DNA from: Haplodiscus bocki
Taxonomy: Eukaryota
DNA length: 64,000 bases
NCBI GenBank assembly: GCA_965655095.1
Contig: OZ296656.1
Coordinates: forward strand, 39,742,001 to 39,806,000
Direction: 5' to 3'
Shown here one piece after another: positions 1-64,000 of the stretch. The notes below the pieces were generated by a model. That model was not told the origin of the DNA and did not search any database. It saw nothing but the letters and a program-made list of their open reading frames with translations. The translations under genes and the position numbers were made by a program. The first letter of the stretch is position 1, and the number at the start of each line of letters is the position of its first letter.

Positions 1-937
1 ATATGTATTTCGGTTCAATTGTTCAGTGGCATTTCATATATGTTTTCAATCAAAGTCTCATTCTGTTCCTGATTTTGAATACTTTTTTGGTGTAATAAAT
101 TGCAAAAACAAACTCATTCTTTTATCTTGACACTATTGCAGTATATGTTCAGAAATCTGTAAATCACAACTTTCAAAGCCAGAGCCAAAAATTCATTGCT
201 GAGGTCTGAGATCAGTTGATAAGCAGAGCAGAAATTTTCTATTCGGACGGAGAATCAGCACTTTTTCGTTGGCACAACCGCTACTTCGTTGGAACAATTG
301 AAGCGTAAAAAAGCAAACCACCAACAGCGTAAAAAATAAACCCATTATGGCGATTAATGCAAAACTCTCAAAACATGGGAGGGAACCTTAACACGTGGTT
401 TTTTGGGATAAGTAGTGGCACTCATTTCAAGTTGCATTTCAAGTTGCTCAAACTATGCGGCAAAAAATGGACAACTCGGTTTTCCAAAGGAATGATTTTT
501 GGTGCCGGCCCAAATCACAGTCTCTAAATCACGTTTTGTGTACCTACTGGGTTTTCATTCTACCAATGTACGGAATTTCACTGACAATGAAAGCTCCAGG
601 TCAGAAATATTCCACATCTTTGGGAGCAATGGAACAATAGCACCGTTTACACTCCTAAGTCACAAACATTTGTGGACGGCCCACTAGACTAGCACCAGTT
701 TTTTTCAACGTCAAACATCACTGAAGTCAATTCAGTCTCGGCCTGGCCGCCAGTGGCCAAAAGTTGAAGTGAACAACTCAAGAACAGCCTTTGCACTTGA
801 GAAGGATTCCGAATTTCATCTTCTACCCAATGAAAACGTAGTACCCGTGTTGACGTCTGAGTGGAGTATACAAGGTCGTAAAAAAACGAAAAACCCTAAA
901 TTACTTGTTTTTGTTAAATTTCACGAGGAAATTTTTT

Positions 938-1172
938 TATACGTTACATTTTACTGGCTCATTTCTACTATACGTTACATTTTGCGTGCTAAATTTTGTT
1001 CATTGCCCAATAATTTATGCTTTAAAGTATGTTAGATTATACGTTACATTCTTTGCGCTGAAGTCTATTATTATAAGTTATCTCTTACGTTAGTCCCCAA
1101 TACATTGCTTCCATAGGTTGCCTTTTACGTTCTACGAAACGTTATTTTATACGTTTTGTTATACGCCACATT
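938..1172. repeat. Cluster of short direct repeats TATACGTTACATT
   Basis: Exact 13-mer at 938-950, 969-981 and 1038-1050; variants TATACGTTTTGTT (1148-1160) and TATACGCCACATT (1160-1172). Confidence 0.75.
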
Positions 1173-1379
1173 ATATGCACTGAGCTTTATTTTTTGGTAC
1201 TTTTTATGTTTTTATGTTCTTTCTATTCCAATTGGAATGCAATCAAGTAATTTCTTCTTTTCGGAAATTTTATGACTTTGTACTTTACTGCTTCCACATT
1301 CATTTTACTAATTGAATTGGAGTTAGGCATTGACGCAATTTCAATCCAATAAAAGTTAATTAACTAAGAGTTGATAACT

Positions 1380-4300
1380 TTTTCAGAGAAAATTTTTCTA
1401 AACTTTTGAAGAGTAATGGCACCAAGAAAACCGTAGTTAAAGATTGAGACAATACTCCCAAAATGGATTTATCAGATTAAGAAGGTTATGTTTTGAAAAT
1501 TAGGAGACAATACTGATATATTCTAGATTAAAGTTGGCACATCAAGTACTTCAGATAGACAATTGCAATAAAAAATGAATATGCTAATGCAATATTTGAT
1601 CTTTTTTCCGACATTTTGAGAAAATCCGATGAAAAGGCCAAAATCAAAGCAACTGGTTGTTGTTACGAAATGTGTAATGAAAACAATTTAGGTTTCTTAG
1701 GAGATCAAGATAAAAAACGACAGATTAGATATGTTTCTAGGGGAGCAGTTTTTGAGAAAAATTTGAAAAGACTATTGAAAGCTTGTTTAAGAAGTCTTGT
1801 TTTAAGATGAGGCCAATTGAAATGATGAACTGTCTAGTATATTTAAAACGTATTGCAGCCTCAATCTTTAGTTTCAGTAAATCAACTCCAGTTGATGCTT
1901 CCCAAAGTTAATGACAACGGAAGATATCATACTCTAAAGGATAATTAAGAAAAAAGAAAACCGAAAGTTTTTTCAAGAAAAGTAGCTAGAACTGCTGACA
2001 TTGCATCAGTATCGACTTGAGGAGTTACTACAAACTGGATTTTTGAACGTACACAAATTTAGATGATATAGGTGCTTCAATTCCAAGTGTTAGTCGGGTT
2101 CAAAGGTATGGTACGGTGAATCTGTTTTCGAAAAAGGTAGACCTGCCTTAAAACAAAAGATAAACGGTATGAAAGTAAATTATCACTAAAATCAATTCTT
2201 TTTAAAAGTTTAACTGATGATGGCAAAAGATCTATCACGTTTCAAAAACAAGATGCCGCATGTATTACTAGGAAATATTCTGATACATTTTATGCAAAAG
2301 CACAATTTTTTTATTGGATCTTTCAAAATCCTTTACGTATACAATAAAAGGCGGAGAAGCAAAACTGAGATGTGACTTCTTAATACAGTATCTAAAATCA
2401 AAGGTAATACCGATCATTTACTTTCTACAGAAGATAGTGAAGTTGAGGTATCCAAAATTTAAGGAAAATGTGACGTTTGAGTTCTCTATATGAGACTCGT
2501 TAAGAGGAAGGAAGAGAACAATTGTAAAGTTCATATAGCAAAAAAATGATGAAAATTATTGTATCTCATCAGTTCGTCGATATTTGGGACTTGTAGAAAA
2601 AAACACAGAAACTACTCATGAATTAACCAGATCTGGTATCACCTACCCGCAAACGAAGAACCTGCATAAAAACAAAGTATTGAACGAAGAAAAAAACGTA
2701 AACAGAGGGCTGAGAAAAAGTCCACTTTGCGGCAAAAAGTTGCGTGGGCAACAATGTAATAAAGTTTTGAAAATTATGGGTTCTAACTTTAACAGTGCCT
2801 TTGCTCGGAAAAAAAGTTTGGAAAGTTAACAATTTGATACCGGAGGTACCAATCCATAAAAATAGGAAATGCTGAAAGAATATACAGAACTCGTATCTAT
2901 TAATCAACCAATTTTGATGTATCAGGTTACTATTATTGTTGTGTTTGAAAAAGGGTTTGATGATTTTGATGAAAATTTTTAGTTTAATATTATAAACTAC
3001 AAGCAGCAGTTTTTGTGAACAACCTGATAACAGAATTCGAGTTTCAAGCTGCTTTGAAAACTTAGAAAGTTGGAAAGTTTTATAAGGAGGTTTCTTTATA
3101 GTATCGGTATGACACGTATTTCTCATCAAACGAATTTTGTTGGAAGTTCCAATTATGCGTTCCGTCCTGTAATAGATCATTGAATTATATATGATCACAA
3201 CAAGAGTATTGTTGCACCCTATGGACTTTTTTTAACTCATCTAAGTCCAGCAAAAACACAAAGAAACAGAATTTTTTGACATTCTCAATCTTCACATAAT
3301 GAAATAGGGAAATGGTTGCATTGGATTGACTGATTGGAAGTGAAAGCTATTGAAAATTTATAAAAAGGCATTTAGCATGTGCAATTGAAGCAACAAATAG
3401 TTTATGGCTTCCCTGATAAACACCAGTATAAGTTTCCCACACAATGGTGCGAAGCAAAATTATCCCACCAGAAAGAATGGTAGATTTCCTATTGTGAATG
3501 AAAAAATAAGTAATTAATTACATGATACCACTAGAGAAAGTGACTTATATCGTGTTTGCGCATTTTGTACTCTTCCCACACTTCTGCAACCGTACTTGGA
3601 AGGTCAACGAAGATTTATTTGGTTACAAAATCATGTCTTCTCAAACTTGCTTAAGATGAGACTTTGAATGAGATTAAAGTCAATATTATATTCCGAAATT
3701 CTTATCTGCAGGCTTAGTTTTTGAACTGCTGCCTAAAGAATCCTCCACGATTTTGGTCAACGCACAGAAATCATTCACGACCTTGTTCCTGCCAGTAACG
3801 TTTTACATACAGTATATGACCTCGAAGATGTTTCAAAATCTGGTTTCCAAATTTTTTTTTTGGTGAAAAACTTTTTGAAGTAGTTGTGAAAAAAACGTTA
3901 AGAGTTCACAATAGATTGTAGTACTATTTTGGGTATAAGTAATCGGAGGTTTTTGTGACTGAACTCAACGAAATTGAAAACAACAGGTCATATATTGCTC
4001 TTTATAAGAGCATCCGTTCGCCGAAGGAAGTGAAAAAACATAGGGGCCGTTTTCAAATTCTTGAAAAGAAATCGAAGATCAGCACAACAACTTTGTAATT
4101 CAATGTCGAGCTAAGTTATTCAGCTTCGGTAAGATATGATGTAAGATTTATGAGTATTTTTGATTCGCGCGTAGTCATCAATTACATAATAAAAAAAAAC
4201 GAAACTATGCTGTTTGAACAATTCTTAAACCCGACGAAACGTCTTTCTCAAACGTTTATGGTTTTTTGGATTTTATAACTTCTATCAGATTTAGAGATAG

Positions 4301-7300
4301 CAGTTTTGATGGTTCGGTATTGAAACTCTTAGGAAAAAAAGATTCTATTATAACTTGAGCACAAAGATAACATGAAGGATTTTTCCCATTAAAAAATAGC
4401 CTTACTTTATGAGTCTTTTCAATTTCCAGATGACCATTTCAAGTCCTAAATTTGTACAAACAAATTCGCAATATGTGTCTCACTGGATAAACATCCCTTG
4501 TTGAGGAAATACATCTCAAAGAAGATCTAATCAAAACTTTACACCTCAAAACCAGAAAAGTTTTGAAATTGAATTGAAAAAGAGCTATTATAAACTTACA
4601 ACAGATGTTTCTAGAGATATTGAATACTGTTTTTTTGGAAAAAAAAACAGAAATTAAACCCAAGATTTTGTGTTTCTCTACCAGGATGAAAGTGGCAGTG
4701 TGGTTCACAAAGAAAAAAAATTGAAGAATTATTCGAAACCATGAATTACTTGAACTCTAAGTTGAAAGTGGAAATAGAGATTTGTAGGTGGAGTGAACGG
4801 ATTGAAAATGAAGACACGAGTAAGCAAATGGAACCAGAAACTTCATTATGTCACGATTGGCACTTCGTAATGTTCTTAAACTTGATACAGATACATCTTT
4901 AGAACAGAATAAATGAACACCAAATGCAGTTACTGGTCTTTTTTTTGAAAATTGCTGAGAAAAAGACTGATTCTGTAACAGACACAACAACACGTTACCC
5001 TTTCTGACGTCAAAGGAAAAAAATTGATCCTACGATGTTTACAGACGTCATTCGCGATATTTTACCAAGGAACTAAAAACATAGGCAATACGGTGCTCAG
5101 CGCGAGGCTCGCGAAGGCACTCAACCTCTTGATTTTATCGTTGATCACATGCTTATGCAAGGAAAAAGAACATGTAGCAAAATCTGGAGAGATTAGTCAG
5201 AGAAAAGCCATTAGAAACAACAGCAACAATTGAAAGTAATTTTGCTAAATTTAAACAAAAGTTAGCTGAAAAGGAAAATTTCGCTGCCCAAAAGACAACG
5301 GAAGCCAGCAGCTGTTTAGCAGCTGCCGTCTCAGAGAAGCAATGTTCCAAAATATGAGAACTAGAGTGTTAAATAAAGAAATATCTAGAAACAAAACTTC
5401 TTCCGGAAAGACCATGTTTTCTTGATAAGTTTTTTTCTCAAGAAACTCAACCAAAAAAAATTTCGCTCCACCCAAGTCACACTATCAAAATGTTGAGTGT
5501 TAATAGGACACATACACTTGAAGCAATTTCCCTGGTGATCAGAGTTGCGTTAAATTATCGCGAAGGGCGAAAACAATTGAAAAAAGTGTACAAACTCTGA
5601 AAAACATTTTGGCCAGGGAATTTATCTACAATGGAGCGAACCAAAAAAAGCTCTGGAATGCTTCTCCAGGCAATCCTGTGGGCGTAAAGAAGCTCATTTA
5701 AGGGACATTGTTTGTACAACAGGACAAAAAGTCCGCGGAAGAGTAGACAAGTTTTGAGGGAAATTATTTTTTGACAAATTTTCGCAAAAATGTCTTGAGA
5801 AATGCTCTCCAGTGGTCGAAACTTGATTGAGAACTCACTGGTGTACAATTGTGTAAAACTATTTTCAACTGAAGTGATATGCATCACTTTGGGGCCCGCT
5901 GAAGGCGCTAAATCTTAGATAATGCAGAAGTTTACTTGAAAACTCATTTTTGAAGACTGTTTTTTGTTAAAATCTTGTGGAAAAAACAGATTATTTTCTG
6001 TTTTCGGCTACAAACTTAAGGCAACAAACATTTTTTTGTATCCTTTGAAAAACATTGGGAAGGAGTATGTGGGAAACTGGGCCAGAGAAGTGCGAAAAAG
6101 AGATACATGCCCCCTGAAAAAACTTTGGTTTTCAATTGTCTTCGCCAACAACGGGCTGGCAAAAAAAACTAATCGGCTTTCAAAAGTTCGGCCTCGGTCA
6201 ATTACTAACTTTCCAATGCAACTAAGCAAGAAGCAAACGGATTATACAAGTGCATGTGAGAGAACTGGGCGTCAAAGTTAAGAAACGCAATGGGTAAAAG
6301 GGAATATCAAGTCTGTTTTTATAAAAATTTCAAAACTTTCCGCTCTTCTATTGACAAACGCTCGCCGAGACAAAACTTTTGGCTAAATATACCACAACAG
6401 GCCGCTCATTTGAATGGGGTTCCATCGATTTGTGAAAAAACAATAGCCCTTCCAAGACTACTTTGAAAACAGGTTTCAAAAGTAGTTCAGGGTTTCTGGA
6501 AAAATCCAAAAATTGATATGTTTTCGCTAACAACTCACGGGAAAGAAATTTTTAGCGGACGAAATTTTGGAATATTTTTGATAGTGACACCGTCGTAGTG
6601 TATTTATACTCGGATAAAAATGACCAACAGGTGCCGACAAAATAAATATCAAGAGTTGAAATGCAGAGTGATGTCACGGACGGGAACAAAAGACGAAATC
6701 ATTTTGACGTGTCCTTGTGCGAACAGTCTTGTCTCCGCTCGCCTCAAAACCCACAGAAATTTTTTTTGTGATTGAATTGATGCAATTGATTGTCCACCGC
6801 CTACTAGAAACTCAAAATTATTTGTAGAAAAAAAGCATGGAGGTTTGTAAAGTAAAGAGCGTAGTATGTTTTGAACAGAAATCTTGGCTGAAAAATTCAT
6901 AAAAGAGAAGACTGACTTAGGAGCCAAAACTACATCTAAAGTTGGCGCAAATAAATTTAAAACCATAAAGTGTGTTCTTCTGGGTATACTAGCGGTAAAC
7001 GTCAGAGAAATTCACAGAGTATAATTGTAACTTCTGATGATGAGTGTGAGAATGAATAAAAAAATGAATTTGGATATCAAGAAGACACATTCTTCCCTAG
7101 ATATAAAATACTACTCAGGAAGTGTCGACAATTCTCACGATTGAGATGTTTGGAAGGACTCTGACATATACTGTCACAAATAAAAAAAGATTGAATAGTT
7201 CATGAACTTAAGTGGTCAAAAGCAACTTTAAGATAATGCATTTTCTGTTTGAATGACACATATTATGATAAACTGCAACCTTTTTGCGGGAAAAGGAACC

Positions 7301-8100
7301 AAAATTGAACAACATGGGTGTCTATTTCTCCGTCTAAAATTCTGTGCCACTGGCTAGAACCTCAGGTTGTGATTTGATTCTTTTATAAGAAAATTTTTCA
7401 AAGTTTCAGTTTGAAAATTTGAATCCCTATTATAATTTTTTCAAGGAACCAAAAGAACGAATGGGAATCCATAAAGTGTAAGCACTAATTTGTTTTGATA
7501 CGAAAGAATTTCTTGAATTTGAAGCTCAATCAAAACCATGCATCACTACTACTGGTAGCGAGGAGATCTTCAAAAAGATACACAGGCTGTTTCAAATTTT
7601 GTATAATCAAAAATGTCGACTATGAGTTCAACAATATAAGAGAAGAGGAAAAAATCTAAGTAAACAATTTTTTTGTTGTGAGGAACTAAAAATCTAACGT
7701 GAAACTACAGGAAGCGATTGAACTAACAAACTTTCTTGATGATGATAACAAAACTAATACCGCAATTGACAGTGAAGGATGAAATAAACTCGTTTTAATC
7801 AAATAAAATGGAAGTCAATGAAAATTTGCCAATGCACAACCTCAAAAAAGAGGCAAAATTCAACAATGAAAGGCAAGAAGTACTTGAAGAACTAGGACTA
7901 GATCCAGTTTCCAAAACAAGAGACTATTACTTCTCAACCTTATCAGGAATCGTAAAGCTGCATCCAATTTAATGAACTCTTTGGGTTATGTCAGCAAATG
8001 TGAATTGCTTTCATTTTTATGCATGACCTCTATCGCGTTTTGTACTCACTTAAATAAGGCGTAGGTATGAGAAAAGTAATTTTACTGAAAAACAAATCCA
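1380..8100 (+). pseudogene. AT-rich region of possible decayed reading-frame fragments (origin unidentified)
   Basis: Short + strand stretches with protein-like composition broken by stops and frameshifts (e.g. 2584-2829, 2869-3483, 6620-7020, 7808-7972). No family confidently recognised, and stop density in these frames is not clearly below random expectation. Confidence 0.3.
7808..7972 (+). CDS. Small 54-aa ORF, hypothetical (MEVNENLPMHNLKKEAKFNNERQEVLEELGLDPVSKTRDYYFSTLSGIVKLHPI)
   Basis: ATG at 7808 in AAATAAAATG context and TAA at 7970-7972. Balanced charged composition, below the ORF-track cutoff, no recognised homology. Confidence 0.15.
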   Translation: MEVNENLPMHNLKKEAKFNNERQEVLEELGLDPVSKTRDYYFSTLSGIVKLHPI

Positions 8101-8142
8101 ACGACCACAATCTTAATGCTGTGCAAGTAAGTGTTTATACAT

Positions 8143-9195
8143 TGTCAGCATCTATTTCTAATGGATTTTAAGCAAGACGGCGGGTTAGCACTGATATACT
8201 TCCTGCTCTTCGTTTTTGTGAAAGATGCATTCTAAAATGATGAAACCATGTTTTTAAAAAATAACTCTTTGATCGAACATTCCTTTGAGAAAAAAAGTTT
8301 TGATGAAAAAAAACTGTTATTATGTAAATTTTTTCGGAATTCGAAAGGCAGTTTATCCAACTTTTACTGAAAAACTCTCGCAGCGGTTGTCGATACTGCA
8401 TTTTTTTGGTCCAAAGGATCATTGTGAGGATTTTTTCGAAAAAAAATATGTACTTTTTAAATCCTTTTCGGCTTTGGAGCGAAAGCTTGTCGGACTTTTG
8501 GCAAAAAGATTTTAGCAGGCTTGTGAAAGTTGCATTCTACAAGTGGAGAGGAATTTTTTGAGGATTTTTTTCTGAAAAAAACTTTTGTCATTTTTTCCAG
8601 ATTCTGAGCGCAAAACTTTCAACACCGTTTTCAGAACAGCTTTCTACGTGTCCAGAAGAGCATTTCATGGTTTTCAGAAAAAATTTTCAACATGAAGAAA
8701 CATCGAGAAAAACCTGATTTCAACTGGCATAAATTGGCTCAAAAAACATTTTCTGTGAATTTCTTTTCTAATTTGTAACTTTGGTCGGAATAAAAGCTGT
8801 TTTTATTTTTTTTCTCGAAATGCTCATTTGATACCTTCATCATAGTAAAAGACTAAAAGAGAAGTTGCAACTTCTGGTACAAAATATGTTGCAGTCTATA
8901 AAAGTAATACGACAAAAAAACAGCAATCAATGATCGTCAATTGTTTCTTCAACATCTTTCATTTTTTGCTATAAAAATCTATTATCAATGGTGGTTTTGA
9001 AAATTTACCTTTTTTTGTAGGAAACTGGATATTCGTCGAATGACGAAGTCTAATATGATTGAAAATCTCCTTTCAGAGGTGTCTGTGGCATAGGTTTGAA
9101 AAGAGTACTCATACGATATTACAGGAAAGCTTGGAACTTAGTACGAGGAGAATAAATCGGTCTGCTATCAACGGGATTTCCACCTTCAGTTTTTC
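8143..9195 (+). repeat. Left arm of ~1 kb diverged inverted repeat (interspersed repeat or non-autonomous element copy)
   Basis: Reverse-complement matches to 9755-10817, e.g. GAAGTTGCAACTTCTGGTAC (8861-8880) vs GTACCAGAAGTTGCAACTTC (10073-10092), and AGATTCTGAGCGCAAAA (~8599) vs TTTTGCGCTCAGAATCT (~10349). Begins TGTCAGCATCTA. Confidence 0.85.
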
Positions 9196-9754
9196 ATAAT
9201 CCAAAGTAACTTGGATTATTAAAATGTTCGAAAATGGTGAACGTCCTGAATTAGTAACTCACATCATTATCATCCAATTTTCTTCCTGCGAAGCACCCTT
9301 TGAAATACTTAGAGGATTATCAAAAGTGAAGGCTTCTTTTTTCCCCGCCATGTTCAAAATACGGGAGGAAAATCATCCACTCCACGAAAAGTTTTTTCAC
9401 AAAATTTCGTCAATTACGTTCACGTTTTTTCACGTTTTCCACCAAAGTTTAACCCAATTGCCGTAACGTGCGAAAGAAATTGTAAGACTCCTCCACACTT
9501 TCAAAAATTGGTGCTTTCGAAAAGTTACACGTTTTGTCGAAAAAAATTGAATTTTTTTAAAACCGTCAAAACGATAATTTTTCTGTAAAATGCATCTCAA
9601 TTGGTTGTTCTGCTTGAAAATGTCCTTGCAAGCATAATCAAGTTGTTTTCAGCAAAAGTAAGATAGTTTTTAAAGCTATAAGCAGTTGAACAAAAGACAA
9701 GAAGGAGTGTTTTTTTGAAAAAAAAGGTAATTATCTTTTTGAAAAACTTCGGTA

Positions 9755-10817
9755 CAAAACTGAAAAGAAGCAAGCCCGTTGGTAGCTGGCCAATTTATTC
9801 TGCCTCAGCCTAAATTGCAGTGTTCTTGGTAGTATCCTATGAGTGAGTACTCTCTTTACACTTATGCTGCACATACCTCTGGAAGTAGATTTTCATTTAT
9901 ATTAGACTTCGTCAATTGAGAAAAATCCAAGTTTCTGCAAAAAAATTGTGATTTTTCAAAACCACCAGTGATAATCTTCAATAGAAAAGAATGAAACATG
10001 TTTTGGAAAACATTCACGATCATTGATTGCTGTTTATTTTTCTTATTACCTTTATATACTGTAACATATGTTGTACCAGAAGTTGCAACTTCCCTTTTGG
10101 TCTTCTACTCTGATGAAAACATACCAATCAAACGAGCAATTTTTGAATAAACAGAAGTTTGTTTCCGACAAAAGTTAGCAAATAAATGGAAGAGAAATTT
10201 GCACAAAATGTGCGTTCTTTTCACGCAAATTTTGCCAATTGCAATCATGTTTTTATCGATGTTTTTTTCACGTTTGAAAAATTTTTATTGAAATCATAAA
10301 GTGCTTCTCTGGACACGTAGGAAGCAGTTCTGACAACGCTGTTGAGAATTTTGCGCTCAGAATCTGAAAAAATAGACAAATTTTTTCTCCTGGGAAGAAG
10401 TCATCAAATATCTTTTCTGGACACGTAGATTGCAGCTTGGAGAAACCTGTTGGAAAGTTTTAGCCAACAGTTTGACAATTTTTGGTCGAACTCCAAAAAG
10501 GAATATGAAAATATATTTTTCACACCAAAAACTCAGAACGAAACTCAGGATGAAAAATTGCAGTATTGACAACCGCTCCGTGAGTTAATCTTACCGAAAG
10601 TCCTAGAAACTTAGACTGAAAGTCCAATAAAGTTCACGAATTGACAAATTGTTTTATTAACAATTTTTTGTTGAAAAGAATGCTCGATAAGAGGGTAGTT
10701 TTCTATAAACACGCTTTCATCCTTTTAGGATGCATCTTTAACAAAGTTGTTGAGCTGGAAAAATGCCAGTGCTAGCCGGCCAGGTTGTTTAAAAACCATT
10801 ATTAGTAGATGCTAACA
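9755..10817 (-). repeat. Right arm of the inverted repeat pair
   Basis: Collinear reverse complement of 8143-9195. Ends TAGATGCTAACA at 10817, beyond which similarity to the left arm stops. Confidence 0.85.
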
Positions 10818-13239
10818 CGAAGCGCAATCGCACTGGAATCGTTTCCCACAAGGCCGTACGGGATTGATAAATTGAACAAACAACAAATTTTCATGGCAGA
10901 GAAACCAGCTCTTGAGATAGAAAAGGTGTCATTGGAGATCCTGATGGAACAATTCAAGTCAATCTCAGGAGTAAAACCGGAGATTTTTTAGTGTGAGAGT
11001 CGTGTTGTAGTATGAAAGCCTCATCTTAAGACTTCATAAAAAAAAAAATCAAAATTGTTGATTTTGGTGGGGATGATTTGAAAAATAGAGATTTGTCCGA
11101 ACTAAGCTCACCTGTGCCGCTTTTGGCCTATCAAGATTTCAATTCCGGTGTGGAAATCATATTTTGAAATGTTTAGAAACGAACACTTCGTTTTAGGTAT
11201 AAATCCCTCGAGATTGACACCCTGATGGAAACAAAATGAGTTAAGTAGATTTGGTAAATTATAAGTTTGGATATCGAGATGCTTCTAGACTAAAAGCACT
11301 TTCTGGCATTTCCGGTCCGTCTAGATTCCACAAAAGGTTACAAACTCAACAATTTCCTGATCAAATGTTATAATTCAAGTTGGAAGCATTAGGTTGAGAC
11401 TTTGAGAAAGGATATAAACTTGGTTGTTGTGATAGAGACCGTGTTAGAAAATTGAGAAGACTCCTTGTTTAGAAACAGTTCTTGACTTTTTTGGATTATC
11501 AAAAGTCAAATGGAATCAGCGGATAAAACAGTTGTTACTAAAAAAGCCTCAAACGCAAAAACGTTTCTACTACGACTTTGGGGGAAGAAATTAAAACCTG
11601 TAGTTCCGGAATCAGATGGTTTATAATGACCAAAAAAATCAAAAGTGATAGCAAATTTTTGAACTTTCGAAGTATCAAGTTTCTGATGCCAAGAGAAAAA
11701 TCAACTTTGACTGGCCAATCAACCTCCAAAAGTTTAAAGTTATCGGCAGACACCAAGATGAATTATAGCAAGTCTCTAATTACGGGAAATTGATAGTTTC
11801 AAAATGGAGATTCAACAATAAAAACATTTATTTTTTGGGATGTCGGATTGTCAATCTTCCAATTCAAAGATCAGAATACACAATATTTTCATCGAGATTT
11901 TTCTTCGACTAAAAGATTTTTGAATGAAACCTGGACAGAAGAACTGAAATCTGTAGTTATGGATGAGAATTCATATTGAGTTTGAAAAATGAGAAAAAAT
12001 ATCGCTGGGAAGTTTTCTTGAAAATTTCGGACTATCAGGATGATGATGCAATGAACAAAATCAAGAGTTTCTTACCTCAACACTCCTGTAAAGCAATCAC
12101 GTAAGAAGTTGAGAACTTGATGCAGGACTTGCAACTCGCAAAATCTGTGGATTACATGTTTGAATAGCGAGGGAGTTCAAAAAAACACCTTTTGGGAGTT
12201 TTGGACTGTCAAGTCACTAATGTTCTAACCACAGATAAACAATTCAACTATCGAAAAACTCTCCACAAGTGGACAGTTTCTGAGTCCGACCCTGATGGAT
12301 TAATATAATTTTATAAAGCTTTTTTTGAAAACTTCTGACTAACAGGATTCTGATGCAATGATCAAGAATAACAGTTTTTCACATGAATACTTTTCTACAA
12401 GAATCATACATTAGAATGAAAACTTCACGCGGCGATTCGAACCGGTAAGGTTTGAGGAATACATGTGTGAATAACGGGCGAAATCAATAAAAACAGCACC
12501 TTTCGAAACATTTGGATTGTAAAGATTCTTTTAAAACTAACAAACACAAACAATTCTATCATAGAAAGGCTCTTTTCATCTGTACATTTTCCGATTCGGA
12601 ACCTGTTGGAAGAAAAGTTAACGTTGGAAAGTGTTCTTTGGAACATTCTCCCTGTCAGTATTCTGAGGCAAGAAAGAAAAGACAATGTTTTTTTCGACTA
12701 CTTGTCTACAAATTCTCTGTTTTCGATTGAGATCTTGATGGGAGAAAATGAACATGTAGTGGTTGAGAAATGAGAGCTTGAATATCGATTCATTTGAAAA
12801 AAAAGCTTCTTTTGGTACATTTGGACTGTCACAAATCTGCTGAATGGATCGAAACAAAAAATTCTGTACTTGAATTGTCTGCCAGAAATGGAATGTCTCC
12901 GATGGAGACCTTGGTTGAAGAGCGCATAACTGTTGTTGATGTTAAATATGAGTTTTTATTTGGAGACACATGATTATTACTAAACAATTTCTCATTTTGC
13001 TGACTATGGGGATTTTGACGGGAGGAAAAGACGAACTTTTTCCAGAAAAATTGTTCACCACCAGCAGAAAGCATCCGATTGTGAACTAGATGAAAGATTT
13101 GAACGCGAACTTTTGCGGAAAAATGAGTTTCAAAATAAACGGAATTCGGTACTAGTTGCAATTTTTGGCAATGTCTCAATGTCGATATTACGATACGTTG
13201 TGAAGCAGCAGGCTCTTTTTCAAAAAAATCCCTTTTGTG
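9800..13239. repeat. AT-rich head block, copy 1 of 3
   Basis: Direct repeat of 25993-29369 (offset 16195, e.g. ORFs 10809/27004) and of 39298-42034 (offset 28840, ORFs 10809/39649). Confidence 0.95.
11960..12900 (+). pseudogene. Decayed ORF made of about three tandem ~310-bp (~103-codon) units, head copy 1
   Basis: TTGGA(C/T)TGT at 12201, 12512 and 12821; GATGCAATG/GAGGCAAG at 12045, 12352 and 12665; AAACAATTC at 12237 and 12548. Units align at protein level with conservative changes but contain stops and frameshifts. Confidence 0.6.
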
Positions 13240-16200
13240 CCTTGGCGAAAGAGCACGCAGAAAAAGCCCCTGCGATTGAGCGCACATAGATGGCCCTGCA
13301 GAAAAGCGCGCACAAAAAGCTCCAGCTAAGAAGCACAAGGATAAAACCCCCGTGAAGTAGCGAACGGAAAAGACTCCGGCGAAAGAGCGCATCGAAAGAA
13401 TTTGGAAAAAGATTGCACGGAAAAAGTTCTTTTGAAGAAGCGCACGGAGAAAGATACTGCAAAAGAAAGCGTCAAAAAAGATTCTCGAATAGAGCGCCCG
13501 GATAAAGCCCACGCAAAAGAGCGCACGGGAAAGGCTCCGGCAAAAAAGCGCACGGAGGATGCACTGCAAAAGGCGTGCGGAAAAATCTCAAACGAATGAG
13601 CGCACGGAATATCCTCTTGCAAATAAACGCACGGAGAAAGCCCCTGGGAAAAAGTCCGTGGAAAAGTTTCCGCGAAAAGGCGCAGAGAAAAAGCCCCGGC
13701 GGAAAAGAGCAGCAAAACACCCGCGGATAAAAAACGCGCGGAAAGTGCTCCTACGAAGGTGCGCATGGAAAGAAACTCGTGCAGAATTTCGCGGGGAAAA
13801 ATCCGCGGCATTAGAGTGCACACAGAGTGCCCAGCAAAACACGGTGATCTTCTGTAAAAGCACGGTGCACGGTGAGGGCTCAAAAGAGAGAACGCAGAGA
13901 AAAACACCCGCAAAACAGCGCATGGAAAAAGACCGCAAAAAACCCCGGGAAAAATAACAGAAAACACCTACAAATGAGTGCACATAAACGGCCCTGCAAG
14001 AAAGCACGGAAAAACCTCAAGCCTCAAGTGTAGTAGTGCAGGGAAAAAGCCCCCGCGAAAGAGCGCAGACAGAGGACCCTGCAAAAAACGCGCTAAATTG
14101 GTTCAAACGAGAGAGCGCAAGCACAAAACCTCCGCGAAGAAGCGCGCAGAAATAGCCCTTGCCAAGGAACGCATGGAAAACACCCCGGGAAAAAAGTGCC
14201 CGGGGGAAGCCCCTGTGAAAAAGCCAACAGCGAAAGAGCCCGTGGAAAATGCCCATTCGAAAAAGTGCACGGAAATAAAGCCCCGCAGAAGAGCGTACTG
14301 AGAAACCCCCATAAAAAACCCATAGAAAAAGCACCTGTAAAAAAACACACAAAAAAGTCCTCACAAAAGAGCGCAGGTAAATTCGCTGCGAATGAGTGCA
14401 AAAATACGGCCATACGAAAAAACGCACGGAAAGGGCTCACGCGAAAAAGCGAAAGGCAAACGCCCTTCGCAAAAGCGCAGGGAAATCACCCGGCAAAAAG
14501 CGCACAGAAAAAACACTGCAAAAGAGCGCATGGAAATTGCCCAAGCGAATGAGTGCACAGAAACACAGCCACCGATGAAGAGTGCACGGAAAAAGTCCCT
14601 GCCAAAGAGCGTATTGAAAAATCCCCAGTGAAAACTGCATGGAAAAAGCCAGTGCGAAAAATTCCACTCGATAAAATCCACGGAAAAAGCACCTGTGAAA
14701 GAACGCACAACGAAATTCCTCACAAAAGGTCGCAGGTAGAATCTCCAGCGGAAGAGCGCAGTGAAAAAACTGCCAAAGAGCGCACTGAGAAGCTCTCGCA
14801 AAAAATCGAGCCGAAAAACACCTGCGAAACATTGCACTGAAAAATCCCTGCTAAAAAGAGCAGGGAAGAAACTTCCGTCAAGGAGAGCAAGAAAGTTACT
14901 GCGAAAGAGTGCACGGAAAATTTCCCGGCGAAAGAGCACTCACAGATAACGCAGGCGAAGGAGCGCTTGCGAAAAGCCCCGGCGAAAAAGCGCATGGATA
15001 AAATGATAATCCCCTGCCAAAGACCGCAGGGAGAAAGCCCCCGGGAAAAAATGAGCGCCAAAACAAACGCAAAAGATTGCACAGAAAAAAACCTGCAAAA
15101 AAACGCACGGGAGACGCCCCCACGGAAAAGCCCATGGAAAAACCCTTTTGAGAAAGCTCATGGAAAACTCCCCCATGAGAGAGCTCACTCAAGACGCCCC
15201 TGCGGAGAAATGCCGGGAAAAAAACGCTTGCAAAAAAGTGAAGGGAAGATACCCTTGTGAAAAAGCGCCTGGAAAAAGCCACTGCCTAGAAGCGTAGTAA
15301 AAAAGCACCCTGCAAGAAAATGCAAGGGTAAAACTGCCGTGAAACAGCGCAAGAAAATAAAACCGGTGAGAAAGCGCACCGAAAACACCCTTGCAAAAGA
15401 GTGCACAGAAAAAAAGCCCTTGTGAAAGAGCGCGCCGAACAAGGTCAAAAAAGGTCAACGAAAAAGTCCACGGAACAAGCTCCAATAAAGCGCGGGGAAT
15501 AGCCTCTGCGGAACGAGCGTACAAAAAAAAATGAACACTCTGGATCGCACTCGCAAAAACCTTATGAAGGAGGGCACGGAAAACGGCCACCTCGAAAGAG
15601 CACTCGGAAAAAGTTCCTGCAAAACAGAGCACGGAATATGCCCCAGCGAATTAAATCACATAGAAGGATTTGCAAAAAAGCGTTCAAAAAAGGCTCAAGT
15701 GAAAGATTGTTGAAAAAATCCCACGCGAAAGAGCACAAAGAAAACGCCGCTGCAAAAAACCACATGGAAAAAACCTCGTCGAACGAGCGCTCGGAAAAAA
15801 CTCAGCGAAAGAGCACACGTAACAAGCCCTTGGAAAAGAGTGCAAAAGGAAAGCTCTCGCGAAAGAGCAGATGGAAAAGACCCTGGTGAAAGAGTGCACC
15901 GATTGAGGGCACACAAAAAATACTGCAGGAAAGCACACTGCAAAAACCCTCGCAAAAAATTGCACGGAAAGAAACCCCTGCGAAAGAGCGCATGCAAAAA
16001 ACCACTGCAAAGAAGCGCACGGAAAAAATTCACGGGGATGAGCCCATGGACATCTCAGCTGCGAAAGACTGCACGCTAAAACACTCCCTCGAAAAAGGAA
16101 AAGATCTCCCCGCAAAAAAACTCTCGGAAAAAGCACTTGGGAAAAAGTGCACAAAAAATTCCCCCGCAAAAGAAAGTAGATAAAAAGTTCCTGCGAAAGA

Positions 16201-19200
16201 GCGCGCGGAGGAATCCCTTGTAACAGAGCGCTCGAAAAAAGCTAAGCGCAAAAGCGCACGGAAAAAGGCACTGCGAAAAAGCGTTAGGAAATAGCCCCAC
16301 GAAGGAGCTTATGGAACTCTCCTTTGCAAAAATGTGCAGGGCATAAGTGCCCCGTGAGAGAACCTGCCGAAAAGGCCACCGCGATGGAGCCCATTGAACT
16401 ATTCCTTGACAAAAAGTGCACGGTGGAAGCCCCGGAAAAAAGGCACCAAAAAGTTTCCGACGAGAGAGCGCATTGAAAACGACCCTGCGAAAAAGTAGAT
16501 TGAAACCGTCCATGCGAAAGAATGCACGGTGAAAATCTCTAGGAAAAAGCTCAAGGGAAAGTTCCTGCTAAAGAGCGCACACAGAATGGTTCTGTGGAAA
16601 AGTGCACGGAAGCAACGCTGAAAGAGTGCACCGGGAAAAACTCGGCAAAAAACCGCATGGAAAAACGACCCGCGAAAAAGCGCGGGAGATCACTTGAAAG
16701 AAGAGCGCTGGGTGTATGCCTCTGTGAAAAAGTGCACGGAAAGCGGCCCAGTGAAAAAGTGCCCGCAAAAATCCACTGCAAAAACACGCAGGGAAAAAGC
16801 CCTCGTGAAATAGCGCGCGGAAAAATCACTACGATGAAGCGCATGGAAAAAACCCCTGCTAAAAAGTGCAGTGAAAAAGTTACTGCAGAAGAGCGCACAG
16901 AAGGCCTGCACGACACGAGAGAACGCGTTGAAAACGCCCCAGCCAGAGAGTGCTTGGTAGAATCCCTTCCGACAGAGCTCAAGGAAAAACCTTTTGCAAG
17001 AAAACGCACAGGAGTAACTTTGCGAAGGAGCCCATTGAAATCGTCCGGGCGACAAATTGCCTGGAAGAAGTCGCCGGAAACGGACCGGAGAGAAAAGCTT
17101 TGCGGAAGAGCTTGCCAAAAAAGCTTCACGAAACATGGCACGAAAGGAAGCCACTGCTAAAAGGGCACGAAAAAAAACCTTGCAAAAAAGCGCACGCAAA
17201 AACTCACTGCAAAAAAGCGCCCGGAGGAGGCCCCTGGAGAAAGAATGCACCAAATAAAAAATCCCGCGGCAGAGCAATGAAAACTACCTTGCAAAAAAGT
17301 GCACGGGAAAAAAGCCCCGCGAAAAAGCTCACTGGACAAGCCGCTGCAAAGAAACACAGGGACACAAGAGCACCGAAGTTTCCTTGCTAACGAGTGCACT
17401 GAAGAGCCCCCCTAGAAAGGCCCTACAAAAAAACGTATCAAAAAAGTCTCACAGAAAAGCCCACGGAAAAAACACTTGGAAAAAAGGACACAAAAAGAAC
17501 GAGCCCCTGCGAAAGACCGCACGCGCAAGCCTATGCGGAGAAATACACGGAAAAATCCCCTGCAGAGAAGAGCACGGAAGAAGTCTATGCAAAAGAGCGC
17601 ACGCAGAAGATCACTGCAAAGCAGTGTACGGAAAATCCAGCGCTGGTGAACCCGTGGAAATTTATACTGCAACAGTGTGCGCGGGATAAAAGCTCTGAGA
17701 AACAGAGCACGGAACAAGCCCCTGCAAGAGAGGGCACATAATAATTTACTGCAAAAAAGCGCACGGAAACATCCATACGAAATAGCCCATGGAAATTTCC
17801 TCTGCCAAAGAGTGCACGGAGAAAGCCCCGGAGAAAAATGCACCAAAAAAACCCCCCGATGAAGCGCACTGAAAACGACCCTGCAAAAAACTTGGTGGAA
17901 ACCGTCCATGAGAGAGAATGCTTGGGGAAAAAGCCCAGGGCAAAAACCTTGCGAAAGAGCGCGCCGAGAGAACCCCCTCAGAAAACCTCACAGAAAAAAC
18001 AACTAATAAGTAGCCCACGAAGAAAAGCCATTACAAAGAGCGCACCAATAAATTGCCCGCAAGAAACGCTCGTAAACTCACCCTGCGAAAAAGCGCACGG
18101 CAAAAGCTCCCTGCGAAATAGGAGAATGAAAAAACCGCTGCAAGAAAAGGCTTGGAAGAAACCCTGGCAAAAAATTTCAAGGAAAATGTCCATGCCAATG
18201 AGTTCACGCAACATATACTAGTGAAAGAGCCCACGGGAAAAACCTAGCAAAAAAAGCGTGCGGGAATAGCCGCGCGATTGAGGGCACACAAAAACGTGTG
18301 CAGGAAAGCACACTGAAAAAACCTTATTGGAAAAAAACGCACGGAAAAACACCCCTGCGAAAGAGTGCATGCAAAAAACCACTGCAAAGTAGCGCACGGA
18401 AAAAGTTCATGGGGATGAGCTCATGGACAACTCCGCTGCAAAAGACTGCACGGTAAAACACTCCCTCGAAAAAGGAAAAAATCCACCTGCAAAAACACCA
18501 ACCGAAAAAGCACTTGCGAAAAAAAAGTACACGAAAAGTTCCCCTGCAAAAGAGAATAGATAAAAAGTTACTGCGAAAGAGCGCGCGCAAGAATCCCTCG
18601 TAACAGAGCGCTCGAATGAAGCTCAGCGCAAAAGCGCACGGAAAAATGCACTTCGAAAAAACGTTATGAAACAGCCCCCACGAAGGAGCTTATGGAACTC
18701 TCCACTGCAAAAAAGTGCAGGGTAAAAGTGCCCCGTGAGAGAACCTACCAAAAAAGCCACCGCGATGGAGCCCAATGAACTCTAACCTGACAAAAAGCGC
18801 ACGGAGGAAGCCCAGGAAAAAAGGGCAGCAAAAATTCTCCGACGAGAGAGCGCACTGAAAACGAACCTGCGAAAAAGTAGATTGAAACAGTCCATGCGAA
18901 AGAATACACGGTGAAAATCTCTAGGAAAAAGCTCAAGGTAAAATTCCTGCTAAAGAGCGCACAGAGAATGGTTCTGTGGAAAAGTGCATGGGAGCAACCT
19001 TAAAAAAACGCAATAAAACCACTGCAAAAGAGCGCACGGAAGTGGCTCCTGCAAAAAAACGCACGAAAAAAGTTCACGGGGATGAGCCCATAGATTTATC
19101 CGCTGCAAAAGAGTACACGGGAAAACGGTGCCACGAGTTAGAGCACGAAATTAGACGCCGCGAAAAAGCCCCTGTAACCTGTCGATGCCTAAAATCTCAC

Positions 19201-22200
19201 GGAATATGTCCCCGGGAATGATTGCACGGTAAAAACCTTGCAAAAGAGTATGCCGAGGAAGCTTCGCAAAAGAAGGCGCGGAAAAAAGGCCCTGCACAAT
19301 GGCACACGGCAAAAACCCCTGCGATATAGAGGTCACTGAAAAAGCCACTGCCAAGAGACACACGGACAATGCACCGCGAAAGCGTCCATGGAAATCGTCC
19401 ATGCTAACGAGTGCACAGAATAGGCCCCCGGGAAGGCCCTCTGAAAAAACGTACCGAGAAAACTTCACAGAAAAGCCCACGGAAAAAACACTTGGAAAAA
19501 AGGTCACAAAAAGGAGCGAGCGCCTGCGAAAGAGCTCACGGAAAAGCCTATGCGGAAAAACGCACAGAAGATGCCACGGCAGGAAAGCGCACGGAAGTAG
19601 CGCAAGCGAAAGAGTGCACGCAGAAAATCACAGCAAAGCAGCGTACGGAAAATCAAGCGCTGGTGAGCCCATGGAAATCTATGCTGCAAGAGTGTGCGCG
19701 GGATAAAAGCCCTGAGAAAGAGAGCACGGAGAAAGGCCTGCGAACTATCCCATGGTAATCTCCCCTGCCGAAGAGAGCAGAGAAAAAACCACTGCAAAAA
19801 AAGCGCAGGGAAAAAGCTCAGGGGGATGAGCCAATGGATATCTCCGCTGCAAAAAACTGCACGGTAAAACACTGCCTCGAAAAAAGAAAGAATCTACCCG
19901 CAAAAAAAACCACGGAAAAAGCACTTGCGAAAAAGTGCACAAAAAATTCCTCTGCAAAAGAGAGTAGATAAAAAGTTCCTGCCAAGGAGCGCGCGGAAGA
20001 ATCCCTCGTAACAGAGTGCTCGAAAAAAGCTCAGCGCAAAACCGCATGGAAAAAGGCACTGCGAAAAACCGTTAGGAAACAGCCCCAGCGAAGGAGCTTA
20101 TGGATATCTCCGTTGCAGAAAAGTGCATGATAAAGGCTCCCCAAGAGAGAGTGTACCGAAAAAGCCCCCGCGATGGAGCCCATTGAAATCTTCCCAGCAA
20201 AAAAGCGCACGGAGAAAGCCCCAGAAAAAATTGCACTAAAAAATCTCCAGCAAGAGAGGGCACTGAAAACGACCCTCCGAAAAATTGATGGAAACCGTCC
20301 ATGCGAAAGGTGCACAAGGGATGCCCCCGTGAAAAGCCCACGGGAAAATTCTTGTGAAGGAGAGTGCGGAAGAAGCTTTCTGAAAGCCGTCGTGAAAAAA
20401 ATCTCCTTCAAAAAAGCGCACTGCAAAAACTTCTGCGAAAGAGCGTGCCAAAAAAGCCACTGCAAAGAAGTGCACAGAAAAGGCTCCTGGGTATGAGCCG
20501 ACCGATATCTCCACTGCGAAAGAGTGCCGGAGAAGATAGCCCCACGAAAGAGAGCACGGAAAAAGCTGCGCGAAAAAGTCCAAAGGAAAAGCACATACAA
20601 AAAAGGCACGAAAAAAGACCCTACCAAAGAGTGCGGGTAAAAAGTTCCTGCGAAGAAACGCACAGACGAAACCCTCGCGAAAGAGCGCACAAAAAGCCCC
20701 CGCAAATGCTCCCATTGAAGTCTCCCCGGCAAAAAATTGCACGGAAATAGACCCGGAAGAAAATTGAACCAAAAATCCACCCCCGAGAGAGCGCACTGTA
20801 AACGAACCCGCGAAAGAGTCCATGGAAATCGTCCTTGCGGAAGTTTGCACGGAAGATGCACCGGGGAAAAACCAAACCCAAGGGAAAAGCCCTGCGAAAG
20901 AGCGTGCCAAAAAAGCTTTGCAAAAGAAAGCGCGGAAAAAAGGCCCTGCATAAGAAAGCGCAACGCAAAAACGCCTGCGATAGGGCGCCAGCAAAATTGA
21001 TCTGCCGGAAAGCGCACGGAGGAAAGCACTAAGTAAAACGCACGAAGAAGCTCCAGGGAAAGAGGGCACGCAAAAAACCGGTCCAAAGAAGCGCACGGAA
21101 AATGCTCCTGGGGATGAGCCCATAGATGCCTCCGTTGCGGAAGAGTGCCCGGGGAAACAGCCTCGCAAGAGACAGCACGGAAAAAGCCCCCGCAAAAAAT
21201 CGCTTGTAAGTTGTCCATGCAAAACAGTTCACAGAAGACGTCCCCAGGAAAGAGCCCATGGTAAAACAGATGCAAAGGAGCATGCAGAAGAAGCCCTGCG
21301 AAAGATGTTACGCAAAAGAGCTTCTACAAAAAAGTGCAAGAAAAAAGCCCCTGCGAAAGAGCTCATGAAAACCTCCGCTGCAAAAGAGTTCAAGAGATGA
21401 GAGACCCACGAAAGAGCGTACCAAAAAAGCCCGAGCGAAAGAGCCCATGGAAACCGTCCATGCGAAAAGATGAACGCAGGTGGCTCCAGAAAAAATGCGC
21501 CAAAAAGTTTCACGCGGGAGAGTGCTCTGAAAACGACCCTGCGAAAGGGTCCAGGGAAACCAACTATTCGAAATTTTGCACGGAAGTTGCACCGGTAAAA
21601 AAACCCATTGGAAAAGCCCTGCTCAAAAGCGCACCGCAAAGACCCCTGCGATAAGGCATCCGGAAAATGGTTCTGCGAAGACGCGCGCGGAAAATGCTCC
21701 TGGGGATGAGCCCATAGATGCCTCCGTTGCGGAAGAATGCCCGGGGAAACAGCCTCGCAAGAGACAGCACGGAAAAAGCCCCCGCAAAAAATCGCTTGTA
21801 AGTTGTCCATGCAAAACAGTTCACGGAAGACGTCCCCAAGAAAGAACCCATGGTAAAAGAGATGCAAAGGAGCATGCAGAAGAAGCCCTGCGAAAGATGT
21901 TACGCAAAAGAGCCTCTACAAAAAAGTGCAAGGAAAAAGCCCTTGCAAAAGAGCGCACGGAAATTGCCCCTGCGAACAAACGCACGCAAAGAAGTTCAAG
22001 GGGAAGCGCCCATGGACATGTCGGCTGCGAAAGAGTACACGGGAAAACACCACCACGAGTTAGAGCACGGAAATAGACGCCGCCAAAAAGCCCCTGTAAA
22101 CTGTCGATGCCTAAAAAACCACGGAATAGGTCCCCGGGAAGGCCCTCTGAAAAAAAGTACCGAAAAAACTTCACAGAAAAGCCCACGTAAAAAACACCTG

Positions 22201-25200
22201 GAAAAAAGGTCGCAAAAAAGAGCGAGCCCCTGCGAAAGAGCTCACGGAAAAGCCTTTGCGGAAAAACGCACAGAAAATGCCCCGGCAGGAAAGCTCACGG
22301 GGAAGTAGCGCAAGCGAAAGAGTGCACGCAGAAAATCACAGCAAAGCAGCGTACGGAAAATCAAGCGCTGGTGAGCCCATGGAAATCTATGCTGCAAGAG
22401 TGTGCGCGGGATAAAAGCCCTGAGAAAGAGAGCACGGAGAAAGGCCTGCGAACTATCCCATGGTAATCTCCCCTGCCGAAGAGAGCAGAGAAAAAACCAC
22501 TGCAAAAAAGCGCAGGGAAAAAGCTCAGGGGGATGAGCCAATGGATATCTCCGCTGCAAAAAACTGCACGGTAAAACACTGCCTCGAAAAAAGAAAGAAT
22601 CTACCCGCAAAAAAAACCACGGAAAAAGCACTTGCGAAAAAGTGCACAAAAAATTCCTCTGCAAAAGAGAGTAGATAAAAAGTTCCTGCCAAGGAGCGCG
22701 CGGAAGAATCCCTCGTAACAGAGTGCTCGAAAAAAGCTCAGCGCAAAACCGCATGGAAAAAGGCACTGCGAAAAACCGTTAGGAAACAGCCCCAGCGAAG
22801 GAGCTTATGGATATCTCCGTTGCAGAAAAGTGCATGATAAAGGCTCCCCAAGAGAGAGTGTACCGAAAAAGCCCCCGCGATGGAGCCCATTGAAATCTTC
22901 CCAGCAAAAAAGCGCACGGAGAAAGCCCCGGAAAAAATTGCACTAAAAAATCTCCAGCAAGAGAGGGCACTGAAAACGACCCTCCGAAAAATTGATGGAA
23001 ACCGTCCATGCGAAAGGTGCACAAGGGATGCCCCCGTGAAAAGCCCACGGGAAAATTCTTGCGAAGGAGAGTGCGGAAGAAGCTTTCTGAAAGCCGTCGT
23101 GAAAAAAATCTCCTTCAAAAAAGCGCACTGCAAAAACTTCTGCGAAAGAGCGTGCCAAAAAAGCCACTGCAAAGAAGTGCACAGAAAAGGCTCCTGGGTA
23201 TGAGCCGACCGATATCTCCACTGCGAAAGAGTGCCGGAGAAGATAGCCCCACGAAAGAGAGCACGGAAAAAGCTGCGCGAAAAAGTCCAAAGGAAAAGCA
23301 CATACAAAAAAGGCACGAAAAAAGACCCTACCAAAGAGTGCGGGTAAAAAGTTCCTGCGAAGAAACGCACAGACGAAACCCTCGCGAAAGAGCGCACAAA
23401 AAGCCCCCGCAAATGCTCCCATTGAAGTCTCCCCGGCAAAAAATTGCACGGAAATAGACCCGGAAGAAAATTGAACCAAAAATCCACCCCCGAGAGAGCG
23501 CACTGTAAACGAACCCGCGAAAGAGTCCATGGAAATCGTCCTTGCGGAAGTTTGCACGGAAGATGCACCGGGGAAAAACCAAACCCATGGGAAAAGCCCT
23601 GCGAAAGAGCGTGCCAAAAAAGTTTTGCAAAAGAAAGCGCGGAAAAAAGGCCCTGCATAAGAAAGCGCAACGCAAAAACGCCTGCGATAGGGCGCCAGCA
23701 AAATTGATCTGCCGGAAAGCGCACGGAGGAAAGCACTAAGTAAAACGCACGAAGAAGCTCCTGGGAAAGTGGGCACGCAAAAAACCGCTCCAAAGAAGCG
23801 CACGGAAAAAGCTCCTGAGGATGAGCCCATGGATACCTCCGTTGCGAAAGAGTGCCCGGGGAAACAGCCCCGCGAAGGAGAGCACGGAAAAAGCCCCCGC
23901 GAAAAATTCCATGAAAATTGTGCGTCCATGCCAGAGAGTTCACGGAAGATGTCCCCAAGAAAGAACCCATGGTAAAAGAGATGCGAGGGAGCATGCAGAA
24001 GAAGCCCTGCGAAAAATGTTACGCAAAAGAGCCTTTACAAAAAAGTGCAAGAAAAAAGCCCCTGCGAAAGAGCTCATGAAAACCTCCACTGCAAAAGAGT
24101 GCAAGAGATGAGAGACCCACGAAAGGGCGTATCAAAAAAGCCCGAGCGAAATTGCCCATGGAAACCATCTATGCGAAAAGATGAACGCAGGTGGCCCCAG
24201 AAAAAATGCGCCAAAAGTTTCACGCGGGAGAGCGCTCTGAAAACGACCCTGCGAAATGGTCCATGGAAACCAACTATTCGAAATTTTGAACTGAAGTTGC
24301 ACCGGTAAAAAAACCCATTGGAAAAGCCCTGCTCAAAAGCGCACCGCAAAGACCCATGCGATAAGGCATCCGGAAAATGGTTCTGCGAAGAGGCGCGCGG
24401 AAAATGCTCCTGGGGATGAGCCCATAGATGCCTCCGTTGCGGAAGAATGCCCGGAGAAACAGCCTCGCAAGAGACAGCACGGAAAAAGCCCCCGCAAAAA
24501 ACCCCTTGTAAGTTGTCCATGCGAAACAGTTCACGGAAGACGTCCCCAAGAAAGAACCCATGGTAAAAGAGATGCAAAGGAGTATGCAGAAGAAGCCCTG
24601 CGAAAGATGTTACGCAAAAGAGCCTCTACAAAAAAGTGCAAGGAAAAAGCCCTTGCAAAAGAGCGCACGGAAATTGCCCCTGCGAACAAACGCACGCAAA
24701 AAAGTTCAAGGGGAAGCGCCCATGGACATGTCGGCTGCGAAAGAGTACACGGGAAAACACCACCACGAGTTAGAGCACGGAAATAGACGCCGCCAAAAAG
24801 CCCCTGTAAACTGTCGATGCCTAAAAAACCACGGAATAGGTCCCCGGGAATGATTGCACGGTAAAAACCTTGCGAAAGAGTATGCCGAGGAAGCTTCGCA
24901 AAAGAAGGCGCGGAAAAAAAGGCCCTGCACAATGGCACACGGCAAAAACCTATGCGATAGAGGTCACTGAAAAAGCCACTGCCAAGAGACACACGGACAA
25001 TGCACCGCGAAAGCGTCCATGGAAATCGTCCATGCTAACGAGTGCACAGAATAGGCCCCCGGGAAGGCCCTCTGAAAAAACGTACCGAGAAAACTTCACA
25101 GAAAAGCCCACGGAAAAAACACTTGGAAAAAAGGTCACAAAAATGAGCGAGCGCCTGCGAAAGAGCTCACGGAAAAGCCTATGCGGAAAAACGCTCAGAA

Positions 25201-25992
25201 GATGCCACGGCAGGAAAGCGCACGGAAGTAGCGCAAGCGAAAGAGTGCACGCAGAAAATCACTGCACAGCAGCGTACGGAAAGTCAAGCGCTGTTGAGCC
25301 CATGTAAATCTATGCTGGAAAGCGCGAGATAAAAACCCTGAGAAAGAGAGCACGGAGAAGGCCCCAGAAAAACTGCACCTAAAAATCCCCCGCAGAAATG
25401 CCCACAGAAAAAACACCTGTGAAGGAGCCAACAAAAAAGTCATTACAATGAGGGCAGTTGAAACACTGCTGCGAAAAAGTGCACGGAAAACATCTGTGGA
25501 AGATGGAAAAACCCACTGCTAACAAGCGCACTGAAAAAAACCCTATGAAAAAGCGCGCAGAAAAAGCCAAGACAAAGAGCGTACCAATGAGTTGCCCGCG
25601 AGGAAGGCACTCAAACTCACCCTGCGAAAAGGCGCACGGAAAAAACTCCTCGCGAAAGAACGCAAAGAAAAAGCCGCTGCGAAAAAAGTCTTTGAAGAAA
25701 CCCTTGCGAAAAAACCCGTGGAATTTGTGCATGCGAATCAGTTCACGCAATATTTCCCAGACAAAGAGTCCACGAGAAAAGCCTGGTGAAGCAGCGTGCG
25801 GAAAAAGCCTCCCGAACGAAGGTACACAAAATCTTGTGCAGGAAAACAAACGGAAAAATCCCTTGCAAAAAAACGCACGGAAAAAAAACTGCGAAAGAGC
25901 GCATGCAAGAAGCCACTGCAAAGAAGCGCAGGGGAAAAGCTCACCGGTATGAGACCATGGATATCTCCGGTGCGAAAGACTGCACGGTAAAA
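13240..25992 (+). repeat. 27-bp satellite array 1 (divergent monomers)
   Basis: Continuous head-to-tail variants of CCTGCGAAAGAGCGCACGGAAAAAGCC (10 A, 8 C, 8 G, 1 T), e.g. 16190-16330 parses into 26-27 bp units. Translations give the recurring PAKERTEKA, LRKSARKKP and CERAHGKSP motifs. Confidence 0.95.
19420..24850 (+). repeat. Two tandem ~2.71 kb copies (~100 monomers) within array 1
   Basis: Constant offset 2707-2710 between near-identical stretches (ORFs 20031/22738, 20173/22880, 20737/23444, 21821/24531). Confidence 0.9.
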
Positions 25993-28900
25993 CTGAGCGT
26001 CCGCCTAAATTGCAGTGTTCTCGGTTATATGCTATGAGTGAGTATTCTCTTTACACTTATGCTGCACATACCTCTGAAAGTAGATTTTCATTTATATTAG
26101 ACTTCGTCAATTGAGAAAAATCCAAGTTTCTGCAAAAAAATTGTGATTTTTCAAAACCACCAGTGATAATCTTCAATAGAAAAGAATGAAACATGTTTTG
26201 GAAAACATTCACGATCATTGATTGCTGTTTATTTTTCTTATTACCTTTATATATTGTAACATATTTTGTACCAAAAGTTGCCACCTTTCGCTTGGTCTTC
26301 TACTCTGATGAAAACATACCAATGAAATGAGCAAATTTTGAATAAACAGAAGTTTGTTTCCGACAAAAGTTAGCCACTAAATGTAAGGGAAATTTGCACA
26401 AAACGTCCGTTTTTTTAGCGCAAATTTTGCCAATTGCAATCATGTTTTTATCGATGTTTTTTTCACAATGAAAATTTTTTTATTGAAACAACAAAGTGCT
26501 TTTCTGGACACGTAGGAAGCAGTTCTCACAAAGCTGTTGAGAATTTTGCGCTCAGAATCTGAAAAAGTAGACAAATTTTTTCTCCTGGGAAAAAGTCATC
26601 AAATATATTTTCTGGACACGTAGGTTGCAGCTTGGACAAACCTGTTGGAAAATTTTAGCCAACAGTTTGACAATTTTTGGTCGAACTACAAAAAGGAATA
26701 TGAAAACATATTTTTTACACCAAAAACTCAGAGCGAAACTCAGGATGAAAAATTAGAGTATTGACAACCGCTCCGTGAGTTAATCTTACCGAAAGTCCTA
26801 GAAACCTAAACTGAAAATCCAATAAAGTTCACGAATTGACAAATTGTTTTATTAACAATTTTTTGTTGAAAAGAATGCTCGATAAGAGGGTAGTTTTCTA
26901 TAAACACGCTTTCATCCTTTTAGGATGCATATTTAACAAAGTTGTTGAGCTGGAAAAATGCCAGTGCTAGCCGGCCAGGTTGTTTAAAATCCATTATTAG
27001 TAGATGCTAACACGAAGCGCAATCGCACTGGAATCGTTTCCCACAAGGCCGTACGGAATTGATAAATTGAACAAACAACAATTTTTCATGGCAGAGAAAC
27101 CAGCTCTTGAGATAGAAATGGTGTTATTGGAGATCCTGGTGGAACAATTCAAGTCAATCTCAGGAGTAAAACCGGAGATTTTTTAGCGTGAGAGTCGTGT
27201 TGTAGTATGAAAGCCTCATCTTAAGACTTCATAAAAAAATCAAAATTGTTGATTTTGGTGGGGATGATTTGAAAAATAGAGATTTGTCCGAACTAAGCTC
27301 ACCTGTGCCGCTTTTGGCCTATCAAGATTTCAATTCCGGTGTGGAAATCATACTTTAAAATGTTTAGAAACAAACACTTCGTTTTAGGTATAAATCCCTC
27401 GAGATTGACACCCTGATGGAAACAAAATGAGTTAAGTAGATTTGGTAAATTATAAGTTTGAATATCGAGATGCTTCTAGACTAAAAGCACTTTCTGGCAT
27501 TTCCGGTCCATCTAGATTCCACAAAAGGTTACAAACTCAACAATTTCCTGATCAAATGTTATAATTCAAGTTGGAAGCATTAGGTTGAGACTTTGAGAAA
27601 GGATATAAACTTGGTTGTTGTGATAGAGACCGTGTTAGAAAATTGAGAAGACTCCTTGTTTAGAAACAGTTCTTGACTTTTTTGGATTATCAAAAGTCAA
27701 ATGGAATCAGCGGATAAAACAGTTGTTACTAAAAAAGCCTCAAACGCAAAAACGTTTCTACTACGACTTTGGGGGAAGAAATTAAAACCTGTAGTTCCGG
27801 AATCAGATGGTTTATAATGACCAAAAAAATCAAAAGTGATAGCAAATTTTTGAACTTTCGAAGTATCAAGTTTCTGATGCCAAGAGAAAAATCAACTTTG
27901 ACTGGCCAATCAACCTCCAAAAGTTTAAAGTTATCGGCAGACACCAAGATGAATTATAGCAAGTCTCTAATTACGGGAAATTAAGAGTTTCAAAATGGAG
28001 ATGCAACAATAAAATTTTTTTTTTGGGATGTCGGTTTGTCAATCTTCCAATTCAGTAATCTGAATACACAAAACTTTCATCGAGATTTTTCTTCAACTAA
28101 AATGTTTTGGAATGAGACTTTGACGGAACAACTGAAACCTGTAGTTATGGATGGGAACTGAGGTTGAGTTTGAAAAATGAGAAAACTTATCACTGGGAAG
28201 TTTCCCTGGAAAATTTTGAATATCAAGATTGTAATTCAATGAACAAAATCAACAGTTTCTTACAGGACTTGATGCAGGACTGACAACTCGCAAAGTCTGT
28301 GGAATACATGTTTGAAAAGCGAGGGAATTCAAAAACAACTGTCAAGTCTCTAATGTTCTAACCACAGATAAACAATTCAATTGTCCAAAAATTCTCTACA
28401 GGCGGAAAGTTTCCGATTCCGACGCTTATGGAAAAAAATAATTTTGTAAAGCCTTTTTTTGAAAACTTCTGAATAACAGGACTCTGATGCAATGATCAAG
28501 ATTAACAGTTTTTCACCTGAATACTTTTCTACAAGAATCATATATTAGAATGAAAACATCACGCGGGAATTCGAACCGGTAAGGTTCGAGGAATACAAGT
28601 GTGAAAAACGGGCGAAATCAGTAAAAACAGCACCTTTCGAAACATTGGATTGTAAAGATTCTATTAAAACTAACAAACACAAACAATTCTATCATAGAAA
28701 GGCTCTTTTCATCTGTACAATTTCCGATTCGGAACCTGTTGGAAGAAAAGTTAACATTGGAAAGTGTTCTTTGGAACATTCTCACTGTCAGTATTCTGAG
28801 GCAAGAAAGAAAGACAATGTTTTTTCGACTACTTGTCTACATTTTCTCTGTTTTCGATTGAGATCTTGATGGGAGAAAATGAACATCTAGTGACTGAGAA

Positions 28901-29369
28901 ATGAGAGCTTGAATATCGATTCATGTGAAAGAAAAGCTTCTTTTGGTATATTTGGACTGTCACAAATCTGCTGAATGGATCGAAACAAAAGATTTTGTAT
29001 TTGAATTGTCTGCCGGAAATGGAATGTCTCCGATAGAGACCTTGGTTGAAGAGGGCATACCTGTTGTTGATGTTAAATATGAGTTTATATTTGCAGACAC
29101 ATGAATATTATTAAACAATTTCCCATTTTTCTGACTCTGGGGATTTTGATGGGAGGAAAAGACTAAACTATTTCAGAAAACCTAGTCCCCACCGACAGAA
29201 CGCATCCGAATGTGAACTAGATGGAAGATTTGGACGCGAACTTTTGCGGAAAAATGAGTTTCAAATTAAACGGAATTCAGTACTAATCGCATTTTTTGGC
29301 AATATCTCAATTTCGATATTACAATACGTTAGGAAACAGCAGGCTCTTTTTTTAAAAAATCCCCTTTGT
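25993..29369. repeat. AT-rich head block, copy 2
   Basis: GCCTAAATTGCAGTGTTC at 26003 matches 9808. Includes the interspersed-repeat arm (to 27012) and the 310-bp modules (~28150-29040, with small deletions). Confidence 0.95.
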
Positions 29370-32300
29370 GCCATGGCGAAAGAGCGCACAGAAAAAGCCC
29401 CTGCGATTGAGCGCACATAGATGGCCCTGCAAGAAAAGCGCGCACAAAAAGCTCCAGCGAAGAAGCACAAGGAAAGAACCCCCGTGAAGTAATGAACGGA
29501 AAAGACCCCGGCGAAAGAGTGCCTCGAAAGAATTTGGAATAGATTGCACGGAAAGAGTTCCTATGAAGAAGCTCACGGAGAAAGACACTGCGAAAGAAAG
29601 CGTCGAAAACGATTCTCGGATAGAGCGCCTGGATAAAACCCACGAAAAAGGCGCACGGGAAAGGCTCCGGCAAAAAAGCGCACGGAGGATGAACTGCAAA
29701 AAAGCGCGCGGAAAAATGTCAAACGATTGAGCGCCCGGAATATCTTCATGCAATTAAACGCACGGAGAAAGCCCCTGCAGAAAATTGCAGAAAAAAGCCC
29801 CTGGGAAAAAGTCCGTTGAAAAGTTCCCGCGAAAAGGTGCAGACAGAGGGCCCTGCAAAAAACGCGCCAAATTGGATCAAACGAGGGAGCGCAAGGATAA
29901 AACCCCCGCGAAGAGTCGCCCAGGAATAGCCCTTGCCAAGGAACGCATGGAAGACACCCCGGCAAAAAACGCCCGGTGGAAGCACTTGTGAAAAAGCCAA
30001 CAGCGAAAGAGCCCGTGGAAATTGCCCATGCGAAAGAGTGCACGAAAATAAAGCCCCGCAGAAGAGCGTACTGAGAAGGCCCCCGTGAAAAAACCCATAG
30101 AAAAAGCACCTGTAAAAAAACACACAAAAAAGTCCTCACAAAATAGCGCAGGTAAATTCGCTGCGAATGAGTGCAAAAATACGGCCATACGAAAAAACGG
30201 ACGGAAAGGGCTTACGCGAAAATGCGAAAGGCAAACGCCCGTCGCAAAAGCGCAGGGAAATCAACCGGCAAAAAGCGCACAGAAAAAACACTGCAAAAGA
30301 GCGCATGGAAATTGCCCAATCGAATGAGTGCACAGAAACACAGCCACCGATGAAGAGTGCACGGAAAAAGTCCCTGCCAAAGAACGCATTCAAAAATTCC
30401 CAGTGAAAGCTGCATGGAAAAAGCCACTGCGATGGAGTGAATCGAAAAATTCCACTCGATAAAACCCACTGAAAAAGCACCTGTGAAAGAACGCACCACG
30501 AAATTCCTTATAAAAGGTCGCAGGTAGAATCTCCAGCGGAAGAGCGCAGTGAAAAAACTGCCAAAGAGAGCACTAAGAAGCTCCCGCAAAAAATCGAGCC
30601 GAAAAACACCTGCGAAACATTGCACTGAAAAAGTCCCTGCTAAAGATAGCAAGAAAATCACTGCGAAAGAATGCACGGAAAAAATCCCGGCGAAAGAGCG
30701 CTCAGAGATAACCCAGGCGAAGGAGCGCTTGCAAAAAGCCCCGGCGAAAAAGCGCATGGATAAATTCCCTGCGATTAAATGCAAATATACGTCGCTGCAA
30801 AAAAACGCACGAAAAAGGCTCAAGATTAATAGCCCAAGGAAAACCCCGAACCCCAAGAGAAGCACAGGGAAGAAACCAAATGAAAGCAGTCATCAAAAAG
30901 ACCCCAGCAAAAACGCTTAGAAGTTAACTGCCAAAGTGTTCGTGGAAATTGCCCAAGCGAAAGAGTGCACAAACTTAAAGCCCCTGCCAAAGAGCGAACG
31001 CAAGAATCCCCTCTGAGAAAACGCACCGAAGAAGCCCCTGCGAAGGGATGCACCGAAGAACTCCACGCGATCAAGCCCACGGAAAAAGCATCTGTTAAAA
31101 AGCGCACCGAAAACTTCCTCACAAAAAGTGCAGGTTAAAACCTCCTGCGAATGAGCACACGGAAAGGAACTGCGGAAGAGCGCACTGAAAAACCTTTTTG
31201 AGAGAGCTCATGGAAAACTCCTCCATGAGAAAACGCACTCAAGACGCCCCTGCGAAAAATCGCCGGGAAAGAAACGCCTGCAAAAAAGTAAAGATAAAAA
31301 GCCCTTGTAAAAAAGCGCCTGGAAAAAGCCACTGCCTAGAAGCGGAGAAAAAAAACACCCTGCAAGAAAATGCAAAGGTAAAACTCTCGTGAAACAGGTC
31401 AAGAAAATGAAACCGGTGAGAAAGCGCACCGAAAACACCCCTGCAAAGGAGTGCACAGGAAAAAAACCCCCGTGAAATAGCGCACCGAAAAACGTCAAAA
31501 AAAATCAACGAAAAATTCCTGCAAAGGAGCGCAGGGAACAGCCTCCGTGGAAAGAGCGCACAAAAAAGCGAAGGCTAAAGATCGCACTAGCAAAAACCCT
31601 ATGAAGGGGGGCACGGAAAACGGCCTCCTGGAAAGAGCGCTCGGAAAAAGTCCCTGCATAACAGAGCACGGAATATGCCCAAGCGAATTGAACCACATAG
31701 AAGGACCTGCAAAAAAGCGTTCAAAAAAGGCTCAAGTGAAAGATTGTAGAAAAAATCCCACGCGATACAGCACATAAAAAACGCCGCTGCAAAAGACCAC
31801 ATGGAAAAAACCTCGTCGAATGAGCGCGCCAAGAGAACCCCCTCAGAAAAGCTCACAGAAAAAACAACCAATAAGAAGCCCACAAAAAAAGCCATCACAA
31901 AGAACGCACCAAAAAATTGCCCGCGAGAAACGCTCGCAAACTCACCCTGCGAAAGAGCGCACGACAAAACCGCTGCAAAAAAAGGCTCGGAAGAAACCCT
32001 GGCGGAAAAACCAAAGAAAATTGTCCATGCGAATGAGTTCAAGCAAGATATCCCAGTGAAAGAGCCCACGGGAAAAGTCATGCGAAAGAGCGTACGGGAA
32101 TAGTCGCACGATTGAGGGCACACAAAAATTTGTGCAGCAAAACACACGGAAAAAACGCTTGCAAAAGGACGCACTGAAAAAAACCCCTGCGAAAGAGTGC
32201 ATGCAAAAAACCCAAAAAACCACTGCAAAGAATCGCACGGAAAAAGCTTACGGGGTTGAGCCCACGGACATCTCCGCTGAGAAAGACTGCACGCTAAAAC

Positions 32301-35300
32301 ACTCCCTCGAAAAAGGAAAAGATCCCCCTGCAAAAAAACTCACGGAAAAAGCACTTGCGAAAAAGTGCACGAAAAATTCCCCTGCAAAAGAGAGCTGATA
32401 AAAGGCTCCTGCGAAAGAGCGCGCGGAAGAATCCCTCGTAACAGGGCGCTCCAAAAAATGTCAGCGCCAAAACGCACGAGAAAAGGCACTGCGAAAAAGC
32501 GTTAGGAAATAGTCCCCACGAAGGAGCTTATGGAACTCTCCCTTGAAAAAAAGTGCAAAGTGAAAGGGCCCCGTGAGACAACCTACTGAAAAAGCCACCG
32601 CGATGGAGCCCATTGAACTGTTTCCTGACAAAAAAGACACGGAGGAAGCCCCGGAAAAAAGTGCACCAAAAAATCTCCAATGAGAGAGCGCACTGAAAAC
32701 GACCCTGTGAAAAAGTAGATTGAAACCGTCCATGCGAAAAAATGCACGGCAGAAATCACTAGGAAAAAGCCCAAGGGAAAGATCGTGGTAAAGAGCGCAC
32801 ACAGAATGGTTCTGTGGAAAAGTGCAACAAAGCAACCCTAAAAAAACGCACTGAAAAAACCACTGCGAAAGAGCGCACGGAATTGGCTCCTGCAAAAAAA
32901 CGCACGCGAAAAGTTCACGGGGATGAGACCATGGATATATCCGCTGCGATAGAGTACACCAGAAAACAGCAACAGGATTTATAGCATGGAAATAGACGCT
33001 ACGAAAATGCCCGCATAAACTGTCGATGCCTAAGAAATCACGGAAGATGTCCCCGGGAACGATTGCACGGTAAAAGCCTTGCGAAGGAGCATGCCGAGGA
33101 AGCTTCGCAAAAGAAGGCGCAGAAAGAAGACCCTGCACAATGGCACACGGCAAAACCCCTGCGATAGAGCTCACTGAAAAAGCCACTGCCAAGAGACACA
33201 CGGACAATGCACCGCGAAAGCGTCCGTGGAAATCATCCATGCTAACGGGTGCACAGAATGGTCTGAAAAAATGTACCGAAAAAACTTCATAGAAAAGCCC
33301 ACGCAAAAAACACCAGGAAAAAAAGTCACAAAAAAGAGCGAGCCCCCGCGAAAGAGCTCACGGAAAAGTCTACGTGAAAAGGGCACGGAAAATGCCCGGC
33401 AGAAAAGCGCACGGAAGAAACGCAAGCGAAAGAGTGCACGCAGAAAATCACCGCAAAGCAGCGTACGGAAAATCAAGCGCTGGTGAGCCCAGGGAACTCT
33501 ATGCTGGAAGAGTGTGCGCGGGATAACAGCCCTGTGAAAGAGAGCACGGAGAAAGGCCTGCGAACTATCCCATGGAAATATCCCCTGCCAAAGAGAGCAC
33601 GGAAAAAACCACTGCAAAGAAGCGCAGGGAAAAAGCTCACGGGGATGAGCCCATGGATATCTCCGCTGAAAAAAGCGCACGGAGAAAGCTCCGAAAAAAT
33701 TGCACAAAAAATCTCCTGCGACAGAGGGCACTGAAATCGACCCTCCGAAAAGTTAATGGAAACCGTCCATGCGAAAAAGTCCACAGGAGATGCCCCTGCG
33801 AAAAGCCCACGGGAAAATCCCTGCGAAGTGAAGTGCGGAAGAAGCCTTCCGAAATCGGTCGTGAAAAAGACCCCCTGCAGAAAAGTGCGCTGCGAAAAAT
33901 TCTGCGAAAGAGCGTGCCAAAAAAACCACTGCGAAGAAGCGCACAGAAAAAGCTGCTGGTTATGAGCCGATCGATATCTCCACTGCGAAAGAGTGCCAGG
34001 GAAAACAGCCCCACGAAAGAGAGCACGGTAAAAGCTGCGCAAAAAAGTCCACGGGAAAAGCACATACAAAAAAGAGCACGAAAAAAGACCCTACCAAACA
34101 GTGCAGGTAAAAAGTTCCTGCAGAGAATTGCACAGACGAAACCCTTGCGAAAGAGCACACAAAAAAAGCCCCCGCAAATGCTCCCATTGAACTCTCCCCT
34201 GCAAAAAGGAGAAAGACCCGGAAAAAAATTGAACCAAAAATCTACCCCCGAGAGAGAGCACTGTAAACGACCCCGCTAAAGAGTCCATGGAAACCGTCCA
34301 TGCGTAAGTTTGCACGGAAGATGCACCGGGGAAAAACCCATGGGGAAAGCCCTGCAAAAGAGCGTGTCGAAAAAGCTTTGCGAAAGAAGGCGCGGAAAAG
34401 AGGCCCTGCACAAAAGCGCAAGGCAAAAACGCCTGCGATAGGGCGCCAGCAAAATTGATCTACCGGAAAGCGCACGGAGGAAAGCGCTAAGTAAAATGCA
34501 CGAAGAAGCTCCTGAAAAAGAGGGCACGCAAAAGAGCCTCTACAAAAAAGTGCAAGGAAGAAGCCCAAGCGAAAGAGCCCATTGAAACCATCCATGCGAA
34601 AAGATGAACGCAGCTGGCCCCAGAAAAAATGCGCCAAAAAGTTTCCCGCGGGAGAGCGCTCTGAAAACGAACCTGCCAAGGGGTCTATGGAAACCAACTA
34701 TTCGAAACTTTGCACGGAGGTTGCACCGGTAAAAAAACCTATTGGAAACACCCTGCTCAAAAGCGCACCGCAAAGACCCCTGCGATAAGGCATCCAGAAA
34801 ATGGTTCCGCAAAGAGGCGCGCAGAAAAGGCTCCGGGGGATGAGCCCATAGATGCCTCCGTTGCCAACGAATGCCCGGGGAAACCGCCTCGCAAGAGATA
34901 GCACGGAAAAAGCCCCCGCAAAAAACCCCTTGTAAGTCGTCCATGCGAAACAGTTCACGGAAGATATCCCCAAGAAAGAGCCCATGGTAAAAGCCCTGCG
35001 CAAAGACGTACCAAAAAACTCCAGCGAAAGAGCCCAGGGAGGTCTCACATGCAAAAATATGCACGGAGGAGGCCCCAGAAAAAATGAACCAAAAAAATTC
35101 CCGCCGGATACTGCACCTAAAACGATCCTGCGAAAAATTCGATTGAAACCGTCCAAGCGGAAGTTTGCAAAGGAGGTACCCCTTGGTAAAAAGCCCAAGG
35201 GAAAAATCGTGCTAAAGAGCGCACACAGAATGGTTCTGTGGAAAAGTGCACTGGAGCAACCCTAAAAAAACGCACTGAAAAAACGACTGCGAAAGAGCGC

Positions 35301-38300
35301 ACGGATTTGGCTCCTGCAAAAAGACGCACGCGAAAAGTTCAGTGGGTTGAGCCCATGTCTCCGCTGCGAAAGACTGCACGGTAAAAGTCTGCACGGAGGT
35401 TACACGCCTGAAAAGACCCATTGGAAAAGCCCTGCGAAATAGCGTACCGAAAAACTTTTGGGATATAGGGCGCCGGAAAAAAAGCCTTGCTCAAAAGCGC
35501 ACCGCAAAAACCCCTGCGGTAGGGCAGCCGCAAAATGGTTCTGCAAAGAAGCGCACGGTGATTAGCCCTAAAAAAGCGCGCACGGAAAAAACCCCGCCGG
35601 AAGAGCGCACGCAAGAAGCCACTACAAAGAAGCGCACGGAAAAAGCTCCTGGGGATGATCCCATGGATGCCTACGTTGCAAAAAAGTGCCGAGGAAGCAG
35701 CCTCGCGAGAGTTAGCACAGCAAAATCCCTCGCAAAAAAACACTTGGAATCGTCCATGCGAAAAAGTTCACGGAAGATGTCCCCAAGAAGGAGCCCGTGA
35801 TAAAAGCCCTGCCAAAGACCATTCAGACGATGCCCTGCAAAAAGATGTTACGCAAGAAATCATCTGCAAAAAACAGCCAGGATAAAACCCCTGCGGGAGA
35901 GCTCATGGAACTCTTCGCTACAAAAGAGTTCAAAATATAGGGGCCCCACGACTGAGCGTACCAAAAAGGCCCCAGCGAAGGAGCCCATGGAAGTCTCCCT
36001 CGCAAAACAGTCCGCGGAGAAGGCCCCGGAAAAAAAGTGCACAAAAAAATCTCCTGCGAGAGAGCGAACTGAAAACAGCCATGCGAAAGAGTCCACGGTA
36101 ACTGTCCATGCGAAAGAGTGCTCGCAAGATGCCCCCCAGAAAGAATGCACGGAAAAAGCCCCGCGAAAGTGTTCATGGAAATCGTCCGTTCAAGAAAGTG
36201 CACGGAAGATGCTCCTGCAAAAAAAGCGCACAAATAAAGGCACCGCGGTTGAGCCCATGGAAAAATCGGCTGCCACGGAGTGTGCGAGAGAAGAAAACTG
36301 CACAAAATAGCACCAAAAAGCCCCTCTGAACAGAACAATCAAAAATACACTGCGAAAATGCACATGGAAGGGCCCCTGCGAAGAAGCCCATGGAAAACTT
36401 CTCTGCAAAAGAGTGAACGAAGAAAGCCCCGGAAGAATGTGAACCGAAAACCTCCCAACATGAGAGAGCAATGAAAACGACCTTGCGAAAGAGTGCACTG
36501 AAGCTGCACTCGCGCAAAATCCGACGGAACAGCCCTGCGAAAGTGCCTACCAAAAAAACCCCCGCGAAGAAGCCCATGAATTTCTCCCCCGCGAAAACTG
36601 CAGGGAGAAGGCCCCGAAAAAAGTGCACCGAAAAAACTTCCGCGAGAGAGCGCGCTAAAAACGACACTGCGAAAAAGTCCATGGAAACCGTCCACGCAAA
36701 AGAATGCACGAGAGATGACCCCGGGAAAAGGCTCACGGGAGAATCTCTGAAAAAAAGCGTGCCGAAAAAGATTCCTGAAAGAGGGCTTGGAAATAAACCC
36801 ACGTACAAAAGCGCACGGCAAAAACCGCTGCGAAAGAGAGTACGAAGAATGGTTCTGCACAAAAGTGCACGAGAGAAGCTTTGCAAAAAAGCGCTAAGAA
36901 AAAGTCCATGCGAAAAAGCGCACGCAAGAAGACATTGCATGGAAGCGAACCGAAAACGCTCGTGCAATCAGCTCATGGACATCTCCGCTGTCAAAAAGTG
37001 CCCGGGGAAACAGCCCCGCAAAAGAGAGCACGGCAAAACCCCAACAAAAAAACTAATGGAAATCGTCCATGCGAAAGAGTTCACGGAAGATGTCTCCAAG
37101 AAAAAGGCCATGGTAAAAGCCCCGCCAAAGACCATGCAGACGAAGCCCTACGAAAGATGTTACGCAAAATGCCTCTGTAAGAAACAGCCAGGATAAAACC
37201 CCTCCGGGAGAGCTCATGGAACTCTCCGCTACAAAAGAGTGTAAAAAATGGCTCCACGACAGAGCGTACCAAAAAAGCCCCAGCGAAAGTGCCCAAGGAA
37301 GTCTCCCTCGCAAAAAAGTCCACAGAGAAAGCCCGAAAAAAAGTACACAAAAAAAATCTCCTGCGAGAAAACGAACTGAAAACCGCCAAGCGAAAGAGTC
37401 CATGGTAACCGTCCATGCGAATGAATGCACGGAAAATGCTCCTGCGAAAAAGCGCACAAATAAGGGCCCAGTGGTTGAGCCCATGGAAAAATCCTTGCCA
37501 ACGAGACCAGGGGACTCTCCAGTGCCAAAAAGTGCCCGGAGACGGCTCCGGGGAAAGAATGCACAAAAAAACTTCCCGCAGCAGAGCTCTGAAAACTACC
37601 TTGCAAAAAAGTGCACTGAAAAGCCCCTGCAGAAAGGACACGGAAGACTTCTATGCAAAAGGGCGCACGCAGAACAACACTGCAAAGCAGTGTACGGAAA
37701 ATCCAGCGCTGGTGAACACGTGGAAATTTATACTGCAACAGTGTGCGCGGTATAAAAGCCCTGAGAAACAGAGCACGGAACAAACCCCTGCAAGAGAAGG
37801 CACATAATAATCTACTGCAAAAAAGCGCACGGAAACATCCATACGAAATAGCCCATGGAAATTTCCTCTGCCAAAGAGTGCACGGAGAAAACCCCGGAGA
37901 AAAATGCAACAAAAAATCCCCCCGAAGAAGCGCACTGAAAACGACCCTGCAAAAAACTCGGTGGAAACCTTCCATGAGAGAGAATGCTTGGGGGAAAAGC
38001 CCAAGGCAAAAACTTTGCGAATGAGTGCGCCGAGAGAACCCCCTCAGAAAAGCTCACAGAAAAAACAACCAATAAGAAGCCCACAAAAAAAGCCATCACA
38101 AAGAGCGCACCAAAAAATTGCCCGCGAGAAACGCTCGCAAACTCACCCTGCGAAAGAGCGCACGACAAAACCGCTGCAAAAAAAGGCATGGAAGAAACCC
38201 TGGCGGAAAAACCAAAGAAAATTGTCCATGCGAATGAGTTCAAGCAAGATATCCCAGTGAAAGAGCCCACGGGAAAAGTCATGCGAAAGAGCGTACGGGA

Positions 38301-39297
38301 GTAGTCGCGCGATTGAGGGCACACAAAAATTTGTGCAGCAAAACACACGGAAAAAACCCCTGCAAAAGGACGCACGGAAAAAAACCCCTGCCAAAGTGTG
38401 CATGCAAAAAACCCAAAAAACCACTGCAAAGAATCGCACGGAAAAACCTCACGGGGTTGAGCCCACGGACATCTCCGCTGCGAAAGACTGCACGGTAAAA
38501 CACTCCCTCGAAAAAGGAAAGAATCACCCCGGAAAAAAACCCAGGGGAAAAGCACTTGCGAAAAAGTGCACGAAAATTTCCCCTGCAAAAGAGAGCTGAT
38601 AAAAGGCTCCTGCGAAATAGCGCGCGGAAGAATCCCTCGTAACAGGGCGCTCCAAAACTTGTCAGCGCAAAAACGCACGAGAAAAGGCACTGCGAAAAAG
38701 CGTTGGGAAATAGTCCCCATGAAGGAGCCTATGGAACTCTCCCTTGCAAAAAAGTGCAAGGTGAAAGGTCCCCGTGAGAGAACCTACCGAAAAAGCCACC
38801 GCGATGGAGCCCCTTGAACTCTTCCCTGACAAAAAACACGGAGGAAATGCAGGAAAAAAATGCACCAAAAAGTCTCCGACGAGAGAGCGGACTGAAAACG
38901 ACCCTGCGAAAAAGTAGATTGAAACCGTCCATGCGAAAGAATGCACGGTGGAAATCTCTGGTGAAATGCCCAAAGGAAACATCGTGCTAAAGAGCGCACA
39001 CAGAATGGTTCTGTGGAAAAGTGCACGGAAGCAACCCTTTAAAAAACGCTTTGAAAAACCACTGCTAAAGAGCGCACATAAATGGTCCCTGCAAAAAAAC
39101 GCACGCGAAAAGTTCACGGGGATGAGACCATGGATATATCCGCTGCGGAAGAGTACACGAGAAAACAGCGCCAGGAATTAGAGCACGGAAACAGACGCCG
39201 CGAAAAAACCCGTGTAAATTGTCGATGCCTAGGAAATCACGGAAGATGTCCCCGGGAAAGATTGCACGGTAAAAGCCTTGCGAAGGAGCATGTCGAG
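29370..39297 (+). repeat. 27-bp satellite array 2
   Basis: Same monomer and orientation; opens with the same ordered monomer series as arrays 1 and 3 (ORFs 14392/30167/43109). Internal duplications 31830-33097 ~ 38030-39297 (offset ~6201) and ~35845 ~ 37157. Confidence 0.95.
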
Positions 39298-42034
39298 ATT
39301 TAGCCAACAGTTTGACAATTTTTGGTCGAACTACAGGAAGGAATATGAATATATATTTTTTACATAAAAAACTCAGAACGAAACTCAGGATGAAAAATTG
39401 CAGTATTGACAAAAGCTCCGTGAGTTAATCTTACCGAAAGTCCTAGAAACTTAGACTGAAAGTCCAATGAAGTTGACGAACGGACAAATTGTTTTGTTAA
39501 CAATTTTTTGTTGAGAAGAATGCTCGATAAGAGGGTAGTTTTCTATAAACACGCTTTCATCCATTTAGGATGCATCTTTAACAAAGTTGTTGAGCTGGAA
39601 AACTGCCATTGCTAGCCGGCCGGGTTGTTTAAAATCCATTGACAGTAGATGCTAACACGAAGCGCAATTGCACTGCAAGCGTTTCCCACAAGGCGGTACG
39701 TAATTGATAAATTGAACAAACAACAGTTTTTCATGGAAGAGAAACCAGCTCTTGAGATAGAAAAGGTGTCATTGGAGATCCTGATTGAACAATTCAAGTC
39801 AATGTCAGGAGTAAAACGGGAGATTTTTTGGTGTAAGCGTCGTGTTGTAGTGTGAAAGCTTCATTTTAAAACTTCATAAAAAAACTCAAAGCTGTTGTTT
39901 TTGGTGGGGATGATTTGAAAATTAGAGATTTGTCCGAAATAAGCTCACCTGTGCCGCTTTTGGCCTATCAAGATTTCATTTCCGGTGTGGAAATCATACT
40001 TTGAAATATTTAAAAACGAACATTTCCTTTTAGGTATAAATCCATATGGATTGACACCCTGATGGAAATAAAATGGGTAGGTAGATTTGATAAGTTAGGA
40101 GTTTGAATATCGAGGTGCTTCTAGACTAAAAGCACTTTCTGGCATTTCCGGTCCATCTAGATTCCACAAAAAATTACAAAATCAACAATATCCTGATCAA
40201 ATGTTATACTTCAAGTTGGAAGCATTAGGTTGAGACTTTGTAAAAGGATATCATTTTGGTTGTTATGATAGAGCCCGTGTTAGAAAGTTGAGAAGAGTCC
40301 TTGTTTAGAAACAGTTCTTGACTTTTTTGGATTATCAAAAGTCAAACGGAATCAACGGATAAAACAGTTGTTATTAAAAAAAGCCTCAAACGCAAAAACG
40401 TTTCTACTACGACTTTGGGGGAAGAAATTAAACCTGTAGTTTCGGAATCAGATGGTTTATAATGACCAAAGAAATCAAAAGTGATAGCATATTTTTGAAC
40501 TTTTGAAGTATCAAGTTTCTGATGTGAGGAAAAATGTCAACTTTTACTGGCCAATCAACCTACAAAAGTTTAAAGTTATCGGCAGACACCAAGATGGATT
40601 ATAGCAAGCCTCTAGTTACGGGAAATTGAGAGTTTCAAAATGGAGATGCAACAGTAAAAATATTTTTTTTTGGGATGTCGGTTTGTCAACCTTGCATTTC
40701 AGAAATCAGAATACACAATACCTTCATCGAGATTTTTCTTCGACTAAAACGTTTTCGAATGAGACCTTGACGGAACAACTGAAACCTGTAGTTATGGATG
40801 AGAACTGAGGTTGAGTTTCAAAAATGAGAAAACTTATCACTGGGAAGTTTTGCCGGAAAATTTGGAATATCAAGATTGTAATTCAATGAACAAAATCAAC
40901 AGTTTCTTACCTCAACATTCCTTTAAAAAAATCACGTACGAAGTTGAGAACTTGATGCAGGACTTACAGCTCGCAAAGTCTGTGGAATACATTTTTGAAT
41001 AGAGAGGGAGTTAAAAAACACCTTTTGAAAGTTTTGAACTGTCAAGTCTCTAAAATTCTCTACAAGTGGACAGTTTCCGATTCCAACCCTCTTGGAAAAA
41101 AATAATTTTCTAAAGCTTTTTTGTCAAAATTTCTGACTAACAGGATTCTGAGGCAATGATCAAGATTAACGGTTTTTCACCTGAATACCTTTCTACAAGA
41201 ATCATATATTAGAATGAAAACTTCACGCGGGAATTCAAACCGGTAAGTTTTGAGGAATACATGTGTGAATAACGGGCGAAATCAATAAAAAAAGCACCTT
41301 TCGAAACATTTGGATTCTAAAGATTCTTTTAAAACTAACAAACACAAACAATTCTATCATAGAAAGGCTCTTTTCGTCTGTACATTTTCCGATTCGGAAC
41401 CTGTTGGAAGAAAAATTGACATTGGAAAGTGTTCTTTGGAACATTCTCACTGTCAGTATTCTGAGGCAAGCAAGAAAAGACAATGTTTTTTCGACTACTT
41501 GTCTACAAATTCTCTGTTTTAGATTGAGATCTTGATGGGAGAAAATGAACATGTAGTGGTTGAGAAATGAGAGCTTGAATATCGATTCATGTGAAAAAAA
41601 AGCTTCTTTTGGTATATTTGGACTGTCACAAATCTGCTGAATGGATCGAAACAAAAGATTTTGTATTTGAATTGTCTGCCGGAAATGGAATGTCTCCGAT
41701 GGAGACCTTGGTTGGAGAGGGCATACCTGTTGTTGATGTTAAAAATGAGTTTATAATTAGAGACACATGATTATTATTAAATAAATTCTCATTTTCTGAC
41801 TATGGGGATTTTGATGGGAGGAAAAGACTAAAATTTTTCAGAAGACCTAGTCACCACCAACAGAAGGCATCCGAATGTGAACTATATGGAAGATTTGAAC
41901 GCGAACTTTTGCGGAAAAATGAGTTTCAATATAAACGGAGTTCAAAACTAGTCGAAATTTTTGGCAATATCTCAATTTCGATATTACAATACGTTGTGAA
42001 ACAGCAGGCTCTTTTTAGAAAAAATCCTTTTTGT
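39298..42034. repeat. AT-rich head block, copy 3 (5'-truncated)
   Basis: TAGCCAACAGTTTGACAATT at 39301 matches 10461, so the first ~660 bp of copy 1 are missing. Interspersed-repeat arm ends at 39657; 310-bp modules lie at ~40790-41700. Confidence 0.95.
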
Positions 42035-45000
42035 GCCATGGCGAAAGAGCGCACAAAAAAGGCCCCTGTAAAATGGCACATGGAAAAAGCCACGGCGAAA
42101 CGGCGCACTGAAAAATCCCGGACAAAAGAGAGCACAAAATAAACCCCTGCGACTGAGCGCACATAGATGGCCCTGCAAGAAAACGTGCACAAAGAGCTCC
42201 AGCGAAGAAGCAGAAGGAAAGAACCCCCGTGAAGTAATGAAGGGAAAAGACCCCGGCGAAAGAGTGCCTCGAAAGAATTTTCGCCCGGATAAAGCCCACG
42301 CAAAAAAGCGCACGGGAAAGGCTCCGGCGAAAAAGCGCACGGAGGATGAACTGCAAAAAAGCGCGCGGAAAAATTTCAAACGATTGATCGCCCGGAATAT
42401 CCTCATGCAATTAAACGCACGGAGAAAGCCCCTGCAAAAAACTGCAGAAAAAGCCCCTGGGAAAAAAACCTTGGAAAAGTTCCCGCGAAAAGGTGCAAAG
42501 AAAAAGCTCCGGCGAATGAGAGCACCAAAAAAGCGGGGAAAAAGCCGCGGTGATAGAACGCACACAGAGTGTCCAGCAAAACGATGCACGGGGAGGGCTC
42601 AAACGAGAGAGCGCAGAGAAAAACACCCGCCAAACAGCTCATGGAAAAAGACCGCAAAAAAACCCTCGAATAAATAACAGAAAACCCCTACAAATGAGTG
42701 CACATAAACGGCCCTGAAAAAAAAGCGCGGAAAAACCTCAAGCTTAGTTGTGCGGGGAAAAAAGCCCCCGCGAAAGAGTGCAGACAGAGGGTCCTGCAAA
42801 AAAACGCGCCAAATTGGATCAAACGAGAGAGCGCAAGGATAGAACCCCCGCGAAGTGTCGCCCAGAAATGGCCCTTGCCAAGCAACGCATGGAAAACACC
42901 CCGGCAAAAAACGCATGGTGGAAGCCCCTGTGAAAAAGCCAACAGCGAAAGAGCCCGTGGAAATTGCCCATGCGAAAGAGTGCACGGAAATAAAGCCCCG
43001 CAGAAGAGCGTACTGAGAAAGCCCCCGTGAGAAAACCCATAGAAAAAGCACCTGTAAAAGAACACACAAAAAAGTCCTCACAAAATAGCGCAGGTAAATT
43101 CGCTGTGAATGAGTGCAAAAATTCGGCCATACGAAAAAACGCACGGAAAGGGCTCACGCGAAAAAGCGAAAGGCAAATGCCCTTCGCAAAAGCGCACGGA
43201 AATCACCCGGCAAAAAGCGCACAGAAAAAACACTGCAAAAGAGCGCATGGAAATTGCCCAAGCGAATGAGTGCACAGAAACACAGCCACCGATGAAGAGT
43301 GCACGGAAAAAGTCCGTGCCAAAGAGCGCATTCAAAAATCCCCAGTGAAAACTGCATGGAAAAAGCCACTGCGATGGAGTGAATTGAAAAATTCCACTCA
43401 AGAAAACCCACGGAAAAAGCACTTGTGAAAGAACGCACCACGAAATTCCTCATAAAAGATCGCAGGTAGAATCTCCAGCGGAAGAGCGCTCTGAAAAAAC
43501 TGCCAAAGAGCGCATTGAAGAAGCCCCCGCAAAAAAGCGAGCCGAAAAACACCTGCGAAACATTGCATTAAAAAAGTCCCTGCTAAAGATAGCAAGAAAA
43601 TCACTGCGAAAGAATGCACGGAAAAAATCCCGGCGAAAGAGCGCTCAGAGATAACCCAGGCGAAGGAGCGCTTGCAAAAAGCCCCGGCGAAAAAGCGCAT
43701 GGATAAATTCCCTGCGATTAAACGCAAATATACGTCGCTGCAAAAAAACGCACGAAAAAGGCTCAAGATGAATAGCCCAAGGAAAAACCCGAACCCCAAG
43801 AAAAGCACAGGGAAGAAACCAAATGAAAGCAGTCATCAAAAAGACCCCAGCAAAAACGCTTAGAAGTTAACTGCCAAAGTGTTCGTGGAAATTGCCCAAG
43901 CGAAAGAGTGCACAAACTTAAAGCCCCTGCCAAGGAGCGAACGCAAGAATCCCCTCTGAGAAAACGCACCGAAGAAGCCCCTGCGAAGCAATGCACCGAG
44001 GAACTCCACGCGACCAAGCCCACGGAAAAAGCACCTGTTAAAAAGCGCACCGAAAATTTTCTCACAGAAAGTGCAGGTTAAAACCTCCTGCGAATGAGCA
44101 CACGGAAAGGAACTGCGGAAGAGCGCACTGAAGAAGCCCCTTTGAAAGAGAACACGGGAAAAGCGCATGATAAACACTGCAAGGAATAATCCCGTGCCAA
44201 AGACCGCACGGAGAAAGCCGCCGGGAAAAAGCGAGCGCCATAACATATGCAAAAGATTGCACGGACAACAACCCTGCAAAAAACGCACGGGAGATGCCCC
44301 CACGGAAAAGCCCACGGAAAAAACCTTTTGAGAGAGCTCATGGAAAACTCCCCCATGAGAAAACGCACTCAAGATGCACCTGCGAAAAATTGCCGGGAAA
44401 GAAACGCCTGCAAAAAAGTAAAGGGAAAAAGCCCTTGTAAAAAAGCGCCTGGAAAAAGCCACTGCCTAGAAGAGTAGTAAAAAAGCACCCTGCAAGAAAA
44501 TGCAAGGGTAAAACTGCCGTGAAACAGCGCAAGAAAATAAAACCGGTGAGAAAGCGCACCGAAAACACCCTTGCAAAAGAGTGCACAGAAAAAAAGCCCC
44601 TGTGAAAGAGCGCGCCGAACAAGGTCAAAAAAGGTCAACGAAAAATCCACGGAACAAGCTCCAATAAAGCGCGGGGAATAGCCTCTGCGGAACGAGCGTA
44701 CATAAAAGTGAACGCTCTGGATCGCACTCGCAAAAATCTTATGAAGGAGGGCACGGAAAACGGCCACCTCGAAAGAGCACTCGGAAAAAGTTCCTGCATA
44801 ACAGAGCACGGAGTATGCCCCAGCGAATTAAATCACATAGAAGGATTTGCAAAAAAGCGTTCAAAAAAGGCTCAAGTGAAAGATTGTTGAAAAAATTCCA
44901 CGCGAAAGAGCACAAAGAAAACGCCGCTGCAAAAAACCACATGGAAAAAACCTCGTCGAACGAGCGCACGGAAAAAACTCAGCGAAAGAGCACACGTAAC

Positions 45001-48000
45001 AAGCCCTTGGAAAAGAGTGCAAAAGAAAAGCTCTCGCGAAAGAGCAGACGGAAAAGACCGCGGTGAAAGAGTGCACCGATTGAGGGCACACAAAAAATAC
45101 TGCAGGAAAGCACACTGCAAAAACCCTTGCAAAAAATTGCACGGAAAAAAACCCCTGCGAAAGAGCGCATGCAAAAAACCACTGCAAAGAAGCGCACGGA
45201 AAAAACTCACGGGGATGAGCCCATGGACATTTCCGCTGCGAAAGACTGCACGCTAAAACATTCCCTCGAAAAAGGAAAAGATCCCCCCGCAAAAAAACTC
45301 ACGGAAAAAGCACTTGGGAAAAAGTGCACGAAAAATTCCCCCGCAAAAGAGAGTAGATAAAAAATTCCTGCGAAAGAGCGCGCGGAGGAATCCCTTGTAA
45401 CAGAGCGCTCGAATAAAGCTAAGCGCAAAAGCGCACGGAAAAAGGCACTGCGAAAAAGCGTTAGGAAATAGCCCCACGAAGGAGCTTATGGAACTCTCCT
45501 TTGCAAAAATGTGCAGGGCATAAGTGCCCCGTGAGAGAACCTGCCGAAAAGGCCACCGCGATGGAGCCCATTGAACTATTCCTTGACAAAAAGTGCACGG
45601 TGGAAGCCCCGGAAAAAAGGCACCAAAAAGTCTCCGACGAGAAAGCGCATTGAAAACGACCCTGCGAAAAAGTAGATTGAAACCGTCCATGCGAAAGAAT
45701 GCACGGTGAAAATCTCTAGGAAAAAGCTCAAGGGAAAGTTCCTGCTAAAGAGCGCACACAGAATGGTTCTGTGGAAAAGTGCACGGAAGCAACGCTGAAA
45801 AAACGCAATGAAAAAACCACTGCGAAAGAGCGCACGGAATTGGCCCCTGCGAAAAAACGCAAGCGAAAAGCTCACGGGGATGAGACCATGGATTTATCCG
45901 CTGCTATAGAGTACACCCAAAAACAGCACCAAGATTTAGAGCACGGAAATAGACGCTACGAAAAAGGCTGTGTAAATCGTCGATGCCTAAGCAATCACGG
46001 AATATGTCACCGGGAAAGATTGCAATGTAAAAGCCTTGCGAAGGAGCATGCCAAGAAAGAACCCATGGTAAAAGAGATGCAAAGGAGTATGCAGAAGAAG
46101 CCCTGCGAAAGATGTTACGCAAAAGAGCCTCTACAAAAAAGTGCAAGGAAAAAGCCCTTGCAAAAGAGCGCACGGAAATTGCCCCTGCGAACAAACGCAC
46201 GCAAAAAAGTTCAAGGGGAAGCGCCCATGGACATGTCGGCTGCAAAAGAGTACACGGGAAAACACCGCCACGAGTTAGAGCACGGAAATAGACGCCGCCA
46301 AAAAGCCCCTGTAAACTGTCGATGCCTAAAAAACCACGGAATAGGTCCCCGGGAATGATTGCACGGTAAAAACCTTGCGAAAGAGTATGCCGAGGAAGCT
46401 TCGCAAAAGAAGGCGCGGAAAAAAGGCCCTGCACAATGGCACACGGCAAAAACCTATGCGATAGAGGTCACTGAAAAAGCCACTGCCAAGAGACACACGG
46501 ACAATGCACCGCGAAAGCGTCCAGAGAAATCATCCATGCTAACAAGTGCACAGAAGGGCCCCCCGGGGAAGGCCCTGTGAAAAGACGTACCGAAAAAACT
46601 TCACAGAAAGGCCCACAGAAAAATTGCCAGGAAAAAAGGTCACAAAAAAGAACGATCCCCAGCGAAAGAGCTCTCGGAAAAGTTGATGCGGAAAAGCGCA
46701 CGGAAAATGCCCCGGCAGAAAAACGCACGGAAGAAACGAGAGCGAAAGAGTGCACGCAGAAAATCACTGCAAAGCAGCGTACGGAAAATCAAGCGCTGGT
46801 GAGTCCATGGAAATCTATGCTGGAAGTGTGTGCGCGGGATAAAAGCCCTGAGAAAGAGAGCACGGAAAAAGGCCTGCGAACTATCCCATTGTAATCTCCC
46901 CTGCCAAAGAGAGCATGGAAAAAACCACTGCAAAGAAGCGCAGGGAAAAAGCTCACAGGGATGAGCCCATGGATATCTCCGCTGCGAAAAAGCGCACGGA
47001 GAAAGCCCCGGAAAAAATTTGACTAAAAATCTCCTGCGACAGAGGACACTGAGAACGACCCTCCGAAAAAATAATGGAAACCGTCCGTGCGAAAGAGTGC
47101 ACAAGAGATGCCCCTGCAAAAAGCCCACGGGAAAATCCCTGCGAAGGAGAGTGCAGAAGAAGCTTTCTGAAAGCGGTCGTGAAAAAAACTCTCTGCAAAA
47201 AAGCGCGCTGCAAAAACTTTTGCGAAAAAGCGTGGCGAAAAAGCCACTGCGAAGAAGCACACAGAAAAAGCTCCTGGGTAGGAGCCGATCGATATCTCCA
47301 CTGCGTAAGAGTGCCAGGGAAAACAGCCCCTCGAAAAAGAGCACGGTAAAAGCTGCGCGAAAAGGTCCACGGGAAAAGCACATACCAAAAAGACCACGAA
47401 AAAAGACCCTACCAAACAGTGCAGGTGAAAAGTTCCTGCAGAGAATCGCACAGACGAAACCCTTGCGAAAGAGCGCAGAAAAAAGCCCCCGCAAATGCTC
47501 CCATTGAACTCTCCCCTGCAAAAAGGAGAAAGACCCGGAAAAAAATTGAACCAAAAATCCACCCCCGAGAGAGAGCACTGTAAACGACCCCGCGAAAGAG
47601 TCCATGGAAACCGTCCATGCGGAAGTTTGCACGGAAGATGCACTGGGGAAAAAACCCATGGGGAAAGCCCTGCAAAAGAGCGTGCTGAAAAAGCTTTGCG
47701 AAAGAAGGCGCGGAAAAGAGGCCCTGCACAAAAGCGCAAGGCAAAAACGCCTGCGATAGGGCGCCAGCATAATTGATCTGCCGGAAAGCGCACGGAGGAA
47801 AGCACTAAGTAAAATGTACGAAGAAGCTCCTGGGAAAGAGGGCACGCAAAAGAGCCTCTACAAAAAAGTGCAAAGAAAAAGCCCAAGCGAAAGAGCCCAC
47901 TGAAACCATCCATGCGAAAAGGTGAACGCAGGTGGCCCCAGAAAAAATGCGCCAAGAAGTTTCCCGTTGGAGAGCGCTCTGAAAACGACTCTGCGAAAGG

Positions 48001-51000
48001 GTCCATGGAAACCAACTACTCGAAACTTTGCACAGAGGTTGCACCGGTAAAAAGACCCATTGGAAACACCCTGCTCAAAAGCGCACCTCAAAGACCCCTG
48101 CGATAAAGCATCCAGAAAATGGTTCCGCGAAAAGGCGAGCGGAAAAGGCTCCTGGGGATGAGCCCAGAGATGCCTCCGTTGCGAAAGAAAGCCCGGGGAA
48201 ACAGCCTCGCAACAGATAGCACGGAAAAAGACCCCGCAAAAAACCCCTTGTAAGTAGCCCATGCGAAACAGTTCACGGAAGATATCCCCAAGAAAGAGCC
48301 CATGGTAAACGCCCTGCGAAAAAACGTACCAAAAAACCCCCAGCGAAAGAGCCCAGGGAAGTCTCACATGCAACAATATGCACGGAGGAGGCCCCGGAAA
48401 AAATGCACCAAAAAGTTACCCTCAGGATCGTGCACTGAAAACGATCCTGCGAAAAAGTAGATTGAAACCGTCCATGCGAAAGAATGCAAAGGAGGTACCC
48501 CTTGGGAAAAAGCCCAAGGGAAATGTCGTGCTAAAGAGCGCACGCAGAACGGTTCTGTGGAAAAGTGCACGGGAGCAACCCTAAAAAACGCACTGAAAAA
48601 ACCACTGCAAAAGAGCGCACGGAAATGTGCCCTGCAAAGAAACGCACGCAAAATGTTCAGGGGGATGAGCCCATGGATATCTCCGCTGCCAAAGACTGCA
48701 CGGTAAAACGGGCCCCAAGAAGAGCAGAAAAAAATCCCCCCGCAAAAAAAAACCCACGGTAAAACCACTTGCGAAAAAGTGCACGAAAAAACCCCTACGA
48801 AAGAGAGCAGATAAATTGTTCCTGCGAAAGAGCGCAGGAAAAAAAACCCTTCGCAAAAAAGTCTCGGAAAAAGCTCAGCCATAAAGCGCACGGAAAGAGG
48901 CACTGCTAATTAGCGTTCGGAAATAGCCCCCACGAAGGAGCTCATAGATATCTCCCTAGCAGAAAAGTGCAGGATTAAAGCTCCACATGAGAGAATGTAC
49001 CGAAAAAGCCCCCGCGATGTAGCCCATAGAAATCTTCCCAGCAAAAAAGCGCACGGAGAAAGCCCGGAAAAAATTGCACTAAAAAATATCCGGCAACTGA
49101 GGGCACTGAAAACGACCCTCCGAACAATTATTGGAAACCGTCCATGCAAAAGAGAACACAAGAGAAGCCCCTGCAAAAAACCCACGGGAAAATCCCTGCA
49201 GTGGAGAGTGCGGAAGAAGCTTTCTGGAAGCTGTCGTGAAAAAAACCCCCTGCAAAAAAGCGCGCTGCAAAAACTTCTGCGAAAGAGCTTGCCGAAAAAG
49301 CCACTGCGAAGAAGCGCACAGGTAAAACTCCTGGGTATGAGCCGATCGATATCTCCACTGCGAAAGAGTGCCAGGGAAAACAGCCCCACCAAAAAGAGCA
49401 CGGTAAAAGCTGCGCGAAAAAGTCCACGGGAAAAGCACATACAAACAAGAGCACGAAAAAAGACCCTACCAAACGGTGCAGGTAAAAAGCTCCTGCAGAG
49501 AATTGCACAGAGGAAACCCTTGCGAAGGGGCGCACAAAAAATCCCCCCCCCAAATGCTCCCATTGAAGTGTCCCCTGCAAAAATTTGCACGGAGAAAGAC
49601 CCGGAAAAAATTGAACCAAAAATCCAACTTCCAGAGAGAACACTGTAAACGACCTCGCGAAAGAGTCCATGGAAATCGTCCATGCAGAATTTTGCTCGGA
49701 AGATGCACCGGAGAAGAACCCATGGGGAAAGCCCTGCAAAAGAGCGTGCCGAAAAAGCTTTGCGAAAGAAGGCGCGGAAAAGAGGCCCTGCACAAAAGCG
49801 CAAGGCAAAAACGCCTGCGATAAGGCGCCAGCAATATTAATCTGCCGGAAGGCGCACGGAGTAAAGCACTAAGTAAAACGGACGAAGAAGCTCCTGGGAA
49901 AGAGGGCACCCGAAAAAGCACTCCAAAGAAGCGCACGGAAAGAGCTCCTGAGGATGAGCCTATGGATACCTCCGTTGCGAAAGAATGCCCGGGGAAACAG
50001 CCTCGCAAGAAATAGGACGGAAAAAGTCCCCGCAAAAACCCCTTGTAAGTTGTCCATGCGAAACAGTTCACGGAAGATATCTCAAAGAAAGAGCCCATGG
50101 TAAACGCCCTGCGAAAAAACGTACCAAAAAAGCCCCAGCGAAAGAGCCCAGGGAAGTCTCACATGCAAAAAGATGCACGGAGGAGGCCCCGGAAAAAATG
50201 CACCAAAAAGTTACCCTCCGGATCGTGCACTGAAAAAGATCCTACGAAAAATTCGATTGAAACCGTCCATGCGAAAGGTTGCAGAGGAGGTACCCCTTGG
50301 GAAAAAGCGCAAGGGAAAAATCATGCTAAAGAGCGCACACAGAATGGTTCTGTGGAAAAGTGCACGGGAGCAACCCTAAAAAAAACGCACTGAAAAAACC
50401 ACTGCAAAAGAGCGCACGGAAATGTGCCCTGCAAAGAAACGCACGCAAAAAGTTCAGGGGGATGAGCCCATGGATATCTCCGCTGCGAAAGACCGCACGG
50501 TAAAAGACGCCCCCAAGAAGAGCAGAAAAAATCCCCCCGCAAGAAAAACCACGGTAAAACCACTTGCGAAAAAGTGCACGAAAAAAAACCCTTCGAAAGA
50601 GAGCTGATAAAAAGTTCTTGCGAAAGAGCGCAAGAAAAAAAACCCTCGCAAAAAATTCTGGGAAAAAACTCAGCGATAAAGCGCACGGAAAGAGGCACTG
50701 CTAATTAGCGTTCGGAAATAGCCCCCACGAAGGAGCTTTTGGATATCTCCCTTGCAGAAAAGTGCAGGATAAAAGCTCCACATGAGAGAGTGTACCGAAA
50801 AAGCCCCCGCGATGGAGCCCATAGAAATCTTCCCAGCAAAAAAGCGCACGGAGAAAGACCCGGAAAAAATTGAACCAAAAATCCATCCCCCAGAGAGAAC
50901 ACTGTAAACGACCTCGCGAAAGAGTCCATGGAAATCGTCCATGCAGAATTTTGCACGGAAGATGCACCGGAGAAGAACCCATGGGGAAAGCCCTGCAAAA

Positions 51001-54000
51001 GAGCGTGCCGAAAAAGTTTTGCGAAAGAAGGCGCGGAAAAGAGGCCTTGCACAAAGGCGCAAGGCAAAAACGCCTGCGATAAGGCGCCAGCAAAATTGAT
51101 CTGCCGGAAAGCGCACGGAATAAAGCACAAAGTAAAACGCACGAAGAAGCTCCTGGGAAAGAGGGCACGCAAAAACCACTCCAAAGAAGCGCACGGAAAA
51201 AGCTCCTGAGGTTGAGCCCATGGATACCTCCGTTGCGAAAGAAAGCCCGGGGAAACAGCCTCGCAAGAGATAGCACGGAAAAAACCCCCGCAAAAAACCC
51301 CTTGTAGGTTGTCCATGCGAAAAAGCTCACGGAAGATAACTCCAAGAAAGCGCCCATGGTAAACGCCTTGCGCAAAAATGTACCAAAAAAGCCCCAGCGA
51401 AAGAACCCAGGGAAGTCTCACATGCAAAAATATGCACGGAGGAGGCCCCGGAAAAAATGCACCAAAAAGTTACCCTCCGGATAGTGCACTGAAAACGATC
51501 CCGCGAAAAATTCGATTGAAACCGTCAATGCGAAAGATTGCAAAGGAGGTACCCCTTGGGAAAAAGCCCAAGGGAAAAATCGTGCTAAACAGCGCACACA
51601 GAATGGTTCTGTGGAAAAATGCACGGGAGCAACCCTAAAAAAACGCACTGAAAAAACCACTGCAAAAGAGCGCCTGAAATGTGCCCTGCAAAGAAACGTA
51701 CGGAAAAAGTTCAGGGGGATTAGCCCAGGGATATCTCCGCTGCGAAAGACTGCACGGTAAAGCACGCCCCAAGAAGAGCAGAAAACAATCCCCCCGCAAA
51801 AAAACCCACGGTAAAACCACTTGCGATAAAGTGCACGAAAAAAGCCCCTACGAAACAGAGCAGATAATATGTTCCTGCGAAAGAGCGCAGGAAAAAAAGC
51901 CCCCGCAAAAAACCGCTTGTAATTTGTCCATGCGAAACAGTTCACGGAAGATATCCCCAAGAAAGAACCCATGGAAAACGCTCTGCGAAAAAACGTACCA
52001 AAAAAGCCCCAGCGAAAGAGCCCAATGAAGTCTCACATGCAACAACATGCACGGAGGAGGCCCCGGAAAAAATGCACCAAAAAATTTCCCTTCGGATCGT
52101 GCACTGAAAAGGATCCTGCGAAAAATTCGATTGAAACCGTCCATGCGAAAGATTGCAAAGGAGGTACCCCTTGGGAAAAACCGCAAGGGAAAAATCGTGC
52201 TAAAGAGCGCACACAGAATGGTTGTGTGGAAAAGTGCAGGGGAACAACCCTAAAAAAACGCACTGGAAAAACCACTGCAAAAGAGCGCACGGAACTGTGC
52301 CCTGCAAAGACACGCACGCAAAAAGTTCAGAGGGATGAGCCCATGGATATCTCCACTGCGAAAGACTGCACGGTAAAACACGCCCCAAGAAGAGCAGAAA
52401 AAAAGTCCTCCCGCAAAAAAAACCCACGGTAAAACCACTTACGATAAAGTGCACAAAAAACCCCTACGAAAGAGAGCAGATGAAATGATCCTGCGAAAGA
52501 GCGCAGGAAAAAAAACCCTTGCAAAAAAGTCTCGGAAAAAACTCGGCGATAAAGCGCACGGAAAGAGGCACTGCTAATTATCGTTCGGAAATAGCCCCCA
52601 CGAAGGAGCTTATGGATATCTCAGTTGCAGAAAAGTGGAGGATAAAAGCTCCACATGAGAGAGTGTACCGAAAAAGCCCCCGCGATGGAGCCCATAGAAA
52701 TCTTCCCAGCAAAAAAGCGCACGGAGAAAGCCCGGAAAAAATTGCATTAAAAAATATTCGGCGACAGAGGGCACTGAAAACGACCCTCCGAACAATTATT
52801 GGAAACCGTCCATGCGAAAGAGAGCACAAGAGATGCCCCTGCGAAAAGCCCACGGTAAAATCCCTGCAGAGGAGAGTGCGGAAGAAGCTTTCTGAAAGCG
52901 GTCGTGAAAAAAACCCCTGCAAAAGAGCGCGCTGCTAAAACTTCTGCGAGAGAGCGTGCCGAAAGAGCCACTGCGAAGAAGCGCACAGGAAAAGCTCCTG
53001 GGTATGAGCCGATCGATATCTCCACTGCGTAAGAGTGCCAGGGAAAACAGCCCCGCGAAAGAGAGCACGGTAAAAGCTGCGCGAAAAGGTCCACGGGAAA
53101 AGCACATACCAAAAAGAGCACGAAAAAAGACCCTACCAAACAGTGCAGGTAAAAAGTTCCTGCAGAGAATTGCACAGACGAAACCCTTGCGAAAGAGCGC
53201 ACAAAAAAAGCCCCCCGCAAAAGCTTTCATTGAAGTCTCCCCTGCAAAAAATTGCACGGAGGAAGACTCGGAAAAAATTGAACCAAAAATCCACCCCCCA
53301 GAGAGAACACTGTAAACGACCTCGCGAAAGAGTCCATGGAAACCGTCCATGCGGAAGTTTGCACGGAAGGTGCACCGGGGAATAACCCATGGGGAAAGCC
53401 CTGCAAAAGAGCGTGCCGAAAAAGCTTTGCGAAAGAAGGCGCGGAAAAGAGGCCTTGCACAAAAGCGCAAGGCAAAAACGCCTGCGATAAGGCGCCAGCA
53501 AAATTGATCTGCCGGAAAGCGCACGGAATAAAGCACTAAGTAAAACGCACGAAGAAGCTCCTGGGAAAGAGGGCACGCAAAAAACCACTCCAAAAAAGCG
53601 CACGGATAAAGCTACTGAGGATGAGCCCATGGATACCTCCGTTGCGAAAGTAAGCCCGGGGAAACAGCCTCGCAAGAGATAGCACGGAAAAAGCCCCCGC
53701 AAAAAACCCCTTGTCAGTTGTTCATGCGAAAAAGTTCACGGAAGATATCCCCAAGAAAGAGCCCATGGTAAACGCCCTGCGAAAAAACGTACCAAAAGAG
53801 CCCCAGCGAAAGAGCCCAGGGAAGTCTCACATGCAAAAAGATGCACGGAGGAGGCCCCGGAAAAAATGCACCAAAAAGTTACCCTCCGGATAGTGCACTG
53901 AAAACGATCCCGCGAAAAATTCGATTGAAACCGTCAATGCGAAAGATTGCAAAGGAGGTACCCCTTGGGAAAAAGCCCAAGGGAAAAATCGTGCTAAAGA

Positions 54001-57000
54001 GCGCACACAGAATGGTTCTGTGGAAAAGTGCACGGGAGCAACCCTAAAAAAACGCACTGAAAAAACCATTGCCAAAGAGCGCACGGAAATGTGCCCTGCA
54101 AAGAAACGCACGCAAAAAGTTCAGGGGGATGAGCCCATGGATATCTCCGCTGCGAAAGACTGCACGGTAAAACACGCCCCAAGAAGAGCAGAAAAAAATT
54201 CCCCCGCAAAAAAACCCACGGTAAAACCACTTGCGAAAAAGTGCACGAAAAAAACCCCTACGAAACAGAGCAGATAATATGTTCCTGCGAAAGAGCGCAG
54301 GAAAAAAAGCCCCCGCAAAAAACCCCTTGTAATTTGTCCATGCGAAACAGTTCACGGAAGATATCCCCAAGAAAGAGCCCATCGTAAACACTCTGCGAAA
54401 AAACGTACCAAAAAAGCCCCAGCGAAAGAGCCAAAGAAAGTCTCACATGCAACAACATGCACGGAGGAGGCCCCGGAAAAAATGCACGAAAAATTACCCT
54501 TCGGATCGTGCACTGAAAAGGATCCTGCGAAAAATTCGATTGAAACCGTCCATGCGAAAGATTGCAAAGGAGGTACCCCTTGGGAAAAACCGCAAGGAAA
54601 AAATCGTGCTAATGAGCGCACACAGAATGGTTCTGCGGAAAAGTGCAGGGGAACAACCCTAAAAAAAACGCACTGGAAAAACTACTGCAAAAGAGCGCAC
54701 GGAACTGTGCCCTGCAAAGAAACGCACGCAAAAAGTTCAGAGGGATGAGCCCATGGATATCTCCACTGCGAAAGACTGCACGGTAAAACACGCCCCAAGA
54801 AGAGCAGAAAAAAGTCCTCCCGCAAAAAAAACCCACGGTAAAACCACTTACGATAAAGTGCACAAAAAACCCCTACGAAAGAGAGCAGATGAAATGATCC
54901 TGCGAAAGAGCGCAGGAAAAAAAATCCTTGCAAAAAAGTCTCGGAAAAAACTCAGCGATAAAGCGCACGGAAAGAGGCACTGCTAATTATCGTTCGGAAA
55001 TAGCCCCCACGAAGGAGCTTATGGATATCTCACTTGCAGAAAAGTGGAGGATAAAAGCTCCACATGAGAGAGTGTACCGAAAAAGCCCCCGCGATGGAGC
55101 CCATAGAAATCTTCCCAGCAAAAAAGCGCACGGAGAAAGCCCGGAAAAAATTGCATTAAAAAATATTCGGCGACAGAGGGCCGTGAAAACGACCCTCCGA
55201 ACAATTATTGGAAACCGTCCATGCGAAAGAGAGCACAAGAGATGCCCCTGCGAAAAGCCCACGGTAAAATCCCTGCAGAGGAGAGTGCGGAAGAAGCTTT
55301 CTGAAAGCGGTCGTGAAAAAAACCCCTGCAAAAGAGCGCGCTGCTAAAACTTCTGCGAGAGAGCGTGCCGAAAGAGCCACTGCGAAGAAGCGCACAGGAA
55401 AAGCTCCTGGGTATGAGCCGATCGATATCTCCACTGCGTAAGAGTGCCAGGGAAAACAGCCCCGCGAAAGAGAGCACGGTAAAAGCTGCGCGAAAAGGTC
55501 CACGGGAAAAGCACATACCAAAAAGAGCACGAAAAAAGACCCTACCAAACAGTGCAGGTAAAAAGTTCCTGCAGAGAATTGCACAGACGAAACCCTTGCG
55601 AAAGAGCGCACAAAAAAAGCCCCCCGCAAAAGCTTTCATTGAAGTCTCCCCTGCAAAAAATTGCACGGAGGAAGACTCGGAAAAAATTGAACCAAAAATC
55701 CACCCCCCAGAGAGAACACTGTAAACGACCTCGCGAAAGAGTCCATGGAAACCGTCCATGCGGAAGTTTGCACGGAAGGTGCACCGGGGAATAACCCATG
55801 GGGAAAGCCCTGCAAAAGAGCGTGCCGAAAAAGCTTTGCGAAAGAAGGCGCGGAAAAGAGGCCTTGCACAAAAGCGCAAGGCAAAAACGCCTGCGATAAG
55901 GCGCCAGCAAAATTGATCTGCCGGAAAGCGCACGGAATAAAGCACTAAGTAAAACGCACGAAGAAGCTCCTGGGAAAGAGGGCACGCAAAAAACCACTCC
56001 AAAAAAGCGCACGGATAAAGCTACTGAGGATGAGCCCATGGATACCTCCGTTGCGAAAGTAAGCCCGGGGAAACAGCCTCGCAAGAGATAGCACGGAAAA
56101 AGCCCCCGCAAAAAACCCCTTGTCAGTTGTTCATGCGAAAAAGTTCACGGAAGATATCCCCAAGAAAGAGCCCATGGTAAACGCCCTGCGAAAAAACGTA
56201 CCAAAAGAGCCCCAGCGAAAGAGCCCAGGGAAGTCTCACATGCAAAAAGATGCACGGAGGAGGCCCCGGAAAAAAATGCACCAAAAAGTTACCCTCCGGA
56301 TAGTGCACTGAAAACGATCCCGCAAAAAATTCGATTGAAACCGTCAATGCGAAAGATTGCAAAGGAGGTACCCCTTGGGAAAAAGCCCAAGGGAAAAATC
56401 GTGCTAAAGAGCGCACACAGAATGGTTCTGTGGAAAAGTGCACGGGAGCAACCCTAAAAAAACGCACTGAAAAAACCATTGCCAAAGAGCGCACGGAAAT
56501 GTGCCCTGCAAAGAAACGCACGCAAAAAGTTCAGGGGGATGAGCCCATGGATATCTCCGCTGCGAAAGACTGCACGGTAAAACACGCCCCAAGAAGAGCA
56601 GAAAAAAATTCCCCCGCAAAAAAACCCACGGTAAAACCACTTGCGAAAAAGTGCACGAAAAAAACCCCTACGAAACAGAGCAGATAATATGTTCCTGCGA
56701 AAGAGCGCAGGAAAAAAAGCCCCCGCAAAAAACCCCTTGTAATTTGTCCATGCGAAACAGTTCACGGAAGATATCCCCAAGAAAGAGCCCATCGTAAACG
56801 CTCTGCGAAAAAACGTACCAAAAAAGCCCCAGCGAAAGAGCCAAAGAAAGTCTCACATGCAACAACATGCACGGAGGAGGCCCCGGAAAAAATGCACCAA
56901 AAATTACCCTTCGGATCGTGCACTGAAAAGGATCCTGCGAAAAATTCGATTGAAACCGTCCATGCGAAAGATTGCAAAGGAGGTACCCCTTGGGAAAAAC

Positions 57001-60000
57001 CGCAAGGAAAAAATCGTGCTAATGAGCGCACACAGAATGGTTCTGTGGAAAAGTGCAGGGGAGCAACCCTAAAAAAACGCACTGGAAAAACCACTGCAAA
57101 AGAGCGCACGGAAATGTGCCCTGCAAAGAAACGCACGCAAAAAAAAGTTCAGGGGGATGAGCCCATGGATATCTCCACTGCGAAAGACTGCACGGTAAAA
57201 CACGCCCCAAGAAGAGCATAAAAAAGTCCCCCCGCAAAAAAAACCCACGGGGTAAAACCACTTACGATAAAGTGCACAAAAAAACCCCTACGAAAGAGAG
57301 CAGATGAAATGATCCTGCGAAAGAGCGCAGGAGAAAAAGCCCTTGCAAAAAAGTCTCGGAAAAAACTCAGTGATAGAGCGAACGGAAAGAGGCACTGCTA
57401 ATTATCGTTCGGAATTAGCCCCCACGAAGGAGCTTATGGATATCTCACTTGCAGAAAAGTGGAGGATAAAAGCTCCACATGAGAGAGTGTACCGAAAAAG
57501 CCCCCGCGATGGAGCCCATAGAAATCTTCCCAGCAAAAAAGCGCACGGAGAAAGACCCGGAAAAAATTGAACCAAAAATCCACCCCCGAGAGAGAACACT
57601 GTAAACGACCTCGCGAAAGAGTCCATGGAAACCGTCCATGCGGAAGTTTGCACGGAAGGTGCACCGGGGAATAACCCATGGGGAAAGCCCTGCAAAAGAG
57701 CGTGCCGAAAAAGCTTTGCGAAAGAAGGCGCGGAAAAGCGGCCTTGCACAAAAGCGCAAGGCAAAAACGCCTGCGATAAGGCGCCAGCAAAATTGATCTG
57801 CCGGAAAGCGCACGGAATAAAGCACTAAGTAAAACGCACGAAGAAGCTCCTGGGAAAGAGGGCACGCAAAAAACCACTCCAAAGAAGCGCACGGATAAAG
57901 CTACTGAGGATGAGCCCATGGATACCTCCGTTGCGAAAGAAAGCCCGGGGAAACAGCCTCGCAAGAGATAGCACGGAAAAAGCCCCCGCAAAAAACCCCT
58001 TGTAAGTTGTTCATGCGAAAAAGTTCACGGAAGATATCTCCAAGAAAGAGCCCATGGTAAAAGCCTTGCGAAAAAACGTACGAAAAAAGCCCCAGCGAAA
58101 GAGCCCCGGGAAGTCTCACATGCAAAAAGATGCACGGAGGAGGCCCCGGAAAAAATGCACCAAAAAGTTACCCTCCGGATAGTGCACTGAAAACGATCCC
58201 GCGAAAAATTCGATTGAAACCGTCAATGCGAAAGATTGCAAAGGAGGTACCCCTTGGGAAAAAGCCCAAGGGAAAAATCGTGCTAAAGAGCGCACACAGA
58301 ATGGTTCTGTGGAAAAGTGCACGGGAGCAACCCTAAAAAAACGCACTGAAAAAACCATTGCCAAAGAGCGCACGGAAATGTGCCCTGCAAAGAAACGCAC
58401 GCAAAAAGTTCAGGGGGATGAGCCCATGGATATCTCCGCTGCGAAAGTCTGCACGGTAAAACATGCCCCAAGAAGAGCAGAAAAAAATCCCCCCGCAAAA
58501 AAACCCACGGTAAAACCACTTGCGAAAAAGTGCACGAAAAAAACCCCTACGAAACAGAGCAGATAATATGTTCCTGCGAAAGAGCGCAGGAAAACAAGCC
58601 CCCGCAAAAAACCCCTTGTAATTTGTCCATGCGAAACAGTTCACGGAAGATATCCGCAAGAAAGAGCCCATGGTAAACGCTCTGCGAAAAAACGTACCAA
58701 AAAAGCCCCAGCGAAAGAGCCCAAGGAAGTCTCACATGCAACAACATGCACGGAGGAGGCCCCGGAAAAAATGCACCAAAAATTACCCTTCGGATCGTGC
58801 ACTGAAAAGGATCCTGCAAAAAATTCGATTGAAACCGTCCATGCGAAAGATTGCAAAGGAGGTACCCCTTGGGAAAAACCGCAAGGAAAAAATCGTGCTA
58901 AAGAGCGCACACAGAATGGTTCTGTGGAAAAGTGCAGGGGAGCAACCCTAAAAAAACGCACTGGAAAAACCACTGCAAAAGAGCGCACGGAAATGTGCTC
59001 TGCAAAGAAACGCACGCAAAAAAAAGTTCAGAGGGATGAGCCCATGGATATCTCCACTGCGAAAGACTGCACGGTAAAACACGCCGAAAGAAGAGCAGAA
59101 AAAAATCCCCCCGCAAAAAAACCCACGGTGAAACCACTTACGATAAAGTGCACAAAAAAACCCCTACGAAAGAGAGCAGATGAAATGATCCTGCGAAAGA
59201 GCGCAGGAAAAAAAGCCCTTGCAAAAAAGTCTCGGAAAAAACTCGGCGATAAAGCGCACGGAAAGAGGCACTGCTAATTATCGTTCGGAAATAGCCCCCA
59301 CGAAGGAGCTTATGGATATCTCAGTTGCAGAAAAGTGGAGGATAAAAGCTCCACATGAGAGAGTGTACCGAAAAAGCCCCCGCGATGGAGCCCATAGAAA
59401 TCTTCCCAGCAAAAAAGCGCACGGAGAAAGCCCGGAAAAAATTGCATTAAAAAATATTCGGCGACAGAGGGCACTGAAAACGACCCTCCGAACAATTATT
59501 GGAAACCGTCCATGCGAAAGAGAGCACAAGAGATGCCCCTGCGAAAAGCCCACGGTAAAATCCCTGCAGAGGAGAGTGCGGAAGAAGCTTTCTGAAAGCG
59601 GTCGTGAAAAAAACCCCTGCAAAAGAGCGCGCTGCTAAAACTTCTGCGAGAGAGCGTGCCGAAAGAGCCACTGCGAAGAAGCGCACAGGAAAAGCTCCTG
59701 GGTATGAGCCGATCGATATCTCCACTGCGTAAGAGTGCCAGGGAAAACAGCCCCGCGAAAGAGAGCACGGTAAAAGCTGCGCGAAAAGGTCCACGGGAAA
59801 AGCACATACCAAAAAGAGCACGAAAAAAGACCCTACCAAACAGTGCAGGTAAAAAGTTCCTGCAAAGAATTGCACAGACGAAACCCTTGCGAAAGAGCGC
59901 ACAAAAAAAGCCCCCCGCAAATGCTCCCATTGAATTCTTTCCTGCAAAAAATTGCACGGAGGAAGACTCGGAAAAAATTGAACCAAAAATCCACCCCCCA

Positions 60001-63000
60001 GAGAGAACACTGTAAACGACCTCGCGAAAGAGTCCATGGAAACCGTCCATGCGGAAGTTTGCACGGAAGGTGCACCGGGGAATAACCCATGGGGAAAGCC
60101 CTGCAAAAGAGCGTGCCGAAAAAGCTTTGCGAAAGAAGGCGCGGAAAAGAGGCCTTGCACAAAAGCGCAAGGCAAAAACGCCTGCGATAAGGCGCCAGCA
60201 AAATTGATCTGCCGGAAAGCGCACGGAATAAAGCACTAAGTAAAACGCACGAAGAAGCTCCTGGTAAAGAGGGCACGCAAAAAACCACTCCAAAAAAGCG
60301 CACGGATAAAGCTACTGAGGATGAGCCCATGGATACCTCCGTTGCGAAAGTAAGCCCGGGGAAACAGCCTCGCAAGAGATAGCACGGAAAAAGCCCCCGC
60401 AAAAAACCCCTTGTCAGTTGTTCATGCGAAAAAGTTCACGGAAGATATCCCCAAGAAAGAGCCCATGGTAAACGCCCTGCGAAAAAACGTACCAAAAGAG
60501 CCCCAGCGAAAGAGCCCAGGGAAGTCTCACATGCAAAAAGATGCACGGAGGAGGCCCCGGAAAAAATGCACCAAAAAGTTACCCTCCGGATAGTGCACTG
60601 AAAACGATCCCGCGAAAAATTCGATTGAAACCGTCAATGCGAAAGATTGCAAAGGAGGTACCCCTTGGGAAAAAGCCCAAGGGAAAAATCGTGCTAAAGA
60701 GCGCACACAGAATGGTTCTGTGGAAAAGTGCACGGGAGCAACCCTAAAAAAACGCACTGAAAAAACCATTGCCAAAGAGCGCACGGAAATGTGCCCTGCA
60801 AAGAAACGCACGCAAAAAGTTCAGGGGGATGAGCCCATGGATATCTCCGCTGCGAAAGTCTGCACGGTAAAACATGCCCCAAGAAGAGCAGAAAAAAATC
60901 CCCCCGCAAAAAAAACCCACGGTAAAACCACTTGCGAAAAAGTGCACGAAAAAAACCCCTACGAAACAGAGCAGATAATATGTTCCTGCGAAAGAGCGCA
61001 GGAGAACAAGCCCCCGCAAAAAACCCCTTGTAATTTGTCCATGCGAAACAGTTCACGGAAGATATCCCCAAGAAAGAGCCCATGGTAAACGCTCTGCGAA
61101 AAAACGTACCAAAAAAGCCCCAGCGAAAGAGCCCAAGGAAGTCTCACATGCAACAACATGCACGGAGGAGGCCCCGGAAAAAATGCACCAAAAATTACCC
61201 TTCGGATCGTGCACTGAAAAGGATCCTGCAAAAAATTCGATTGAAACCGTCCATGCGAAAGATTGCAAAGGAGGTACCCCTTGGGAAAAACCGCAAGGAA
61301 AAAATCGTGCTAAAGAGCGCACACAGAATGGTTCTGTGGGAAAGTGCAGGGGAGCAACCCTAAAAAAACGCACTGGAAAAACCACTGCAAAAGAGCGCAC
61401 GGAAATGTGCTCTGCAAAGAAACGCACGCAAAAAAAAGTTCAGAGGGATGAGCCCATGGATATCTCCACTGCGAAAGACTGCACGGTAAAACACGCCGAA
61501 AGAAGAGCAGAAAAAAATCCCCCCGCAAAAAAACCCACGGTGAAACCACTTACGATAAAGTGCACAAGAAAACCCCTACGAAAGAGAGCAGATGAAATGA
61601 TCCTGCAAAAGAGCGCAGGAAAAAAAACCCTTGCAAAAAAGTCTCGGAAAAAACTCAGTGATAAAGCGAACGGAAAGAGGCACTGCTAATTATCGTTCGG
61701 AAATAGCCCCCACGAAGGAGCTTATGGATATCTCCCTTGCAGAAAAGTGCAGGATAAAAGCTCCACATGAGAGAGTGTACCGAAAAAGCCCCCGCGATGG
61801 AGCCCATAGAAATCTTCCCAGCAAAAAGCGCACGGAGAAAGCCCGGAAAAAATTGCACTAAAAAATATTCGGCGACAGGGGGCACTGAAAACGACCCTCC
61901 AACAATTATTGGAAACCGTCCATGCGAAAGAGAGCACAAGAGATGCCCCTGCGAAAAGCCCACGGGAAAATCCCTGCAGAGGAGAGTGCGGAAGAAGCTT
62001 TCTGAAAGCGGTCGTGAAAAAAACCCCTGCAAAAAAGCGAGCTGCAAAAACTTCTGCGAGAGAGCGTGCCGAAAAAGCCACTGCGAAGAAGCGCAGAGGA
62101 AAAGCTCCTGGGTATGAGCCGATCGATATCTCCACTGCGAAAGAGTGCCAGGGAAAACAGCCGCACGAAAGAGAGCACGGTAAAAGCTGCGCGAAAAGGT
62201 CCACGGGAAAAGCACATACCAAAAAGAGCACGAAAAAAGACCCTACCAAACAGTGCAGGTAAAAAGTTCCTGCAGAGAATTGCACAGACGAAACCCTTGC
62301 GAAAGAGCGCACAAAAAAAGCCCCCCGCAAAAGCTTTCATTGAAGTCTCCCCTGCAAAAAATTGCACGGAGGAAGACCCGGAAAAAATTGAACCAAAAAT
62401 CCACCCCCCAGAGAGAACACTGTAAACGACCTCGCGAAAGAGTCCATGGAAACCGTCCATGCGGAAGTTTGCACGGAAGGTGCACCGGGGAATAACCCAT
62501 GGGGAAAGCCCTGCAAAAGAGCGTGCCGAAAAAGCTTTGCGAAAGAAGGCGCGGAAAAGAGGCCTTGCACAAAAGCGCAAGGCAAAAACGCCTGCGATAA
62601 GGCGCCAGCAAAATTGATCTGCCGGAAAGCGCACGGAATAAAGCACTAAGTAAAACGCACGAAGAAGCTCCTGGGAAAGAGGGCACGCAAAAAACCACTC
62701 CAAAAAAGCGCACGGATAAAGCTACTGAGGATGAGCCCATGGATACCTCCGTTGCGAAAGTAAGCCCGGGGAAACAGCCTCGCAAGAGATAGCACGGAAA
62801 AAGCCCCCGCAAAAAACCCCTTGTCAGTTGTTCATGCGAAAAAGTTCACGGAAGATATCCCCAAGAAAGAGCCCATGGTAAACGCCCTGCGAAAAAACGT
62901 ACCAAAAGAGCCCCAGCGAAAGAGCCCAGGGAAGTCTCACATGCAAAAAGATGCACGGAGGAGGCCCCGGAAAAAATGCACCAAAAAGTTACCCTCCGGA

Positions 63001-64000
63001 TAGTGCACTGAAAACGATCCCGCGAAAAATTCGATTGAAACCGTCAATGCGAAAGATTGCAAAGGAGGTACCCCTTGGGAAAAAGCCCAAGGGAAAAATC
63101 GTGCTAAAGAGCGCACACAGAATGGTTCTGTGGAAAAGTGCACGGGAGCAACCCTAAAAAAACGCACTGAAAAAACCATTGCCAAAGAGCGCACGGAAAT
63201 GTGCCCTGCAAAGAAACGCACGCAAAAAGTTCAGGGGGATGAGCCCATGGATATCTCCGCTGCGAAAGACTGCACGGTAAAACACGCCCCAAGAAGAGCA
63301 GAAAAAAATTCCCCCGCAAAAAAACCCACGGTAAAACCACTTGCGAAAAAGTGCACGAAAAAAACCCCTACGAAACAGAGCAGATAATATGTTCCTGCGA
63401 AAGAGCGCAGGAAAAAAAGCCCCCGCAAAAAACCCCTTGTAATTTGTCCATGCGAGACAGTTCACGGAAGATATCCCCAAGAAAGAGCCCATCGTAAACG
63501 CTCTGCGAAAAAACGTACCAAAAAAGCCCCAGCGAAAGAGCCAAAGAAAGTCTCACATGCAACAACATGCACGGAGGAGGCCCCGGAAAAAATGCACCAA
63601 AAAGTTACCCTCCGGATCGTGCACTGAAAAGGATCCTGCGAAAAATTCGATTGAAACCGTCCATGTGAAAGGTTGCAAAGGAGGTACCCCTTGGGAAAAA
63701 ACGCAAGGGAAAAATCATGCTAAAGGGCGCACACGGAATGGTTCTGTGGATAAGTGCACGGGAGCAACCCTAAAAAAACGCACTGAAAAAACCACTGCAA
63801 AAGAGCGCACGGAAATGTGCTCTGCAAAGAAACGCACGCAAAAAGTTCAGAGGGATGAGCCCATGGATATCTCCACTGCGAAAGACTGCACGGTAAAACA
63901 CGCCCCAAGAAGAGCAGAAAAAAATCCCCCCCCGCAAAAAAAACCCACGGTAAAACCACTTACGAAAAAGTGCACGAAAAGAACCCCCACGAAAGAGAGC
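42035..64000 (+). repeat. 27-bp satellite array 3 (runs off the window end)
   Basis: Same monomer and orientation. Heterogeneous to ~48.9 kb, then organised in near-identical multi-kb units. Confidence 0.95.
48899..64000 (+). repeat. Higher-order repeat domain, ~2.41 kb unit (~89 monomers) with 1.80 and 1.87 kb structural variants
   Basis: Marker GGCACTGCTAATTA at 48899, 50694, 52567, 54976, 57391, 59267 and 61679 gives unit lengths 1795, 1873, 2409, 2415, 1876, 2412. Identical ORF translations recur (53711/60411/62821; 52956/55365). Confidence 0.93.

What the first reader, a model, noticed from the sequence alone, without database searches (positions are those of the whole stretch)
9800..42100. 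Composite macro-repeat: a fixed AT-rich head always followed by the satellite from the same base
Seen: three head+array units with periods ~16.2 kb and ~12.6 kb. The head-to-satellite junction (CAGCAGGCTCTTTTT...TTTGTGCC(A/T)TGGCGAAAGAGC) is homologous in all three, and the following kilobases of monomers keep the same order. The satellite-to-head junctions differ (25993 vs 39298). So the head is not an insertion into the array; it is the array's fixed 5' neighbour and was co-amplified with it. Inference: either segmental tandem duplication of an array edge, or a satellite-bearing mobile element that seeds arrays. This is the best candidate for an undescribed system here.
Basis: partly seen in the sequence, partly recalled or inferred. 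Interest (0 to 1): 0.7.

Follow-up and report, generated by a model that had tools for sequence, protein, structure and literature searches.

The report
Triplicated edge of a satellite array
The left edge of a very long satellite-DNA block, made of some ordinary DNA plus a broken jumping gene, was copied in place twice together with 10-13 kb of the satellite; this is an ordinary local duplication, not a new mobile system that seeds satellites.

Summary
Three 'heads' (9799-13243, 25997-29374, 39298-42039; 88-100% alike) are each followed, from the same base, by a degenerate 27-bp satellite. The arrays stay colinear for 3-6 kb.

The head is not a unit of its own. It is about 1 kb of low-copy DNA plus the 3' 2.43 kb of a very common ~2.9-kb non-coding transposon. 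That transposon looks Helitron/Helentron-type and has ~176-bp inner repeats.

In 27 other copies the transposon runs on about 530 bp past the point where the satellite starts here. So the head-satellite joint is a break inside one transposon copy. That joint occurs exactly three times in the 1.5-Gb genome, all in this window.

The same satellite family forms arrays at 12 or more other loci without this head. Thirty-nine other loci of the transposon have no satellite beside them.

The two satellite-to-head joints differ and are non-homologous (0-2 bp microhomology). The third array runs at least 133 kb.

Verdict: two local tandem segmental duplications of an array edge, later blurred by sequence exchange between the units. 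The mobile-element reading is refuted.

The scan had already noted the same transposon family and transposon-junction tandem arrays elsewhere in this genome, but not this locus.

The parts
8143..9193 (-). Old inverted copy (73% identity) of head part A. Its homology stops within 4 bp of the transposon end, so it serves as an 'empty site'.
9799..10813 (+). Head 1, part A: low-copy local DNA. As a whole it is found only in this window. It holds two short dispersed-repeat pieces, at about 10183-10465 and 10685-10795.
10814..13243 (-). Head 1, part B: a copy of a dispersed ~2.9-kb non-coding Helitron/Helentron-like element with ~176-bp (here ~310-bp register) inner repeats. Its true orientation is minus. 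Its 3' end (palindrome plus ...CTTCGTGTT) lies at 10814. About 530 bp of its 5' end is missing at 13243.
13244..25996 (+). Array 1: degenerate 27-bp satellite. It contains an internal 2,707-bp duplication (about 19783-25200, 95-99.8%).
25993..25999 (.). Joint J1: array sequence joined to head position ~9799-9802. It is non-homologous, with no clear microhomology.
25997..29374 (+). Head 2: part A is 25997-27008 and the truncated transposon is 27009-29374. It is 98-100% identical to head 1 over 10661-11660 and 84-95% elsewhere.
29375..39297 (+). Array 2, colinear with the first ~6.7 kb of array 3.
39296..39300 (.). Joint J2: array sequence (to 39297) joined to head position ~10459. It is non-homologous, with 0-2 bp microhomology.
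39298..42039 (+). Head 3, lacking the first ~655 bp of part A. The remnant of part A is 39298-39653 and the truncated transposon is 39654-42039.
   Evidence: exact short-read unitigs
42040..64000 (+). Array 3, the main array. Its first ~6 kb is old edge sequence. From about 48 kb it becomes a 2.41-kb higher-order repeat (with 1.8- and 1.26-kb variants) at 98-100% identity. It continues at least 111 kb beyond the window, to C9:39,917,067.

Best explanation
This is a local, three-fold tandem segmental duplication of the left boundary of a large satellite array (at least 133 kb). The inferred ancestral state was: low-copy DNA (part A), then one copy of a common Helitron/Helentron-like non-autonomous transposon lacking its 5' ~530 bp, then a 27-bp-period satellite. 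Two separate non-homologous events each copied a piece running from inside part A to a point 10-13 kb into the array. These events were end-joining or replication template switching; they were not unequal crossing-over between monomers. They gave head-array-head-array-head'-array. Afterwards the units diverged to 5-12%. They also exchanged tracts by gene conversion or unequal exchange, and each array underwent its own internal duplications. The interior of the main array was homogenised into a 2.41-kb higher-order repeat. Shown here: the anatomy, the uniqueness of the joints, the truncation of the transposon, and the two distinct rear joints. Inferred: the molecular mechanism of the joints and the order of events.
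For: 1. The head's last 541 bp has only three copies at 90% or more, all in this window. Every other hit is 68-76% identical and belongs to a dispersed family with at least 999 first-look candidates.
2. In 27 other copies the family sequence continues, conserved, beyond the point that equals 13243, and ends about 530-540 bp later.
3. The joint 21-mer TTTGTGCCWTGGCGAAAGAGC is exact at only three genome sites, all in this window. With 2 mismatches there are two more hits, against 1+1 for the reversed control.
4. A 301-bp probe across the joint finds the satellite half at 12 or more other loci on at least 8 chromosomes (for example C5:115.80-115.87 Mb). None of them carries the head half.
5. No satellite lies within the 206 kb fetched around 39 other loci of the transposon.
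6. Homology between the units crosses the joint and runs 3-6 kb into the arrays.
7. J1 and J2 have different breakpoints on both sides. Array paralogues align up to 0-3 bp from each joint and then diverge.
8. Identity is mosaic. Head 1 vs head 2 is 98-100% over 10661-11660 but 84-92% elsewhere. Array 1 vs array 3 is 97-99.5% over 15.2-16.6 kb, although their heads are about 91% alike.
9. Several 150-340-bp unitigs from three public runs match head 3 with no differences. One (X1 record 7, 41958-42130) bridges the head 3-satellite joint.
Against: No long read was available, so neither the 12-16-kb spacing nor J1 and J2 are confirmed independently of the assembly. For J2 only summed depth in its bin was seen, not a listed bridging piece. 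The public runs may come from the same sample as the assembly. The far end of array 3 could not be read, so I cannot exclude that the array sits inside the transposon copy rather than beside a deleted one. The order of the two events is blurred by later sequence exchange.
Confidence: 0.85

Rival explanations
1. The head is the 5' part of a mobile element that carries the 27-bp satellite and seeds arrays wherever it lands.
For: The head does contain a transposon of a kind known to carry tandem repeats. It has Helentron-type non-autonomous features, as in PMC7492417. The satellite family is dispersed over many loci.
Against: The joint is unique to this locus. It lies inside the transposon, not at its end. 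Other arrays lack the head. Thirty-nine other loci of the family lack the satellite. The rear ends of the three units differ and show no terminus.
Confidence: 0.02
2. The array was inserted into, or grew inside, one copy of the Helentron-like element. The missing ~530-bp 5' part would then lie at the far end of the array (133 kb or more away), and the whole would be a giant element-borne array whose left edge was later triplicated.
For: The break is clean and lies inside the element. Elements of this kind carry central repeats of variable length (PMC7492417).
Against: The satellite is unrelated to the element's ~176-bp inner repeats. It lies beyond them, in the element's 5' flank region. No other copy shows it. 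The far end was not examined.
Confidence: 0.06
3. Assembly artefact: one head-array edge was falsely repeated by the assembler, for example through haplotigs or mis-joined satellite reads.
For: Satellite regions are prone to misassembly. No long reads were available to me.
Against: The copies differ by 5-12% and by indels of 19-90 bp. Heads 2 and 3 are preceded by array sequence, not by the unique upstream DNA that a haplotig would carry. Exact unitigs specific to head 3 exist in three runs from two samples, and one bridges its satellite joint.
Confidence: 0.05
4. Rolling-circle (Helitron-type) concatemer: the units are head-to-tail products of read-through replication of a composite element.
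For: Earlier notes of this scan describe head-to-tail Helitron-like arrays in this genome. Each unit contains an element 3' terminus followed by flanking DNA.
Against: Concatemers share one identical junction, whereas here J1 and J2 differ on both sides. No element 5' end is present in any unit.
Confidence: 0.02

Closest known systems
Tandem segmental duplications at the edges of satellite arrays, as known from pericentromeric transition zones of primate chromosomes (own knowledge; not tested against a named case)
   Same: Unique or transposon sequence next to an array is copied together with part of the array. The edges are old and diverged while the array interior is homogenised into higher-order repeats. 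Exchange between paralogous units gives mosaic identity.
   Different: The scale is small (12-16 kb units, three copies). Whether this array is centromeric is unknown.
Cg_HINE, non-autonomous Helentrons carrying satellite-like central repeats in the Pacific oyster (PMC7492417)
   Same: The 2.9-kb family inside the head shares several features. It has a subterminal inverted repeat with an adjacent complementary repeat at one end, and the matching repeat followed by a palindrome at the other. It has central tandem repeats of variable number, shows no target-site duplication, and is present in very high copy number.
   Different: Its cargo is a ~176-bp repeat, not the 27-bp satellite. The copy here is truncated, and the satellite starts at the break. 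So the element is a bystander, not the carrier.
Tandem arrays grown from a transposon-host junction, noted earlier in this genome (s1-364327, s1-376449)
   Same: A truncated transposon plus neighbouring DNA is multiplied head to tail in place.
   Different: Those arrays have 20-34 copies with one shared joint. Here there are only three units with two different joints, and most of each unit is pre-existing satellite.

Membership tests
Local tandem segmental duplication | Copies are adjacent, in the same orientation, and confined to one locus | tested here: met
   Three copies, all on the + strand within 32 kb. There is no other copy at 90% or more in the 1.5-Gb genome.
Local tandem segmental duplication | Homology between units runs through internal landmarks (head, joint, array) in the same order | tested here: met
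   Colinear alignments cross the joint and run 3-6 kb into the arrays.
Local tandem segmental duplication | A novel breakpoint joint between the end of one unit and the start of the next | tested here: met
   J1 (25993-25996|25997) and J2 (39297|39298) are each non-homologous, with 0-2 bp microhomology.
Local tandem segmental duplication | Structure confirmed by reads independent of the assembly | tested here: inconclusive
   Only short Logan unitigs were available. They give exact matches to head 3, and one bridges the head 3-satellite joint. J1 and J2 were not shown to be bridged.
Satellite-carrying mobile element (HINE-like) as carrier of the 27-bp satellite | The same flanking sequence borders arrays at many unlinked loci | tested here: not met
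   Twelve or more other arrays match only the satellite half of the joint probe. The joint 21-mer is found only here.
Satellite-carrying mobile element (HINE-like) as carrier of the 27-bp satellite | Arrays lie between the two termini of the element | tested here: not met
   The head ends about 530 bp short of the family's end. The rear ends of arrays 1 and 2 abut the next head with no terminus. The far end of array 3 was not read.
Helentron-type non-autonomous element (HINE), for the dispersed 2.9-kb family inside the head | 5' subterminal inverted repeat with an adjacent complementary repeat | tested here: met
   In true orientation the start is ATTATTTTCCGTCGAAAA...TTTTCGAAAGGAAAATA. The 11-13-bp repeat TATTTTCCGTC(AA) recurs inverted at the other end in 4 of 6 copies. 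The hairpin folds at -9.3 kcal/mol (z = -2.7) in L034 and is weaker in decayed copies.
Helentron-type non-autonomous element (HINE), for the dispersed 2.9-kb family inside the head | 3' subterminal inverted repeat followed by a palindrome close to the end | tested here: met
   The end reads ...GACGGAAAATATCGCAGTGCGACTGCGCCTCTTGTT, with a 6-bp stem CGCAGT/ACTGCG located 9 nt from the end in L031. The stem is decayed in L034 and in the window copy.
Helentron-type non-autonomous element (HINE), for the dispersed 2.9-kb family inside the head | Central tandem repeats of variable copy number | tested here: met
   Degenerate ~176-bp repeats lie at L031:6566-7900. Copies differ by blocks of 300-600 bp.
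Helentron-type non-autonomous element (HINE), for the dispersed 2.9-kb family inside the head | No target-site duplication; insertion at TT | tested here: inconclusive
   No duplication is visible in six copies. The element ends in ...TTGTT. Compared with the inverted 'empty' arm, the boundary is placed within 4 bp. The copies are too diverged for base-exact ends.
Helentron-type non-autonomous element (HINE), for the dispersed 2.9-kb family inside the head | Termini shared with an autonomous Rep-helicase element | not tested
   Earlier notes report Helitron-like Rep-helicase genes in this genome. I did not compare termini.
Higher-order-repeat satellite | A short basic period plus a longer unit repeated at near identity | tested here: met
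   The basic period is 27 bp. A 2,409-2,411-bp unit repeats at 98-100% from about 52 kb onward and continues for at least 111 kb beyond the window.

The most novel reading that the evidence does not exclude
The array of 133 kb or more may sit inside the Helentron-like element, with the element's missing 5' part at the far end. This satellite family would then be spread, at least sometimes, as cargo of rolling-circle elements and could grow to chromosome-scale arrays from such a seed. The short (1-3 kb) arrays at a dozen other loci would be the unexpanded seeds.
Probability: 0.06. Interest if true: 0.5.

Novelty: new member of a known kind. Interest (0 to 1): 0.2.

Why it matters
Mostly this closes a lead: the 'composite macro-repeat' is not a new system. 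It has modest value as a clean, datable example of how a satellite array's edge evolves. The three heads act as barcodes. They show that the first 6-13 kb of the array are old and only patchily homogenised, while the interior is swept by a 2.41-kb higher-order repeat. They also show that edge duplications arise by non-homologous joints rather than by monomer-level unequal crossing-over. The work also documents one more very abundant Helentron-like non-autonomous family with inner tandem repeats in this genome.

Tried and rejected
- **Coding reading of the satellite.** Open stretches on both strands are only slightly longer than in shuffles, and the translations are low-complexity. Rejected.
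- **RNA genes.** Rfam finds nothing in the window at gathering score. There is no tRNA or SINE head in six transposon copies. A tRNA-like B-box impression in one ORF was not borne out.
- **Genes in 1-13240.** There are only five ORFs of 90 aa or more, all low-complexity, so no family search was run.
- **Tandem repeat finder on the whole window** at score 200 returned nothing. At score 50 it returned only short 25-27-bp patches, because the monomers are too diverged. Autocorrelation was used instead.
- **Genome search with a whole 2.41-kb higher-order unit** failed ('too many letters'). A 300-bp piece worked.
- **Flanks of ten other arrays.** I did not try to obtain those letters another way and ran all later genome searches with loci = 0.
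- **Looking beyond the window in earlier findings** was not possible.
- **Satellite derived from the transposon's own sequence.** No similarity was found. Rejected.
- **Rolling-circle concatemer.** Rejected because the two joints differ.

Full report
**Setting**

The window is C9:39,742,001-39,806,000 of an unnamed 1.5-Gb animal genome. Earlier notes of the scan disagree on whether it is a coral or an acoel, and I did not settle this. The first 13 kb are AT-rich (GC 31-38%). The rest alternates between 3-kb AT-rich blocks and long stretches with GC 47-51% and a strong excess of A over T (AT skew about +0.5).

BLAST of 8001-13300 against the window finds the head three times:
- 9802-13300;
- 25997-29431, at 94.9% identity over the first 2.3 kb and 90.1% over the rest;
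- 39296-42068, at 90.7-91.7%, starting only at the equivalent of 10456.

The offsets are 16,195 bp and about 12,650-12,680 bp. An alignment of the three head-to-satellite joints (A1) shows the same transition at the same base: 13243|13244, 29374|29375 and 42039|42040. Unit 3 has three extra monomers (81 bp) shortly after the joint.

Beyond the joint the arrays remain colinear:
- unit 1 with unit 3 over 13862-16623 = 42581-45800;
- unit 2 with unit 3 over 29819-35386 = 42760-48708.

Array paralogues can be followed to 25993 and to 39292-39297, after which the sequence switches to head position ~9799-9802 and ~10459 respectively, with at most 2 bp of shared letters.

**What the 'satellite' is**

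- It has a 27-bp period built from 13/14-bp halves. Self-match at lag 27 is only 0.44 against a background of 0.28, so the monomers are very diverged. This is why the tandem repeat finder sees almost nothing.
- It is not coding and matches no Rfam family.
- The first ~6 kb after each head are old sequence, with best paralogues at 87-95%.
- From about 48 kb, array 3 turns into a 2.41-kb higher-order repeat, with 1.8- and 1.26-kb variants, at 98-100% identity.
- A 300-bp piece of that unit recurs at 94-100% up to C9:39,917,067. Array 3 is therefore at least 133 kb long, and the heads sit at its left edge.
- The same 27-bp family occurs at 12 or more other loci on at least 8 chromosomes, including a block of 70 kb or more on C5.

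**What the head is**

It has two parts.

Part A (9799-10813) is found as a whole only in this window: in the three heads, and as an old inverted copy at 8143-9193 (73% identity). Only two short pieces of it belong to dispersed repeats.

Part B (10814-13243) belongs to a dispersed family with at least 999 first-look candidates and 68-76% identity. Six copies fetched with long flanks define an element of about 2.1-2.9 kb with sharp ends. It has:
- no ORF of note;
- degenerate ~176-bp inner tandem repeats of variable number;
- no visible target duplication;
- an 11-13-bp inverted repeat, TATTTTCCGTC / GACGGAAAATA, terminal at one end and 24 bp inside at the other;
- a hairpin next to each of these repeats.

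Read on the minus strand, this is the layout described for non-autonomous Helentrons (HINEs): a 5' subterminal repeat plus complementary repeat, central tandem repeats, and a 3' subterminal repeat followed by a palindrome (PMC7492417). I take the classification as likely (about 0.6), not proven, because the copies are old and the hairpins are weak in several of them.

The homology of the inverted arm 8143-9193 to part A stops within 4 bp of the element's 3' end. That arm therefore behaves as an empty site and confirms that 10814 is a true element end.

**The decisive point**

In 27 other copies the family sequence does not stop at the equivalent of 13243. It continues, well conserved between copies, for about 530-540 bp to the element's other end. 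The head-satellite joint is therefore a break inside one transposon copy, not the edge of any unit.

That break is unique:
- the head's last 541 bp has only the three local copies at 90% or more;
- a probe across the joint finds its head half nowhere else;
- the joint 21-mer is exact at only the three window sites in the whole genome, and its two 2-mismatch hits are at control level.

Conversely, none of 39 other loci of the family (206 kb fetched) has any satellite beside it.

**Mechanism**

Homology between the units spans head, joint and array, and the two rear joints differ on both sides and are non-homologous. The simplest history is therefore two separate tandem segmental duplications of the array's edge. 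One has breakpoints at ~9799-9802 and 25993-25996. The other has breakpoints at ~10459 and 39297. They were made by end-joining or by replication template switching, not by unequal crossing-over between monomers. This mechanism is inferred.

Later exchange between the units is evident from mosaic identity:
- head 1 vs head 2 is 98-100% over 10661-11660 but 84-92% in other 250-bp windows;
- array 1 vs array 3 reaches 97-99.5% over 15.2-16.6 kb = 44.4-45.8 kb, although their heads are about 91% alike.

Each array also has private changes, for example a 2,707-bp internal duplication in array 1. Overall divergence of 5-12% means the duplications are old. Because of the exchange I do not commit to an order of events.

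**Is it an assembly artefact?**

This is unlikely:
- the copies differ by 5-12% and by several indels of 19-90 bp;
- heads 2 and 3 are preceded by array sequence, not by the upstream DNA a haplotig would carry;
- Logan unitigs of three public runs from two samples match head 3 over 150-340 bp without a single difference;
- one unitig (X1 record 7, 41958-42130) bridges the head 3-satellite joint.

However, these are short contigs, possibly from the sample that was assembled. Long-read confirmation remains open.

**What I could not do**

This leaves one less ordinary reading alive at about 6%. In that reading the array lies inside the Helentron-like element, with the missing 5' part at its far end, and the satellite family is sometimes spread as cargo of such elements.

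**Verdict**

It is a triplicated edge of a large satellite array, marked by a broken copy of a common transposon. It is a new example of a known kind, and interest is low.

Noticed in passing
window 8143-9193 (-) and 9756-10817 (+): A 1.05-kb inverted repeat (73% identity, 562-bp spacer) lies just left of the array edge. The left breakpoint of the first duplication (9799-9802) lies about 45 bp inside the inner end of the right arm. The outer end of the right arm coincides with the transposon's 3' end, so the left arm acts as an empty site.
   Followed up: partly
L031:5765-8701, L034:6060-8982 and four more copies; window 10814-13243: A very abundant ~2.1-2.9-kb non-coding element (at least 999 candidates). 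It has ~176-bp inner tandem repeats, the subterminal inverted repeat TATTTTCCGTC, a 3' palindrome CGCAGT..ACTGCG and no target duplication. It looks like a Helentron-type non-autonomous element.
   Followed up: partly
window 48000-64000 and on to C9:39,917,067: Array 3 is at least 133 kb long and is built of a 2.41-kb higher-order unit with 1.8- and 1.26-kb variants at 94-100% identity. It lies in mid-chromosome, so it could be a centromere candidate. This was not tested.
   Followed up: partly
window 15006-16623 vs 44186-45800: This tract is 96-99.5% identical between arrays 1 and 3, much higher than the ~91% between their heads. It indicates recent gene conversion or exchange between non-adjacent units.
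   Followed up: partly
window 19783-25200: Array 1 holds a private 2,707-bp tandem duplication at 95-99.8% identity.
   Followed up: no
C5:115,803,288-115,872,835 and at least 11 other loci (coordinates): The same 27-bp satellite family forms one further large block (70 kb or more) and many short (1-3 kb) arrays on other chromosomes. Their flanks were not read.
   Followed up: no
window 39360 (run X4): One low-depth unitig leaves the reference after 39360 and continues with letters that resemble head position ~10415-10445. This could be a related dispersed repeat or a variant copy of part A.
   Followed up: no
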